DNA of 64,000 nt from Candidatus Latescibacterota bacterium (GCA_965243025.1 CBDETY010000003.1:5984001-6048000); one strand, 5' to 3'; positions 1 through 64,000 are shown, counted from the stretch's first letter. The notes: generated by a model from the sequence alone, not told the origin. A program made the numbers and translations.

Positions 1-2
1 AG

Positions 3-995
3 GAAGCCCCGGTTGAAGAGCGCTACAAGGGGATCGGCCGGCGCGGGGCCATTTTCACCGCGGCCTCGCCCGACGGCCTGCGCTGGCGCAAGAACCCCGA
101 ACCGGTGCAGACCGAAGGCCCGTTCGACTCGCACAACATCGCCTTCCGCGACCCGTGGACGGGCCAGTACGTCATGTACACCCGCGGCATCCGCCGCGAC
201 GGCGAGCTCGGCCACGGGGCCACCCGCGCCTTCAAGGGGGGCGTTCGCTGGATTCGCAGGGCAACCTCCGACGACTTCCACCACTGGAGTCCGCTGGAAG
301 CCATCGACACGGGGGACGCGCCGCTGGAGCACCTGTACACCAACTCCTGCGTCCCTTACGAGCGCGCCCCCGGACTCTACCTGATGTTCCCCTCCCGCTT
401 CGTCGACAGCCGCAGCCCCACGCCGGGCTGGCCGTACCCCGGGGTCAACGACGCCGTGCTGATGAGCAGCCGCGACGGCCTCCGCTTCGACCGCCTCTTC
501 CCCGAAGCCTTCGTGCGCCCGGGACCGGACCCCGGCAACTGGCACGACCGCGGCGTCTACGTAATGCGCGGCCTGCTGCGCACCGGACCGGCCGAGCTGT
601 CGCTCTACATGACCGAGCACTGGCGCCTGCCCACCTCCTGCATCCGCCGCCTGACCCTGCGCCTCGACGGCTTCGCCTCGGTGCAGGCGCCCTACCGCGG
701 CGGCCAGCTCGTCACCAGGCCGCTGATCTTCAGCGGCGATCAGCTGCGGCTCAACATGTCGACCTCGGCGGCCGGCAGCATCCGCGTCGAGGTCCGGGAC
801 GAAAACGGCAGGCCATTCCCGGGGCTGTCGCTGGGCGACTCGCCCGAGCTGTTTCAGGACCGGACGGATCTGGCGGTGGAGTGGAAATCCGGGGCCGGGG
901 TGGGTCCCCTGGCCGGGAGGCCGGTGCGCCTGCGGTTCGTCATGTACGACGCCGACCTGTACGCGCTGCGTTTCTGCCGCAGGGACGACGAGTGA
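3..995 (+). CDS. Glycoside-hydrolase-like five-bladed beta-propeller protein (GH32/43/130-clan-like) with C-terminal beta-sandwich; 5' end lies upstream of the window
   Basis: Frame is open from base 3 (EAPVEERYKG...). Asp-box-like SPDGLRW, SDDFHHW and SRDGLRF repeats; C-terminal LRLDGFASV...GRPVRLRFVMYDADLYAL. Paralog at 15986-17575. Confidence 0.7.
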   Translation, partial: EAPVEERYKGIGRRGAIFTAASPDGLRWRKNPEPVQTEGPFDSHNIAFRDPWTGQYVMYTRGIRRDGELGHGATRAFKGGVRWIRRATSDDFHHWSPLEAIDTGDAPLEHLYTNSCVPYERAPGLYLMFPSRFVDSRSPTPGWPYPGVNDAVLMSSRDGLRFDRLFPEAFVRPGPDPGNWHDRGVYVMRGLLRTGPAELSLYMTEHWRLPTSCIRRLTLRLDGFASVQAPYRGGQLVTRPLIFSGDQLRLNMSTSAAGSIRVEVRDENGRPFPGLSLGDSPELFQDRTDLAVEWKSGAGVGPLAGRPVRLRFVMYDADLYALRFCRRDDE

Positions 996-1117
996 TTCGC
1001 CGCTGAGTATGGGATATCAAGCAGGGTCGCGGTGCCTGGCCCGGGTCCCTCCGGTGCCCCCAGGCCACGAAGCCGGGCTCCGCAACCGGGGGGTTCCCCG
1101 CACCCCCGGCCTCGCGC

Positions 1118-3049
1118 TCACATGTAGGTGATGACGTTCCCCGTGCCGCCGGCGATGGCGTCGATGACCGCCCAGAACCCGGCCACGGTCACCTCTCCGA
1201 GGATCATGCCGAGGAAGACGGGCTTGAGGAACCGGTAGACCCGCAAGCCGCCGTAGCCGAGGATGACGGCCTTCAGCGCCCAGGCGAGGAAGGCGGGGAA
1301 CCAGATCTCGCTGGTGAGCCAGCCGACGGCGACGGTGAACCCCAGGGGGTGCAGGGGCCACCAGGACCAGCGCTTCTGCGCCAGCAGCAGGAACCCTTCC
1401 ACGGCCCCGCCGATGCCGGTGAACACCCAGCCGCGCAGGTCGGGGACGGTCGGGTTGTGCATCCACGACAGCAGGTAGTGCCAGCTGTACGCGAACCCGG
1501 GATAGGTGCCGAGGTTGTTGCCGCCGTAGGTGTAGCCGATCCGCAGGTTCATCCAGGTGGCCGCGGCGAGGCTGCACAGGAGCGCCAGCAGCATCGCCCA
1601 CAGCAGCCGTCGCTTCGACCCGGGGACGCTCTCGGCCAGCTTGAGGGCGTTGGCGCAGGCGAGCATCGGGGACATCCGCATCTCCGCCTGCCAGGCCATG
1701 GTGAACCCCAGCGCCACCAGCCCCTTGGCCCCGAGAATGGAAGTGCCCATTCCGGAGATGACGAAGTACGGGGCGATCAGGGGCGGGCGCGCCGTAGGCA
1801 CCCCGCTGGCGGCGACGAGGCGGGTGACGAAGAGGTAGTAGACGAGGCAGATGCCGAAGAAGAGGGGCAGCACGGCCAGCGGGATTCCCGACCGCCAGAG
1901 CCAGGCGCAGACGAAGATCCCCGAGCCGATCATGCCGAAAAAGGCCAGCCGGTAGGGCATCAGCTCCTCGCTGTCGTCCACGCCCTGCGAGGGCCGCCAG
2001 GCCTTGACGGCGACGTCGCGCAGGTGGCGGCGGGCGATCCACAGGCCGTAGAGGACGAAGGCGATGACGGCCCCGGCGGCCTGGTGGGAGAAGTCCGCGG
2101 TCTGCGAGTACTCGAAATAGCTGAGCCGTTCGGTGCTGGCGATCCCGAGGCGGCGGAACAGCCCGCCCTGCAGCTTGAGCAGGAGGTAGAAGAACCAGAT
2201 GCTGAAGGAGATCTCGAGGTCGACGAGGTAGAAGAAGCCGAGCCAGGCGTAGCTCAGGGCGATCCCCTCGCCCCAGGCATCGATGCTGCGGAACCAGTTG
2301 ACCCAGCCGAGGTAGAAGGGGAACTCCGGTATGGCCGGGAAGTAGTGGTTGAGTCCGGTGAGGCTGAAAAGCGTGAAGGGGATGGCGAAGCCCAGCCACA
2401 TCCCCCTCTTCCTGAAGAAGGGCAGGATGCGGCTCCCGGGTGAGTCGGCCCCGTCGAGCATGCGCGCCGGCAGCTGCACCATCGGGTAGCTGAGGCGCTC
2501 GTGCCGCGACCACTGGCGGTGCATGATCGCGGCCATGCAGAACATCATGAAGCTCAGGGCGAGGTAGAAGGCGAACCAGTGGCCGAGCGGCTCGATCCAG
2601 GCTCCCCAGGGGATCGACTCGCCGCGGGGCAGGCCTTCGTACAGGTGGAAGATCGCCCCGCGGTCCCGGGGGACCATCCATTCGGGGATGTAGGGGTGGT
2701 AGATCCCGGCGAACTCGTTCTCCGCGGTGGCGAAGTAGTAGGGCCCCGTGAGGATGACGATGAGGAAGTTGAGGAAGTTGTAGGTCGGCGCCGTCACCGC
2801 CACCATCAGCATGGCGTAGACGAGGACGAGGTCTCCCCTGCCGAGACAGAAACATCTCCCGATCATGCCGAGCAGGGTGTTGACGGCGAAGACGAGGAGG
2901 AAGAAGAAGAAGATGGCCCCCGGCGAGGAGCTGTTGATCCCCATGGCCGAGGCCTGGAGAACGAAGACGACGTACGGCGCGCACAGGCTCACCGCGACCG
3001 CGAAGACGGTCCCGACGATGAACCCCTTGGCGGTGAAGGGGGACCTCAA
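1118..3049 (-). CDS. Multi-pass membrane protein, OPT-superfamily-like (DUF6785/DUF6784 type) putative transporter
   Basis: 643 aa with many TM helices; motifs RQWSRHERLSYPMVQLP, WWPLHPLGF and YGGLRVYRFLKPVFLGMILG. Confidence 0.8.
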   Translation of the reverse strand: MRSPFTAKGFIVGTVFAVAVSLCAPYVVFVLQASAMGINSSSPGAIFFFFLLVFAVNTLLGMIGRCFCLGRGDLVLVYAMLMVAVTAPTYNFLNFLIVILTGPYYFATAENEFAGIYHPYIPEWMVPRDRGAIFHLYEGLPRGESIPWGAWIEPLGHWFAFYLALSFMMFCMAAIMHRQWSRHERLSYPMVQLPARMLDGADSPGSRILPFFRKRGMWLGFAIPFTLFSLTGLNHYFPAIPEFPFYLGWVNWFRSIDAWGEGIALSYAWLGFFYLVDLEISFSIWFFYLLLKLQGGLFRRLGIASTERLSYFEYSQTADFSHQAAGAVIAFVLYGLWIARRHLRDVAVKAWRPSQGVDDSEELMPYRLAFFGMIGSGIFVCAWLWRSGIPLAVLPLFFGICLVYYLFVTRLVAASGVPTARPPLIAPYFVISGMGTSILGAKGLVALGFTMAWQAEMRMSPMLACANALKLAESVPGSKRRLLWAMLLALLCSLAAATWMNLRIGYTYGGNNLGTYPGFAYSWHYLLSWMHNPTVPDLRGWVFTGIGGAVEGFLLLAQKRWSWWPLHPLGFTVAVGWLTSEIWFPAFLAWALKAVILGYGGLRVYRFLKPVFLGMILGEVTVAGFWAVIDAIAGGTGNVITYM

Positions 3050-3074
3050 CGGATGCGGACAGGTGCGGTTCGGG

Positions 3075-3866
3075 TCAGCCCAGCTCGACGGTGTCGGTCC
3101 GGCCGATCTCCTTGGGGTGCATGTAGTCGTCGTCGCTGACGAGCTCGACCAGGGGCGGCGGCAGCAGGGCCTTCAGGCCGTCGGTGTAGCGGTGGTCCCA
3201 GCCGCGGGTCTGGGTCTTGTAGCGGTAGTTGACCATGCAGCGCTGGCGGTCGGCCGGACGCCACGGGATGACCCCGTGGGTGGTCAGCTCCGCGAAGAGG
3301 ACGGCGTCGCCGGCGGCCGGGGTGACGTTGACGACCCCGGGGGGAAGCTCGTCGCCGATGACGCCGCCGTGGAACGACTCCTGCGGCCGCGGGAAGGCGC
3401 TCTTGTGGGAGCCGGGGACGAGGACGAGGCCGCCGTCGCCGGGACGCACCTCGGTCAGGTAGAAGAAGATGACGAAGTCGTTGCAGAAGACGCGCCCGTC
3501 GCGGCACTCGTAGCGGGTCGCGTCGAAGCCATAGTCCTCGCGGGCGCAGTGCAGGTGGAGCCCCCCTTCCCCCTGACTGTTGCAGATGACGCCGCTGCCC
3601 GACATCTGCGGCCGGCCGTTGGTCAGCTCGCGGACGATAGGCCAGGTCTTCGGGTGCACGGCGAGGGCGTCGAGGGCCGGGTCGAAGCCGACGGCGTGAT
3701 GGTACTCCTTCTCCAGGATCCGGTACCCGTCCGGCAGCTCTTCCGGGGGGGTGCCCAGGTAGCGCTTCGCCGCCTCCTGCGCCCGCGCCAGCTCATCACC
3801 CTGCAGCACCTGCTCCAGGTGGAGGTACCCGGTCAGGTCGAAAAAGTAGCGTTGTTCCGGTGTCAT
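3075..3866 (-). CDS. Phytanoyl-CoA dioxygenase (PhyH) family Fe(II)/2OG oxygenase
   Basis: MTPEQRYFFDLTGYLHL start; GGLVLVPGSHK; AGDAVLFAELTTHG. Confidence 0.85.
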   Translation of the reverse strand: MTPEQRYFFDLTGYLHLEQVLQGDELARAQEAAKRYLGTPPEELPDGYRILEKEYHHAVGFDPALDALAVHPKTWPIVRELTNGRPQMSGSGVICNSQGEGGLHLHCAREDYGFDATRYECRDGRVFCNDFVIFFYLTEVRPGDGGLVLVPGSHKSAFPRPQESFHGGVIGDELPPGVVNVTPAAGDAVLFAELTTHGVIPWRPADRQRCMVNYRYKTQTRGWDHRYTDGLKALLPPPLVELVSDDDYMHPKEIGRTDTVELG

Positions 3867-4053
3867 GTTTCCCTCTGCTCCTCGTGAACGGCCGGCGGTC
3901 CTTTCTTATATCTCCGTTTGAAATGCTGCGGGCCTGATCTTGGGCCACATTCACCGACAACGCAAGGAGGCTGCCGGGTGTGGATTTGAACCGCCGCCAT
4001 CCCCGTGAGGATACGGCCCTGGCCGCTGGGAACCGCGTGGGCCCGAACTGACC

Positions 4054-5010
4054 GTGTCCGGTTCTACCGCATCGCTTCCTTCCGCCTTCGTCGAACGCCT
4101 GAAGGAAATCGGCTCCTGTTCCGGGGTCGAGGTCGACTGGTCCGCCTTCGGGCGGGAGCGGGCCACCGCCTTCCGCTGCAACAGCCTGAAAACGGACGCC
4201 GCCTCGCTGCGGGCGGAGCTGGAGTCCGCCGGGTTCGCGCTGCGTCCCGTGCCGGGGATCGACGGCGCCTTCGCGGTCGGCCAGGAGCAGCGGCGCGCCC
4301 TGACCGGGACCCGGGCGAACGCCGAGGGGCGGCTGTTCATCCAGAACCCGTCGAGCATGGTTCCGCCCCTGGCCCTCGATCCGCAGCCGGGGGAGGAGGT
4401 GCTCGACCTCGCCGCGGCCCCCGGCGGCAAGGCCTCCCACCTCGCCGCCCTCATGGGCAACAGCGGCCGCATCGCCGCGGTGGACTCGGCGCGGCCCCGC
4501 TTCTTCCGCCTGCGCCGCACCCTCGAGCAGCTCGGGGTAACCAACGCCGGCACCTACCTCCGGGACGGGGCCGGCGTCTGGAAGGTGCGGCCGGAGCACT
4601 TCGACCGCGTCCTGCTCGACGCCCCCTGCTCCGGGGAGGGGCGCTTCACGACGGCTGACACCGCCTCGTTCGCGCGCTGGAGCGAGAGGAAGGTCGCGCA
4701 GATGGTCCGCCGGCAGAGGCGGCTGCTCTACTCGGCGGTCCGCGCCCTGAAGCCGGGCGGCGTGCTCGTCTACAGCACCTGCACCTTCGCCCCGGAAGAG
4801 AACGAGCTGATCGTCGAGTGGGCCCTGCGGCGCTTCGCCTGCCTGCGGGTCGAGGCGGTCGAGTTCGAACTGCCCTCGGCATCCGCCGGAATCACCCGCT
4901 GGCGGAACAGGGAGCTGGATCCGGACCTGAAGCGGGCCCTGCGGATCTGGCCCGACGGCGTCATGGAGGGGTTCTTCGTCGCCCGCCTGCGCAAGACCGC
5001 GGGCGGGTAA
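4054..5010 (+). CDS. RsmB/RsmF/NOP2 family RNA m5C methyltransferase
   Basis: QNPSSM, VLDLAAAPGGK, VLLDAPCSGEG, LVYSTCTFAPEENE and GFFVARLRK motifs. Confidence 0.92.
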   Translation: MSGSTASLPSAFVERLKEIGSCSGVEVDWSAFGRERATAFRCNSLKTDAASLRAELESAGFALRPVPGIDGAFAVGQEQRRALTGTRANAEGRLFIQNPSSMVPPLALDPQPGEEVLDLAAAPGGKASHLAALMGNSGRIAAVDSARPRFFRLRRTLEQLGVTNAGTYLRDGAGVWKVRPEHFDRVLLDAPCSGEGRFTTADTASFARWSERKVAQMVRRQRRLLYSAVRALKPGGVLVYSTCTFAPEENELIVEWALRRFACLRVEAVEFELPSASAGITRWRNRELDPDLKRALRIWPDGVMEGFFVARLRKTAGG

Positions 5011-5013
5011 GCT

Positions 5014-7302
5014 TCAGTCGAGGAGCAGCGACAGCCCGGCGTGAGCGGAACGCCCGGGGGCCGGCTCGAAGAAGCGGTCGCCGAAGGCGTTGGGCACCAC
5101 CGAGCCGCTGTAGGCGGCGCCGAGGAGATTGTCGATGCCGGCGAACAGCTCCAGGGGGCGGGGCCATCCCGGCCGCAGCGCCAGGCGCGCGCCTACTGTG
5201 GTGAAGGCGCGGTTGACGTAGTCGCCCCGCGGCTTGTCGACTCCGGGCGGCGGGCCGTTGAAATCGTTGGCGAAATACTCCCCGACGCGGCGCAGCTCGA
5301 GCCCGCCCGTGAACGCGGCGAGGCGGTATTCCAGCTGCGACCAGAGCTGGCCGCGCGGCGTGCCCGGCACCTGGTTGCCGGCCAGCTGCACCAGCTCACC
5401 GTCCCTCTCCACGGCGAACTCCTCGAAGGTGAAGTCGCCCAAGGAATAGCTCAGCGATAGCCTCCAGGGCGGCCGCGGCCTCCAGGAGAGGCGCGTCTCG
5501 AGGCCGCGGTTGCCGGTCCTACCGGCGTTGCGGTAGAAGATCTCGTCGCTGCCGGCGAGCTGGTAGGGGATCAGCATGTCGTCGAGGGTGAAGCGGAAGA
5601 GCGCCAGGGAGTACTCCAGGCCGCGGCGGGTCCACGCTCCCCTGAGCCCGGCCTCCAGGCTGCGCAGCAGCTCCGGGTCGAGGTCGGGGTTGAAGCCGCC
5701 GGCCCCCCCGGGGCGGTTGCTGAGCTCGACGGTGGTCGGGGTCTGGAAGGCGGTGGCGTAGTTGGCGAAGGCGGTGACCTGCTTCCGGGGAGAGAAGGCG
5801 ATTCCCATGGCCGGGCTGAACCGGGCCATGGCGCGCGCGCCGCTGTCGTCGCTGCCGTCGGTCAGGTGGCGGTCCCGGGCTTCGAACCGGTAGCGGTCGT
5901 AGCGGCCCCCGGCAGACAGGGTCCAGCGGGGAGTCAGCTTCAGGTCGAAGGCGGCGAACGGCCCCAGGCCCGTCACCTGCTCCTCCTGCAGCAGCGAGCG
6001 CTCCCCGTACAGGACGGCGTCGAGCACCTCTGAGGCGGGGATAGCGTCGATCCGCTCCTCCGGCAGCCCCTCGTTTGCGAACTCGGCGCGCTCGTCCCGC
6101 TGCCCTTCGAGGTCGACCCCCGCGGTCAGGCGTCCCTCCCTGCCGGCCAGGCGCAGGGGCCGGGTGAAGGTCGAGCGCACCCCGCCGCCGCGGCGGTCGA
6201 GCTCGATGATGCGGCCGGGAATCGGGTTTTCGAGGGAGCGCGCCAGGCCGTAGAGGGTGACCTGGAGGCTTCCGCCCCGGAGGGGGGCGGTCAGCGTCAG
6301 TCCTCCCTGGCCCTGGCGCAGCCGCTTGGAAGCCCCCTGGGAGCGCACGAAGAAGCGGGCGCCGCGCGGGTCGCTGTCGGCGGCCTCGCGGGACAGGGAG
6401 CTGGGATTCAGCAGGTAGGGGGCGTCGACGAAATTGAACACCGAGGTCACCGCTAACGAGCCGGTGACCGGATGCCTGCCGGCGAGATTGAAGCGGCGCG
6501 TGAGACCGGCGGCGTGATCGCGGTATCCCTCCCGCTCGAGCTGGCCGGCGCTGAGAACGAGAGCGTGTCCCGAGCGCACGAGGTCGGCTGACGCCCGCAC
6601 CTGCCTCATGCCGCCGGAACCGACGATCACCGCCGGCTCGACCCCGGCCGCGGCCGCCGGGGGACGGGTGCGGAAATGGATGACCCCCCCGGCGGCGTTG
6701 CCGTAGAGCCAGGAGCTCGGCCCGCGCAGCACCTCGACGTCCCCGACGGCGTGGAGGTCGAGGTTGTTGAGCTGGGACTGGCCGTCCGGCATTGTCAGCG
6801 GCACGTCGTCGACCAGCACGCGGATGCCGCGCACGCCGAAGCTGGCGCGGCTGCCGATGCCGCGGATCGAGACGCGGTCCCCCTGCGACAGGTTGCCGCG
6901 GTCGCTCACCGCGACGCCGGGCAGCTCCCGAAGGGCTTCGTCGAGGGAGACCCCGGATTCCCCGCGGAAGGAGCCGGCCCCGAGCCGGTCGACGCTGAAC
7001 GGGACCTCCTGCAGCGGCGACGGCACCCGGGTGGCGGTGACCTCCACCTCGGGAAACTCGACGGGGGTCGGCGAATCGACGGCCGCGGTGTCGGGCCGGG
7101 CTTCGCCCCCCGCGGAAGGGCCGGCTGCCGCCCCGGAGAGTGAGAAGAGGAGAAACAGTCCCGCGGCCAGGAGCGGCTGCAACCTGCCGGCGAGCCCCGG
7201 GATCACGCTTTTTTCGGAGACCGGGCGCCACCCGCCCGCGAGGGTCCGGGTCAGCCCCGCGGCCAGGACCGGCCGCAGCCTGCCCGGGAGCGCCGCGATC
7301 AC
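5014..7302 (-). CDS. TonB-dependent receptor (start GTG 7302 or 7206)
   Basis: TonB-box-like EVEVTATR; plug SIRGIG...VEVLRGPSSWLYGNAAGGVI; C-terminal NLLG...PAPGRSAHAGLSL. GTG at 7302 overlaps the upstream stop (GTGA). Confidence 0.9.
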   Translation of the reverse strand: MIAALPGRLRPVLAAGLTRTLAGGWRPVSEKSVIPGLAGRLQPLLAAGLFLLFSLSGAAAGPSAGGEARPDTAAVDSPTPVEFPEVEVTATRVPSPLQEVPFSVDRLGAGSFRGESGVSLDEALRELPGVAVSDRGNLSQGDRVSIRGIGSRASFGVRGIRVLVDDVPLTMPDGQSQLNNLDLHAVGDVEVLRGPSSWLYGNAAGGVIHFRTRPPAAAAGVEPAVIVGSGGMRQVRASADLVRSGHALVLSAGQLEREGYRDHAAGLTRRFNLAGRHPVTGSLAVTSVFNFVDAPYLLNPSSLSREAADSDPRGARFFVRSQGASKRLRQGQGGLTLTAPLRGGSLQVTLYGLARSLENPIPGRIIELDRRGGGVRSTFTRPLRLAGREGRLTAGVDLEGQRDERAEFANEGLPEERIDAIPASEVLDAVLYGERSLLQEEQVTGLGPFAAFDLKLTPRWTLSAGGRYDRYRFEARDRHLTDGSDDSGARAMARFSPAMGIAFSPRKQVTAFANYATAFQTPTTVELSNRPGGAGGFNPDLDPELLRSLEAGLRGAWTRRGLEYSLALFRFTLDDMLIPYQLAGSDEIFYRNAGRTGNRGLETRLSWRPRPPWRLSLSYSLGDFTFEEFAVERDGELVQLAGNQVPGTPRGQLWSQLEYRLAAFTGGLELRRVGEYFANDFNGPPPGVDKPRGDYVNRAFTTVGARLALRPGWPRPLELFAGIDNLLGAAYSGSVVPNAFGDRFFEPAPGRSAHAGLSLLLD

Positions 7303-8237
7303 GCCTGCGGCCGTTTCATCGGCATCGCGAAGCGGCGCTCGTCGTAGGTGCCCATAACGTACTCGGCATGGGTCGGGTGGCCGTCGTCGACGAGGTCGAC
7401 CCCCCGGCGGGCGGTTCCGTGAAGGTCGGTGGCGGGTTCGAGAAGCTCGAGGGGGAGCTGTTTGGCCTCCACCTCGATGCGGTCCTCGAACACCGAGTAG
7501 ACCGCGTAGTCGCTCGGGAAGGAAGCGGTGCCGGAAACCGTTATGTGAAAGATCGACTGCCTGCAGACCAGCCCGGTGACGTGGAGGTGCCCGCTGAGGA
7601 CGGCGACGACGCTGTCGGCGTGTTCCTCGACGAGGGCGAGGATCTCCGGCTCCCGCGTCATCCACGACTCGATGTTCAGCGTCGCGGCCAGCAGCTCCGG
7701 ATCCCTCATCGGCACCAGGGGCACGTGGCAGCAGAGGATCTTGGGAACCCCGCGATGCGCCTCGAGGGTGTCGCGCAGCCAGCGCTCGCGGCGGGCGTAC
7801 ACCTCCGGTCCGCAGGTGCCGGATCCGGAGTTGTCGAGCATCGCGAACAGCATGCCCCCGTGCACCTGGGCATGGCTGGTGGCCTCGACCCCGAACGCCT
7901 GTTCGAAGAGGGCGGCGTACTCCCGGTCCCCTTCGCGGGCGTTGGTCTCGTGGTTTCCCGGCACCGCCAGCAGCGGCTGGCGGATGCCCTGCGTCAGGGC
8001 GCCGAAGGCCTCGTAGTCCTCCCGGGCGTTGTCCGGGGAGCCGCCGTGGATGGCGTCCCCGATGCAGAGGACGAGGTCGATGTCTGCGAGGCTGCCGCCG
8101 GCGAGCTGGGAGGTCAGCCAGCGGGCGCGCTCGAGGCCGCCGGCGAACGGGGCCCGCGCCGGGTCGGCGGTGACGTGCAGATCGCTCATCTGCAGAAAGC
8201 GGAACAGCGGTCGGGGCGTGTCTTGAGAAGGGTTCAA
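7299..8237 (-). CDS. Calcineurin-like metallophosphoesterase
   Basis: SDLH, GD, PGNHE, CHVP and SGHLH metal-binding motifs. Confidence 0.9.
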   Translation of the reverse strand: MNPSQDTPRPLFRFLQMSDLHVTADPARAPFAGGLERARWLTSQLAGGSLADIDLVLCIGDAIHGGSPDNAREDYEAFGALTQGIRQPLLAVPGNHETNAREGDREYAALFEQAFGVEATSHAQVHGGMLFAMLDNSGSGTCGPEVYARRERWLRDTLEAHRGVPKILCCHVPLVPMRDPELLAATLNIESWMTREPEILALVEEHADSVVAVLSGHLHVTGLVCRQSIFHITVSGTASFPSDYAVYSVFEDRIEVEAKQLPLELLEPATDLHGTARRGVDLVDDGHPTHAEYVMGTYDERRFAMPMKRPQA

Positions 8238-8510
8238 GGGATTGTCCGTGGTTGCGGTGATGGAGTGACCAATTCTAGCGGGAATCCGGAGGCCGGAGCA
8301 AGGGAATCGGTCTGCAGCCGGTGGCCCCCGCCTGGATGAAGCAGGAACTTGGCGTCAACAAGGCACCGAAGCACTGCCGAGCCTGGGCTGAAACCTCTGC
8401 TTCGCTGCGCAAATCAGTTGATAACCTTGTCTCATCCTCAAAAAACCGACCGCGCAGGTAACACTTCGCACGGCCGCGGGTGTTGAATCTGTAAACGCCC
8501 CGGGGAACAG

Positions 8511-8984
8511 ATGGATCTGGATCTGCTTTACCGCCGCTACGGGCCGATGGTCATGAGGCGCTGCCGGCGGATACTGCGGGACGAGGAGGAGGCGCGCGAC
8601 GCCGCCCAGGATGTCTTCGTGCAGCTGTTGATGAGACAGAAGCGCCTCCGGGACGACGCGCCCTCCAGCCTGCTCTACCGCATGGCAACCAATCTCTGCC
8701 TCAATCGCATCCGCGATGCCGGAAGGCGGAGAACGGCACCGGACTCGACGCTTGTCGAGCAGATCGCCGGCTGGGACGAAACCGAAGGCCGGACCGAGGC
8801 CCGCGACATGCTCGCCAGGCTCTTCCGCCGGGAGCCCGTATCGACGCGCACGATCGCCTTCCTGCATTTCGTCGACGGCATGACTCTGGAGGAGGTGGCC
8901 GGGGAAGTCGGCATGTCGGTTTCCGGCGTGCGCAAGCGGCTGCGCGGCCTGAGGGCGTCCCTGAAGGAACTGGAGAAGGCATGA
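8511..8984 (+). CDS. ECF sigma-70 factor
   Basis: Region 2 (LYRRY...EARDAAQDVF...LYRMATNLCLN) and region 4 (DGMTLEEVAGEVGMSVSGVRKRL). Confidence 0.93.
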   Translation: MDLDLLYRRYGPMVMRRCRRILRDEEEARDAAQDVFVQLLMRQKRLRDDAPSSLLYRMATNLCLNRIRDAGRRRTAPDSTLVEQIAGWDETEGRTEARDMLARLFRREPVSTRTIAFLHFVDGMTLEEVAGEVGMSVSGVRKRLRGLRASLKELEKA

Positions 8985-9814
8985 TGGAACGGCAAGATCG
9001 CCCTGTGAGCGACTGGCAGCTGGAGCGCTACCTGCTGCGGGAGAGCCCCGCATCGGAGTTGGAGGACCTCGATCGCCGGATGGCGGCCGACCCGGAGCTG
9101 GCGCGGCGGCTGGCCGCCCTGAAGCGCTCCGACGAGGACCTGCTCGGGCGCTACCCGCCCGCGTGGATGTGCCGGCAGATCGAGCGGAAGCTGGAGCGGG
9201 GACGGAGCCGTGAGACCCGGCGAACATGGAGCGGGTACCGCCTCTGGGCGGTACCTGCCGTTGCCCTGGTCCTGGCCGTGTTGGCGGTGCCTTCACTTCT
9301 GGACCAGTCCCGGAGAGACCCGGTCGTGCCGGCCGTTGAGAGCGGGACGGGGTACCAGGGCCCGGGCACCCCGTCTGCGGCCGGCGGCGAAGAATCGACC
9401 CTGCGGGTCAAGGGGGGCGAGGGAGGGCCGCGCCTGGCGATCTTCCGCAAGCTGGCCTCCGGCCCGGAGCGCCTGAAAGACGGGGCGGCAGCCCGGGGCG
9501 GGGACCTCGTGCAGATCGCCTACCGCTCGGGCGGCCTCGCGTACGGGGCGATACTCTCGGTCGACGGGCGCGGGGCCGTGACCCGGCACCTGCCGGCCTC
9601 CGGGGAAAAGGCGGTGCCGCTGGCGCGGAGGGATACCCTCGACTTCGCCTACGAGCTGGACGACGCCCCGCGCTGGGAGCGGTTCTTCCTCGTGGCAGGC
9701 GAACGCCGCTTCGGCCTGGAGGAGGTCAGCGAAAAGCTGGCTGCCGGCGATTTGACGCTGGCCGGGGATCTCCGCCTCCACCAGTTCACCCTGAAAAAAC
9801 CTGGGTCACCCTGA
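8981..9814 (+). CDS. Putative membrane-spanning anti-sigma factor with periplasmic DUF4384-like domain (myxobacterial 'ActD-like' type)
   Basis: ATGA overlap with the sigma gene; N-terminal SDWQLERYLL; single TM (LWAVPAVALVLAVLAV); RVKG; GDLVQIAY...ILSVDGRGAVTRHLP...YELDDAPRWERFF. Confidence 0.75.
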   Translation: MMERQDRPVSDWQLERYLLRESPASELEDLDRRMAADPELARRLAALKRSDEDLLGRYPPAWMCRQIERKLERGRSRETRRTWSGYRLWAVPAVALVLAVLAVPSLLDQSRRDPVVPAVESGTGYQGPGTPSAAGGEESTLRVKGGEGGPRLAIFRKLASGPERLKDGAAARGGDLVQIAYRSGGLAYGAILSVDGRGAVTRHLPASGEKAVPLARRDTLDFAYELDDAPRWERFFLVAGERRFGLEEVSEKLAAGDLTLAGDLRLHQFTLKKPGSP

Positions 9815-9840
9815 ACCGGGAACCTCCAGTCTCGGGAGTT

Positions 9841-11940
9841 TTGCCCATGAACCTGGCGCGAACCCTGCTGTTCCTGACCGTCGCGGCGAGCCTGTCCCTG
9901 CCGGCGGAAGCGGCGGAGGTGCGCCGCCTGCTGCTGGCCGCCGGGGCCAACAACGGCGGCGTCGACCGCGAGCTGCTGCGCTACGCGGTAACGGACGCGG
10001 AAAACTTCGTCGAGGTGATGCAGGAGATGGGGGGCCTCGATCCTGCCGACGTGCTGCTGCTGCGCGATCCCGGACTCGACGACTTCGAGCAGGGCCTGGC
10101 CGAGCTGGAGCGGCGGGTGCGGGCCTCCGGCCGGCGCGGTGACCGGCTGGAGGTGCTGCTCTACTACTCCGGCCACGCCGACGCAGAGGGTCTGCTCCTC
10201 GCCGGCGAACGCCTGGGGTATCCGCTGCTGCGGCGCGCTCTGGAGACGGCCAGCGCCGACGTGCACATCGCCGTCCTCGACGCCTGCGCCTCCGGGGCCA
10301 TAACCCGCGCCAAGGGGGGCAGGCGCCGCCCGCCCTTTCTCGTCGACGAGTCCTTCGACATGAAGGGGTACGCCTTCCTCACCTCGAGCTCGGCCGGCGA
10401 AGCGGCGCAGGAGTCCGACCTGCTCCGGGCGTCCTTTTTCACCCACTACCTCGTCTCCGGACTGCGCGGCGCCGCCGACGGCGACGGCGACGGCCTGGTG
10501 ACCCTGAGCGAGGCCTACCAGTTCACCTTCAACGAGACGCGGGCGCAGACCACGGGGACCGCCGGGGGCATCCAGCACCCGGCCTACGAGGTCGAGATGC
10601 GCGGCACCGGCGGCGTGGTGATGACGGAGGTGCGCCGCAACGCCGCGGGCCTGCTGCTCGGCGAAGAGCTCGCCGGCCGCATCTACATACGCAATGACCG
10701 GCAGCGCCTGGTGGCCGAGCTGAACAAACCGGCCGGCCGGGCCGTCGACCTGGGACTGGAGCCGGGGGCATATGCCCTGTACCTCCAGGCGGACGGGGCC
10801 GGCTGGCGCCTGGCGGAACGGGTCCTTGCCGAGGGAGAGTTCGCGCCTGTGAACGCCGGCCATTTCCAGACACTGACCCCGGAGCAGACCGGGCTGCTTC
10901 GCGGTTCGAGGCGGGGCCTCACCCTTGGGATGAACGAAGACGGTCAGATCGAGGTCGCCACCGGCGAGGGGTACAGGGTATCAATGGGATTGTTGACCAA
11001 TACCCAGGACGAGCCGTTCCGGGGCGTCCAGCTCGGCTGGATGGTCAACCTCGCCCGCGAACGCACCGGCGGCCAGGGAAGCTGGGTGGGCAACCTGGCC
11101 CTGAAGGAAGTCGTCGGCTGGCAGTCGGCGATGTGGGGCGTCAACTGGGCGGTGGGTCCAGTGCAGGGCGGGCAGGTCGGCCAGATCAACGTCGGCTCCC
11201 AGGTGCGCGGCTGGCAGGTGGCGACGGCGACCAACGTCGTCGGCGAGATCCGCGGTTGCCAGTTCGCCGCCACCGCCAATGTCGCCGGGGAAGTCAAGGG
11301 GGCCCAGATCGGGCTCGTCAACGTCGCGAGCCGGGTCAACGGGTGGCAGGTAGGGTTGATCAACATTTCCGGGGATATCGAGAACGGCCTGCCGGTGGGA
11401 CCGGTCAACTACTCGCACAGCGGGATTCTCAGGCTCAGCACGTGGCGCGACGAAGTCGGCTTCACCCTCCTGACCCTGGCCTCGGGCGGCCGCTGGTTTT
11501 TCACCTCTTTTACCGCCGGGAATGCCATCCTGGAGGGCCGGGAGCGCTGGGCATTGGGTGTGGGAGGAGGCGTGCAGAAGCGCGGGGGGCGGTTCTTCCT
11601 AGGCCTCGATCTGCATGGCTACCGGATCAGCAGCGGCCCCCCCGAGGGGGATTACACCGCCCGCATCGACTTCTGGCCTCCGGCCGCGGACTTCAGTCTG
11701 GAACCATCCACCACGGACAACTACCTGTCGCGGCTCCGGCTCGAGACGGGGGTGGTCCTGGCCCAGCCGGCCTCTTTCCCCGGCAGTCCGTCCCTGTTCG
11801 GCGGCGTCTCGCTGAACCAGCTGTGGACCAACGGCCATCCCAGGCTTTTGGAGTCCGGCAGCCGATTCGAGGAGGAACTGGAAGAGGGAGTGTTCGTCTG
11901 GCCGGGGTATTTCTTCGGCCTGCGCTACGGCCGCTGGTAG
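9841..11940 (+). CDS. Exported caspase-family (peptidase C14) protein with Gly/Gln-rich repeats and a probable C-terminal beta-barrel region (start 9841 or 9847)
   Basis: Signal peptide; LRYAVTDA; intact dyad YYSGHA and LDACASG; AQESD...SFFTHYLVSGLRGAAD; GxQxGxxN repeats; aromatic terminal strand GYFFGLRYGRW. Confidence 0.88.
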   Translation: MPMNLARTLLFLTVAASLSLPAEAAEVRRLLLAAGANNGGVDRELLRYAVTDAENFVEVMQEMGGLDPADVLLLRDPGLDDFEQGLAELERRVRASGRRGDRLEVLLYYSGHADAEGLLLAGERLGYPLLRRALETASADVHIAVLDACASGAITRAKGGRRRPPFLVDESFDMKGYAFLTSSSAGEAAQESDLLRASFFTHYLVSGLRGAADGDGDGLVTLSEAYQFTFNETRAQTTGTAGGIQHPAYEVEMRGTGGVVMTEVRRNAAGLLLGEELAGRIYIRNDRQRLVAELNKPAGRAVDLGLEPGAYALYLQADGAGWRLAERVLAEGEFAPVNAGHFQTLTPEQTGLLRGSRRGLTLGMNEDGQIEVATGEGYRVSMGLLTNTQDEPFRGVQLGWMVNLARERTGGQGSWVGNLALKEVVGWQSAMWGVNWAVGPVQGGQVGQINVGSQVRGWQVATATNVVGEIRGCQFAATANVAGEVKGAQIGLVNVASRVNGWQVGLINISGDIENGLPVGPVNYSHSGILRLSTWRDEVGFTLLTLASGGRWFFTSFTAGNAILEGRERWALGVGGGVQKRGGRFFLGLDLHGYRISSGPPEGDYTARIDFWPPAADFSLEPSTTDNYLSRLRLETGVVLAQPASFPGSPSLFGGVSLNQLWTNGHPRLLESGSRFEEELEEGVFVWPGYFFGLRYGRW

Positions 11941-12075
11941 ACCCGGGTTTCTGACGGGCTCCCGGGGATCTCTGCGGCGCCTGTACGAGCCTCGCCGGAT
12001 CATTCCTTGTCTCGAAGGGGACGGCTCCGCGAAGCCGGCCTTCACCGAACGTTTCCCGAAAAAAAGGAGCGAATC

Positions 12076-13914
12076 ATGCCGACCCGTCTGACGCTGTCTG
12101 CGCTCGTGCTGTGTTTGTGTGCCTGTGGAGATGACGAGGATGCTCCACCCACCGCTCCGGGAGAAACGGTTCTCCGGCCGGCCGGGGAACTGCAGCCCTG
12201 GGACCTCGCCGCCGTAGTGCCGATCGACTCGGTCCGCGCCATGCCCGCGGGCACCCCCCTGTTCATGCGCACCGAGTTCGCCAACGGCGAGCTCGCCGAC
12301 CTCGAGATGACCTTCGTCCAGGTGGTCGACGATTTCCTGCCACCCATGCCGGTCATCATGGTGGAAGCCTCCGATCCGGTTCTGATTCAGCTCGGCGGCA
12401 TCGCCCGGGGCATGAGCGGCTCCCCGGTTTTTTCGGAACAGGGCACCTGGGGCGCCATCGCCTACGGGTTCATCGCCCAGGACAGCCCGCCTTTCTACTT
12501 CTTCGCCACCCCCGTGGAATGGGTGACCGGCTCACGGGGCATGATGCCGGCGGCCAAATCCGCGGCAACCTGGGAGGGGGCCCGCGTCGCGCCTCTGGAA
12601 ATCCCCCTGCTGAGCACCGGTCTCGATTTCATGCAGTCCCGGCCTGAATGGGGTTCGTCTCCCCTGGGTGAGACGGTGTCCGCCGGGATTACCCGGCAGC
12701 GCCAGGAGAGCTTCGAAGCCGGAAGACCGCTGGCGGTCGGTCTGCTGCTCGGAGAGCTTACCCTCGGTGCGTTGGGAACCGTATCGTATGTCGAGGGGGA
12801 TCGCATATACGGTTTCGGACATTCATTTTTCGGCGCCGGAGAGGTGCGGTTTCCCATAATCGAATCCCGGGTGCTCGGAGAAATTTCCAACTTGTTTGCC
12901 CCGTTCAAGTTTGCCACCCTGAATCCATCGGTGCGGGGCACCCTGACCGAAGACCGTCTGCCCGCGGTTCGCGGTCTGCTCGGAGAGGAGCCGGAACTGG
13001 TGCCTGTAACGAGCGTTTACGAGTTCCCTTCGGGGAGCGCAGTCGAGCTCACGCACAGGGCAGCCGCTGCCGGTCTCGACCCGTTCGTTTCGATCGATCT
13101 GGTGGCCAACGCCTTTTTCAGTCCCCTCGCCGGCCGGGTGGACGGCGATCCCGGCCACAGCATCCGCGTCGTTGCGGACGCCGCTTTCTCCGGAACCGAT
13201 TCAACCCTGGCCCGGTCGCGGCTCTACGCCTCGCCGGAAGGACGGCTCTCCTCCTTGATTTTCGACGCCCACTCCGACCTTTCCTTCGTGCTCTCGCAAC
13301 TCATGACGAGGAACGACTACGCCCTGCAGTTGCGGGAGGCCGGGGTTCGCGTCGAAGTGATCCCCGAGCCTCGTTTTGCCGAGGTGGCACAGGTAACGGC
13401 CGACACCGTCGTCAGTGCCGGGAGCACCCTGGAGGTTGGCGTTTCGCTGCGGGTGGGGCGGCGCAGCGACCGGGAAGTCGGGCTGGCGATCGTCCTACCG
13501 GACACGCTTCCTGCCGGCGTCTACCGGCTCGAAGTCGGTTCCGCGGCGACACTGGCCGAAGGTCCCGGTGGGGGGGACGGGCCCTTCTCCGGACTGGATA
13601 ACGGACCGTTGTCCGGAGTCTTCGGGCCGCCTGTCGATTTCGCGGGGGAGGAAACCCTGGACGAGGTGTTTGCGCGCGTGAACGGACCCGACAGGAATGT
13701 CATCCTGAAAGCCCGGTTGACCTTCGAAATGCCCTCCTGGGAGGATGGACCTGGAGATTCCCCGGCCGATACCGGGTCGGATTTCGGCCTGGTCCCGGAC
13801 TTCGGCGGTCTGTTTTCCTTTGGGGGTTCCCCCGCAACGGTCTCCGCCGAGAAGGAAGTCGATCTGTTTCTCGCAGGCTCCCGGACCCTTCGTATCGAGG
13901 TGACAGGAGACTGA
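12076..13914 (+). CDS. Lipoprotein with SpoIVB-like peptidase S55 domain
   Basis: AAGGAG RBS; lipobox LCAC; GGIARGMSGSPV serine motif; GTVSYVEGDRIYGFGH. Confidence 0.8.
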   Translation: MPTRLTLSALVLCLCACGDDEDAPPTAPGETVLRPAGELQPWDLAAVVPIDSVRAMPAGTPLFMRTEFANGELADLEMTFVQVVDDFLPPMPVIMVEASDPVLIQLGGIARGMSGSPVFSEQGTWGAIAYGFIAQDSPPFYFFATPVEWVTGSRGMMPAAKSAATWEGARVAPLEIPLLSTGLDFMQSRPEWGSSPLGETVSAGITRQRQESFEAGRPLAVGLLLGELTLGALGTVSYVEGDRIYGFGHSFFGAGEVRFPIIESRVLGEISNLFAPFKFATLNPSVRGTLTEDRLPAVRGLLGEEPELVPVTSVYEFPSGSAVELTHRAAAAGLDPFVSIDLVANAFFSPLAGRVDGDPGHSIRVVADAAFSGTDSTLARSRLYASPEGRLSSLIFDAHSDLSFVLSQLMTRNDYALQLREAGVRVEVIPEPRFAEVAQVTADTVVSAGSTLEVGVSLRVGRRSDREVGLAIVLPDTLPAGVYRLEVGSAATLAEGPGGGDGPFSGLDNGPLSGVFGPPVDFAGEETLDEVFARVNGPDRNVILKARLTFEMPSWEDGPGDSPADTGSDFGLVPDFGGLFSFGGSPATVSAEKEVDLFLAGSRTLRIEVTGD

Positions 13915-14035
13915 AGGACGAAGGCGTGGAAAGGCCGGCGGACATCCCGTGAACACCTGCCCCCTTAAGCCGGGAAAACGGGCAGGTATTTCTGTCGCCG
14001 AACGAAATGCGGCGGATCGGTGTTCGGGAGGCGGG

Positions 14036-14542
14036 ATGATCGCCGCCCGGATGGCGGCACTCGCCAGACCACTTGGGGGTCTGCTGCTCGCAATCGCTGC
14101 TGCCGGCGGTTGCGGCACCGGCATGGACGATCGCGGCATCTTCGACCTGACGAGCGAATACCGGGTCGAGCGCGCACCGGCCGGACTGGAGGAGGCGGTG
14201 GCCGTCGACAGCGTCTTCTGGCGGCCCCTGACCGCGGCCTTCGACGCCACCGGCGACCTCGAAATCGACGGTCTCTACCGGATCGAGTTCCGCAGCGCGG
14301 CCGAACGCCCGCTGGAGCTGCGCTACGACCTGCGCTTCCTCGACGAGCAGGGGTTTCTGCTCGACAACTTCATTCCCTTCGGCCTGCCGGTGGTTCTGCA
14401 GGCTGAGGAAGTGCAGCTGGAAATCGGGGAGTTCGTCATCCGCTCGGGGGATATACGCAGCATATACGACGTCGTCACCATGCGCATCGTCGCCCGCATT
14501 GACACCGTTGGCGTTCTCGGAAGCGTTGAAACCAGTAAGTGA
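14036..14542 (+). CDS. Hypothetical lipoprotein
   Basis: GGAGG RBS; hydrophobic leader ending AGGC; LRYDLRFLDEQGFLL beta-rich body. Confidence 0.6.
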   Translation: MIAARMAALARPLGGLLLAIAAAGGCGTGMDDRGIFDLTSEYRVERAPAGLEEAVAVDSVFWRPLTAAFDATGDLEIDGLYRIEFRSAAERPLELRYDLRFLDEQGFLLDNFIPFGLPVVLQAEEVQLEIGEFVIRSGDIRSIYDVVTMRIVARIDTVGVLGSVETSK

Positions 14543-14668
14543 GTGTGACGCCATGAAGCGGAATCGCCGTTGGCGATTCCTCAGGACGTTGGCGTTCTCG
14601 GAAGCGCTGAAACCGGCAGGTGAGCGTGACGCCAAAAACCGGAATCGCCGGTGGCGAGTTTTCAGAGT
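14507..14668. repeat. Imperfect tandem repeat, 2 x 81 bp
   Basis: GTTGGCGTTCTCGGAAGCG(T/C)TGAAACC...GTGACGCCA...CGGAATCGCCG(T/G)TGGCGA starting at 14507 and 14588. Confidence 0.9.
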
Positions 14669-14687
14669 ACCGGAGGGGGCAAAAAAA

Positions 14688-14764
14688 TGGCGCACCCAGG
14701 AGGACTCGAACCCCCAACCCTCTGGTCCGAAGCCAGATGCTCTATCCAATTGAGCTATGGGTGC
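14688..14764 (-). tRNA. tRNA-Arg, anticodon TCG
   Basis: Minus strand GCACCCATAGCTCAATTGGATAGAGCATCTGGCT-TCG-GACCAGAGGGTTGGGGGTTCGAGTCCTCCTGGGTGCGCCA. Acceptor stem GCACCCA/TGGGTGC, T-loop GTTCGA, encoded CCA. Confidence 0.96.
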
Positions 14765-14888
14765 GCGGTTTTGTGACGCTGGTTTCCCAACGTAGCTTAT
14801 GCCCTCGACCCGGGCAAGCAGGTGCGGGGAGACCGATGAAAGTGTACAAAGAAGGTGTGAGCTTGCTGTAAAAACCGGAGGTATGGAT

Positions 14889-15842
14889 ATGAAAAACAGC
14901 TGCCGCGCCATTCTTTGCCTGGCACTCTCGCTGGCAACCTCCGCCGGCGCCCACAGCGGCGGACGTGTGTATCCCATTCCGGAGCTCACCGACGAGATGC
15001 TGGAAAAGATCCAGCTGGACGACGGCTCGGTGGAGGAGTGGTACGACCTGATAGGCGAACCCGCCATGTCCCTGGTGGATTTCAGATTGTACGGAACCGT
15101 ACCCGATCCGTCAGACCTGGACTTCCGCATCTGGCTGGCCTGGCACGGTGACCCGGATCGGCTCTATATCGCCTTCTCGTCCAGCGATGACGTGTTCCAC
15201 GAATCTCCATGGTCCGGGAACGATATCGAACTTCAACTGACGATCGACGGAAATCACAGCGGCGGGGATGGTTATTCGAACTTTACCTTCGACGAATCGG
15301 AGGGTGTTTGGGGGGAGGCGCAACAATACAGGGCAATGGCCCGAACGACCGCCGGCGACCCTGCGTTGTACGCCTACTACACCTCCAGCTCGGGAGGCAG
15401 GGGGTTCAGCGGCAGGTTTTCGGATGATTCCTGGACGCTCTTTCCTCCCTACGCTGACATTGGCGGTGACATCGCGGGAGAAAACCCGACCATCACCGTG
15501 ATCGAGTTGTACGTCACTCCATACGACAGTTGGCAGGGATACGACAGCGGGCCTGAAGGCGCCTTGTTAAGCGAACTGACTGCCGGAGAGTTCATCGGCT
15601 TTGCGATCCTCGTGGTCGATGAGGATGGCGAAGACGGCTGGTACCCCTTGACGCCTGAACCAGTCCAGACTGAAGAGCCCCGGGAAGACCTGCTGTTCCT
15701 CCATCGGGCGGATCTCTACCTCGACGGGCTGCTGCTGCCTGCCGACCCGGCAGGTCCTCGGGATGGCTCGGCAGTGGAGTCCGTGACCTGGGGGCGGATC
15801 AAGGCGTCTCTGGAAATCAAGGCGTCTCTGGAAATGGAGTAG
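14889..15842 (+). CDS. Secreted protein with CBM9/DOMON-like fold and a C-terminal 'TWGRIK' motif
   Basis: Signal peptide; IQLDDGSVEEW; DLDFRIWLAW...RLYIA; IGFAILVVDED; ends SAVESVTWGRIKASLE. Confidence 0.65.
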   Translation: MKNSCRAILCLALSLATSAGAHSGGRVYPIPELTDEMLEKIQLDDGSVEEWYDLIGEPAMSLVDFRLYGTVPDPSDLDFRIWLAWHGDPDRLYIAFSSSDDVFHESPWSGNDIELQLTIDGNHSGGDGYSNFTFDESEGVWGEAQQYRAMARTTAGDPALYAYYTSSSGGRGFSGRFSDDSWTLFPPYADIGGDIAGENPTITVIELYVTPYDSWQGYDSGPEGALLSELTAGEFIGFAILVVDEDGEDGWYPLTPEPVQTEEPREDLLFLHRADLYLDGLLLPADPAGPRDGSAVESVTWGRIKASLEIKASLEME

Positions 15843-15985
15843 CCGTCCGAGCTCTCCTTGCAGTTCCCCCGATAGTCGCGCCAAGTACCGTTTTTTGAGG
15901 AAGGGACGCCCGACTTCCCATGGGCCCGACAGGATCAGGCTGAAAAGAGGCGTCCGTAGTCGGGGCGCCGCTCAGAAAAAGAAAC

Positions 15986-17575
15986 ATGGCTGAAGAGAGA
16001 GTTCTTTCCGGACCGTGGCAGGGCTTCTTCCCGGGGGACTGGGTAAGGCCGAGAAGCAACCCCGGGACGTGGATGCCGCTGGTCGACGTCTCGGAGATCT
16101 TTCCCGGCAACAGGAGCGTCTCCCGCCAGGGGGAGTACAACCTCTACGACGCGCCTGTGGGAATCGAGCTGAAAATAGAAGAGGCCGCCAGGGCCCCCGT
16201 GGTTTTCGACGGAGAGGTCGAGTGGGAGAAAGGGGGGCTCTCACCCAGCGACGTGTGGTACGAGGACGGCCGCTATCACATGTTCTACCACGCCGCCGGG
16301 ACCGGCACCTGCTACGCCGTCAGCGACGACTGCTACCACTGGACCCGTCCCGAGCTGGGAGAGGTGGAGTACGGCGGCTCGAAAAGGAACAACATCCGCC
16401 CCGACACCCATCCGGAGGGGGGCATTTTCGAGGACCCCTCGGCCCCGCCCGAGGAGCGGTTCAAGGCCATGGGGGCCGGGGCCGGCTGGTACGACCCCGA
16501 CACCTGGGAGAAGCTGTCCGACGAGGAGGCCCGGAAGCGGTGGGACGCCATGCACTACGAGGGGCAGGACTACCGGGGCCCGAAGGTGGTGCTGCGGGGG
16601 TGGATGGTCGGCTGGACGTCGCCTGACCGCTTTCACGGCTGGAAGCGGATTGAAGAGCCGCTGGCGGAGTACTCCGTCAACGGGGGCATCGTCGCCGGGT
16701 ACGACGAAGCGAGCGGCACCTACTACGCCTACATGCAGCCCCAGGGGTTTGCCCCGGAGGATCCGAAGGGTATCGGGACGGGCGTTCAGGAGGTGGAGAT
16801 GGTGCGCCGGGCGAACGGCTTCTGCAGAACCAGGGACTTCCGCCGCTGGCCGGCCTCGAAGCTGGTGATGCACCCCGACTCCCAGGACGACCTCGACATC
16901 TCCTTCTACGCTCACAGCTACTTTCCGTATCCCGGACGCACCGATCTCCACGGCATGCTGACGCCGGTCTTCCACCACATGACCGGCCAGATGGACGTGC
17001 AGATTGCCTTCAGCCGGGACGGGCTGATCTGGTACCGCCCGGAACGCCGGCCCATCGTGACCCTGGGCCCTCCCGGAAGCGGCGAGGAGGGCATGATCGG
17101 CACCTCCGGTATCTTCGAGCTGCCGGACGGCCACTGGGGCGCCCAGTACTGGGCCGAATCGAGGCTTCACAACGTCAAGGAGGAGTACACCGACTCCCTG
17201 TTCCCGCAGCAGCAGCCGAGAAAGATGGGCTGGGCCCTGTGGCAGCCGCACCGCTTCTGCGGTTTCGAGGCGCGGACCGAGGGGCGCTTCACCATACCCA
17301 CCATCTTGCGGCGCAACGACGAGCTGCGGCTGAACTACCTCTGCCAGCCGGGGGGCTGGGTGAGCGTGGAGCTGATGCGCATGATGCCCTCGATGTTCCA
17401 CGGGGACGTCGACCCGCTCCGGGGGTTCACCTTCGAGGAGTGCGACCGCCTTACCGGGGATTGCGCTGACCGGGTGGTGACCTGGCGGGGAAGGAGCGAC
17501 ATCTCCGGGGTGGGCGAGATGGTGGCGGTCCGGCTGAAGATGTTCCAGGCCAAGCTGTTCGCCTACCGGGTGTGA
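15986..17575 (+). CDS. Glycoside-hydrolase-like beta-propeller protein
   Basis: YAVSDDCYHWTRPELG, FEDPSAPPEERFKA and SRDGLIW; C-terminal domain like that of the 3-995 paralog. Confidence 0.7.
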   Translation: MAEERVLSGPWQGFFPGDWVRPRSNPGTWMPLVDVSEIFPGNRSVSRQGEYNLYDAPVGIELKIEEAARAPVVFDGEVEWEKGGLSPSDVWYEDGRYHMFYHAAGTGTCYAVSDDCYHWTRPELGEVEYGGSKRNNIRPDTHPEGGIFEDPSAPPEERFKAMGAGAGWYDPDTWEKLSDEEARKRWDAMHYEGQDYRGPKVVLRGWMVGWTSPDRFHGWKRIEEPLAEYSVNGGIVAGYDEASGTYYAYMQPQGFAPEDPKGIGTGVQEVEMVRRANGFCRTRDFRRWPASKLVMHPDSQDDLDISFYAHSYFPYPGRTDLHGMLTPVFHHMTGQMDVQIAFSRDGLIWYRPERRPIVTLGPPGSGEEGMIGTSGIFELPDGHWGAQYWAESRLHNVKEEYTDSLFPQQQPRKMGWALWQPHRFCGFEARTEGRFTIPTILRRNDELRLNYLCQPGGWVSVELMRMMPSMFHGDVDPLRGFTFEECDRLTGDCADRVVTWRGRSDISGVGEMVAVRLKMFQAKLFAYRV

Positions 17576-17683
17576 CCCGCGACGGGCGGGTTACTGCCGG
17601 GCGTCGCGGCAGCGTGGTGGTGCCGGCACAGGCTCGATGCGGCCCGGTCGCGAGCTCTCGAGCGGGGCCCGGTCGATGCAGCA

Positions 17684-17870
17684 GTGCCGCACCTTCCCGA
17701 AAAAATGGGTGATGGCGAGGACCATTCCGACGAGCTCCAGAAGATGAAGAGGCTGGTGGAGGATCACGGACTGGAGCTTTTCGTCTTCCACGCCAACCGG
17801 ATTCCCCGGGACAGGATCATCCACGGATGGCCGGGGAGGGACGAACAGATCGAGAGATGGATCAAGGTAA
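17684..17870 (+). pseudogene. Mannonate dehydratase (UxuA-like) N-terminal fragment
   Basis: LQKMKRLVEDHGLEL...DRIIHGWPGRDEQIERWIKV resembles the UxuA N-terminus; similarity stops at about 17870. Confidence 0.6.
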
Positions 17871-18017
17871 TGAGCCTATTCCAACGGCTATATCAAGGCG
17901 TTGATACAGGCCGTATACCGGTGAGTCCGGTTCGGCTGTCCGCGAGTTCTGCCGGCACCGACGCCCGGTAGCGCTCCCCGAAAAAACATCGCTCCGGCGA
18001 GGTACCTGCGGCGAGGC

Positions 18018-18734
18018 ATGCGAATGAATGTTACCCGGTCCGACATAGTCAGCTGTCTGGAAGCCATGGGCCTGAAGGCGGGCGACAGCGTGATGGTCCA
18101 CAGTTCCCTGTCGAGCATGGGCCGCGTCGAGGGTGGAGCGCGGACCGTGGTGGAGGCATTCGTGCAATTGCTCGGGCCCGGGGGGACGCTGATGGTGCCG
18201 ACCTTCACCCACATCGGGTGCCAGTACTTCGATCCGCTCGTTTCACCCTCCTTGAACGGAGCGATCACGGAAGCGGCGAGGAACTTCCCGGGAGCGGTTC
18301 GCAGTCTCCACCCGACTCACGCGGCAACCGCGATCGGACCGGACGCCGAAAGCCTGGTCGATGACCTGGACCGCGGCCCCCTGGGCAGGGATTGCGCCCT
18401 GGACCGGCTGGGCAGGAAAGGGGGCTACGTGCTGCTGCTGGGGGTGGACCACAAATCCAATTCCGCCATCCATATCGGTGAGGACTATGCGGGAGCCGAT
18501 CGTCACAAGTCGATCTCGCCCGACAACCCGAAAGTCGTCGTCCTCAACCACCCCGAGCGGGGGGAGGTGAAGGTGACTCTGACCGAGATGATGGAAGGAA
18601 CGATCGCCTTCGACCGCATGGAAGAGGTTCTGCGAGAGCGAGGCCAACTCGTGGAAGGGAAGATCGGCGAGGCGAAGTGCCAGTTGATGAAGGGCGAGGA
18701 CGTCATCGCAGCGACTCTCGACATCCTGAAGTAG
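18018..18734 (+). CDS. AAC(3)/YokD family N-acetyltransferase
   Basis: GDSVMVHSSLSSMGRVEGGA, GTLMVPTFT, RSLHPTHA and VLLLGVDHKSNSAIHIGE. Confidence 0.9.
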   Translation: MRMNVTRSDIVSCLEAMGLKAGDSVMVHSSLSSMGRVEGGARTVVEAFVQLLGPGGTLMVPTFTHIGCQYFDPLVSPSLNGAITEAARNFPGAVRSLHPTHAATAIGPDAESLVDDLDRGPLGRDCALDRLGRKGGYVLLLGVDHKSNSAIHIGEDYAGADRHKSISPDNPKVVVLNHPERGEVKVTLTEMMEGTIAFDRMEEVLRERGQLVEGKIGEAKCQLMKGEDVIAATLDILK

Positions 18735-18779
18735 CCCCCGCCGCACTGCAAAATCACACCATCGGGAAGAAACCCTGCG

Positions 18780-19889
18780 CTATCCGATGGTGTATTCGTG
18801 AAACGTCGCCGACTGCATCTGCTCCCAGTCGACGTCGAGGCCGAGCCCCGGTTTCTGCGGGGCGTGGACCCAGCCCTCCGCATCGGAGCGGATGACGTCG
18901 ACCATCCCGTACTCGTACGGCTTCTGCGGCACCGAGTGCTCGTAGAAGGAGCAGTTGTCGCAGGCGAGCATCAGGTGGAGGTTGGCCGCCGAGTTGAGGC
19001 TGTACCCCCAGGACATGATCTCGCAGTTGATGCCGGCGGCCTCGGTCAGGGCGACCGCCTTCTGCGTCTGCGTGATGCCCCCCATCATGTGGACGTCGGT
19101 GCGGGCTGAGCGCCAGGCCTTGCTCTCGACCGCCTCCCGGAAACTCATCAGGTCCATGAACCAGTTCCCCGACGGCAGCACCGGGATCGAGGTCCTGCGG
19201 GTCAACTCCCGGTAGCCGTCGAGATCCCAGTCCGGAAGCGGCGCCTCGAACCAGGTGAACCCGAGGTCCTCGATCTCCCTGGCGACCTTCAGGGAGCTGC
19301 CGCGGTCGTAGTTGTTCTCCGCGTCGAGCATGAAGTCGGTCTTCGAGGTGTCGAACTCACGCGCCACCTCCCGGGACAGCTCGAGGTCCTTATCCGGAAT
19401 GCACCAGGTGTGGAACTTGACGGCGGTGTACCCCTCCGCCAGCAGGTCTTCGACGAACTTCAGGTAGGCCGGGACATCCTCGAGCAGCGGCGTGCTCGCG
19501 TAGGACCGGATGCGCTCCCGCGCCGCCCCGAGCAGCCGGTAGATCGGCATGCCGGCGGCCTTCCCCGCCAGGTCCCAGAGCGCGATGTCGATCGCAGCGA
19601 GCACCTGCGGCGGCAGCGGAAACACGCGGGGTCGGATGTCGTGCCAGAGCGCTTCCCGCTGCAGGGGGTCGCGCCCGATGAGGATGGGGGCGACGTGGCG
19701 GATCGCCTCGGCGGTGTACTTCTCGAACCCGTACGAGGTCGCGTTCCAGACGCCGGAGACCGCCTCGACGCCGCCGGCGAACAGGCGCAGCACCGTGTTG
19801 GTCGCGAACTGCGCCGGGAGGTCGTCGGACCAGGTGAACTGCTCGGTCGGGGGAGCGACCGATCTGACTTCGATGCGTTCGATCTTCAT
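18780..19889 (-). CDS. Mandelate racemase/muconate lactonizing (enolase superfamily) enzyme
   Basis: AIDIALWDLAGKAAGMPIYRLLG, GYTAVKFH, MLDAE and WFEAP. Confidence 0.9.
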   Translation of the reverse strand: MKIERIEVRSVAPPTEQFTWSDDLPAQFATNTVLRLFAGGVEAVSGVWNATSYGFEKYTAEAIRHVAPILIGRDPLQREALWHDIRPRVFPLPPQVLAAIDIALWDLAGKAAGMPIYRLLGAARERIRSYASTPLLEDVPAYLKFVEDLLAEGYTAVKFHTWCIPDKDLELSREVAREFDTSKTDFMLDAENNYDRGSSLKVAREIEDLGFTWFEAPLPDWDLDGYRELTRRTSIPVLPSGNWFMDLMSFREAVESKAWRSARTDVHMMGGITQTQKAVALTEAAGINCEIMSWGYSLNSAANLHLMLACDNCSFYEHSVPQKPYEYGMVDVIRSDAEGWVHAPQKPGLGLDVDWEQMQSATFHEYTIG

Positions 19890-19935
19890 GTTCCTCGGCT
19901 TTCCCGCTTCCCGCCGGTCGGCGGCGGTGTGTCGG

Positions 19936-21123
19936 TTACTCCCAGAAGGGCTCCCCTTCCGGGAGCTCGGCGCGCAGCACCTCGGGCACCAGCTCGATCC
20001 CCAGCCCCGGGCCGTCGGGAACCGCGATCTTGCCGTCGACGATATCGAAGCCGTCGAGGCCCCCCATGTCGGCGATGTAGCGGTGTTCGTACAGCCGCGT
20101 CTCGCTCATGCTGAAATTGCGCACGCACGCTCCGAAATGGACGTTGGCCATGTTGTGCACGAGGGTGCCGCAGTTGTGGAGCGCCACGGGAAGGCCGAAG
20201 TGGTCGGCGAGCTCGGCGATCTTGCGGCCGCCGCTGATGCCGCCGCACCAGCACAGGTCTGGGTGCAGCACGTCGATGGCGCCCTCGACGATAAAGGGGA
20301 AAAAGTCGCGGTACCCCTCGATCTTCTCCCCGGTGCAGACCGGCACCCGCGACGACGCCCTGAGCGCCCGGTAGCCTTCCCAGGACCAGACCTGCAGCGG
20401 ATCCTCTATCCAGAGGGGGCGCGACTCCTCGACAGCCTGGCAGATGCCGGCGGCGGTCGGCACGTCCCACTCGTTGTGGCAGTGCGTGATGAAGTCGTAG
20501 TCCCACCCGAGGGCGTCGCGCATGGTCCCGACTCCGTCCCGGATGATCTTCAGGTCGCTCCCCTTCAGGGACTGGTTCGGTTCGGCGCCGGCGAACGGCC
20601 GCGAGAGAGCCGCCTCCCGGGGCAGCGGGAAGCTGCATTTCAGGGTGCGGAACCCGTAGGGATGAGCCTTGAATTCGGCGGCGAAGTCGTCGACCGCGGC
20701 GCGGTCGCTCCAGTCGGAGGGATCGCCGTTGAAATACATGTCGACGCGCTCGCGGAAGCGGCCGGTCAGCAGCTCGCTGACCGAAGCGCCGAGGATCTTC
20801 CCCGCCAGGTCCCACAGGGCGATGTCGACGCCGCTCACGGTAGGCACGTGCGCCTGGTAGGCGTGCTGCAGCCCCATCATCCGGTGGTAGAGCTTGTCGA
20901 CGTTGAGGGGGTCGGCCCCGAGGAGCACCTTGCCGGCGAGCCACTCGAGGTTCGCCCTGCACATCGAACCGCGCAGTCCCGCTTCGCCGATACCGTACAG
21001 GCCCGAGTCGGTGTCGACGCGCACCAGGCTCTGCCCGGTGGAATACTTGAGCTGCATGGCGGTGACGCCGGTGATGCGCACGCGTCCCCGTTCGCTTTCG
21101 GCGCGTTCGTCGAATGCAGTCAT
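19936..21123 (-). CDS. Mandelate racemase-like sugar-acid dehydratase (enolase superfamily)
   Basis: SGVDIALWDLAGK, HCHNEW, WIEDP, TGEK, LHPDLCWCGG and PGLGIEL. Confidence 0.9.
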   Translation of the reverse strand: MTAFDERAESERGRVRITGVTAMQLKYSTGQSLVRVDTDSGLYGIGEAGLRGSMCRANLEWLAGKVLLGADPLNVDKLYHRMMGLQHAYQAHVPTVSGVDIALWDLAGKILGASVSELLTGRFRERVDMYFNGDPSDWSDRAAVDDFAAEFKAHPYGFRTLKCSFPLPREAALSRPFAGAEPNQSLKGSDLKIIRDGVGTMRDALGWDYDFITHCHNEWDVPTAAGICQAVEESRPLWIEDPLQVWSWEGYRALRASSRVPVCTGEKIEGYRDFFPFIVEGAIDVLHPDLCWCGGISGGRKIAELADHFGLPVALHNCGTLVHNMANVHFGACVRNFSMSETRLYEHRYIADMGGLDGFDIVDGKIAVPDGPGLGIELVPEVLRAELPEGEPFWE

Positions 21124-21236
21124 GATCAGCTTTCCCTATCCTGCCGCCAGGATCAGAACCAGGGTCCGAAGGCCACGCGGCGAGACGGATGCGGCGGCGG
21201 TCGAATTCACGCGGAAATGGCACGCGGGGACACTTG

Positions 21237-22160
21237 CTACCCGCACTGTTCCCATTCCTCTTCGAGACGGTCGTAGCGGTCGCGCAGGGCCTCGACTGCT
21301 TCGGGGGGGATCGGCAGCTTGTTCGACACCAGGTCGATGTTCGCCAGCATGTGCTCGGGCTGTTTGGTGCCGATGATCGCCACGTCGACCTCCGGGTGGC
21401 CGAAGGCGAATCCCATGGCCAGCAGGATGCGGTCCTCCGGCTCTTCGGGAAGCGGCCCCTCGGCCCGCAGCATCCCCGCGCGCCGGTAGTACTCGGAGGT
21501 GTACTCGGGAATGTGCTCGTACGGCCGGGGATCCCGCGCCGCGCCCCAGACGGCGTTGGCGATGGGTCTCTTGACGATGATGCCCATCCCCCTGGATTCG
21601 GCGTCTGGGAGGATTTTCCGGCGCGCTCCCTGGTCCACCAGGTTGAACGAGGTCTGCAGGGTGTCGAACTGCCCGCTGCCGACGGCCCATTCGGCGTTCT
21701 CGTTGTCCCCGGAGTAGCCGATGAAGCGGGTCTTCCCCGCTGCCCTGGCGTCCTCCAGGGCCCGCGTGACGTCGCCGCGCTCGAGCACGTCGATCCGGCA
21801 GGAGTGCAACTGCACGAGGTCGAGGCAGTCGGTGTTCATCAGCCGCAGGCTGCGGTCGATGCTGTCGGCGACGACCTCGTACGTCCAGTCCTCCCCCTCT
21901 CCGCGAGGAACGTAGTGCCCGGCCTTGGTAGCCAGCAGGAACTCGTCCCGGCGGTGCGACACGGTCTTGCCCACCAGCTCTTCGCTGATCCCGTAGCAGG
22001 CCGCCGTGTCGAGGAAGTTGATGCCTGCGTCCAGCGCCGCATTGAGGACGCGTCCCGCCTGCTCCACGTCGCCCCGGGTCAGGATGTAACCGATTTCGGA
22101 CAGGCCGATCCCGAGGCGGGTCACCTCCAGGCCGGTCTTTCCCAACGTCGTGGTTTCCAT
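21237..22160 (-). CDS. Aldo/keto reductase
   Basis: LGKTGLEVTRLG, GINFLDTAACYG, LATK, DLVQLH and GKTRFIGYS. Confidence 0.93.
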   Translation of the reverse strand: METTTLGKTGLEVTRLGIGLSEIGYILTRGDVEQAGRVLNAALDAGINFLDTAACYGISEELVGKTVSHRRDEFLLATKAGHYVPRGEGEDWTYEVVADSIDRSLRLMNTDCLDLVQLHSCRIDVLERGDVTRALEDARAAGKTRFIGYSGDNENAEWAVGSGQFDTLQTSFNLVDQGARRKILPDAESRGMGIIVKRPIANAVWGAARDPRPYEHIPEYTSEYYRRAGMLRAEGPLPEEPEDRILLAMGFAFGHPEVDVAIIGTKQPEHMLANIDLVSNKLPIPPEAVEALRDRYDRLEEEWEQCG

Positions 22161-22279
22161 GGTTTCTACAGTCTTGCTGGAATTGCGGATGCGTGAACGG
22201 CGGCGGCCGTCCTCACAGCCGGTTTGGGAGGGGCTGACTCGGAGGGAAAGAGATCGAGGAGCGAAGAGGTGTCAACCGG

Positions 22280-23203
22280 TCACACCCGGATTTCGACGTT
22301 CGTCCGTTCTTCGAGAAGACGCACCACCGAGACCGCCGACGACTTTCCCCAGCCCCTTCCGAGAGCCTCGGCGTACTGCCGCTCGATCCGGTCGGCCGAA
22401 TCCATCGGCACCCCCAGGCGCCGTCCGAGCTGAGTGGCCAGGCCGACGTCCTTTGCCGCGAGGTCGAGGGCGAATCCCTCCGCGAAATTGCCGGCGAAAA
22501 GCCCCCCGGGGAATTCCTGCATCGACTGCGTGTTCCCGGAGCTGTTGGAGATGGCCTCGAACAGGGTCTGCGTTTGCACCCCGGCCCTGATGCCGAGGGC
22601 GAACGCCTCGGCCACGAGGAAGTAGCTGCCGAGGTTGACGAGGTTGTTGGCGATCTTGCAGACCGCCCCCGACCCCAGGGGGCCGCAGTGAAGGATGGTT
22701 TTTCCCAGAAGCTCGAGGATGGGCCTGGCCCGGGCGAAAGCGGTCTCCTCCCCTCCGACCATGATGCACAGCGAGGCGCTTTGCGCTCCGATCGTCCCCC
22801 CGCTGACCGGGGCGTCGAGCACCTGCACTCCCGCGGGTTCGGCCGCCGCGGCGATCCGGCGGATCGTATCGGGATCGGTGGTGCCGACATCGCAGAGGAT
22901 CGTTCCCGGGGCTGCCCCTTCGAGGATTCCCCCGGGGCCGGTGGCAACCGCCTCTACGTCCTTCGGCATGGGAAGCGAGGTGAAGACGATTTCGCTCGCC
23001 GCTGCGACGTCCCCCGGGCTCCCGGCCCACGTAGCGCCGCGGGAGAGAATGCCGGAGGCGGCGTTCCTGTCGATGTCGAAGACGCTCAGTTCGCAGCCGC
23101 CGTCGAGGAGATGCCGCGACATGATGCGCCCCATGTTCCCGATGCCGATGAAACCGATCCGGACAGGTTGCGGGCGTTTCGTTGTTCGGGGACTCGCAGG
23201 CAT
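22280..23203 (-). CDS. 3-hydroxyisobutyrate/2-hydroxy-3-oxopropionate reductase family NAD(P) oxidoreductase
   Basis: IGFIGIGNMG, LDAPVSGG, CKIANN and KDVGLA. Confidence 0.92.
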   Translation of the reverse strand: MPASPRTTKRPQPVRIGFIGIGNMGRIMSRHLLDGGCELSVFDIDRNAASGILSRGATWAGSPGDVAAASEIVFTSLPMPKDVEAVATGPGGILEGAAPGTILCDVGTTDPDTIRRIAAAAEPAGVQVLDAPVSGGTIGAQSASLCIMVGGEETAFARARPILELLGKTILHCGPLGSGAVCKIANNLVNLGSYFLVAEAFALGIRAGVQTQTLFEAISNSSGNTQSMQEFPGGLFAGNFAEGFALDLAAKDVGLATQLGRRLGVPMDSADRIERQYAEALGRGWGKSSAVSVVRLLEERTNVEIRV

Positions 23204-23293
23204 CGGACCTACCTCTTTGATCGGATTGGATGTCGTCCCGGCTTTCGGGACCGGGGAGGGGAAGAGCTCTGCCGGGGAAGCGGCAGCCGGCTC

Positions 23294-24067
23294 CTATTCG
23301 ACAATGGCGTCGCGAAGCCTGCGGATCTGCTCCTCGCTCATTCCGATGTTGCGCGCGTACCCGACCACGCCGCAATAGCGCTCCTCGAGGGTGCGGAGCA
23401 CGGCGAGCATGGTATCGGGCCGGCACTGCCGGCTGCGGTGGTCCTCCAGGGTGTAGTCGTCGGGGTCGAGCTCCGGGTGGGCCTCGAGATAGGGGCGGTA
23501 GGAGAAGAGGGCGGTGAGCGCGAAGTCTTCGGCGATCGTCTCCTCGGGCACCCCGGCGATCCCGAGGACGAGGCCGACGATGAGCCCCGTCCTCTCGGTG
23601 CCGCCGGCGCAGTGGACGAGGGCGGGGAGCGTCTCCGGCTCACCCAGAAGGCAGAGCGTGTCGTGGATATGGGACTTGCGGCGGTCGAGAACCACCGAGT
23701 AGGACCAGCGCATGTGCTCGACGTAATCGAGCCCCTCCGGGATGCTTTCCCGTTCCCGGATCAGGGTGTCTCCGACCATGTTCTGGTGGTAGTACTTCAC
23801 CTTGTCCGAGCCGAAGAAGACGTTGCGGTTCTTCTGCATCTCCAGGCTCTTCCGCAGGTCGAGAACCGATCGCAGGCCGAAATCGAGAAGGGTCTGCTGC
23901 GAACCGGGCGAGAGCCGGTGCAGGGAGTCGGACCGCAGCAGCCTGCCCCAGCGGGTCCGCCGCCCGTCACGGGTCGCGTATCCCCCTATGTCCCTCGTGT
24001 TGACGGTGCCCTCGAGCTTCAGGTGCCGCCGCGGATCGAGGTTGCCGGTCATGTCCGTCGCTTCCAT
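23294..24067 (-). CDS. Protein tyrosine/serine phosphatase (Y_phosphatase3/PtpB-like)
   Basis: NTRDIGGY, LLRSDSL and VLDLR; P-loop HCAGGTERTG. Start uncertain (24052-24079). Confidence 0.88.
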   Translation of the reverse strand: MEATDMTGNLDPRRHLKLEGTVNTRDIGGYATRDGRRTRWGRLLRSDSLHRLSPGSQQTLLDFGLRSVLDLRKSLEMQKNRNVFFGSDKVKYYHQNMVGDTLIRERESIPEGLDYVEHMRWSYSVVLDRRKSHIHDTLCLLGEPETLPALVHCAGGTERTGLIVGLVLGIAGVPEETIAEDFALTALFSYRPYLEAHPELDPDDYTLEDHRSRQCRPDTMLAVLRTLEERYCGVVGYARNIGMSEEQIRRLRDAIVE

Positions 24068-24075
24068 TTCGGTGA

Positions 24076-25116
24076 TCAATCCCGCCAGAGAACGACGCCC
24101 ATGTGGTAGCGCCGGTGCATGGGAATGCGCTGGCAGTAGTAGGCGGTGAGGATGGTGCCGTCCGCCAACTGCAGGCTGGAGGGGTAGCCTCCGTCGACCC
24201 CCTTGGAACTGGTGTCCGACTGGTAGACCTCAGTACTGAACAGCACCCGGGGATCATCCCACGAGACGCCTTGGTCGCGGCTGATCATGGCGCAGACGCC
24301 GAGCATGCCCCGCAGGCGCACCCCGTAGGTGAGCAGGATCGACCGGTCTTGGAGCCGCAACAGGTGGGCGGGCATGTGCCTTGAGGGAGTCACCGGTCCG
24401 CGGCAGGTCCAGGTCAGCCCTTCGTCATCGGAAGCGAAGATCTCGGTCTCGGCGGTTCTCGCCGTGCGGCTGGCGGCGAGCAGCCTGCCCTCCCCCAGGA
24501 CCAGCAGGTCGGTTTCGTTGTACCTGCCGGCGCCGATCAGCCGGGCATCCCCCCAGGTCCGCCCGTCGTCGTCGCTGAAGTAGATCCAGGCGCTGTCGCC
24601 GCTCTCGTCCTCGGAGCGGCTGTCCTCGGCCGAATAACAGGAAACGGCGAGGCGGTTCCCCGAAAGCTTCACCACGTCCCCGAACGGGACGGCGTTGTCG
24701 ACGTTCGCGGGATAGTGGATGGCCCCGCCCCTGCTCCAGGTCCGGCCCCCGTCCGCAGAACGGCAGACCACCGCTTCCTGGTTGCCCATTTCCTCTCTGG
24801 TCCGGGGCCGCTCGAGCGGCTCGCCCCGGGGCGGCGCGAACCTGCGGCCGCTGCACAGGACCACGAAAGCTCCCTCGTGGGTGAGGCCGGCGGCCAGGTC
24901 GCCGCGGGTGCGGCCCGGTTCGTGCTGAACGGGAATGCTGAGGAAGGACCAGAGCCTGCCCCCGTCGCTGCTGATCCAGCATTCCGACGACCCTTCCCAC
25001 AACTGGTGACAGGGCTCGCCGAAGATGGTCGCCACGATGCTGCCGTCCGGCATGAGCGTCAGGTTGGGCCATGCGCACTTGTCGTCGATGGCTACGTAGC
25101 GTTCGAGAATGTCCAT
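24076..25116 (-). CDS. Sialidase-like BNR-repeat beta-propeller protein
   Basis: Asp boxes SSDGGRLW, SADGGRTW, SDDDGRTW, SDDEGLTW and SRDQGVSW; GGYPSS. Confidence 0.85.
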   Translation of the reverse strand: MDILERYVAIDDKCAWPNLTLMPDGSIVATIFGEPCHQLWEGSSECWISSDGGRLWSFLSIPVQHEPGRTRGDLAAGLTHEGAFVVLCSGRRFAPPRGEPLERPRTREEMGNQEAVVCRSADGGRTWSRGGAIHYPANVDNAVPFGDVVKLSGNRLAVSCYSAEDSRSEDESGDSAWIYFSDDDGRTWGDARLIGAGRYNETDLLVLGEGRLLAASRTARTAETEIFASDDEGLTWTCRGPVTPSRHMPAHLLRLQDRSILLTYGVRLRGMLGVCAMISRDQGVSWDDPRVLFSTEVYQSDTSSKGVDGGYPSSLQLADGTILTAYYCQRIPMHRRYHMGVVLWRD

Positions 25117-25176
25117 CCTGCTCCTCCGCGGTCCGGGTTGCCTGAGGCTGGTATGGGGGCGGTTAATTCGGTCGCG

Positions 25177-26004
25177 TCAATCACTGCGGGCGGGCCCTGA
25201 AGCGGCTGGCTGCAGAATGAAGAGGGGACTTTCGCCGCGGATCCAGTACGGGTCGCTCCCGGGCGTGAAAGGCCTGGTCAGGTCCGCTTCCCGGGTCGGG
25301 TAGATCAGCAATCTGTCGTCCTTCCACTCGAAGGCGCAGGTCTGCGGGGGCCGATCACTGGCCGGATCTCCTGCAACATGGAAAACGTCGTACCTGCCGG
25401 CCGCCCCGTGTTTATCGAGCTCTACAGTGTAGGTGAACGGTGTCGAATCCGGCCATACCGCGGCGCCGGTCTCCTCGAAGGTGAAGGAGCGTCCTCTCCG
25501 GTCGGTGTAGGTCCCGGCAATCACGGTCCGGTTGACGAACGCGGCGATGTCCGGCTCGACCCGTCTGAAGGTGATGCGCCGCTTTCCTGGGGCCGGGCGG
25601 TACAGTTCGTCGAACATCCAGGTCATCTCCTCCAGAGGTGTTGTGCGCGGTATCAGGAAACGGTCTTCACCGGTTGCGCGGCCGTGCGTCTGCCGGTCGT
25701 GGAACAGCACTCGATAGATGCCGGACTCCGGTTCGGGCTGCAACCCCGTGATTCTGAGGACCACCCCCTCGTGGTACGAAATTGCCTGCTTCCACTCGAA
25801 GTACCCGTCCCCGCGCGAAAAGTAGAGAGCAGTCCAACGGGTGTTCCCGTCGAAAGGCATCTTCACCGGAGACCGGGTCGCTTCCAGGTGGTCGATGTAT
25901 TCGCTGTTGAGCCATTCACCGACGAGCAGGTCGAGGGTCACCTCTTCCGGGACGGCCGGTGCCGCCGCGAGCAGCGCGAGCGCAAGACAGCTCGGGATTG
26001 TCAT
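25177..26004 (-). CDS. Hypothetical secreted protein
   Basis: Signal-peptide-like N-terminus; plausible codon usage; same strand as neighbours. Confidence 0.55.
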   Translation of the reverse strand: MTIPSCLALALLAAAPAVPEEVTLDLLVGEWLNSEYIDHLEATRSPVKMPFDGNTRWTALYFSRGDGYFEWKQAISYHEGVVLRITGLQPEPESGIYRVLFHDRQTHGRATGEDRFLIPRTTPLEEMTWMFDELYRPAPGKRRITFRRVEPDIAAFVNRTVIAGTYTDRRGRSFTFEETGAAVWPDSTPFTYTVELDKHGAAGRYDVFHVAGDPASDRPPQTCAFEWKDDRLLIYPTREADLTRPFTPGSDPYWIRGESPLFILQPAASGPARSD

Positions 26005-26310
26005 GCGACGCCCGGCTTACCCTTGCCTTCCGCTACCGTGGTGTCATCCACCGTCACCCCTGACGGGAAGTTCGGCCGCCTGGTGGGTGACGGGAAGACC
26101 TGGGGTCGGCTGGGAGGAAAACCAGGAGTGGGGCCGTTCGGGTGAGCGGGTTGGGCGAAGCAGTTTGACTGCCCCGGCGTCGTCGTCAGGCTTCCTTCCT
26201 CCGGCGCCGACGAACCGGGTGTCATCTACCCGAATTGAAACGATTAAAGCTTGCGCCTTGTTGAGCCGTCCCTGGTTGAGGCTCGCGTGGCGGTCCCGCG
26301 AAAGGGAGAG

Positions 26311-27063
26311 TCAGCCCTGCCCCTGCTGGGCCCCTTCCCGCCGCTTTCCCGCCATGATCAGGGCGTTGGAAAACGCGTGTCCGTACACCTCCACGCGTTC
26401 CTTGCACACCTCTGCCCGGCGCGCCAGGTACCGGTAGGCAACGATCGTGGGGATTGCGATGATCAACCCCGCCGCGGTCGTGCCGAGGGCCTGCGATATG
26501 CCGCCGGCCACCACCTTCGGATCGCCGGTCCCGGCCACCGCGATGGACTCGAAGGCGATAATCATTCCCAGGATCGTTCCCAGCAATCCCAGCAGAGGAC
26601 TGATGGTCCCGATCGTCTGCAGAACGGCCAGATGCTTTCCCAGGTATCCCCTCAAGGCCTCTTCCGTCTGGATCACCAGCTCGTCCTTCAGGTCCTTCAA
26701 GGCGTTCTCCATGACCAGGAAGCGGCCTATCTGGGCTCCCCCCGCCGCCTCGGAAAGGCGTATGATCTCCTCGTGCGTCCCCTGGAATTCCCGCTGTTCG
26801 ATCATCAGGACGTCGTAGCGCTGCAGGAGGGCGGCGAACATGTAGTTGAGAACACCCTTCCCCTGGTTGCACTCCTCGACCACCGCCTCTTCACCCCTGT
26901 CGATAAGGGCGGTTTCCACCCGCTCCAGCTCTTCCTGGGCTTCGTCGCGGTCCGGAAGGCGGCGGAACACCACGACACGCTCGATGATGAGGGCGAGGGA
27001 CAGGACGGCGCACCCGATCAGGGGAACCATCAACGGCCCACCGCTCTTGATGATCTCCAACAT
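26311..27063 (-). CDS. MotA/TolQ/ExbB proton channel family protein
   Basis: AAGGAG RBS; SGGPLMVPL; ISPLLGLLGTILGMIIAF; GGISQALGTTAAGLIIAIP. Confidence 0.92.
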   Translation of the reverse strand: MLEIIKSGGPLMVPLIGCAVLSLALIIERVVVFRRLPDRDEAQEELERVETALIDRGEEAVVEECNQGKGVLNYMFAALLQRYDVLMIEQREFQGTHEEIIRLSEAAGGAQIGRFLVMENALKDLKDELVIQTEEALRGYLGKHLAVLQTIGTISPLLGLLGTILGMIIAFESIAVAGTGDPKVVAGGISQALGTTAAGLIIAIPTIVAYRYLARRAEVCKERVEVYGHAFSNALIMAGKRREGAQQGQG

Positions 27064-27593
27064 TGCATTGCTCCTTTCGCAGGATTGCAGCCCGTTGGAA
27101 GTCAATCCGGGCTGCGGCCGGCCCTGTCGGTCGGGAAACCTTCGGGTTCGCGGCGGGAACGGCTCGTGCTCGAAAGAGCGTTCCGATTACGACGACTGCG
27201 CTCCCTCCCCGACTCGATCACAACCCAAGGGCGATCCCGAAGATTCCAACTGCCTGCGCGACCTTTGCGGCAGCTGCCGCCCCGGGGAAACGCAGCCAAT
27301 GTAAGGCAGTGAAGTGGGATTCCAAAGCTCCCTTTCGAGCACCCGGAGCGGCAATTTCTTTCTGCGCGCGGAGCCCGAAATGCCTTGAACCGGCTCACCC
27401 TGCACGGCCTCGCCATGCCCCCGCAAGCAACCCGGGCGGGGGTTGCAGTCCCCTTCGGTTCATGGCTGCCGTTCCTTGCGCCCGTTGCCCGGATGAAGCC
27501 AGCGGTGTCCCAGGGGCACGCGACGGTCGCGGTCATCCGCAGGGTGCTGCAGCGACCCCGGGCCCCTGGATCGGCAACGGGAAACCGGCAGCC

Positions 27594-28292
27594 CTACTTC
27601 CGCCACCTCTCTTCGGGGACGAACGAGCGGTCCTGCGGGTGGTACCCGATCACCCGGCGGCCGTGGTCGAGGTCGTAGAGAGGCCAGTTGCTGTCCGATA
27701 CCCCGAAGACGACCTCGAAGCCGACCCCGGGGTGAACCAGCGCCCGCTCGAACACGCGCACGCAGTCGCCGTGGCTGAGATGGAGAGGGGACAGCGGCTG
27801 GTCGCGCTCGAGGGTGAAGCTGCCGATGCGGACGCAGACGCAGCCCATGCCGTGCTCGCGGGAGTAGGAGTAGGCGATCGATTCGCCGAAGACCTTGCTG
27901 ATGGTGTAGAAACCGACCGGGGTGGGTACGAGGTCGACGGAAAGGGTGACCCCCCGCGGAAACTCGCCGTACACGCCGATGCGGCTCGCGAAGGCGACCC
28001 GCCCGACGCCGTTGCGGCGGCAGGCTTCGAACACGTTGTAGGTGCCGAGTATGTTGCTCCGGTGGATGGGCTCCCACCCGTCGTCCCCGGGCAGGCCGCC
28101 GATGTGGGCGACGGCATCGATGCCGCGGGTCGCCTCGAGGAGGGCGTCGAAGTCGCTCAGGTCGCTGACCACGGCGTCGTCGAGTTCGGGCATGGGCCGG
28201 CGGTCGTGGCCGCGCACCTGGTGCCGCTCCCGCAGGCCGCGGGCAACGGTGCTGCCGACCTGGCCGGCGGCGCCGGTTACGAGTATGCGCAT
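27594..28292 (-). CDS. NAD-dependent epimerase/dehydratase, uronate-dehydrogenase-like SDR
   Basis: MRILVTGAAGQVG; NILGTYNVFEA; YxxxK (YTISK); VRIGS...LSHGD. Confidence 0.88.
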   Translation of the reverse strand: MRILVTGAAGQVGSTVARGLRERHQVRGHDRRPMPELDDAVVSDLSDFDALLEATRGIDAVAHIGGLPGDDGWEPIHRSNILGTYNVFEACRRNGVGRVAFASRIGVYGEFPRGVTLSVDLVPTPVGFYTISKVFGESIAYSYSREHGMGCVCVRIGSFTLERDQPLSPLHLSHGDCVRVFERALVHPGVGFEVVFGVSDSNWPLYDLDHGRRVIGYHPQDRSFVPEERWRK

Positions 28293-28350
28293 TGACGCGG
28301 ACTCCTTGTGATCGTCTTGCATCCAGCGGATCCCGGACGGACCGGGGCGC

Positions 28351-30129
28351 TCACCCGTTCGGTTTCAGCCGCAGCCGGCGGGGCACCGCGCTCCAGCCTT
28401 CGTTGAAAGGACCGACCGGGACTTCATCCCCGGGACGGGGACGGCCGTAGTAGTCGCAGCTCAGCAGCTCGTCGCGGGGCACCGCCGGGGCCGCATCGGC
28501 CGACGACCAGGCGAGAAGCTGCTCCCCGGAATCGATCGCCAGGTCGAGCCGGGCGTTCCGGCTGCGGGCGTCGAGACCGGACTCCTGCCAGTCCTCGAGG
28601 CTGAACCCCTCGCCCATTCCCGAGAGAATGTTGTTGTCGGAGACGTTCTCCATGACCTCGTAGTCGAACGCCGCCGAGCACTGCGCGAGGACGTTGTTTA
28701 TCACGCGGTTCTCCTTGCAGACGCCGACCCGGTCCCTTGTCGGAGTCTTGCGCATGTGGACGCCGGCATGGCCGCAGTTGCGCACCAGGTTGTGGGCGAT
28801 CAGGAGCTTGTCGCAGTCCCGCTGGTAGATGCCGCTTCCCACCTTCACGTTGTAGATGACGTTGTGGTCGATCAGGTTGGGGACGTTCGACGCCTCGAAG
28901 AAGATCGCCCCGTTGAAGGTCGCGATGTCGTGCAGCAGGTTGCGGCACACCCGGGAGTTGCGGTTGCCGAAATCGATCCAGATCCCCGGGGCGGCGTAGC
29001 AGTGGTGGATGTGATTGCACTGCACCACCGTGTCGAGGAGGAGCAGGATCTTGATGCCGGCGGTCTCCTGGTAGGACTGCACCTCGTGCCATCCGCAGTC
29101 GTGGATGTGATTGCCGGCGAGCAGGCTGCGCGGCACCACGGTCCCCTGGATGCCGCCGGTGCCGCAGTCGTGGACATGGTTGCGCATGACCAGATGACCG
29201 CCCGTTCTCTCCTCCAGCTCCTGGCGGTTCTGGTTCTCCGTCCTCTCGTCGGTGAAACCGCCGATCTCGATTCCCACCGAATTTATGTGACGGACGGTGT
29301 TGTCCTCGATGATCCAGTGGTGGCCGCCCCAGGTCGCCAGCGCCCCGTTTCCCGAGCGGATGAAGCCGTTGCCGGCGTGCTCGAAGGTCAGCCCCCTGAC
29401 GGCGATGTACCCCAGCCCCGTCGTCTGCGGGCAGAACAGGAACTGCTGAACGGTTGCCTCGATTTCGCAGGTGCGGGGATCGCGGCCGTCGAAGGGATTG
29501 ACGTACAGCTTGCGGTTCTCCGAGTCGATCCAGAAGGCCCCGGTGATCCGGGCCAGGTCGGCAATCGAGCTCAGCTGGGTCAGCCGCCGGCCGTCCTGGA
29601 AAATCAGGGCGCGGGGCAGATTGTGCGGGGCCTTTCCCTTCGACCCCCGCGCCCAGCGCATGAGCTCGAAGTCCTCGTCGGTGGTGTTGATCACGGCGAA
29701 GGGGTGATCCCCTTCGAAGAAGGACCCGGGCAGCTCCGTCCTCCACACGTGGACGGAATTCGGCTCCTCCATGTTGGTCCATGTGCCGGTCAGCGCACGG
29801 GATCCGCGGATACTGGCCTCGGCCCCGGGGGCCGCCTCGAAAGCGATCATGCCGTCGGCCCCGGTGCCGCCGCGAAGCGGGTGGACCCGCTCGCGGTAGA
29901 CGCCCGACTTGATCAGCACCTTCTCCGCCGGCCCCACGGCTTCGGCGCCGCGCTGGATCGTCAGGAAGGGGGCCTCTTCGGTGCCCGGGTTGTCGTCGGA
30001 CGCCCCGGGGTGCAGCTGGTCGACGTAGTACGCCTTGCGGTATTCAGTTTCGTCCTCCCAGATGGCAAAGCGGGTCCCGTCGGGAAGAAGGGCGGCTTCG
30101 TTTGCGCTCGAGTTCGCGGTCATTTCCAT
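28351..30129 (-). CDS. Right-handed parallel beta-helix protein (pectin-lyase-like, DUF1565-type N-terminus)
   Basis: ASDDNPGTEEAPFLTIQR, GVYRERV, repeated N-H-I-H-D-C coils and GIWIDFGN. Confidence 0.85.
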   Translation of the reverse strand: MEMTANSSANEAALLPDGTRFAIWEDETEYRKAYYVDQLHPGASDDNPGTEEAPFLTIQRGAEAVGPAEKVLIKSGVYRERVHPLRGGTGADGMIAFEAAPGAEASIRGSRALTGTWTNMEEPNSVHVWRTELPGSFFEGDHPFAVINTTDEDFELMRWARGSKGKAPHNLPRALIFQDGRRLTQLSSIADLARITGAFWIDSENRKLYVNPFDGRDPRTCEIEATVQQFLFCPQTTGLGYIAVRGLTFEHAGNGFIRSGNGALATWGGHHWIIEDNTVRHINSVGIEIGGFTDERTENQNRQELEERTGGHLVMRNHVHDCGTGGIQGTVVPRSLLAGNHIHDCGWHEVQSYQETAGIKILLLLDTVVQCNHIHHCYAAPGIWIDFGNRNSRVCRNLLHDIATFNGAIFFEASNVPNLIDHNVIYNVKVGSGIYQRDCDKLLIAHNLVRNCGHAGVHMRKTPTRDRVGVCKENRVINNVLAQCSAAFDYEVMENVSDNNILSGMGEGFSLEDWQESGLDARSRNARLDLAIDSGEQLLAWSSADAAPAVPRDELLSCDYYGRPRPGDEVPVGPFNEGWSAVPRRLRLKPNG

Positions 30130-30326
30130 AGGTTGTTCTGTCCTTTTCGATCTTCCGGGAAATTCAGTTGCCGCGGCCTGGGTGGAGGATCCGTTCCCGG
30201 AAGAAGGGGGGAGTGATCGGCAGGGGGCAAAGGGGAGGGTGGACTACCGGTCCGGGGCGGTACGGGGCTCGTTCCCTTGCCTGGGGAAGCATGGCCCGGG
30301 CGCCGGCGAAGCGTGCGGATCGAGCC

Positions 30327-31151
30327 TCAGTCTGAGAAGGTCCAAACAGTGAGGGCGGTCTTGCAGAAAAGCCACTCCCTGTCCTCTTCGGTGAGGAAGT
30401 CCATGTGGGTCCGGAACAGCTCCAGCGCGGGGCGGTACCCCGGGGTTTTCAGCACGTGCGGGAAGTCGGTCCCCCACATCAGGCGCCCGGGACCGTAGGC
30501 GTCGTAGATCCGCCGAAAAGTAGGGAAGGTGTCCCGGTGGGGATAGGACAGCTTCGACCTGAGCCCCTGGGGGGTGAACTTGACGTACACGTTGGGGTAC
30601 CGGGCGAGGTCCAGGACGATTCCGAGCTGCGGGTAGGGCGGGTCCTCGTCGGTGGGAGCCCGGCCCATGTGGTCGAGAACGACCTTGACTCCGGGGAAGC
30701 GGGCGATGATCGGTTCGACCGCCGGCAGCAGCGGCGCCGGGCCGTAGACGTTGAAGCAGGCCCCCAGCTCCTCGGCCCGCCGCCATATCCGGTCCTGGCC
30801 GGGGGCGGCCCATTCGGCGGGATCGTCGGGCCGCGACAGGTGAATGCGCAGGCCGCCGAAGCGGTCCTCTTCGACGAGGCGCTGGAGCTGATCCGGCGCG
30901 TCAGGGGCATGGCGGTCCACCAGTCCGATGGCGGCGAATCTCCCCGGGAAGCGCCGCAGGCACTCGGCCACGTAGCGGTTGTCGTAGAGGTAGTATATCG
31001 GCTGGACGATGACGGCCCTGTCCACCCCCGCCTCCTCCATGGCCGCATTCAGCAGCTCCACGGGTGCTCCTTCCTTCTCTTCCACCCCTCGAGCAAAGGG
31101 GAAGCTTCCGAAGTCGCCGCTCCAGACGTGAAGGTGGGCGTCGATGATCAT
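30327..31151 (-). CDS. Amidohydrolase_2 family protein (sugar lactonase-like)
   Basis: IIDAHLHVW, VVLDHMG and RLMWGTDFP. Confidence 0.9.
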   Translation of the reverse strand: MIIDAHLHVWSGDFGSFPFARGVEEKEGAPVELLNAAMEEAGVDRAVIVQPIYYLYDNRYVAECLRRFPGRFAAIGLVDRHAPDAPDQLQRLVEEDRFGGLRIHLSRPDDPAEWAAPGQDRIWRRAEELGACFNVYGPAPLLPAVEPIIARFPGVKVVLDHMGRAPTDEDPPYPQLGIVLDLARYPNVYVKFTPQGLRSKLSYPHRDTFPTFRRIYDAYGPGRLMWGTDFPHVLKTPGYRPALELFRTHMDFLTEEDREWLFCKTALTVWTFSD

Positions 31152-31194
31152 GGGTCCTCCGTTCGATGGGCGCGTCGCGGCTGCGGCATCCGGG

Positions 31195-31950
31195 TCAACT
31201 TTCGAAGCGGCTGCGGAACTGCATCATGTTGTCCTCAGGTTCGTACCCGAGGATCTCGACGGCCGGACCGATGTCGAGGGGGCCGCGGTGAGAGCCCCGG
31301 GAGTTGCCGGAGGTTCCGTAGGTGACGATGAACTTCTCCGGTCCGCCGTAGTCCACGGCGCGGCGGAAGAGCTGGACGCAGTCGCGCGGCGACAGCAGGT
31401 AGGCGCAGGCGCGCAGGCTGTCCGGCTCGGTCTGCCCCGAAAAGGTGCCGATGCGGATGGCGATGAAGCTCATGCCGCCGGCGTTCGCCATCATGCGGCC
31501 GCCTATCTCGGCCATCCCCTTCATGGCTCCGTACCAGCTTTCAGGATTGAACTGATCCGGTGTCTGGGGCGCCGACAGGCCCCCTTCCTTCCTGTTGCCG
31601 CTGGTGACCTTGTTCGTGCTGGCGTACACGATCCTGCCGATGCCGGACTTGCGGGCCGTCTCCCACAGCGCCAGCGACACCCCGATATCGGTCGGCGCGC
31701 CGTTGTCGGGTCCGTCTTTGTCCCTGAGGAAGGCGAGGTGAACGAGCACGTCCTGGCCGCGGCAGATCCCGCGCATGAATCCGGGGTCGCGGATGTCCCC
31801 GGTCTCGGTCCTCGACCGCGCTCCCGCGACCGGCCGCTGATCGGCCAGGGTGAGATCGTAGCGGTCCTCTTCCTCCCACGCCCGCCACAGGGTGCTGCCG
31901 ACATTGCCGGCGGCGCCGGTCATGAGGACGCGAGGTCTCGGATCAGCCAT
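31195..31950 (-). CDS. NAD-dependent epimerase/dehydratase, uronate-dehydrogenase-like SDR
   Basis: VLMTGAAGNVG, YASTN, YGAMK and IRIG...LSPRDCVQL. Confidence 0.88.
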   Translation of the reverse strand: MADPRPRVLMTGAAGNVGSTLWRAWEEEDRYDLTLADQRPVAGARSRTETGDIRDPGFMRGICRGQDVLVHLAFLRDKDGPDNGAPTDIGVSLALWETARKSGIGRIVYASTNKVTSGNRKEGGLSAPQTPDQFNPESWYGAMKGMAEIGGRMMANAGGMSFIAIRIGTFSGQTEPDSLRACAYLLSPRDCVQLFRRAVDYGGPEKFIVTYGTSGNSRGSHRGPLDIGPAVEILGYEPEDNMMQFRSRFES

Positions 31951-32169
31951 CGACGGGAATCAGGGGGGTGCGAATTCGGTGTTTCTCGCGGAGAGGATGC
32001 AGCTCCACCCTCCCTGGGTGCGGCGGAACAAATACCTCGACATTCCCCCGCCCATCAAGGGCCCGCTGTGCCCTGGGTATTTGGCGCGAAAGCAGGGGCG
32101 GGAATGAGGGTGGGAGCCTGGTGGATCCCGCGGCGGGATTCACGCGGACCTTGCCCGCCGCCTCTAACT

Positions 32170-33643
32170 CTAATAGGCCATGCCCAGCCCATTGCCCGTC
32201 GTTCCGGTGAAATAGTCGACGATCAGCCAGAATCCCCCGGCGACGAACTGCCCGAGGATCAACCCGTAGAACAGGGGCCAGAGCGAGCGGTACGCCTTCA
32301 GGCCGCCGTACTTCAGGAGGACGATCTTGAGCAGCCAGGCGAGAAAGACCGGGAACCAGGCGGTGTCCATCACCCGGTCCATGCTGACGACGAACCCGAG
32401 AGGGTGCAGCGGCCACCACAGGAAGCGGCGGTTCAGGAAGAGAAGGCCGGCCATCACTCCCGCCCCGGACAGCCGGATGAGCCAGCCCAGCCAGTTCGGC
32501 CCCGCGTTCTCGTCGACCCGCCGCCCCACGTACTCCCAGGTGAAGTCGGGCAGACCTTCGACGAAGCGGGCGACGTTCACACCCCCCTCGCGGTAGGTGA
32601 TCGACAGCGACATCCAGAAGGTGCTGACCCCGGATACGGCGATGGCGAGGGCGATCGCCAGCAGCAGCCAGCGCTTCCGGCGGGCGATCTCGCCGCTCAG
32701 CTTCAACCCGGTGGCGGTGTGCGCCATCATCGTGCTCGCCAGCGATTCCGTCCAGATCACCGTCGGCCCCAGCGCCGCCATCCCCGCAGGCCCCAGGTAG
32801 CGCACCCCGATCCCGGAGACCGCGAAATCCAGGGGGATGTTGCGCGGAAACACCATCGGCAGCCCGGCCTCGGCGATGATGCGCGTCAGGCTGAGGAAGG
32901 TCACCAGCGCCCCGAACAGGAACAGCGGCCCGGCCCACAGGGGAAGCCCGGCGCGCCACAACCACAGGATCATCACCGCCAGCCCGAGGATCACCCCCCA
33001 CACCGCGGTGCGGTAGGACAGGATCTCGCCGGAATCGTCGACGGATGGGTCGCCGCGGAACGCCTTGCGGAACACCGACCGCAGGTGCCCACGGGCTATC
33101 CACAGGCCGAACAGCACCAGGGCTATCATCGCCCCGATGCTCTGGTGCGCGAGGATTCCGTTTACGCCGCCGCCCCCGCCGTAGCGGGACAGCGCTTCCC
33201 CGATGCCGGCGCCGGTCATGTGCAGCACCCCCTCCTCGAGGCGCCGCAGCAGGTGAAACACCCACATCCCGAGCATGACGTCCGACTTGAGGAAGTAGGC
33301 GAACCCGAGGATCATCAGGTTCAGCGAGAAAGAGGCGTGGGAAACTCCCCGCAGCAGTTGAATGCTCCCGAAATGCCGCGGAACGACAGGGACGAACGGG
33401 AAGTAGTGGTTGAGCGCGTTGAGGCTCTCGCGGCCGAACGAGATCAGCAGCCCCACCCACATCAGGCCCTTCCTGAAAAAGGGGGCCACCAGCCCACCGC
33501 CGGGCGGCGGTTCGACCATCGCCAGGGGGACCTTGGTGATGGGGTAGATCAGGTGTTCGTGCTCCACCCACTGGCGGCGCAGGATCACCATGGCGCAGAT
33601 GCTGACCGTCCACAGGGCCATCATGAACAGCAGCCACCAGAAC
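32170..33643 (-). pseudogene. OPT-like (DUF6785/DUF6784) membrane protein gene, 5'-truncated by an insertion at 33643/33644
   Basis: Paralog of 1118-3049 (RRQWVEHEHLIYP, WWPLHPLGF). Homology runs to FWWLLFMM at about 33642, then AT-rich foreign DNA begins. About 150 N-terminal residues are missing. Confidence 0.85.
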
Positions 33644-33668
33644 GGGATATATGTATTTAATTACACAA
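33644..33668. mobile_element. Candidate left terminal inverted repeat of an IS1595-family element
   Basis: GGGATATATGTATTTAATTACACAA starts exactly at the gene break, about 800 bp from an IS1595 transposase 3' end. No partner repeat found in the window. Confidence 0.5.
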
Positions 33669-33839
33669 GACAATTTTAGTAATCTGGTCCGCGAATTTAA
33701 AAGAAATCTGGTATATTATAATAGAGAAAATGCAGAGAAATGGACATCCCCCGTCCCACTGTTTAGCCGGGAGATGGGGATGTCGGCTGGCTGGCCATTT
33801 CACATGATTGCCTGCTGATTCCGGAAACCTGCCAGATTG

Positions 33840-34280
33840 GCACCCTGGGGTCGGGATCGATGCGAGCATCATTTTCTGTGTGCAGGCTGCCCTTGGGGGT
33901 GACCAGAGATCATTCCGTTTGGTCGACAAGATGGCAAGCAGGATGACTGAGGATTCCTCTGGTGCAGGCTGAGCTTACGCGCAAGAAGACGACACCCTGG
34001 ATCGGAGCCACCGCTCTGATGGAGGAGGAACCGGGATTCCTGCCCTGATCTGAATCGGCGACTCGCAGCAGCATTTCATGGCGTTCTCAAAGTCAGGCAA
34101 TCCGCATCCAGCGATGTGTCCGGATTCGCAGGTACCCCTCCCCTGAGTCGGCACCGTGGCTCGAGAAGGCCACCGCTCTGATGGAGGAGAGGATGTGCGA
34201 GCCCCCCCGGAATCTGCAAAGCCGTCGTCGTCGAGGTGAGGAGGAGATCATTCGGTTTGGTTGACAAGTTGGCAAGGCAA
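33840..34280 (+). repeat. Degenerate copy of the island non-coding repeat family, with internal duplications
   Basis: GAGATCATTC(C/G)GTTTGGT(C/T)GACAAG(A/T)TGGCAAG at 33906 and 34244; GCCACCGCTCTGATGGAGGA at 34007 and 34169; GAGTCGGCACCGTGG core at 34145. Confidence 0.65.
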
Positions 34281-34448
34281 GCTGGATCTCATTCCGGCGG
34301 CCGGTGATGCTGACCGGAGCAACGGGGCAGCAGGTCATCTTATCTTGCTGACCATTCGAGAAGATTTTCCCTGCATCCAAACCACAGTTGAGAGTCGATT
34401 CCGTTCCGCCGGCTATGCGCAAGCCGGCAGCGAGATGTCCCTTGCCGA

Positions 34449-35453
34449 CTACTCGAAAAGCTTCGCCCTTTCCTTCGACCGATGGTGCGTGTAGGGAACC
34501 GGAGGAATTTCCGTCGCCAGCAGATCCCGGTAGCTCAGCCGTTTCCCCAGCATCCCTCGAACGAGGTATTCCATCTGATCCAGGAGAGCCATTCCCCGGA
34601 TATTGTACCTGCCGACGATCTCCTTCAGGTAGCGGGAAAAATACTTGGGGGACACGTGCCGGTAGGTCCCGAAAATAACAGCCTTCAACTTGGCCCAGAA
34701 CGCTTCGATGGTGTTGGTATGGGCCTCGTCCCGGACGTATTCGCCTTGTTGGTGGTTGACGACCAGGTGCCTGCCCGGCCATTTCAAGGCCGCATAGACC
34801 GGGGCCTCGTCGGTGCACAGGGTTTCATTTTCTTCCAGCTGACCCTCTACGAAGGGGGCCACGGTCCCGTGATCGGCATGGAAGATCACCTCGGCGGCCG
34901 CCCTGCGGCTTTCCCGGTCTGCCCCTCCGAGCACCTGAACCCTGCCCTTCCTCCAGTTGCGACCGAACTTCTTGTCGGCGTGCCTCTTCTTGTCGTTTCC
35001 TCCGACCCAGGCTTCGTCCACCTCGAGGAACCTGCTGCGCAGCGGTTCGGGATCCGGCCAGCCTTCCCGGAGGCGGTGCAGCATGAACGAGGCCGACCGG
35101 TAGTTGAGTTCGAGTTTGCGGCTCAGCTGCACGGCGTTGATCCCCATCGGGTCGGACAGATACAGCCAGATGCCGAAAGCCCAATTCCGATAGGAGATCC
35201 TGGAGCGGTACAGTACCGTTCCGATGCGCACGCTGAACCGCTTTTGGCAGTCGCTGCACCGGTAGGGCATGGGTTTCCGGCCGGGACATTCCGATATCCT
35301 GCCGTCGCAGCCGCAGTGCGGACAGCGTATGAATTCGGGCAGGCCGTCTACCCTCTTCCCCCATCTGATCTTCTCGATCCATCTCTCTGCTGCTGCATTG
35401 TCTGGAAACAGTCTGTACAAATCAATCAACGAGACATCTTTACCCTTACTCAT
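34449..35453 (-). mobile_element. IS1595-family DDE transposase
   Basis: Zn ribbon CPHCG...YRCSDC; EVDEAWVGG; TDE; HTNTIEAFW; GKRLSYRDL. Confidence 0.95.
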
Positions 35454-35764
35454 CCTTACTGACCTTCGGGCCGTGGAATACCGTACTGGAGACCTGCGGC
35501 CCTCAACAAATAGTGTGATTCACGCTCCCATGGCAGTCCTTTCGGGTTTCGTGGGAAGGTGACTCTGCCGGAATGTCACCGACAGATGGGACTGGGGAAG
35601 CGGCGGTGGATCCTGCGGCTTCCCGTTGCATGTGCCTCTAGTGTAACCGGTTTGAGCTAAACAACCAAATCGGCTTCCGAGTTTTTCCAGAAAATCTCGT
35701 AATGGGGGCGGGAAACTTTAGTCTCTGCAAGCGGAGGAGGGGGGATGGTGGGGGAGGCCGGAGG

Positions 35765-36280
35765 AGGATCTCAGTCCGTATCGGGTTTCCGGGAGACTCC
35801 GGAACTGCCGGTGGGGTGGCGCTGAGGGATACCATCTGGGGGTGCTGTTCCTCGATGGGAGGGCCTTGCCGACGTGGATATCTGCATCGCCTTCGGTGCA
35901 GGCCGTCGAACGATCTGCTTCGGCTTCTTCCCTGGCATGGTCTTTGCCGAGGCCCAAGACCGGCAGGCTCCATCGGAGGATTCCCCGGTTGCCAGTCTGG
36001 ATCCCACCGGCTCAGGCGGGCGCTGGGAAAGAGGGGTATTCTCCGTAGGAGAATGCAGAGGCGGAAATCGGCACGGTGGATCGGAGTCCCCCGGCTTCTG
36101 AACGAGGGAGGGTGGTCTCAGTCCGGATCGGTGCCTGGGGGATTCAGGGTGTCGAGGGTGCTGGCTGCCCGGAACTACGAGGTGAGGGTATCCCGAAAGC
36201 CTGGCGAACCGGCAAGCCGTGAGTGCCCCCTGGCACGGTCCTTGCAGGACTACGCTGCGAAAAAGGGGGTATTCTCCGCG
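35765..36280 (+). repeat. Island non-coding repeat family, copy with about 347-bp tandem periodicity
   Basis: CTCAGTCCG(T/G)ATCGG recurs at 35770 and 36117. The block aligns by eye with the reverse complement of 62836-63260. Confidence 0.8.
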
Positions 36281-36333
36281 GGACCCCGCTGAGGGCAGGG
36301 TCCCGTACTCACTTTCACCGCCGTGCCCTCCGC

Positions 36334-39300
36334 CTACTTGAGCAGCAGCATCTTCTTGACGTCGGCGAACTCACCTCCAACCTGGACGCGGTAGAAGTAA
36401 ATCCCCGACGACATGCTCTGGCCGCGGTCGTTGGTGGCGTCCCACTGGACTGCGTAGCGGCCGGCAGTCTGGCGCTCGTTGACCAGAGTCCTGACTACCT
36501 GCCCCAGCATGTTGTAAACCTCCAGCTTCACGTCACCGGCTTCCGGCAAGTCGTACTTGAGGGTGGTCTCCGGGTTGAACGGGTTCGGGAAGTTGTTCCG
36601 AAGCGCGTACACCTCGGGACGGGTCTGAATCCGAACCGAAACCGGAGTGTCCAGACTGTTCAAGCCGTAATTGCCGTCTCTCAACTCGCCGCTGAGGATC
36701 TCGATGTAGCTGTCCTCGATCTCCCTGAGAGAGCGGAATACGAGGTTCAACCCGAGATCGCCCTCGGTGCCTACGTCTCCGTAAGCGACGAGCGACACGA
36801 GACCGTCCTTGTTGGCAACCACATGACCGTCCGCGAACTCGCCGGTACCGAGGATGCTGTTCTCCACCTCGGTGCCTACGTAGGTCAGGAGCTGCGGATC
36901 GTAGCTGACGCTCAACCCGTAACCCTTGAGCTCGGCGAAGTCCTGCAGGCTGACGGCGATGGCCATCTCTTCCCCGACCCTCGGCAACTCGAGGCCGGCG
37001 TCGAGGTAGAAGCGGGCGTCGCTGTTCAGACCGGCCATGAAGTTGGGCAAGCCCTTCCCAACACCCTCGATCTCCCTGCCGAAGAAATCGGCAAAGGTGA
37101 AGAAGTCGTTGAGGTCGATCTTGTTGTTCTGACTCAGGTCGAACGCGGGCTCGAAGGATTCGTCTTCAGCCGTGAGACCGAACTGGTCCGCGAGGATGAA
37201 GAAGTCATCGAAGCCCACCTGGTTGTCCGCCCCGAACAGACCGAAGACGGCCTTGCCGTTGGAGTCGAAGACACGGTTCCGGATCGCCATCGCGGTCTTC
37301 TCCATGATGGTTTCACCGAGGTTGTCCTGGTCGAAGGGGCGGACCTGGTAGGTGTAACGAATCCCGTTGAAGACCATCTGGTCCTCGAAGGAAGTCGAGC
37401 CACCCGGAGCCTCGCCTACGACTTCGTACGCCGCGTCTCCGATCCTGCGGAACACTTTGTATCCCTTAACACCGGCAGTCGTGTAGATCTGACCGCCGAC
37501 AGCCTGTCCGACCGAAGTGGTAACCATGTGGTCATCCGGAGACTTCGCCCAGGAGACCGTTATGCTGCCACCCGCGTCGCCCGGGGTATCCAGGACCCTC
37601 ATGTAAGGAATGGCTCCCGGAGGAATGTTGTCGATCGCCCGAACGGCTTCCGACCGCACTCTCTCGGACAGGTAAGCGTTGTCTACAGCCTTCATCAAGG
37701 GAGCGATCCCCTTGGTGGAGAAGGCAATGGCCTCCGGAGTCAAGGCGGCGAACAGCGGACCGTCCGAAACCTTCGGCTGGACGGCAGACTCTTTGCTCAT
37801 CGCCATCGTCTGAGCCATCACCTCGTAAGGATTGGAGAGGCTCATCCCAGGCATGAAAGCCTGCTTGCTCGCCGGGACCACATACTCGGCGGCAACCTCG
37901 AACGCCGTGGCATCCGAATCGAGAGTCGCTACCACGACCCGCATGAGACCCGGATCGGGAACGGCGTCGACGAACGCCCACGGAATGAAAGCCATGGCGT
38001 CCTCTTCCTGCACTATGCTGCCGTCTTCCCCGAGGACGTGGGTTACGGCGATCTCACGATAAATGCGGTACCCGTCGATGATGTCGTGGTTGTCCGACGG
38101 GTCGAAGGTCAGGAGGACGAAACCGCCCTGGTCGCCATTGCCGAGCGCACCTCTGAAGTCCTCGGCGATGAGGGTATCAGGAGCATCGATCTCCTCGACC
38201 GGCGGTCCGACCGGGGGCCGTCCAGGATCGACGGGGTCACCCTCGACATTGATCACACCGGAGACGCCGTGGATGAAAGTGTCACCCTGCTGCACGATGT
38301 CTCTGACAGTAACAACCATTGTCGCAAACGATGTAGAGAGACCGGAATTGGCGATGAAGCTGCCCGTTCCGTCCCGGATGGGCACATCACCGGCCGGGAC
38401 GATTGCGCCGATCTGGTTGGCCGTGACATTCACGAAACGGCTGTCCTTTTCGCGGACGTTCCCGAACGAGTCGGCGATGCTGACCTCGACAGTGAAGTCC
38501 TCACCCCTGGTAACGGGATCCGCCGGCCCTGCAACAATGAGCTTTGCATAGGCATCGTCCTGAACCAGGACCGTGTCGCGCAACTCAAATGCACCATCGA
38601 CACTTCCGCCCTGCAAGCTGAACACGAGCTTACCGTCGGAAACGGTGTCGCGAATGGCCACCGTCCGCTTTCCGTCGGAACCCCAGCCGTCGTCGTCCAG
38701 AGTGATGACGTTGCCTCCGCCGTCCGGCTGGGAAGCTCCGGGGCTGCTCTTCTCGACCAGATCAACGCCCTGACCGCCGATTACCGTCAAAGTGGCTTCC
38801 TCCCTGTAGAGGAAGGCCGTCTTGTCGTCCTCGGTCTGGGCCTGAAGGGTTACCAACACGACCTTGCCGGCATTGATCATCAGCATCTTGTCGTCGTCAA
38901 GGTCGTCCTTGTTGTCGTCCTTGAATCCCCTCAGCTTGAACTGGTCCGACTTATCCGACTGACCAGCAATCGTGACCTTGAAGTTTTCAGCAGGCACCAA
39001 CTCGTGGTCCTCGTCGAAGGTAAAGGTGTCAGGACCGGCCTGCGTCCAGTTTCCGGCGGCGTCCCTGGCGTCGATTCGGACATAGTACATCTTGCCGTCC
39101 TCGAGACCGGTCACGCTCAACTCGGTAAAGGTATCCTTCGCCAGGCCATCGCCTCCGATGGTCAGGGTGTCGTTCTTGGAGGCATCAGCAGACCCCGGAC
39201 CGAGGTGCTTGTAGATAACGGCCAGGGTGTCAGCGTCCTTGTTCAACTCCACGCTGACATTGGCGCTGGCGGCCCCCAAGGTCCTGAGGTCATCGTCCGA

Positions 39301-41469
39301 CCCGTCCATGATCGGGAACTTGTGGGTGAAGCCGATGTCCTTGAGATCGAGGGTAACGCCGCTTCGCGTCTCCTTCGGCCCTTCGTTTCCGGCAATGTCC
39401 ATGGCGACGAACTCGAAGACGTAGTCCGTCTTCCCGTCCGACAGGAGGGCGCCTTCAAAGCCGTCTTTCCTCGCAACCGTAAACGAACCTGCCGCGTCGA
39501 ACTGGCCGGCGTTGTCGCCGCCTTTGTCCTTCCAAATGTCCACGATATCATTGGCATCGATGTCACCGGCAGGGCCAGCGGCCATCATCTTGCTCAGATC
39601 GATCGCGATTCTGCTGTCGGTCTTCAGCCCTGCATAACTGAAATCCAGCACCTTGGCATCGTCGCTGCTGCCCTCGCTCTTGATTTCCACAACCACGTCC
39701 GGCCTATCCGCAAGCCTGCTCTTCAAGGTGAGCTTGAGCTGACCGAGCGTCTCATTCGGCACGTAGACCGGCGGATTCTCGTCGGCAGGCAGGTCGACAT
39801 CCCTGTTGGGTCCACCGCCGGAAACCCTGTCCCCGCCCAGGGGGGCGTGAACGAGGGTGTCACCACCGTCATCAACCGGCTTAATCCCGGCTATGATGGT
39901 AGCTCCACCGTTCTTGATTTCCGTGACCCCGGTCCCCGCTGCGCGGGAGGCCAGGGACGGCTTCACTCCGTCAACAAGAATAGCCGTGGTGACGGAGGCA
40001 GGATCTACCCCGTCGCCATCTATCGAGAAGCTTGCAGCCGTGTTTCCGGCGCCATCCTGGATATTGGCCGTCAATACCAGCGGCGCATCCGAAAGATCCG
40101 GGTACTCGTTCTCGGCGATAGCGTCCTTGTGCTGCAGGATGGTTTTTCGGGATCCATCGGATTTCTCAAAGTACCCCGAGGCGTCCGCAGTTGATACCTT
40201 GCCTCCTGCCTTTACGACAATTGACCAATCCCCTTGAAGGTTCGTCCGGATATTGCCGTACTCGTCATCGTTCAACTCGATATAGGCAATAAGCGTATCC
40301 TGGATTCCCAGGACGATTCGATCGGTCGGAAGCTTGCCCGCCCCTATCAAGGATACCGCGTCAGCCGAATTGCCATCGGCGTCTACCGTCAAACCTCCGA
40401 GGGCGGTAAACCCTGTTGCATATCGAAGATCAGCCCCTTTGAGCTCCTTGGCGTAACCGAGACCTGCAACATCCACCGCGTGGAAGTCGCCATCCGTTCG
40501 ACCCACAAGAGCCGAAATTCCGTCTCTATCGCCATCCGAACCATCCGTTGCTGAGGCATCTGGCTCGTCAGCATCCATCTTGAACCCAAAACCGTCCTCC
40601 TTAAACGGCCTCGAGAAATGCAGATAATTCCCCTGAACCGGACGGTCGCCGTCAATCTTCATCGAGTTGTCCGAAAGGACTATGGACGAATAGGCAGTTC
40701 CATCTCTAACGACAGCCGCCGCATAAACCTCGTCGTGCTCGCCCATGATTTCAGAGCCCGTCGAGTACCATCTGATCAGGTACCTCGTATCAACGGCTAT
40801 GTTCTTGTGCTTGCTCTCCGCGATCTTGGAATCGTCGATGCCTGTCCCGGTTATAAACAGCGAGTCGGCATCGCCTACCCATTTCCTGTCCGCCTCGGGA
40901 GTGGGAGTATCACCTTCTGCAGGAATATCGTTCCGGTCCGTTCCGCGGTCCGCTGTCCGAAAGGCAGCAAACGGGTTATCGGCACCGGGAGCATCCGCGT
41001 AAGAACTGCCTCTCACCGGGGCATCAATGGTGGCCCCTGTGGTGGTGGCTTCATTGATTATGGCCGGCGAGGCGCCAACAGTGAAAGGGGCTATACTGGA
41101 TGAGGTGCCAAATGCCCCATCGAGAAATGCCGCAGCAGTTCCGCCGCCGAAATTACTGGCGTGTTGAGCAAGCCTTTCTTTGCCCCGAACGTCGTTGTCC
41201 CAACCGCTTTCAACGATCAAGGTGTCGGTCACATTCCCGTCGTTGTCTTTCTCAAGCGCAACAAGAAAGACTGCAACCTCAAGCGCCGGGTCTTCGTCGA
41301 AGTCCTGCACCGTGACATCGACCTGGAAGACGCCGTCGATTCCGACCAGCCCCCCCTTCTTGATGGTCACGCCCTCGACCGTCTGCGCCAGAAGCTCACC
41401 GCTTCCTATCGGGCCCAGACCTACGAGACCCAGGAGCGTCAGGATAATCCACTGTCTGCTACGATGCAT
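36334..41469 (-). CDS. Large secreted surface protein (1,711 aa): Ig/FN3-like domains, EF-hand/dockerin-like repeat, cohesin-like domain, C-terminal FlgD-Ig/'secretion-sorting' domain
   Basis: AGGAGG RBS; signal peptide MHRSRQWIILTLLGLVGLG; GADNQVGFDDFFILADQFG; ends PEVYALRNNFPNPFNPETT...SGIYFYRV...KKMLLLK. Confidence 0.9.
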   Translation of the reverse strand: MHRSRQWIILTLLGLVGLGPIGSGELLAQTVEGVTIKKGGLVGIDGVFQVDVTVQDFDEDPALEVAVFLVALEKDNDGNVTDTLIVESGWDNDVRGKERLAQHASNFGGGTAAAFLDGAFGTSSSIAPFTVGASPAIINEATTTGATIDAPVRGSSYADAPGADNPFAAFRTADRGTDRNDIPAEGDTPTPEADRKWVGDADSLFITGTGIDDSKIAESKHKNIAVDTRYLIRWYSTGSEIMGEHDEVYAAAVVRDGTAYSSIVLSDNSMKIDGDRPVQGNYLHFSRPFKEDGFGFKMDADEPDASATDGSDGDRDGISALVGRTDGDFHAVDVAGLGYAKELKGADLRYATGFTALGGLTVDADGNSADAVSLIGAGKLPTDRIVLGIQDTLIAYIELNDDEYGNIRTNLQGDWSIVVKAGGKVSTADASGYFEKSDGSRKTILQHKDAIAENEYPDLSDAPLVLTANIQDGAGNTAASFSIDGDGVDPASVTTAILVDGVKPSLASRAAGTGVTEIKNGGATIIAGIKPVDDGGDTLVHAPLGGDRVSGGGPNRDVDLPADENPPVYVPNETLGQLKLTLKSRLADRPDVVVEIKSEGSSDDAKVLDFSYAGLKTDSRIAIDLSKMMAAGPAGDIDANDIVDIWKDKGGDNAGQFDAAGSFTVARKDGFEGALLSDGKTDYVFEFVAMDIAGNEGPKETRSGVTLDLKDIGFTHKFPIMDGSDDDLRTLGAASANVSVELNKDADTLAVIYKHLGPGSADASKNDTLTIGGDGLAKDTFTELSVTGLEDGKMYYVRIDARDAAGNWTQAGPDTFTFDEDHELVPAENFKVTIAGQSDKSDQFKLRGFKDDNKDDLDDDKMLMINAGKVVLVTLQAQTEDDKTAFLYREEATLTVIGGQGVDLVEKSSPGASQPDGGGNVITLDDDGWGSDGKRTVAIRDTVSDGKLVFSLQGGSVDGAFELRDTVLVQDDAYAKLIVAGPADPVTRGEDFTVEVSIADSFGNVREKDSRFVNVTANQIGAIVPAGDVPIRDGTGSFIANSGLSTSFATMVVTVRDIVQQGDTFIHGVSGVINVEGDPVDPGRPPVGPPVEEIDAPDTLIAEDFRGALGNGDQGGFVLLTFDPSDNHDIIDGYRIYREIAVTHVLGEDGSIVQEEDAMAFIPWAFVDAVPDPGLMRVVVATLDSDATAFEVAAEYVVPASKQAFMPGMSLSNPYEVMAQTMAMSKESAVQPKVSDGPLFAALTPEAIAFSTKGIAPLMKAVDNAYLSERVRSEAVRAIDNIPPGAIPYMRVLDTPGDAGGSITVSWAKSPDDHMVTTSVGQAVGGQIYTTAGVKGYKVFRRIGDAAYEVVGEAPGGSTSFEDQMVFNGIRYTYQVRPFDQDNLGETIMEKTAMAIRNRVFDSNGKAVFGLFGADNQVGFDDFFILADQFGLTAEDESFEPAFDLSQNNKIDLNDFFTFADFFGREIEGVGKGLPNFMAGLNSDARFYLDAGLELPRVGEEMAIAVSLQDFAELKGYGLSVSYDPQLLTYVGTEVENSILGTGEFADGHVVANKDGLVSLVAYGDVGTEGDLGLNLVFRSLREIEDSYIEILSGELRDGNYGLNSLDTPVSVRIQTRPEVYALRNNFPNPFNPETTLKYDLPEAGDVKLEVYNMLGQVVRTLVNERQTAGRYAVQWDATNDRGQSMSSGIYFYRVQVGGEFADVKKMLLLK

Positions 41470-41519
41470 CTTTTCCTCCTTATTCAGGAATGATTTCCCT
41501 CGACAGAATTCCACGGGCC

Positions 41520-41832
41520 ATCTCCCGATTCCAACCCGAACTCTGCGGTTTGAGGGGGGCGACGAGGTGCTGGCGGAGACGGTGGAGGGGATTCCACCTG
41601 TCTACGCCGACGATACCTTGTTCGACATGTTCTCCCCACAGATTGCCGAGCTTTTGCGAAAATAGGGCGTCACTCGTCTGTACCAGCATCAGGCGGACGC
41701 CGTATCGGAGGGGATGTCGGGCGCCAATGTGGTGTTGCAGGCGCCTACCGCCAGCGGCAAGACCTTCGCCTTTCAGATTCCCCTGATGGAGCGGTTGATG
41801 CGCGAGGGAGGTCATGCCTTGATGATCTACCC
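41520..41832 (+). pseudogene. DEAD/DEAH-box helicase fragment (YprA/Hrq1-like) with internal stop
   Basis: LYQHQADA Q-motif, APTASGKT Walker A and ALMIYP; in-frame TAG at 41663; truncated after motif Ia. Confidence 0.8.
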
Positions 41833-42263
41833 GAGAAGAACCGTCTGTCTGTCCTGCTCCAGACGCTGACCCGACCCGACCTGCTGGTCCTGGACGAGGT
41901 CGGCTACATGCCCCTGGAGCGCCAGGACGCCACCTTCCTCTTCGAAGTGGTCAGCAAGCGCTACGAGGCGCTCAAGTCCATCACCCTGACCAGCAACAAG
42001 AGCTATGGCACCTGGAACGAGATCCTTCCGATCCGGTGCTGGCCACCGCGCTCCTGGATCGCTTGTTACACCACTCCTCCACCATCAACATCCGGGGGGA
42101 CAGCTACCGGCTGCGGCATCCTCGCCAGGCCGGATTCACCACCGGGGAAACCCCTCGTCAACCGGAAGGAGAAAACATGCGCTGACAGAATCCAGCCGCG
42201 TGGGGTAGAAAAGTGTCCAATTTTAAACCGTTGGAACTGTCAACTTTGAAACCGTTCTTGACA
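41833..42263 (+). mobile_element. istB: IS21-family remnant: frameshifted istB 3' half plus right end
   Basis: PDLLVLDEVGY, LTSNK and (frameshift) LLDRLLHH...IRGDSYR. End TGTCCAATTTTAAACCGTTGGAACTGTCAACTTTGAAACCGTTCTTGACA has internal repeats and a terminal CA. Confidence 0.85.
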
Positions 42264-42750
42264 GGTCATGTCGGACGGCTTGCTGCGCGTCTCCGAGTTG
42301 GTAGCCCTCCTGGTCGAGGATCTCGCTTTCGAACCCGATGGCGGCCGCGTTACCATCCGCCACTCGAAGACGGACCAGGAAGGGACCGGACTCGTTTTAT
42401 ATCTGGGTCCTCCCTACCATGACCCGGGTCAGGGCCTGGCTGGAACGGCCAAGATTACCTGGGGGGCGCTATTTCGTCGTCTCTATCAGGCGGGAATGTC
42501 GGCGGCCCGAAGGAACTAAGCACCGCAAGTGTCCGACAGATCATCAAACGCCGATGCACCGCCGCTGGCGTGAAGGGGTTTATTTCCGGTCACTCACTGC
42601 GCGTCGGCGGGGCGGAGTCGCTGGCTGCGGGGGGTGCTTCGATTGCCGAAATGCAGACGGCCGGCCGCTGGCGGTCGCCGACGATGCCCGGTTACTCTGC
42701 CCGGGGCCAGCTTGCTGTTCGTGGGGCCGTAGCTCGCATCCGCTACGGCA
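42264..42750 (+). pseudogene. Cre-like tyrosine recombinase C-terminal remnant, frameshifted
   Basis: LLRVSELVAL, IRHSKTDQEG, GHSLRVG and AGRWRSPTMP spread over different frames; N-terminus cut by the IS21 end. Confidence 0.85.
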
Positions 42751-42867
42751 GGTGCGCAGAACCCCGGCAGGATATTTCCTCCTGGTGGCGATTCGGGTCC
42801 CATTGGGGCAGCGGTAGCCGTTGGCCATCTGCTCCGGCCAGACCCCCGCAAGGGTGGTCAGCTTCCA

Positions 42868-43400
42868 CCTTTCACCCCTTTGGGAAATCGGCACTCTGGG
42901 ATCGGAAGGCCACTGCTCTGATCAAGGAGGGGATGGGGGCGTCAAGACCTTCCCTGGTTGATCCCTCCGGGTTTGGAAACCGGTCGTCGCCTCGAGGGTT
43001 CAGTTCAGATGGGTGTGCCCGGCAGATTCAGGAACTGAGTTTCGAGGTGTCGCTGGAAGCTGACCGGGCCTGTTGGTGGGGTGCTGAAAAGCATCGCCAA
43101 CGCGGAACTGCGAGATCTGCGCGGAGGGAATTGGCTCAAGCTGGTCCAATTTCTTTCAGGGATCGACCGGATGGCGCTGTTGCTCAACCGGAAAGAGTTT
43201 TGCCGACGAGGAGATCCTTCATGGTCTTGGGTTTCGTACGGGCAACCACCGGAAAACGAGCGGGTCCCCTTCTGCTTCCTTCCCGGTCTGGCACCGTCCT
43301 CGATTTCAGGTGAAGCAGCACAGGCTATCCGGACACCGAAGCAGGTAAAACACCTCCCTGAAATCGGCACTTTGGACGGGAAGACCCCCCCGGGTCGAGA
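42868..43400 (+). repeat. Island non-coding repeat family copy (core motif twice, 476 bp apart)
   Basis: GAAATCGGCACT(C/T)TGG at 42884 and 43360; flanking blocks match the 34.1, 36.1 and 62.9 kb copies. Confidence 0.7.
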
Positions 43401-43496
43401 TGGGAGTCCCGTATCGAGGCCATCCGGTGTCTGATCCCCAGCGGTTGAGAAGGAGTCGACAAGGGAAGGCGGGCCTCGTTTCACCTCATCTGGGGA

Positions 43497-43820
43497 TCAC
43501 CCTCCAAACAGCTTCCAGTAGATGAACACCGTCAGCCCGACGGTGATCAGGATATTGCTCAGGGAGGCAACGGCCCCAACATTTCGCAGATCCCACTTGT
43601 TCTCCACGACCAAGACCCTGTTCGGTGTCTTGCGCACCAGGATCCCGTAGATCGGAAGCGATACGATGGTCGGGATAGCGAAGCTCCCAAGGATCAGAAG
43701 GACCGCCATGTCGCCCGGGGTGGTCTGGAAGATGAGTCCGGCGAGGAAACCGGTGATCCAGAACGAAAAAAGGGTCGTGAAGAGGGTGTGTTTGGCCAGC
43801 CGGCCTTTCGGCTTTTCCAT
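43497..43820 (-). CDS. Small membrane protein (about 3 TM)
   Basis: Hydrophobic helices LFTTLFSFWITGFLAGLIF, MAVLLILGSFAIPTIVSLPIYGILV and ILITVGLTVFIYW. Start 43820 or 43925. Confidence 0.6.
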   Translation of the reverse strand: MEKPKGRLAKHTLFTTLFSFWITGFLAGLIFQTTPGDMAVLLILGSFAIPTIVSLPIYGILVRKTPNRVLVVENKWDLRNVGAVASLSNILITVGLTVFIYWKLFGG

Positions 43821-43939
43821 CGTTACGCATCCGTTGCGGTTGTTACGTTGCCCGGTTTGTGACAGGCTGACGGCCTCGCGGACCATTGGGAAAGGGAAAC
43901 CCATCGTGGCAGCAAAGCCATACATGGCTCTTCCCGCCC

Positions 43940-44077
43940 CTATCTACGGAAAAAACGATTCAGGATGAGTGATGCCGGATTCTCCGGGAATACGACGGTG
44001 CAGACATACATCATCACCATGGCGACTACAAGGTAGCCGATGGCCAGCATTCCGAGAAGGACCGCGGTGAGGAACAT
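43940..44077 (-). CDS. 45-aa hydrophobic peptide (not in ORF track)
   Basis: GAGGCGGTGA RBS; MFLTAVLLGMLAIGYLVVAMVMMYVCTVVFPENPASLILNRFFRR. Confidence 0.55.
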   Translation of the reverse strand: MFLTAVLLGMLAIGYLVVAMVMMYVCTVVFPENPASLILNRFFRR

Positions 44078-45055
44078 TATCACCGCCTCTCAATTTCATT
44101 TTGATCTTTGTCCATAGGGCTGGAACCCCTTGCTTGTGTAAGTCCAGTTATCGAACCTCAGGCAATCCCGCAGCCTCTTACGGTGCAAACGGCATCAGGA
44201 CCTCTGCCGGCTACCTCCGACCTGCGTGCCAAAGGCGCCACTTTCGGGGCACGAATTGTCGTAACGCGTTGTTTCATAAGGGGTTTACTCAGAAGGTGGG
44301 GCAAGGAATCATGAACCCGCTCTTCTGGACCGGGGGTTCATCGTCTTGGCCTTCAATGGTCATGAACCGGGGGATCACACCCTGTACCCGGGATCTGCGT
44401 CCCCGGGTCCATCGGCCTGATCTACTTGGGGGGGATTTCGCACGGGGGGACTGAAACCTGGCTTTTCCGCAAGGGCCTGTCCCAAGGCATCCCTCCAGCA
44501 CGGCGCACGATGGATGATGCAGGGCTCACAGCAGTATGATTTTCCCATGTGGGAAAAACCGGACCGGGTCTTGAAGGCCGGCTCAAGTCCCCTGCTCATT
44601 GCGACGGTAGAATGCCCCCTGACCAAAAGCGCGAATTTCGAAAAAAACTGGTATAACCATATAGAGGAAGATTTACTCCTGTCCCTGGGGGACCTGCGAC
44701 TGCGCGCTTCAGCGGACCCGAAGGACTGCAACCGAATCAGTTGCGATTCCAGGTTTTCATCACTCAGTTCAGTTATACACCGACGCCGCGAAGGTTGCCG
44801 AATTCGTACCACGCTGAGTCCCTTCTGATCCCTTTTTGCAGATAACGGGAAGGTAGTGAGAGCGGAGGTAGCTCCGGCTACCGGCTCGCTGAATTCCGTC
44901 GCGGGTTTCTCCCTCCAATCCCGGCTTTACCGGGAACCCGAATACCCTCTCAACACCCTGCTGCCGGCTTTCCGTTTCAAGCCCGGTTCAGGGCCAGTCT
45001 GCGCCTTCTGCCGGTGACCACCGACAGTCAACCCCCCAAAATGGAGAGAATGAAG

Positions 45056-45304
45056 ATGAAACAAGATCAGCTGAAAAGGGCCAGAGACGCCCTGGGCATG
45101 AAGCAATGGGAGCTGGGCCTCGCCCTGGGTGTCAGTGAAGCCGAGGTCTGCCTGTGGGAGAAGGGAAAGCGAACCATGCCGGAAAGGTATCTCCGGCTCA
45201 TGGGAGCGATCATCCACCACCAGGAACGGGGCTTGATCCTGTCCTACAAGGCATTCAATCCACCCGGAAAGGAGAATGCTCGAAATGGCCACCACAATCT
45301 GTGA
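45056..45304 (+). CDS. XRE/Cro-family HTH regulator
   Basis: LKRARDALGMKQWELGLALGVSEAEVCLWEKGKRTMP. Confidence 0.85.
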   Translation: MKQDQLKRARDALGMKQWELGLALGVSEAEVCLWEKGKRTMPERYLRLMGAIIHHQERGLILSYKAFNPPGKENARNGHHNL

Positions 45305-45503
45305 TATCTGCAACGGGGTCGTAGCCGAAGACGACTTGCGCGGCCAGCTCAAGGTCGGAAGGGCCAGCATGGCCGAGGGGAGGAAGTTCGATGTCTGCAT
45401 CGAGTGCGTGCACGGCCTTACCAAGTCCTCTCGCAGAACGGTTTCCTCGCCCTTCCGGATCTTCGTCGACGAGGAGGGCCGTATCCGGGACACGAGGGAG
45501 TAA
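45285..45503 (+). CDS. Small Zn-ribbon protein
   Basis: AAGGAG RBS; CDIC...CIEC. Confidence 0.65.
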   Translation: MATTICDICNGVVAEDDLRGQLKVGRASMAEGRKFDVCIECVHGLTKSSRRTVSSPFRIFVDEEGRIRDTRE

Positions 45504-45656
45504 ATGGTTTTCAAGCCGGTCTGCTGCGTATGCGGCCAGGAAATCAGGCCTTATCACCTGTTCTACAGGCCCGCTCCCGGTGTGCACATCTGCATCCCCT
45601 GCAGCGAGAAGGAAGGCCCCGAAGAGGAAAAGAGACCTGCCGACGAGGACGGGTAG
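45504..45656 (+). CDS. 50-aa C4 Zn-finger peptide (not in ORF track)
   Basis: Starts immediately after the upstream TAA; MVFKPVCCVCGQ...HICIPCSEKEG. Confidence 0.55.
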   Translation: MVFKPVCCVCGQEIRPYHLFYRPAPGVHICIPCSEKEGPEEEKRPADEDG

Positions 45657-45773
45657 TTGTGTGGCAGAGGGGATCGAGCAGGCTGGGAGGCACTGGGCCG
45701 GAGCCTCTTGTTCGTCTATTGAATTGCGCCCCCGAGCGTAGTCTCTTGAGCCGGAAAGAGCCACTCCCGCATT

Positions 45774-46046
45774 TTGTCGATTTCGTCCAGCCCTGCCTTC
45801 GGTTCCCTCTGCCACTTCTCTCAACCTCACCAGGACAGGCGCAAGGCCAGCCGCCCTGTCCTCCTGGCCATCCGCCGAAATGCCGTGGTCAAAGACAAGA
45901 AGGTTGCCCGGTTCGAAACCCTGCACGAAGCAACCGCACACCGCCAGAAGCACGGAGGGGAAGTTCGCGAGCTCGTGTTTCGCCTGTCCGAGGTCAAGAC
46001 CCTGCTTCAGAGGAACGAAGGGTGGATCAGGGCAGATGGAGAGTGA
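45774..46046 (+). CDS. Hypothetical protein
   Basis: Protein-like C-terminal half (VARFETLHEATAHRQKHGGEVRELVF) within the mini-operon; start uncertain. Confidence 0.4.
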   Translation: MSISSSPAFGSLCHFSQPHQDRRKASRPVLLAIRRNAVVKDKKVARFETLHEATAHRQKHGGEVRELVFRLSEVKTLLQRNEGWIRADGE

Positions 46047-46132
46047 CAGGACAGGCCGACACCCCAGTGCTCTCCTGTTCTCCACAAGCTCGCATTATGC
46101 AAATCCCCCTTTCCGGGAAAGGAAACCAGTCA

Positions 46133-46405
46133 ATGGACCAGAAAACGAGAAGCAAAATCGAATCCGTATATCAGGACGTGGCCTTCGAGAAAGTTCACCT
46201 GATGGCGGACGTAGATCCAGCCTGTATTGCCATCTTCTTCCGGCACCCCGAGATGGGAGGGATCGCCCTCCCGGTGTCGGCAGTGCAGGCCATATGCCTC
46301 ACCTTCTCACTGCTGGAGTTGTTCGGAGAATCCGAGGGTATCATGGATCCGTATCTGGACACCGCGCTGGAGGAGATCAGGAAAATGGCGGTGAAGAAAG
46401 GATGA
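46133..46405 (+). CDS. Hypothetical protein
   Basis: AAAGGA RBS; MDQKTRSKIESVYQ...; typical codon usage. Confidence 0.55.
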   Translation: MDQKTRSKIESVYQDVAFEKVHLMADVDPACIAIFFRHPEMGGIALPVSAVQAICLTFSLLELFGESEGIMDPYLDTALEEIRKMAVKKG

Positions 46406-46420
46406 CAGGCAGGGACACCC

Positions 46421-46498
46421 TCATGGAATCACTCGCAGCATCGTAAGGGCAAAGGCCACCACCACGGCAACCAGAGCGGCCAAAAGGAACCTTCTCAT
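46421..46498 (-). CDS. 25-aa hydrophobic peptide (not in ORF track)
   Basis: AAGGAGGGG RBS; MRRFLLAALVAVVVAFALTMLRVIP. Confidence 0.5.
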   Translation of the reverse strand: MRRFLLAALVAVVVAFALTMLRVIP

Positions 46499-46593
46499 CG
46501 GGCAACCCCTCCTTCAGATTTCGCAAGATGCCGGGGGATCCGCTGGTTTCAAAAGCTCATCAAGGGTCCAGGGAGGGGAAGGGGGGACGGGGA

Positions 46594-47091
46594 TCAGCTC
46601 CGGGATGTCACCACGACCGCGTAAGCGCTTTGTATCTCCTGAAACTTTTCCTCCGCCAGCCGGATGATCCCAGCGGGAATCTCCTCGCCTGCCAGCCTGT
46701 CCGGGTGATATTCCCGAGACAATTCCCGGTATTTCCGTTCCAGTTCCTCGTCGGACATCTCCGGGGAGCATCCCAGCGTCTCGTAAGACGACGCCAGCAC
46801 CTGTTCCTCGAACTCCCTCCCCAACTCTTCGTCCGTCACCGCTTCGCCTCCGGCGCAGACGAACAGGTGCCGGTTGACCCCCCTGGTCAACTCGAACAGG
46901 GCCACCTGATCCTTGCCGCCGAGGATCCTTCTGAGAGGGTCGTCGGAATGGATCCTTCGCGGATTCCTCGCGTCCTGTAAGCCGTTCTCCCGGAGGTAGC
47001 CCCACAGTTTTTCGACGACCTGAGCCGGGGACATCGGCTCGTCGCCGACAACGGCAGCCAGTTCCTCAGACGGCTGCAGCCGCTTCAACAT
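46594..47091 (-). CDS. SWIB/MDM2-domain plus DnaJ J-domain fusion protein
   Basis: N-half LQPSEELAAVVG..PMSPAQVVEKLWGYLRENGLQD..NPRRIHSDDPLRRILGG...VNRHL; C-half YETLG...YRELSREYHPD...AEEKFQEIQSAY. Confidence 0.88.
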   Translation of the reverse strand: MLKRLQPSEELAAVVGDEPMSPAQVVEKLWGYLRENGLQDARNPRRIHSDDPLRRILGGKDQVALFELTRGVNRHLFVCAGGEAVTDEELGREFEEQVLASSYETLGCSPEMSDEELERKYRELSREYHPDRLAGEEIPAGIIRLAEEKFQEIQSAYAVVVTSRS

Positions 47092-47118
47092 CTCCCTCCT
47101 TCAAAGAAAGGACTTGCC

Positions 47119-47430
47119 ATGACCGAACGGATCCGTGCCCTGCCGGGCAAGACCGAGAGGGTGAATCCGAACCGATTCGCTGACGGCATCTTCGCGCCGC
47201 CGGCAGGAAAATACGTTACCGAGGTGGAGGTTGTCCTGTTACTCCACCAACCGCCGCTTCAGCCGGGCCCCTCTTTCGAATTCGAGATCTATCCCCGCCA
47301 GGAGAAGCTGACGGTGCTGGTGTACCACGATACCCCCGAAACCAGCTCGGGAGAGGCGCAGGCCAGGGCGAAAAAAGCACTCCTTCAGGTATTCAAGGAT
47401 CTGGAATCTGCTCTGGTTCCGGTAGGGTAG
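47119..47430 (+). CDS. Hypothetical protein
   Basis: AAAGGA RBS; divergent from SWIB-J with 27 bp between starts. Confidence 0.5.
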   Translation: MTERIRALPGKTERVNPNRFADGIFAPPAGKYVTEVEVVLLLHQPPLQPGPSFEFEIYPRQEKLTVLVYHDTPETSSGEAQARAKKALLQVFKDLESALVPVG

Positions 47431-47849
47431 TCTCGGGGATTTCCCTCCTGGCCGATTCGATGCCGTCAGGAGGGTTCTTGCGACCTGCCTGGATAATCCG
47501 GGAGTCCAGGCTGCCTCTCTTTACGTCAGTCCGGCGGTCTTCCTGATCGCCTGTCCTGTTTGCCTTCAGCCCGGACGAACAGGGTGGTTGGACCCCGCCT
47601 GATCAACTCGAAATCACCTGATCCTTGCCGGCTGAGGATGCTCCCGCAACCGTCCTCGTCCTGAATCCTTCGCCGGTTCCTCCGTCCCGTAAACCGTTCT
47701 CCGGTGTCCCCAACCCGGCTTCGACTCCCCGGGCTGGGGAATCGGCGGGTCGAAACCAGTTTTACAGCCAGCCCGTAACCCTGCTGCAGAAGCGCCACAC
47801 ACCCCCTCAATCAGTCAGAGTAGCCTTATATAATGAATGAAAGGAACCG

Positions 47850-48287
47850 ATGAAACTCGAAGTCGTAGAACGCAAAGTGCGGCAAATCTGGCAGGACGTA
47901 TGCTCAGAGCCGCTGACCAGCCCCAACGAGGTGCTCGCCTACCTGGATTCCCTCGACATAACGTCCGCCGACCGGGAGGTATTCGTCGTCCTCCACCTCG
48001 ACACGCGCAATCGCGTAGTCGCCCATGAAACGACCTCCATCGGCAGCCAGAACGCGTCCCTCGTCCATCCGCGAGAGGTGTTCAAGGCAGCGATCCTGAA
48101 GGGAGCCACCAGCATCATTCTGGCGCACAACCACCCCTCCGGAGATCCGGCGCCCTCCAAGGAGGACATCGATCTCACGCACCGTCTTGTCGAGGCAGGT
48201 GGGCTAATGGGGATTCAGGTGCTCGACCATGTCGTCGTGGCTCCTCCTGGCGAGAGCGTGTCCATGAAGGAACTCGGGATTGTCTGA
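47850..48287 (+). CDS. radC: RadC-like JAB domain protein (short, mobile-element type)
   Basis: REVFVVLHLD, VHPREVFK, ILAHNHPSGDPAPSKED and VLDHVVV. Confidence 0.95.
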   Translation: MKLEVVERKVRQIWQDVCSEPLTSPNEVLAYLDSLDITSADREVFVVLHLDTRNRVVAHETTSIGSQNASLVHPREVFKAAILKGATSIILAHNHPSGDPAPSKEDIDLTHRLVEAGGLMGIQVLDHVVVAPPGESVSMKELGIV

Positions 48288-48769
48288 TTTGGGTTCCTCT
48301 CCAGTCAGTGATCGCTGGTATAGTGCTTAAAAGAGCACTTATTCTGCTATGTTGTAGTATTGCCTCCTGCACAAGTCAAAACCTCTTGCACTCAAGGATC
48401 GGTGGTTTGCCCGGGTTCAGCGAGAATGTATGGGTGCGGGAAAGTCGTGGCCCGGTTCATCCGTGCAGGATCGCGCGCCCTTTGCCGAAATACCAGATCA
48501 TGTCGATGCCCGTACGAAATGCCGGGGCCGGGGCGTTGAGTGCCGGATCCCATCCGTGGAAGTCTCGTTTCGGCTGCCAAGAGGAGGGGTCATCGGACCG
48601 GGTACGACGGCCCCTTCTGTCGGTGACCACAAAAGTCAGCTTCCAGACTCGGGGATCAGGCTTGGAAAACCGGGGCCGTGGGACCGAGCAGCGCCCCTTG
48701 TCCGTGAACGGCGGAAATCCAGAGCCGCTCATGGGCATCGGGGTGGCCGATCCACAAAGAGCTCGAAGC

Positions 48770-48840
48770 CCATGTACGACTCGAGGCCCATGTACGAGGG
48801 CCTTTATACATGTACGAGGGCCCCTATAATTGTATAGGGA
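48770..48840. repeat. Short direct repeats, about 20-bp period, upstream of the transposase
   Basis: CATGTACGA at 48771, 48789 and 48809; the last two read CATGTACGAGGGCC(TT/CC)TATA; degenerate fourth copy at 48829. Confidence 0.75.
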
Positions 48841-48949
48841 GCGGGACACCCGTTGCAGCCCCGTTTTCAACCTGCCAGGGCACCGAACGGCTCGCGGGGG
48901 GTCGGTCCCGACCACCCGCTCCCCCCCATTCTCACCAGAAAGGAAACCC

Positions 48950-49933
48950 ATGAAACGATGGAAGCGATTTCTGGGCCGCTGGTCCAAGGCCGGCAGAGGC
49001 CTTGTTCCGGAAGAGCCGGAAAGGAAGGGCCTGTCCCTGATCGAGCTGTTCGCCAGGTTCCCCGACGACACCGCGGCCGAACGCTGGCTTGAAGAAACCC
49101 GGTGGAGCAAGCAAATCCACTGCCCGCATTGCGGATGCTGCGGCATGATCTCCGAATGTCCCGACCGCAGGCCGATGCCCTATCACTGCGGGGATTGCCG
49201 AATGCGGTTTGGCGTGCGCACCGGAACCGTGCTGTCCCACTCCAAGGTGCCCCTGCAGAAATGGGTGATCGCCATCTACCTGCACCTGTCCAGCCTCAAG
49301 GGGGTGTCCAGCCTGAAGTTGCACCGGGACCTCCAGGTAAACCGGAAAACCGCCTGGTTCATGGGCCACCGCATCAGAGAAGCCTGGTCGGACCAGAAAC
49401 CCCTGCGCAGCAAAATCGCCGAGATTGACGAGGCCTATTTCGGCGGCAAGGAGCGCAACAAGCACGCCGAGAAAAAGCTCCACGAAAGGTGGACGGAAGG
49501 AAAGACGGCCGTGGTCGGCATGAAGGACCGCCGCACGGGCAAGGTCGTGGCCGAGGTGATCCCCAACATCGAAAACGACACCCTGCGGAAATTCGCCCGA
49601 AGGCACCTGAGACGGCGGGGGACCCTGTTCAGCGACAGCGCCGCGGCCTATGTCGGGTTCGACTGGCCGAACCGCAACGAGGCGGTGGCCCATTCCCGGG
49701 AAGAATATGTTCGGGGCGATGTCCACACCAACGGCATGGAGTCCTTCTGGGCGGTGATGAAGCGAGCCTACAAGGGGACCTATCACAAAATGTCCCCCAA
49801 GCACCTGCAGCGCTACGTCGACGAGTTTGTCGGCCGGCACAACATCCGCGACAAGGACACCCTGGAGCAGATGGAGGACCTCGTGGCGCGGATGGTGGGG
49901 AAACGGCTGTTGTATCGGGATCTGATCAAATAG
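48950..49933 (+). mobile_element. IS1595-family DDE transposase
   Basis: AAAGGA RBS; CPHCG...YHCGDC; EIDEAYFGG; SDS; HTNGMESFW; GKRLLYRDL. Confidence 0.95.
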
Positions 49934-49938
49934 AAACA

Positions 49939-49986
49939 GCCCTTCGCCGCCCCCCCGCCACTTCGAAGGTGCCGGGGGCTTTTTTG
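49939..49986 (+). terminator. Probable intrinsic terminator
   Basis: GC-rich stem (AGCCC...CTTCG...GGGCT) followed by TTTTTT right after the transposase stop. Confidence 0.55.
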
Positions 49987-50028
49987 TGCTCTTCCCGCAA
50001 CATCAAACCGCTCAAAAAAGGAAACCGC

Positions 50029-50238
50029 ATGGTCGAACATCGCACGGTGGAGATCCAGACCGTAGAGGAATGCACCTTCCTGTCGGGACTTCAGATACCG
50101 GGAATCTCCATTCAAGGCGACCGCCAGGGAGGCGGCACCTACGAAATCATCCTGCCCGCAGGCCGGGCAAGGCAACTCATCGAACTGCTGTCCCGGGAGG
50201 CCGGAGGAAAGACCGCCGGGCGTCCGAAGGACATTTGA
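50029..50238 (+). CDS. Hypothetical protein
   Basis: AAGGA RBS; MVEHRTVEIQ...RARQLIELL. Confidence 0.5.
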   Translation: MVEHRTVEIQTVEECTFLSGLQIPGISIQGDRQGGGTYEIILPAGRARQLIELLSREAGGKTAGRPKDI

Positions 50239-50259
50239 ACGCGAAAGGAGATAATCCTG

Positions 50260-50610
50260 ATGATTCCCAATCCCATCAAAGGCAACGGCGAACAGCGGAA
50301 ACTGCTGGCCGCCCTGAAACCCGTTGTCAAAATCGTCGCCGTGGTCGCGGCCAGGGAAGCGGGGGTGTACCTCTACAAGCTGGCCCTAAACAAGGTCCAT
50401 TCCGAGTGGATCAAGGCCAAGGTCAAGGACAAGCTGAACGTCATCCGCAGGGACTTCGGAAGGGAAACCGATCCCGAGCCCGATATCCAGAACGGCGTGG
50501 ACCCGGAAGGACCCAGCCCGAGAAGTCGGGCTGCCCAGCGCAGAGTGCGGGACGAAACCGGGAAGTTCGTCCGGAAAGACCCACCGCAGGAAGGGGGTGA
50601 TAGCTCATGA
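50260..50610 (+). CDS. Hypothetical protein with a C-terminal RDxxGKF motif
   Basis: AAGGAG RBS; amphipathic N-half; RVRDETGKFV. Confidence 0.55.
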   Translation: MIPNPIKGNGEQRKLLAALKPVVKIVAVVAAREAGVYLYKLALNKVHSEWIKAKVKDKLNVIRRDFGRETDPEPDIQNGVDPEGPSPRSRAAQRRVRDETGKFVRKDPPQEGGDSS

Positions 50611-50690
50611 TGCCAAGATGGTTGGCGATTCTGCTGGAAGTCGCGCTGGAAGTGATTCAGATCGTCCTGAACCACTGGCGCAGCCGGTAG
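50607..50690 (+). CDS. 27-aa hydrophobic peptide, type I toxin-like (not in ORF track)
   Basis: AAGGGGGTGA RBS; MMPRWLAILLEVALEVIQIVLNHWRSR; followed by hairpin GGGTAGGTGCAA-TCCG-TTGCGCCTATCC. Confidence 0.55.
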   Translation: MMPRWLAILLEVALEVIQIVLNHWRSR

Positions 50691-51352
50691 AGGTGCCGAC
50701 CGAGGGGTAGGTGCAATCCGTTGCGCCTATCCTTTAGCCCGGAAAGGGAGAAGGACGGTTTCCGCTGCTGACCAGGCGAGCGTCTGCTGCGCCTGAAGGA
50801 CTCTACCCGACCCCGACGAAGCAGAACTCACCCCACCCGGTTCTGCTCGACCTCATGGGACGGATCCGACGGGCTTGAGCTGATGAGAACCTGCTCAGCG
50901 TGTCCGACGTACCGGTCATCTTCGGGTCCCGGCTACGGGCGTAAAGATCATTTCCCGCCTTCGAGTCGGGGCCGCCGATTTGCCTCCCGAAGCCCTTTCG
51001 CCCCGCCGGGAAGGTGACTTGGGTCCGGGCGGCCTTGCGAAAAGGGGGAGGCGGGAACCCCGACCGGGCCCCGAGAGCTTTGCGGGCACCTCCGGCTGGC
51101 TCTCCCTGGCCTGTCGCTTCCATTACGCAATCATGTGGGGACAAGGCTCGACGCGGCCAGTCCCCGACAGGCGCAGAAACCCATTGCGGTAAGCCGTGTA
51201 CTGATCGGCAGGCAACGGCGGGGGCGGACGGATTACAAAGACATGCCCGGGCGGGGAATGCCAGCGTCCAACGGCATATGGAGCCCCGGTGAGAAGGTGA
51301 GCCGTCGCCAGGGCGCACGATTATGTCCGATATGATGGGTTAAACGAACTAT

Positions 51353-51379
51353 CTATTGGCATGTCCCTATTGGCATGTC
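51353..51379. promoter_or_regulatory. 13-bp direct repeat in the AT-rich upstream region of the FN3 gene (possible operator)
   Basis: CTATTGGCATGTC at 51353 and 51367. Confidence 0.45.
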
Positions 51380-51623
51380 AACGATCCTAAGTAAGGGGCA
51401 TTCTGTCATGGTGTCAAGCCATTTTTCGGTAAGGAAGAGAGTCCCCCCAGAAATTAAGGCGCCGGGGCCGAGCCAAACCCTTTCGAGGCCTCAGACTGCG
51501 CCTGAAAACCTCCATGAAGCCCTCGAGAAGCCCTCGAATGGTTTGATAACCCATCATATGGAAATCTACCCTCGTCCGAACCGTGTGAAGATGCGGTTTT
51601 CTCAAAGGAGAAGGACTGTTCTG

Positions 51624-54600
51624 ATGAAAAATAGCCACCAAGTATCCATGAAATGGTTGCGAGGGGGAATGCTCGTCTTGCTGGCCATTTCGTTTCTCCC
51701 AAGGGGGCTGCAAGCGCAGTTTGCTCCTCCAACAGTGACGGTGAAATCCGGACCGGAGCAGCTCACGGTGGAGTGGAACGAGGTAGAGGGGGCCACCGGC
51801 TACAAGGTGCAGTGGAGGAATTCCTCCACTGAGGCGGATGCGGAAAATACTGACTGGGATGCCAGCCGCCAGGCCATGGAACCCGGGACGAGTAGGAGTA
51901 GTCTCATCGAGGATCTGGACCCAGCCATCACCTACGAAGTGCGGGCTTTCGCCAAAGACATGTACGGTGACTACAGCAATCCTTCGAATGATCCCGATGG
52001 GGACGGTACTCCTATATCTCCACTCACCACTGGCACGCCGGCACCGGGCCAGGTGACGGGCGTGACGGTGACCGTTCCTGCCGCCGCGGGACAGCTCACG
52101 GTGACTTGGGACGGGTTAGATGTCGCCACTAATTACAAGGTACAGTGGAGGGATCCGGATGAGGTAGACTCTTGGGAGGATTTCGAGCCCGACGATGACG
52201 GAACGGACCCGGACAACGAAGAATCGGTGGCCGCGTCGACCTCGGACCCACTCCCAACAACCTATAGCCATACTATTACGGCGACTACTGGAGGTCTGTC
52301 GGCGGAGAACACGTACATAGTGCGGGTGATCGCCACCAACGGCGTCGACACCGAGGCCAGCAACGGCGGCGACGGCACGCCCTCAGACGACGCCACAGGT
52401 AGGCCGAGGCCAGGTCAGGTGAACGGCCCGGGGGATGCTACTGACGATCCTTTGACGGTGGAACCTGGTGAGGGGAAGCTCACCGTGAAGTGGGAGGGGG
52501 TCGAGGGGGCCGATGAATACAAAGTGCAGTGGAAGTCGGGGACGCAGGACTGGGACCCGAGCAACCGCCAAGGCATGGAGGACCAGGACGCAACCAGTCA
52601 TGAGATTACGGGTCTGACGGCGGGCACCGAGTACACGGTGCGGGTGTTCGCCACTAACGGCGACGACACCGACGCCAGTGACGGCGGCGACGGTACCCCC
52701 TCAGTGGAAGCCACAGGCACGCCGCAGCCGGGCCAGGTAACGGGGGTGACGGTGACCTCCGACGCGGCGGCGGAGCTTACGGTATCGTGGACGGCGGTTT
52801 CTGGAACTGGAATTGAATACAAGGTGCAGTGGAGGGATGCGACTAGTGTTACCTCTTGGGATGATTTCACACCCACCGACGGCACCAACCAAGCAACGGC
52901 GACCGCAACGAGCTATACGATTTCTCCTTCAACGCCTCTGACGGTGGGCACCGAGTACACGGTGCGGGTGATTGCCACACACGATGCGGCCGCAGCTGCG
53001 GTCGAGGACGTTTTTCTAGCCGACGGCACGCCTTCAGAGGACGCCACAGGCACCCCGAGGCCGGGCCAGGTGCAGAACTTGGCGCAGAACCCCGCCCCGG
53101 CCAGCGCCCTACCGGGGGAGGTTACGGTAACATGGGACCGGTTGATAGGGGCAGATAGCTACACGGTGCAGTGGAAGTTGGCGACGGAGGTGAATTACGA
53201 CGGGACCCGCCTAGCCACGATCGACCAGACCCCCACTGGGGAGAATCCTTCCCATAGGATTACGGGGCTGGGGAGCGCCGCCCACACGGTGCAAGTGTAT
53301 GCCACAAACAATGATGAGCAGGATGGCGCGCAGGATGGTGCGCCTCTGGAACTTTCTGTAACCCCGGGAACCCCGGGGAACAACCAGGTAACGGGCGTGA
53401 CGGTGACTCCCGGCTCGCAGCAGCTCACGGTGGAGTGGGTCGCGGTCACCGGGGCCACTGAATACAAGGTGCAGTGGTGGAAGGGAGACGACGCAACATT
53501 CGATGCTGCTGATGATGATGAAAAAGGCGATGTCACGGGGATTCGGGGTACACGGTATACGATCAGGAGCCTGGATGAGGACACCGAGTACATGGTCCAG
53601 GTGATTAACGGGGAGGATGATGGAACAGCCTCCCCAGTGACCGATCAGTGGACCAAGCCGGGTCAGGTGACGGGCGTGACCGCGGAGGCCACTTCCGGCC
53701 AGACCGGACAGCTCACGGTGGGTTGGACTGTAGCCACCACCGTGGGGACGAGGACCGACGGCGGCTACAAGGTGCAGTGGAGAACGGGGTCAGAGAATTG
53801 GGACCCCGACAGCCGTCAAGTCGATGTGACCGGTGCGAGTGCGACGGGGACGACGATTGGCGATGAAACGCCTGCTTCGGACATGCCTTTGGGGGGCACT
53901 CTCTACCGAGTGCGGGTGATCGCCTACAATGATGGCGGCGACGGTGACCCCTCGGGCGAGGCCAGAGCAACGCCGTTGGCGGCCCAGGTAGCAACCCCGA
54001 CGGTGACTCCCGGCCCGGAGGAGCTCAAGGTGGTGTGGGTCAAGGCAAATGGGGCCTATAGGTACAAGGTGCAGTGGACGACGGAATCAGGTTTCACAGG
54101 TTTCACAGCCACTGAAGGCACCAACCAAAAAACGGTGACCGACGATAACCCGGAATTTACGCCGGAATTTACGATTGAGGGTCTGACGGGGGGGACCCCG
54201 TACCAGGTGCGGGTGATCGCCGAAAACGAAAGCGGCACGGCGGCCGAGGGGACCGTGAACGCGACATCAGGCACGCCGGCGCCGGGCATGGTGGGAACTC
54301 TGACGGTGACTGCCGGCTCGGAGCAGCTCACGGTGGAATGGGATGCGGTCACGGGCGCCACCAGCTACAAGGTGCAGTGGAGGGTTCCGGATGAGAACGC
54401 TTCTTGGGGTGCGGATGATTTCACAGCCGCCGAAAACGACAACCAAGCAACGGTGACCGGGAGCCCACTGCCAACGAGCTATACGATTTCTCCTACCTCT
54501 ACACCAGCGGCTACATCGGCTCTGTCGGCGGACACTGAGTACACGGTGCGGGTGGTCCCCGTAGTAGGCACTGTGGACGGCACCCCCTCAGCCGACGCCA

Positions 54601-57600
54601 CAGGCAGGCCGGCGCCAGGCCAGATTGAGGACGACACTGGCACTTCTGATGTCGATGAGGGTGTAACGGTGACCCCCCTGGAGGGAGCGCTCAAGGTATC
54701 CTGGGGGGAAGTCTCGGGAGCTACGGGTTACACGGTGCAGTGGAAGTCGGGGAGTGACCCGTACTCGAGGAATAACCAAGCTGACCTCAGCGAAACCGAA
54801 CGTGAGATCACGCCTCTGACGGCGGGCGTCCAGTACACGGTGCGGGTGTTCGCCTACAACGGCGACGCCAGCGACGCTAGCGACGGTGGCGTCGGCCCGT
54901 CCTCAGACGAGGCCACAGGCACGCCGCAGCCGGGCCAGGTAACGGGGGTGACGGTGACCTCCGACGCGGCGGCGGAGCTTACGGTATCGTGGACGGCGGT
55001 TTCTGGAACTGGAATTGAATACAAGGTGCAGTGGAGGGATGCGACTAGTGTTACCTCTTGGGATGATTTCACACCCACCGACGGCACCAACCAAGCAACG
55101 GCGACCGCAACGAGCTATACGATTTCTCCTTCAACGCCTCTGACGGTGGGCACCGAGTACACGGTGCGGGTGATTGCCACACACGATGCGGCCGCAGCTG
55201 CGGTCGAGGACGTTTTTCTAGCCGACGGCACGCCCTCAGACGACGAAACAGGCATCCCGAGGCCGGGCCCGGTGCAGACCCTGGCGGTGGCTACCTCACC
55301 AGCTAACGGCTGGGCGGCCACGGTAACCTGGGACCGGCTCACCGGGGCAGATAATGGATACATAGTGCAGTGGAAATTGGCGACGGAGGTGAATTACGAC
55401 CGGACCCGCCAGGCCACGGAGCCCCAGACTGAGGAGACTCAGACCACTGTCACCCATAGGATTACGGGACTGACGGCGGGCACTGCGTACACGGTGCAGG
55501 TTTACGCCACAAACGATGGAGGCCATGGGCCGGCTACGTCACCAGCCGCGAACCACCCTTTCACCCCGGTTGCCTCGACAGGCAACCAGGTGGTGGGGGT
55601 GATGGTGACGGCGGGCTCGGAAGAGCTTACGGTAACGTGGGACAGGGTCCCGGGAGCCACTGGATACAAGGTGCAGTGGAATAGTGATGGTACTTACGAC
55701 GACTTAACCGTTGATACTGATGATCCTGACGACAGAACAGCCGATGCGTCCGGGACCAGTTATACGATAACGGGTCTGACGGGGGGAACCACCTACAATG
55801 TTCAGGTGATTGCTGTTGTGGGCGGGGAGAATCAATCACCCTCAGCCACCGGGTCCACAGGCATACCGAAGCCGGGCAAGGTTACGATAAAGGCGGTGAG
55901 ACTCGGCGAGGGGACCCTCAATGTGTCGTGGGATGAGGTCACGGGAGTCACTGGATACACGGTGCAGTGGAGGGAGGATTCGCAGCAGTACAGCTCCCGG
56001 TCAAGGATGAAACAACCCACCCCCGCCACAGCTACGCAGATAGAATTAGATATGGATGACCTGCGTGGTCCTGGCCAACTGATGCCTTCGGGTCAGAAGT
56101 ACTGGGTGCAGGTTTACGCCACAAACGCTTCGGGTGATGGCCCGACTTCAGACGAAGTCGCAGGCACCCCGTTGCCGGGCAAGGTGGACGACACGGATGA
56201 GAATCGCGGCCCTGTGACGGTTACTCGCGGGCCGCAGCAGCTCGAGGTGGGGTGGGATGCCGTCCCGGGAGCCACGGGCTACACGGTGCAGTGGAAGTCG
56301 GGGAGCCAGGATTTCGACAACTTGCTCGATAGTGATGATGCGGCCGACACCAGAACGGCGCGCTTGGGAGTTGTGTCCAGTTATACGATTGAGAATCTGA
56401 TCGCAGGCACCCAGTACACGGTGCAGGTTTTCGCTTCCAACGCGGGCGGGTTGGGGGCGGCTTCGGATCTGCAAAGAGGCACCCCAGCACCGGGCACGGT
56501 GACGGGGGTGACGGTGACTGCCGGCTCGGGGGCGCTCACGGTATCGTGGACGGCGGTCCCGGGGGCGGCTGGATACAAAATCCAGTGGAAGTCGGGTTCA
56601 GAGGAGTACGACCCGGCAACCCGCGAAGGCCGGAGGACGGGTCTGAGTTACACCATCGAAAGCCTTTCGGCGGACACCGAGTATACGGTGCAGGTGATCG
56701 CCACCCTGGACCTGAGCAACTCCAACACCCCGGAGACAGACGACAGCGCTCCCTCAGACGAAGCCACAGGTACTCCGTTGCCGGGCAAGGTGGCAAGCGT
56801 GAATGTGGTGGCCGGGGCGGAGAAGCTCCTGCTGTCGTGGGACGAGGTTACCGGGGCCGACGGCTACACGGTGCAGTGGAGGTCGGGTCAGCAGACGTTC
56901 GCGGATGCCGCAACCGACAACCGCGAAGCCACGGATATTACGGGGACGAGGTATACGATTGAGGGTCTGACGGCGGACCCCGCGACCCAGTACACGGTGC
57001 AGGTGATCGCCTACAATGCGAGCGGCAACGGCGATCCTTCAGACGAAGCAACAGGCACTCCGGTGCCGGTGGCTGAGGGCCAGGTCGCGAACGTGATGGT
57101 GGACCCCGGCCCGGAGCGGCTCGCGGTATCGTGGAGCATGGTCCCGGGCGCCACCGGCTACAAGGTGCAGTGGAAGTCGGGATCGGAGACGTTCGCGAAT
57201 GCGGCAACCGACGACCGCGAAGAAGAAGTGACCGGTTTGAGCTATACGATTCCGGATCTGGAACCGGACACCGAATACACGGTACGGGTAATAGCTGTCC
57301 TTTCCACGGGCGACGGACCGGATTCGGATGAGGCCTTCGGGACTCCGACGGATCGTCTGGGCCAGGTCGCGAACGTGATGGTAACTCCCGGCCCGTACCA
57401 TCTCTCCGTAGCATGGGACGAGGTCACGGGCGCCACCGGCTACAAGGTGCAGTGGAAGTCGGGGGACGAGGACTACGACGAAACGAACCGCCAAGCGCTG
57501 ATTGAAGTCGGCGACGACCCTGGCTTCAGTCATACTTCGATTGGCCTTGGCGGTCGGACGGCAGGCATCGAATACACAATTCAGGTGATTGCTACAATAA

Positions 57601-60600
57601 TCGAGACCGGAGACGCCGACGATGGACCGGCTTCCGCTCCGGCCACGGGCACTCCGCAGCCGGGCCAGGTAACCAACGTGCGGGCTGCCGGCGTAGAAGC
57701 CCTCACGGTATCCTGGAAGGCAGTCCCTGACGCCACGATGTATAGAGTTTATTGGAAATCGGGCACGCAGGATTTCGACGCCTCCCGCCTAGCCGAGGTG
57801 ACCAGCGGTACACGCCATGTGATTCCGAATCTGACGGTAGGCACCCAGTACACGGTGTTTGTGGTTGCCGGCGTGGCCTCCGTCTACGGACAACCTTCAG
57901 ACGAAGTCACAGGCACGCCGACCCGGCGGCGACCATCTACACCATCAACACCCTCTACACCCACTCCTCAGCCGCCAACAACGCCGCCTGCGCAACCTAC
58001 GACGCCGCCTGTCACCAGTGCGCCCAAAGACCCGAAACCGGGCAAGGTAGTGCTCTCGTCGGTGAAGGCGGGAGCAGAAGGCGGTCAGCTTGCGGTGAAG
58101 TGGCGGGTGATGGCCAAAGCATCCGGATACAAGGTGCAGTGGAAGTCGGGAGACCAGGATTTCTCCTCGTCTCGCCAGGCCAGAGTAAGCGGAATGCTGG
58201 CGGTCAACCACGTCATTGGCGATCTGGACTATACAATCGAACACATGGTACGGGTCATCGCCTATAACCAGCACGGGGACGGCCCGCCTTCGGATAGCCG
58301 CGAGGCAACTCCGAAGCGCGGCGTACCCAAGAACAACCTCGCCATAGAAGATCCGGACGAGGCTCGCACCGTCGGTCAGGCCATTTCCCTGACGGTATCG
58401 GTGGCTGAGGAAGGCGCTCATGTCCTCGAAGTAACCGGAGGCCGGGGCGTCACGCTGAGCGGAGACGGGGTAACCGATCAGGGCGGCGGCTCGGCTCAGT
58501 TGGATGCGGACTCCTGGTCTGAAGGACAGCGCACCGTCGTCCTGAACGACACGGTAGGTCCGGACGTACTGTCCATCGTGCTCCGCAACACGGACGGTGA
58601 TTCCCTGGCCGGGCTCTCCGGGATCATGTACAACCCGGGCGAGGCCAGTCAGTTGGTGGTCACCGGATTGCCGGATACGCTGGCCGTAGGCCGGGCGTAC
58701 CGGGGCCAGGTTTCCGCTACGGATTCGTACGGTAACGTCCGCACCGAGGACCGCGAGGTCACCATATCCACCGATGCGAGGAACGTCAGTTCGTCCTCCC
58801 CGGTGGAGCTGGAGGAGGGTACCGGCGGATTCTGGGTACGCAGCGACGAGGTACCGGCCACGGCTCTGGTGCTGACGTTCGAGGATTCGGAGGACAGCGA
58901 TCTGAGCAGTTCGGTATCGGTGACGGTGCGGCCGTTGGATGCACCGGATCGAGTGGTCGCCGCCGACAACCCGGGTGATGAGGGCGGATTCGTCCTGCTC
59001 ACCTGGGATCTGTCCGACGATCATTCCATACTGGACACGTACCGCATCTTCCGGGGTGAGGGTTCGGCCAGAGAATGGGGGAGCGTCGCCGCCGCTCCCG
59101 GCGCTACGGAAGGCCGGGCAGTAGTAGCCACCCTGGACACGATGTCCTCTGTATGGGGCGTCCTGGGCCAGATCGGCGGCAGCAGCATGATGGACGATAT
59201 GGCCTGTATGGCCGACATCGTCGTGACCGGATCGGACGTGGACGGACTGGAGGTACTGGTCTGGCGCACCGGCTCGGGGAACCGGGTCAGTTCGCCCCGG
59301 TCTTCCAACATCCTCTGGAAAGGCACCACGGACGCCACCGGGCAGGTCAGCCTGAGTGTCAACAACTCGGGTCGCACCAGCTCCTATGCCGCCACCGCCC
59401 GCAGGGACGGTGAGTTGGTAGCCAGCTGGCGCGGTATACAGCTGACTCCGTCCGACTGTCCCAGTCTCGAACTGGCCATCGGGGGCGAGGCCACGGTAGG
59501 CGGAGCGACCGACCAGCGACCGAGCGTCGTTCTGATGTCGTCGATTACGCAGTCGGGTTCGGCTCGCGCCCTCGACAACACGCCGCCGGCTGCGGCGGGG
59601 TCCTTCCGGGCCGTGGATGTCCCCGACGACGACGGAGGCCAAATCCAGTTGTCGTGGACCGAGTCGGCCTCGGACGTCTCGATAACCCGCTCCGTCGAGG
59701 GCGCCGTAGGTCCGGTAACCTCGGACATGAGCCGCGGCGTGGTGGGCTATCGTATCTACCGGGAGGAGGCCGAAGGGTTTGCTCTCCTCGGGACGGTCGG
59801 TCCCGGTGTCACCGGGTTCGTGGATACGACGGCCATCACCGGAATACGGTTCACCTACGTCGTCTCCGCCTTCGATCAGGACAACGAGACCGTATCGGAG
59901 GAGGAGGAAGCCATGTCCATCCGCAACCGCGAGGAAGACGTCAACGGCAAGCTCATCCAGGGCTTGTTCGGGGCGGACAAGACCGTCGGCTTCGACGACT
60001 ACTTCCACTTCGCCGATCACTACGGTTCGTCGGTGGAGGATACGGAATGGGAACCGGCCTTCGATCTGGCCGCCAAACAGGCCGTGGACATCGACGGATA
60101 CAACGTATTCGCCGAGAACTTCGGCCGTCAGACCGCTTCGGCCGCCAAGGTCATCCCGCTCGAGCCCGGCCGGAACGAACAGACCCGGCTGGACTTCTTC
60201 GGCGGCGTACCGCTTCCGCGAGTCGGTGAAGAGTTCGTCCTGACCCTGCACCTGAGCGACTTCGGTCTGCTCAAGGGCTACGGCTTCCAGGTCGAGTTCG
60301 ACGGCGAGGAGCTGGAGGTGGTTCGCGCCGTAGCCGCCGATAACGGCCTCGGGGAGGGCATCCTCGCCAACCCGCAAGTCCTGGCCGTAGCGGAGGGGAA
60401 ACAAGCCATCGTCGCCTACGGAGACGAAGTGTCCGAAGGCACCGTGGCGGTGGAGTTGGTGTTCCGCGCCCTGCGGGAGTTCGAAGACGGTTGGATCAGG
60501 ATCACTGAGGGCCAGGTCAGAGACGGCGCCTTCGCCGTCAATCCCCTGGTCCTGCCGGCCCCGGTGCAGATGGAGACGCTACCTGAGGTCTACGCGCTCG

Positions 60601-60863
60601 GGTTCAACTACCCGAACCCCTTCAATCCGGAAACCACGATCAAGTACGCGCTGCCACAGGCGTCTGACGTGAAGCTGGTGGTATACAACTCGATTGGACA
60701 GGTGGTCCGAACCCTCGTGAACGAGCGCCAGAGCATCGGCCGCTACGCCTTCACGTGGGACGCGACCAACGACCGCGGCCAGGCGGTGTCTTCGGGAATC
60801 TACCTGTACCGCCTGCAGGCAGGAGAGTTCGCCCAAGTCAGAAAGATGCTGTTGCTCAAGTAG
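51624..60863 (+). CDS. Giant secreted adhesin-like protein (3,079 aa): 21 fibronectin type III repeats, Pro/Thr linker, Ig-like domains, EF-hand/dockerin-like, cohesin-like and FlgD-Ig/'sorting' C-terminus
   Basis: RBS plus signal peptide MKNSHQVSMKWLRGGMLVLLAISFLPRGLQA; 21 L-x-V-x-W...Y-x-V-Q-W...Y-x-V-x-V-x-A units; PSTPSTPTPQPPTTPP; ends NYPNPFNPETT...RKMLLLK. Confidence 0.92.
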   Translation: MKNSHQVSMKWLRGGMLVLLAISFLPRGLQAQFAPPTVTVKSGPEQLTVEWNEVEGATGYKVQWRNSSTEADAENTDWDASRQAMEPGTSRSSLIEDLDPAITYEVRAFAKDMYGDYSNPSNDPDGDGTPISPLTTGTPAPGQVTGVTVTVPAAAGQLTVTWDGLDVATNYKVQWRDPDEVDSWEDFEPDDDGTDPDNEESVAASTSDPLPTTYSHTITATTGGLSAENTYIVRVIATNGVDTEASNGGDGTPSDDATGRPRPGQVNGPGDATDDPLTVEPGEGKLTVKWEGVEGADEYKVQWKSGTQDWDPSNRQGMEDQDATSHEITGLTAGTEYTVRVFATNGDDTDASDGGDGTPSVEATGTPQPGQVTGVTVTSDAAAELTVSWTAVSGTGIEYKVQWRDATSVTSWDDFTPTDGTNQATATATSYTISPSTPLTVGTEYTVRVIATHDAAAAAVEDVFLADGTPSEDATGTPRPGQVQNLAQNPAPASALPGEVTVTWDRLIGADSYTVQWKLATEVNYDGTRLATIDQTPTGENPSHRITGLGSAAHTVQVYATNNDEQDGAQDGAPLELSVTPGTPGNNQVTGVTVTPGSQQLTVEWVAVTGATEYKVQWWKGDDATFDAADDDEKGDVTGIRGTRYTIRSLDEDTEYMVQVINGEDDGTASPVTDQWTKPGQVTGVTAEATSGQTGQLTVGWTVATTVGTRTDGGYKVQWRTGSENWDPDSRQVDVTGASATGTTIGDETPASDMPLGGTLYRVRVIAYNDGGDGDPSGEARATPLAAQVATPTVTPGPEELKVVWVKANGAYRYKVQWTTESGFTGFTATEGTNQKTVTDDNPEFTPEFTIEGLTGGTPYQVRVIAENESGTAAEGTVNATSGTPAPGMVGTLTVTAGSEQLTVEWDAVTGATSYKVQWRVPDENASWGADDFTAAENDNQATVTGSPLPTSYTISPTSTPAATSALSADTEYTVRVVPVVGTVDGTPSADATGRPAPGQIEDDTGTSDVDEGVTVTPLEGALKVSWGEVSGATGYTVQWKSGSDPYSRNNQADLSETEREITPLTAGVQYTVRVFAYNGDASDASDGGVGPSSDEATGTPQPGQVTGVTVTSDAAAELTVSWTAVSGTGIEYKVQWRDATSVTSWDDFTPTDGTNQATATATSYTISPSTPLTVGTEYTVRVIATHDAAAAAVEDVFLADGTPSDDETGIPRPGPVQTLAVATSPANGWAATVTWDRLTGADNGYIVQWKLATEVNYDRTRQATEPQTEETQTTVTHRITGLTAGTAYTVQVYATNDGGHGPATSPAANHPFTPVASTGNQVVGVMVTAGSEELTVTWDRVPGATGYKVQWNSDGTYDDLTVDTDDPDDRTADASGTSYTITGLTGGTTYNVQVIAVVGGENQSPSATGSTGIPKPGKVTIKAVRLGEGTLNVSWDEVTGVTGYTVQWREDSQQYSSRSRMKQPTPATATQIELDMDDLRGPGQLMPSGQKYWVQVYATNASGDGPTSDEVAGTPLPGKVDDTDENRGPVTVTRGPQQLEVGWDAVPGATGYTVQWKSGSQDFDNLLDSDDAADTRTARLGVVSSYTIENLIAGTQYTVQVFASNAGGLGAASDLQRGTPAPGTVTGVTVTAGSGALTVSWTAVPGAAGYKIQWKSGSEEYDPATREGRRTGLSYTIESLSADTEYTVQVIATLDLSNSNTPETDDSAPSDEATGTPLPGKVASVNVVAGAEKLLLSWDEVTGADGYTVQWRSGQQTFADAATDNREATDITGTRYTIEGLTADPATQYTVQVIAYNASGNGDPSDEATGTPVPVAEGQVANVMVDPGPERLAVSWSMVPGATGYKVQWKSGSETFANAATDDREEEVTGLSYTIPDLEPDTEYTVRVIAVLSTGDGPDSDEAFGTPTDRLGQVANVMVTPGPYHLSVAWDEVTGATGYKVQWKSGDEDYDETNRQALIEVGDDPGFSHTSIGLGGRTAGIEYTIQVIATIIETGDADDGPASAPATGTPQPGQVTNVRAAGVEALTVSWKAVPDATMYRVYWKSGTQDFDASRLAEVTSGTRHVIPNLTVGTQYTVFVVAGVASVYGQPSDEVTGTPTRRRPSTPSTPSTPTPQPPTTPPAQPTTPPVTSAPKDPKPGKVVLSSVKAGAEGGQLAVKWRVMAKASGYKVQWKSGDQDFSSSRQARVSGMLAVNHVIGDLDYTIEHMVRVIAYNQHGDGPPSDSREATPKRGVPKNNLAIEDPDEARTVGQAISLTVSVAEEGAHVLEVTGGRGVTLSGDGVTDQGGGSAQLDADSWSEGQRTVVLNDTVGPDVLSIVLRNTDGDSLAGLSGIMYNPGEASQLVVTGLPDTLAVGRAYRGQVSATDSYGNVRTEDREVTISTDARNVSSSSPVELEEGTGGFWVRSDEVPATALVLTFEDSEDSDLSSSVSVTVRPLDAPDRVVAADNPGDEGGFVLLTWDLSDDHSILDTYRIFRGEGSAREWGSVAAAPGATEGRAVVATLDTMSSVWGVLGQIGGSSMMDDMACMADIVVTGSDVDGLEVLVWRTGSGNRVSSPRSSNILWKGTTDATGQVSLSVNNSGRTSSYAATARRDGELVASWRGIQLTPSDCPSLELAIGGEATVGGATDQRPSVVLMSSITQSGSARALDNTPPAAAGSFRAVDVPDDDGGQIQLSWTESASDVSITRSVEGAVGPVTSDMSRGVVGYRIYREEAEGFALLGTVGPGVTGFVDTTAITGIRFTYVVSAFDQDNETVSEEEEAMSIRNREEDVNGKLIQGLFGADKTVGFDDYFHFADHYGSSVEDTEWEPAFDLAAKQAVDIDGYNVFAENFGRQTASAAKVIPLEPGRNEQTRLDFFGGVPLPRVGEEFVLTLHLSDFGLLKGYGFQVEFDGEELEVVRAVAADNGLGEGILANPQVLAVAEGKQAIVAYGDEVSEGTVAVELVFRALREFEDGWIRITEGQVRDGAFAVNPLVLPAPVQMETLPEVYALGFNYPNPFNPETTIKYALPQASDVKLVVYNSIGQVVRTLVNERQSIGRYAFTWDATNDRGQAVSSGIYLYRLQAGEFAQVRKMLLLK
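52710..55234 (+). repeat. Identical 323-bp intragenic duplication (52710-53032 = 54912-55234)
   Basis: FN3 domains 4 and 11 are identical at DNA level by eye; offset 2,202 bp. Confidence 0.9.
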
Positions 60864-60875
60864 AAGCAGGTGGGT

Positions 60876-60936
60876 AAAGAGGGGGGTTGGGAAAGGAGGC
60901 AATTTCGTCGTCTCCCTCCCACCCCTCTTTTTATTT
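60876..60936 (+). terminator. Intrinsic terminator after the FN3 gene
   Basis: AAAGAGGGG...CCCCTCTTT stem followed by TTATTT. Confidence 0.7.
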
Positions 60937-61088
60937 CAGATTTCGGGGAGATGGGATGTGATTGGGGATGATCGGCAAAACCCCTGAAACCTGGTTCTTG
61001 GGGTGGCCTCCATCGCCAGGTCAAAGGGGGAATGAACATCGGCATCCCATCTTCCTTTTTTCTTTTTCCCCTGTGAAATAAGACGAAC

Positions 61089-61298
61089 ATGGCCAAGAAG
61101 AGAAAATACAGGCGGCCAAGCCACTATCCCGAGCATTTGAGTGTAGCCGTGACCCAGGCCACACAAGAAGCCGTCGAGGAGGTCGCCGACCAGGCCGGGT
61201 GGTCGGTCGCCGAAACGGTCCGGGAGTGCATCGAGGCCGGCCTGCCGAAGGTGCGGGCCAGTGCGGGCAGGAGCAACGACATCCCCTCTTCGGCATGA
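61089..61298 (+). CDS. Ribbon-helix-helix-like DNA-binding protein, paralog 1
   Basis: HLSVAVTQATQEAVEEVADQAGWSVAETVRECIEAGL (beta-alpha-alpha pattern). Confidence 0.75.
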   Translation: MAKKRKYRRPSHYPEHLSVAVTQATQEAVEEVADQAGWSVAETVRECIEAGLPKVRASAGRSNDIPSSA

Positions 61299-61531
61299 CC
61301 CAAACCAGACCCTACCGGCGAAGGAGCCACTACCCCGGGCACCTGAGTGTATCCATGAACGGGGCCACGAGAGAAACCGTCGAGAAGATCGCCGACCAGG
61401 CCGGTTGGTCGTTGGCCGAAACAGTCCGGAAGTGCATCGAGAGCGGCCTGCCGGTGGTGAAGTTGCGGGTGAAAAGAAACTACCACCCACACCATCCCGG
61501 AAGGTGGCCCGGCTCGCCTTCCATTTCCTAG
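61295..61531 (+). CDS. Ribbon-helix-helix-like DNA-binding protein, paralog 2
   Basis: ATGA overlap; HLSVSMNGATRETVEKIADQAGWSLAETVRKCIESGL. Confidence 0.75.
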   Translation: MTQTRPYRRRSHYPGHLSVSMNGATRETVEKIADQAGWSLAETVRKCIESGLPVVKLRVKRNYHPHHPGRWPGSPSIS

Positions 61532-61549
61532 CTGAAATTCCCCTCTGGC

Positions 61550-61879
61550 ATGCCCAGGAGACCATACAGGCGAAGGATCCACTTCCCCGGCCATTTGAGG
61601 GCGTCGGTGAGCACTTCCGTACAACAAGCCGTTGAGGAGCTGGCCGAAGAGGCCGGTTGGTCCTACGCCGAGGTGGTCCGGGAGTGCATCGACGTCGGCC
61701 TGCCGGTGGTGAAGTCGCGGGTGACTACCCTTGAGGAGTTGGCCGACGAGACCGGTTGGTCCTATGCCGAGGTGGTCCGGGAGTGCATCGACGTCGGCCT
61801 GCCGGTGGTGAAGTCGCGGGTGATCTCATCCTGGTTGGATTCAGAAAAAGAAACAGAAGGGGTGGCCGGAAACCCCTGA
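61550..61879 (+). CDS. Ribbon-helix-helix-like protein, paralog 3, with 99-bp internal duplication
   Basis: EELA(E/D)E(A/T)GWSYAEVVRECIDVGLPVVKSRV twice (61632 and 61731). Confidence 0.75.
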   Translation: MPRRPYRRRIHFPGHLRASVSTSVQQAVEELAEEAGWSYAEVVRECIDVGLPVVKSRVTTLEELADETGWSYAEVVRECIDVGLPVVKSRVISSWLDSEKETEGVAGNP

Positions 61880-62243
61880 AGGGGAAAGCGGCAAGGTGTT
61901 TGGGAAACGCCTGCAATTCGAAGGTGCCGTCCTGCGGTTCCTGATTTGCAGGCGTTTTCGTTGGTACCGAAAACACCGCACCGGAACCCCGGTTCCAGAC
62001 AGGGATGGAGGAAGGGGTCCCTACAATTAACCCCGGCCCCACCAGGTGGGACCTCAACTATCCGTAACTGAAAGCGTCACCGGAGACGAGGGTTCCGGCA
62101 GGGACTACAACCAGGTCTGGAACCTTGTTTCGGCAGGAGGAGAACACGGTTCGCGAGAGCCTGCGCGAACTGCTCCACGATTTGTAATGAGAACTTTCTG
62201 ACGTTCACCGACCATTAAAGACCCTGTGTGTGGAGAAAGACCA

Positions 62244-62465
62244 ATGAACCGACGTGAACATCACGACCTGATGGCCGTGGTGATTGAATCCGGGCTTCAC
62301 CTAGAGAAACTCAACATCCTGAAAACCGAAGTGAACGGAATTGCCCCGTATCCCAAGACCCATAAGGCCCACCGGGTGGTACTGGGCTGTCTGAACATGC
62401 TGGCAGCATCCCTTGAGGAATTCAAAATGGCTGCCAGAGAGGAGATACAGATTACAGGGCCATGA
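62244..62465 (+). CDS. Hypothetical helical protein
   Basis: GGAG RBS; MNRREHHDLMAVVIESG... Confidence 0.5.
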   Translation: MNRREHHDLMAVVIESGLHLEKLNILKTEVNGIAPYPKTHKAHRVVLGCLNMLAASLEEFKMAAREEIQITGP

Positions 62466-62835
62466 CCCTCGTCCCATGGTACCGGCCGTCGATGAATACG
62501 CTCAAACCTCGTCCGGCCTCCGCCTATGGATGGAAGGTTCCACTTCTCCATAGGAGCGGTTCCTCGGCGGCTTCCCGCGCCTCCGCTTGGCTTGCTCTCA
62601 CCCGTCCGCACCTCACCCATGTCAAACGACACCCCAGGTTCCCCACTTGGCGGGGCACCCAGATTCGCGCACCCCTGACTGGATGTCGGGGTGGGGTGAA
62701 ACACCGTTACCATCAAGTGAATTCTTGCAGATTTTCGGCCAGCTTCGGATTCTCGGCGCAACCCTCGCAGTTCCACTGATTTTTTCTTTCCGCCCACGCA
62801 GCCGGTTTTTCCCACACCGCCTCCTTGAGGCAAGC

Positions 62836-63260
62836 CGTTCCTGAAATCTCCCGGAAACCCGATCTGGACTGAGGTCTCTCCTCGATCCGAGCCGGGGGCC
62901 TCGGATCCACCTTGCCGATTTCCCAAGGGGGGCAAAGGCTCCGAGAGGATCCCTCGCGAATTCTCCCCTTCCGTATTCTCCTACGGAATACCCCCCTTCT
63001 GCGCACCATGTGCCGAACGGAAGAAGATCCCAGCGGGGCAAAACGGGGAATGCTCCGATGGAGCCTGCCTTTCCCTATCACCTGTCTCGGAAAAAGACCA
63101 TGCCAGAGGGGAAGCCGAAGCAGATCCCTCGATTTTCGGCTACGAAACCCCAAACAATAGGGATCGGGTCCGCGAGGCCCTTGCTGTCGTGGAGCAAAGG
63201 TCACCAGGTCGTATCACTCAGCCACCACCTCGAACCCCTGTTCCAGAAATCTCTCTCGCT
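62836..63260 (-). repeat. Island non-coding repeat family copy (inverted)
   Basis: Reverse complement shares GATCTGCTTCGGCTTC, CTGGCATGGTCTTT, GGCAGGCTCCATCGGAG, GGGGTATT..CCGTAGGAGAAT and GGAAATCGGCA.GGTGGATC in the same order as 35790-36130. Confidence 0.8.
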
Positions 63261-63567
63261 GCATCGCTATGGATAGTCGAGGTCCCCGATGATGCGAGCG
63301 CCTCGTTCTCCCGTTCCATCTCCTCAGCCGGTTTCATCTTCTTCTCTCCTGCTCGGAGCCTGATTTCAGGCCATATCGTCCGAAATGGCCCCCCTCTGTC
63401 CTTTTCCATAAAGAAACCGCTGGAATGGACCTTATTTCCACCGATTTATCACTCATGGGGGGATCGTTTTAGATCTATATTACTGAATCCGGTTTCTCGG
63501 GTCGCAGCCGGTTTCCTCGGCGGAGTCCCTTAAATCGCGCGAACTCGGGTCCACTCTAAACGGCTAC

Positions 63568-64000
63568 ATGACAGCAGAACAACGCCAGTTTTCTGGAATA
63601 TCCCGGATTTTCAACGGCCTGTTAATCCTGGCAGCAGCCGTACCCGGCTGGTCGGCCCCGGCTCCACCGGATTGGGTCCTGATCGACCCCAGCGACGAGC
63701 CCGGGTTCTGGGTGGTGACTTGGCCTTCGGTTGCCGACGCCGACGGTTACCAGATTTACCTGCAGATCGGGGCCGCTGACGTTGAGGGGGACCAGGCCCC
63801 CGAGCCGGTCTTGGCCCGGTGGGGCTACGTCGAACAACAGGACGGGGTGATCAGGGTCAAGATCGCCGGCCTGTCTCAGGAGACGTTCTCCTTCGGGGTA
63901 GCCACCGTAAAGGACGGGGTCGAATCCGAAATCACCTGGCCGGCACAGCCTTCACAGCCTTCTGTAGCACCCACGCCACCGGATTCGGTTTGGGTCGAGG
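63568..64000 (+). CDS. Secreted protein, partial (runs off the window), starting with an FN3-like domain related to the two giant proteins
   Basis: MTAEQRQFSGISRIFNGLLILAAAVPGWSA signal; PPDWVLID..DEPGFWVVTW...DGYQIY...WGYV...IRVKIA resembles APDTLIAED..DQGGFVLLTF...DGYRIY...WAFV...MRVVVA. Confidence 0.7.
   Translation, partial: MTAEQRQFSGISRIFNGLLILAAAVPGWSAPAPPDWVLIDPSDEPGFWVVTWPSVADADGYQIYLQIGAADVEGDQAPEPVLARWGYVEQQDGVIRVKIAGLSQETFSFGVATVKDGVESEITWPAQPSQPSVAPTPPDSVWVE

Follow-up and report, generated by a model that had tools for sequence, protein, structure and literature searches.

A probable 40-kb cargo transposon of an IS1595-derived family with long inverted repeats in a Candidatus Latescibacterota genome

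Tn10 and Tn5 are bounded by inverted, transposase-bearing ends; their outer ends are used, and one duplication flanks the whole unit. IS10 and IS50 retain functional inside ends and are able to move alone. To our knowledge, the described members of the IS1595 family are all under about 8 kb (ISfinder tables). By family definition, an N-terminal zinc ribbon is found in all IS1595 groups except IS1016. According to PMC8101967, described members carry a single transposase gene. The family includes "transporter ISs" with passenger genes, among them the ISNha5 and ISNwi1-type groups (Siguier, Gagnevin and Chandler 2009, as cited in PMC8101967 and PMC11891212). Compound transposons of the family are also on record. 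Transposition of Tn7052 (ISEc69, mcr-2) was shown experimentally, with 8-bp duplications (PMC7835479), and Tn7560 is a 5,765-bp unit of ISApl4, which itself measures 712 bp with 14-bp ends (PMC12561309). The eukaryotic Merlin elements, of the same transposase superfamily, are described as having inverted ends 24-462 bp long, beginning 5'-GG, and duplications of 8-9 bp (PMC8101967).

The locus analyzed here lies in a 64,000-nt stretch of a Candidatus Latescibacterota bacterium (GCA_965243025.1, CBDETY010000003.1; G000:C3:5984001-6048000), hereafter called the window. G000 is the genome with the window, and G001 and G002 are same-genus genomes (congeners). The element at window position 33644 is called E1, and E2, E3 and E4 are further elements of G000; TnpT-L and TnpT-R are the terminal-module transposases, and TnpC is the core transposase. 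Feature coordinates are given in Table 1.

Table 1. Features of E1 and its surroundings. Plain positions refer to the window; L001 is the DNA right of the window (L001:10068 = C3:6058068).
Feature	Position	Strand	Basis
DUF6785/DUF6784 membrane-protein gene, 3' part, C-terminal ~490 codons	32170..33643	-	Pfam, tblastn
Target-site duplication, left copy ACCAGAAC, 8 bp	33636..33643	.	junction sequences
Left terminus, AT-rich terminal inverted repeat, begins GGG	33644..33783	+	BLAST, alignment
Left terminal module, ~2.6 kb	33644..36243	+	self-comparison
TnpT-L, IS1595-family transposase, 334 aa	34449..35453	-	Pfam, NCBIfam, tblastn
1726-aa protein, T9SS-type C-terminal sorting domain	36334..41514	-	Pfam FlgD_ig, Por_Secre_tail, residues 1642-1717; NCBIfam TIGR04183
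IS21-family fragment, 3' part of istB	41832..42263	+	self-BLAST; Pfam IstB_IS21
Conserved core common to giant elements, 83-96% nt identity, sharp right boundary	43058..50738	+	BLAST E1 vs E2, E3, E4
XRE-type HTH regulator, 96 aa, core gene	45014..45301	+	PHROG transcription-regulator families
SWIB/MDM2-DnaJ fusion protein, 165 aa, core gene	46594..47091	-	Pfam SWIB 7e-21, DnaJ 1e-12
RadC-like JAB protein, 145 aa, core gene	47850..48287	+	Pfam RadC 5e-42; NCBIfam TIGR00608 above cutoff
TnpC, third and divergent IS1595-family transposase	48830..49933	+	Pfam, NCBIfam, tblastn, tree
Sharp end of core, GCTAAAGGATAGGCGCAACGGATTGCACC read inward, ~800 bp past tnpC stop	50710..50738	-	boundary alignment
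3162-aa protein, 19 fibronectin-III stretches, T9SS-type C-terminal sorting domain	51375..60863	+	Pfam, BLAST
Further cargo, runs past window edge	60864..64000	+	
IS21 copy beyond window, istB	L001:730-1434	-	
IS21 copy beyond window, istA	L001:1495-2946	-	
C25 peptidase, 1312 aa, FlgD_ig tail, beyond window	L001:3394-7332	+	
TnpT-R, 336 aa, 90% aa identity to TnpT-L	L001:8269-9279	+	Pfam, tblastn
Right terminal module, inverted homologue of left	C3:~6055436-6058067		BLAST
Target-site duplication, right copy ACCAGAAC	C3:6058068-6058075 (L001:10068-10075)		junction sequences
DUF6785/DUF6784 gene, 5' part, outside window	L001:10068-~10707 (C3:6058068-6058707)		Pfam, tblastn

E1 occupies C3:6017644-6058067 (40,424 bp). 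The window has its left 30 kb, and its right end, C3:6058067, lies 10 kb past the window end. At the left junction ACCAGAAC is followed directly by GGGATATATGTATTTAATT, where the AT-rich foreign DNA starts. The first-pass annotation had proposed a single very large IS1595 transposon from this junction and had predicted that an inverted end, another ACCAGAAC and the missing start of the interrupted gene would be found rightwards. Each was found: the inverted end AATTAAATGCATATATCCC lies at C3:6058049-6058067 (window-equivalent 74049-74067), with 1 mismatch in 19 to the prediction, and is followed directly by ACCAGAAC and the gene remainder. The 19-mer GGGATATATGTATTTAATT occurs once in the window at <=3 mismatches on both strands (0 expected from 100 shuffles), and no inverted end is present there, as the annotation had noted. 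The first 140 nt of E1 and the inverted right terminus are 92.9% identical.

The interrupted gene itself records the insertion. Its window part matches Pfam DUF6785 profile positions 149-498 of 498, plus DUF6784, and the part right of E1 matches positions 1-153. Since the match in the window starts at position 149 and full-length paralogs have ~670 aa, about 150 N-terminal codons lie outside the window, the number that had been estimated. In tblastn, a full paralog aligned with aa 181-670 left of E1 and with aa 21-183 at C3:6058554-6058066, on the same strand. Scripted removal of E1 and one duplication copy yielded a single 650-aa paralog alignment at 84% identity, free of gaps and stops. The cut falls within a Leu codon, between CT and G, and the restored peptide reads ...WLPPLFWWLLFMM... 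there, again as guessed. The same gene had been called OPT-like; this identity was dropped, the Pfam scan giving DUF6785/DUF6784 and no OPT family at E<=0.01. The empty allele, for which a search had been advised, is present in both congeners (G002:C1:3796119-3796126 and G001:C10:2165429-2165436): the flanks are contiguous, overlap by exactly 8 bp and hold one ACCAGAAC copy, and synteny runs on past both sides. The foreign DNA of the window is confirmed as a real insertion. The genes called within the island have a GC3 of 0.62-0.83, compared with 0.86-0.92 for the flanking host genes.

The assembly contains further copies of the end, a search for which had likewise been advised. With the first 140 nt as query, BLAST hit G000 at 14 places (E<0.01), and eight of these make up four inverted pairs 34-49 kb apart (E1-E4). 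All four pairs are flanked by perfect 8-bp direct repeats (ACCAGAAC, GAACGAGG, CTCGTAGC and CGACGCGA), for which the odds of a chance match are 4^-8 per pair. In both congeners, the sequences flanking E2 and E3 share an 8-bp overlap, and those flanking E4 abut within a few bp. The congeners have their own elements with 8-bp duplications, of 25,871 bp and 4,573 bp in G001 and ~24.9 kb in G002; the 4,573-bp element has one TnpT and 85-bp inverted ends that are 89% identical. In total, a perfect 8-bp direct repeat flanks 7/7 elements with both ends identified, and its sequence is different at every site. Alignment of 25 termini from the three genomes revealed 46 invariant columns, mostly in the first ~100 nt. 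These termini begin GGG(A/G) and are conserved over ~100-140 bp, a likeness to Merlin, whose members are, unlike E1, small eukaryotic transposons without cargo as described in PMC8101967. The ends were found in 3 of 168 genomes of the phylum, all of this genus. This is a genus-restricted family of giant elements, with at least four members in G000. Termini without a partner are numerous in G002 and also occur in G000, indicating that many copies are rearranged or dead.

The large G000 members possess inverted terminal modules of ~2.1-2.6 kb, each with an outward-facing TnpT gene. In the left module of E1, the terminus is followed by ~800 bp of repeat-containing non-coding DNA, the transposase gene and another ~800 bp of non-coding DNA upstream of that gene; its identity to the right module is 82% in the initial 341/367 nt and 84% in 1,910 aligned columns. 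Divergence between left and right modules is 5-19%, too much for fresh copies of a single IS. The intact IS1595 transposase that had been placed about 800 bp inside the island is TnpT-L, whose gene lies 805 bp from the left end and is transcribed toward it. The proposal of a single large transposon is supported, with the refinement that E1, instead of being one IS with a lone transposase, has two inverted 2.6-kb modules and a third, internal transposase gene. All three proteins match PF12762 (DDE_Tnp_IS1595; E 2.7e-29 for TnpT-L, 2.3e-30 for TnpT-R and 1.9e-35 for TnpC), and TnpT-L and TnpC score 138 and 173 bits against NCBIfam NF033547 (cutoff 75). The zinc ribbon PF12760 (Zn_ribbon_IS1595) is above cutoff in TnpT-L (26.3 vs 25.4 bits) and present below cutoff in TnpT-R and TnpC, and its Cys columns are invariant among 19 aligned transposase copies. 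The 19 copies also conserve D146, T/S-D near residue 205, H-T-N247-x-x-E250 and K257 (TnpT-L numbering); we take the D, D, N/E and K columns to be the IS1595 catalytic motif. TnpC is ~46% identical to TnpT at the protein level and forms a separate clade in the tree. The closest annotated plasmid-borne IS1595 transposases are <=38% identical.

Two inverted, transposase-bearing modules bounding E1 could also be produced by a Tn10/Tn5-type compound transposon formed ad hoc, in which two independent, complete IS1595-family ISs lie inverted around resident chromosomal DNA and this segment was then mobilized through their outer ends. Such compounds are known in this family (Tn7052, PMC7835479; Tn7560, PMC12561309), one duplication flanks the whole of E1, and G001 holds a single-transposase 4.6-kb relative with both ends. 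However, an inner terminus is present in 0/8 modules of the four G000 elements: a genome-wide scan for the terminal motif at <=2 mismatches gave 19 matches, none of which pairs in inverted orientation with any of the 8 outer ends at a distance of up to 3.5 kb, although a very short or degenerate inner end could escape this sequence-only scan. The modules remain homologous for ~800 bp past the transposase gene without an end motif. Moreover, the cargo is unlike the flanking host genes in GC3, and the same core recurs in E1-E4 and one G001 element, which is not expected from independent chromosomal captures. A compound origin of this kind is therefore very unlikely.

E1 very probably represents a large transposon of an IS1595-derived family with long inverted repeats and cargo, inserted into the DUF6785/DUF6784 gene. 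It has the DDE_Tnp_IS1595 domain with an N-terminal zinc ribbon, the 8-bp duplication, GG-starting inverted ends and internal passenger genes, like IS1595 ISs (IS traits as given in PMC8101967). Unlike them, its family measures 25-49 kb and has two terminal transposases in long inverted modules, a divergent third one and an accessory core; a single transposase is found only in the 4.6-kb relative. On the best reading, the family is far larger than the IS1595 transposons known to us. Tn7052 and Tn7560 likewise involve DNA mobilized between two IS1595-family copies with 8-bp duplications, as demonstrated for Tn7052 (PMC7835479). In those reports the units span a few kb and are bounded by complete small ISs, whereas E1 is ~7 times as long as Tn7560 and belongs to a recurring family with a common core and divergent modules. 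In contrast to Tn10 and Tn5, no inner ends are detectable, and the unit thus resembles a fixed long-terminal-repeat transposon. TnpT, the probable acting transposase, would bind both outer termini; in the absence of inner ends, the whole stretch between these termini would move as one unit, and the target would be cut with an 8-bp stagger, typical of IS1595/Merlin transposases. The duplication proves only the joint insertion of the two outer ends, and we infer that the whole present 40 kb moved with them in one step.

Alternatively, a small IS of a few kb, resembling the 4.6-kb G001 form, may have inserted and then grown in place through nested insertions and recombination with sister elements, with no 40-kb transposition. 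E1 and E4 are mosaic (interiors 89-97% identical, terminal modules 71-74%), indicating that content was exchanged between elements or ends. IS21 and IS630-like insertions are nested within the elements, and together with an apparent internal inversion they point to remodelling after the element's assembly. Within E4, a terminus in the interior marks off a 14.9-kb sub-element, and the sharp end of the core adjoins different cargo in each element. Some growth in place may have occurred. As a full account it is highly improbable: perfect 8-bp duplications flank every one of the six elements (25-49 kb) that occupy six different sites in three genomes, the TnpC region is in 5/6 of them (the sixth, of ~25 kb in G002, has a partial core), and all four G000 insertions postdate the split from the congeners, whose flanks are 86-94% identical. 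Parallel growth to a similar architecture everywhere is less economical than movement of a large unit.

Short reads lend the assembly some support: two public runs, which may be the source sample, each contain a 13,443-bp contig that matches 32000-33672 with 0 differences, reaching 29 nt past the left junction, less than the tool's 31-nt bridging criterion. These contigs break within the repeat at 33672, so short-read data by themselves fail to cross the element, but a chimeric assembly at 33643/33644 or integration by a site-specific recombinase is almost certainly wrong, given the identical 8 bp at both junctions, the reading frame restored exactly by excision, the empty sites in two genomes, the same signature in three further elements, flanking repeats that vary by site, and 22 scanned E1 proteins among which Pfam finds no tyrosine/serine recombinase or integrase family and a single rve-domain protein, the IS21 istA.

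The core common to E1-E4 and the 26-kb G001 element speaks for a large unit with a common ancestor and against independent captures. Two conserved small ORFs (45276-45500 and 45774-46043) follow the HTH gene, the region of which has no stops in E2, E3, E4 and the 26-kb G001 element and one stop in the 25-kb G002 element. In E3, E4 and the 26-kb G001 element the aligned portion of the SWIB-DnaJ gene is free of stops, and the RadC-like protein shows 97% protein identity among E1-E4. The core is wholly absent from the 4.6-kb G001 element and is partial, without TnpC or RadC, in the 25-kb G002 element; both have duplications, so TnpC is dispensable in cis. The core end GCTAAAGGATAGGCGCAACGGATTGCACC has seven copies at <=6 mismatches, one beside every TnpC gene genome-wide, and no inverted partner. 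A tentative and, on balance, doubtful extension is that these elements form a distinct class of giant cargo transposon rather than overgrown compound transposons, with a maintained accessory core (TnpC, the 97%-conserved RadC-like protease, the SWIB-DnaJ protein and the HTH regulator) and a one-ended TnpC module as the site of cargo capture or swap. If so, the sharp end of this module, abutting different cargo in each element, would be the place of exchange, and the family would act as a modular shuttle within this Latescibacterota lineage for T9SS-tailed surface proteins, eukaryote-like fn3/WD40/ankyrin/LRR repeat proteins and defence systems.

The ~15 kb of surface-protein genes reported earlier corresponds to the 1726-aa and 3162-aa proteins, whose genes total ~14.7 kb. 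Outside its sorting domain the former has no family match, and the gene of the latter is 89% identical to an E4 gene over 10.3 kb. E1 carries these T9SS-tailed surface proteins, and the idea of specifically adhesin cargo is too narrow for the family as a whole, in which other elements carry restriction-modification systems, other defence-like genes and WD40/ankyrin/LRR proteins with eukaryote-like repeats. Beyond the window, E1 continues with the IS21 copy, the C25 peptidase, the right module and the right terminus, which ends at L001:10067. The IS21 fragment within the window is an inverted, 95.6% identical duplicate of L001:675-1105 (E1 positions 8189-8620 vs 31462-31032).

In the source genome (6.8 Mb, 3 contigs), a membrane-protein frame extending from 32170 to 33643 on the minus strand stops where AT-rich DNA begins at 33644 with GGGATATATGTATTTAATT, and numerous genomic repeats begin exactly there (BLAST of 33400-36400 against the whole genome). 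The 19-mer GGGATATATGTATTTAATT has no second copy on either strand of the window at <=3 mismatches (0 expected, 100 shuffles). An inverted copy of the left end was found by whole-genome BLAST 10 kb past the window, finishing at C3:6058067 with 1 mismatch, and closes an element of 40,424 bp, designated E1. The left junction reads ...ACCAGAAC followed by GGGATATATGTATTTAATT..., and the right junction reads ...AATTAAATGCATATATCCC followed by a second ACCAGAAC. The host gene is split on one strand: in tblastn with a full-length paralog, aa 181-670 aligned at the window gene and aa 21-183 at C3:6058554-6058066. In-silico removal of E1 and one copy of the duplication gave a single paralog alignment (650 aa, 84% identity, 0 gaps, 0 stops) and restored the Leu codon of ...PPLFWW... 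inside which E1 had cut. In two other genomes of the same genus, G001 and G002, the flanks run together with an overlap of exactly 8 bp (G001:C10:2165429-2165436 and G002:C1:3796119-3796126), with synteny extending on both sides; these contiguous flanks are the empty allele of the E1 site. Two public runs, possibly from the source sample, each yield a 13,443-bp short-read contig that matches 32000-33672 with 0 differences and reaches only 29 nt past the junction; the contigs contain no empty-site joint, do not bridge the junction in full and offer weak support. Sequencing runs labelled sponge or marine metagenome made up small shares (0.17-0.23), from which no habitat conclusion was drawn.

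The first-pass annotation, made on the window, had proposed that foreign DNA starts at 33644 inside a Leu codon of an OPT-like gene, with an intact IS1595 transposase about 800 bp inside and no inverted end in the window; the transposase gene measures 334 aa and lies 805 bp from the end. It had also predicted the downstream inverted end, the 8-bp duplicate and the remainder of the gene, and had proposed looking for an empty allele in related genomes and for further copies of the end. This observation is right in all details except the gene name: the truncated gene matches Pfam DUF6785 from profile position 149 of 498 onward and then DUF6784, and has no OPT-family match in Pfam at E<=0.01. The interrupted gene has very many paralogs across the whole genome: tblastn with one of them returned 52 rows at E<=1e-3, and about 48 of these span nearly the full length.

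E1 is one of several related elements. The first 140 nt of its end gave 14 matches in the source genome at E<0.01, eight of which form four inverted pairs with perfect 8-bp direct repeats (E1-E4); the remaining six are unpaired, internal or partial ends. Each of the four elements carries an outward-facing IS1595-type transposase (TnpT) at both ends and one divergent IS1595-type transposase (TnpC) between them, with an extra internal copy in E4. The flanks of E2 and E3 overlap by exactly 8 bp in both congeners, and those of E4 abut within a few bp in both, the alignments ending 10 and 4 nt before the junction. Since the sites are empty in congeners whose flanks are 86-94% identical, all four insertions are younger than the split. 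Three further elements with 8-bp duplications were found in the congeners. The smallest has 85-bp inverted ends (89% identity) and demonstrates that a single TnpT with short inverted ends can suffice to leave a duplication. The family seems narrowly distributed: the 102-nt terminus occurred in 3 of 168 sampled phylum genomes, all three in this genus, and beyond the genus matches to the 2,157-nt module were confined to the transposase gene (6 of 41 relatives matched, counting the source genome). An exact and strict scan of one-genome-per-species contigs with an end motif of 22 specified bases found only 3 loci, all in G001.

Features of E1, its sister elements and related loci (plain positions are those of the window; C3 is the contig of the source genome; L001 is C3:6048001-6062000, right of the window)
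Feature	Position	Strand	Length	Remarks
E1	C3:6017644-6058067		40,424 bp	duplication ACCAGAAC
E2	C3:1304677-1339122		34,446 bp	duplication GAACGAGG
E3	C3:1941107-1986021		44,915 bp	duplication CTCGTAGC
E4	C3:4234635-4283179		48,545 bp	duplication CGACGCGA
Congener element	G001:C11:1182940-1208810		25,871 bp	duplication AACGCCAC; left TnpT mostly deleted, TnpC present
Congener element	G002:C1		about 24.9 kb	duplication GGTCGATC; several TnpT copies, no TnpC or RadC
Congener element	G001:C11:1961238-1965810		4,573 bp	duplication ATCGAGGC; one TnpT, nested IS5-type fragment
E1 left module	33644-36243		2.6 kb	terminus, ~800 bp non-coding, outward TnpT-L, ~800 bp non-coding
TnpT-L	34449..35453	-	334 aa	IS1595 DDE and zinc-ribbon domains
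E1 cargo protein	right of left module		1726 aa	T9SS-type C-terminal sorting domain
IS21 istB fragment	right of 1726-aa gene
E1 conserved core	43058-50738			small HTH regulator, small conserved ORFs, SWIB-DnaJ, RadC-like JAB, TnpC, 116-aa ORF
TnpC	48830..49933	+		second IS1595-type gene within the window
E1 cargo protein	right of core		3162 aa	19 fibronectin-III stretches and T9SS-type tail
IS21 copy	L001			istA, istB
C25 peptidase	L001		1312 aa	FlgD_ig tail
E1 right module	L001			TnpT-R, outward-facing
DUF6785/DUF6784 paralog	~1121-3043	-
DUF6785/DUF6784 paralog	C3:6121939-6123948		about 670 aa	full-length tblastn query for the split gene
DUF6785/DUF6784 paralog	C3:6132797-6134809
Left end and TnpT	C3:852184-854482			intact-looking
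TnpT fragment	C3:906808-906954
Three TnpC cores	C3: 879-881 kb, 952-954 kb, 1023-1025 kb
TnpC fragment	C3: 939.5 kb
Degenerate end	C3:1038114
G002 ends	G002:C1: 298310-, 423202+, 958103-, 2126426+, 3233153+, 3856435-, 3949978-

The left and right modules of E1 are inverted homologues (82% identity over the first ~350 nt, 84% over 1,910 columns). A genome-wide scan with the terminal motif at <=2 mismatches gave 19 hits, none of them an inverted partner located 3.5 kb or less from one of the eight outer ends; an inverted-repeat scan of 33400-36400 returned just short matches of chance quality. With no inner ends found, no module seems able to transpose by itself, and the limits of the mobile unit are set by the outer ends. 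Both TnpT and TnpC retain the zinc-ribbon cysteines and the conserved D, D, H-T-N-x-x-E and K columns, which we take to be the catalytic motif. The insertion of E1 and its membership of a transposon family are very probable; in the preferred reading an IS1595-type DDE transposase acts on the outer termini, the acting enzyme and the mode of movement being the steps that we infer. The transposase would engage the two outer GGG termini, make the 8-bp staggered cut of its family and move everything between the termini as one.

E1 is bounded by two transposase-bearing modules, and an ad hoc compound transposon was considered as an alternative; however, the bounding modules have no recognisable inner ends and the core is shared among the large elements, which makes this origin quite improbable. 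The TnpC core is common to all large elements but the one in G002, and this argues for descent from a large ancestral unit and against repeated capture of chromosomal DNA. The second alternative, a small IS grown in place, draws on the mosaic identity of E1 and E4 (interiors 89-97% identical, end modules 71-74%), on the IS21 and IS630-like elements nested within family elements, and on an internal terminus of E4 that bounds a 14.9-kb sub-element. These same features speak for remodelling, and the content of E1 when it inserted may have differed from the present one; set beside the shared core, growth in place is nevertheless judged unlikely as the origin of the unit. An assembly artefact or a recombinase-driven island is held to have next to no probability, given perfect 8-bp repeats at four elements. 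The moving of the whole unit by its outer termini is retained as the preferred reading. The internal terminus of E4 lies at C3:4268279 (E4 position 33645, plus strand) with a degenerate TnpT, and the sub-element that it bounds with the right end is core-less. The outer duplication of E4 surrounds the larger unit; this points to an element that grew by using its outermost ends.

Divergence between left and right modules is 5-19%, apart from 610 identical nt in E4. In the transposase tree, E1L groups with E1R, E3L is identical to E3R, and the left and right copies of E2 and E4 are unresolved; the tree does not separate left from right copies and gives no date for the end duplication. The pattern points to gene conversion now and then, and not to modules that are fresh copies of an IS. 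A TGGTATAAT box, extended -10-like and inward-pointing, is conserved ~66-75 nt inside each of 25 aligned termini (~33709-33720 in E1), and in some subfamilies it is followed by a GACATCC...GGATGTC hairpin. Rfam on 33500-36400 at E<=1 gave nothing relevant (two chance IRES-model hits, 13 bits against a gathering threshold of 40). RNAalifold on 24 termini over ~78-167 gave -0.05 kcal/mol, 2 pairs and 0 compensatory changes on an alignment out of register in its variable part, which makes this test weak; single-sequence folds of 23 distinct termini were inconsistent, with a long hairpin in some subfamilies that is absent from others. With neither a consensus structure nor a relevant Rfam match, an end-encoded RNA is not claimed. 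The ~800 non-coding bp between the E1 terminus and its transposase hold a 33-nt direct repeat (91%; 33906-33938 and 34244-34276) and a 21-nt one (100%; 34007-34027 and 34169-34189), and the matching region of sister elements has a ~125-nt duplicated unit. Additional binding sites for the transposase are one possible role of these repeats.

TnpC shares about 46% identity with TnpT and falls in a clade of its own. Among E1-E4, protein identity is 97% for RadC and 77% for TnpC. The core ends sharply in all four elements at ...CCTATCCTTTAGC, ~800 bp beyond the tnpC stop, and different DNA follows in each. The core-end motif occurs in 7 copies in the genome, one per TnpC, and the arrangement of transposase, ~800 bp and end parallels the terminal modules; part of the motif appears, by eye, to resemble the subterminal GCGCAA(G/C)GG of the termini. 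No inverted partner of the core end was found genome-wide at <=6 mismatches, and the core could not be defined as a nested IS. Several small core ORFs have no family match in Pfam, PHROGs or NCBIfam. The core is dispensable in cis, because the 4.6-kb element has none and the 25-kb element of G002 has part only.

Genes of E1 were called roughly by length and third-position GC, and families were assigned with Pfam, PHROGs and NCBIfam; GC3 is 0.86-0.92 in flanking host genes versus 0.62-0.83 in the called E1 genes. The cargo of E1 consists of two giant T9SS-tailed proteins and the C25 peptidase, and 'adhesin-like' is a fair label for these putative surface proteins. E2 carries type I restriction-modification HsdR and HsdS, a YgjP-like peptidase, an ORC/Cdc6-like kinase protein and three WD40 proteins; E3 carries an NYN-CSD protein, a 1556-aa NOV_C protein, an ankyrin protein and a GmrSD-C-like nuclease. 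E4 has a 3069-aa fn3 protein (DNA 89% identical to that of E1), a Cas3-like helicase/HD protein, CARDB/dockerin and LRR proteins with FlgD_ig, and a 1470-aa WD40/Big_1 protein. Judged by predicted domains, the cargo of the family as a whole is one of surface, repeat and defence genes. Two inverted istB-end copies of IS21 (433 bp, 95.6%; 41832-42263 and L001:675-1105, i.e. C3:6048675-6049105) flank a ~22-kb segment with the core and the fn3 gene. The segment is inverted relative to its E4 homologue, and its orientation looks like an IS21-mediated inversion inside the transposon. A 122-bp stretch coding for the T9SS-type tail of the 1726-aa protein (36279-36400) is 100% identical to a distant chromosomal locus (C3:4598832-4598953), suggesting recent exchange between tail-coding segments.

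IS1595-family elements are usually treated as small ISs with at most a few passenger genes. E1-type elements share the transposase, the duplication and the ends of that family, but they are not IS-sized units with a single transposase; they also lack the complete bounding ISs of a compound transposon. It is well known that other IS families form large compound transposons, and the elements found here are therefore not categorically new. The IS1595 compound transposons described so far measure a few kb, such as Tn7560 (5,765 bp; PMC12561309), whereas the present units measure 25-49 kb; for Tn7052, transposition with 8-bp duplications has been shown (PMC7835479). Passenger-carrying 'transporter IS' forms are mentioned in PMC11891212, and in the Merlin elements, their eukaryotic relatives, the inverted ends start with GG and measure 24-462 bp, with duplications of 8-9 bp (PMC8101967). 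No description of IS1595-type units of such size was found in the literature searched, whose coverage excluded most subscription journals and the 2009 family-defining paper. The present units, of which at least four have entered a single genome since it parted from its nearest sequenced relatives, raise the known size range of the family several-fold. Giant secreted surface proteins, a gingipain-type peptidase, repeat proteins and restriction systems are kinds of cargo that shape the cell's meeting with its surroundings, and the elements offer a concrete means of spreading such genes through a phylum known solely from metagenomes. Ends of ~150 bp and one transposase may suffice, which is simple to test, and a small DDE enzyme, if capable of moving large cargo, may be of practical use.

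Other traces of the family were also observed. Remnants crowd the region C3:~852000-1040000, perhaps as the graveyard of additional elements. Two copies of a different IS1595-family transposase gene (C3:670411-671352 and C3:1275220-1276161; identical tblastn hits, 38% to TnpT) probably represent an ordinary small IS of the family. In the closed G002 chromosome, most termini are unpaired and several are near-identical among themselves, which points to a recent burst and, after it, large rearrangements between copies.
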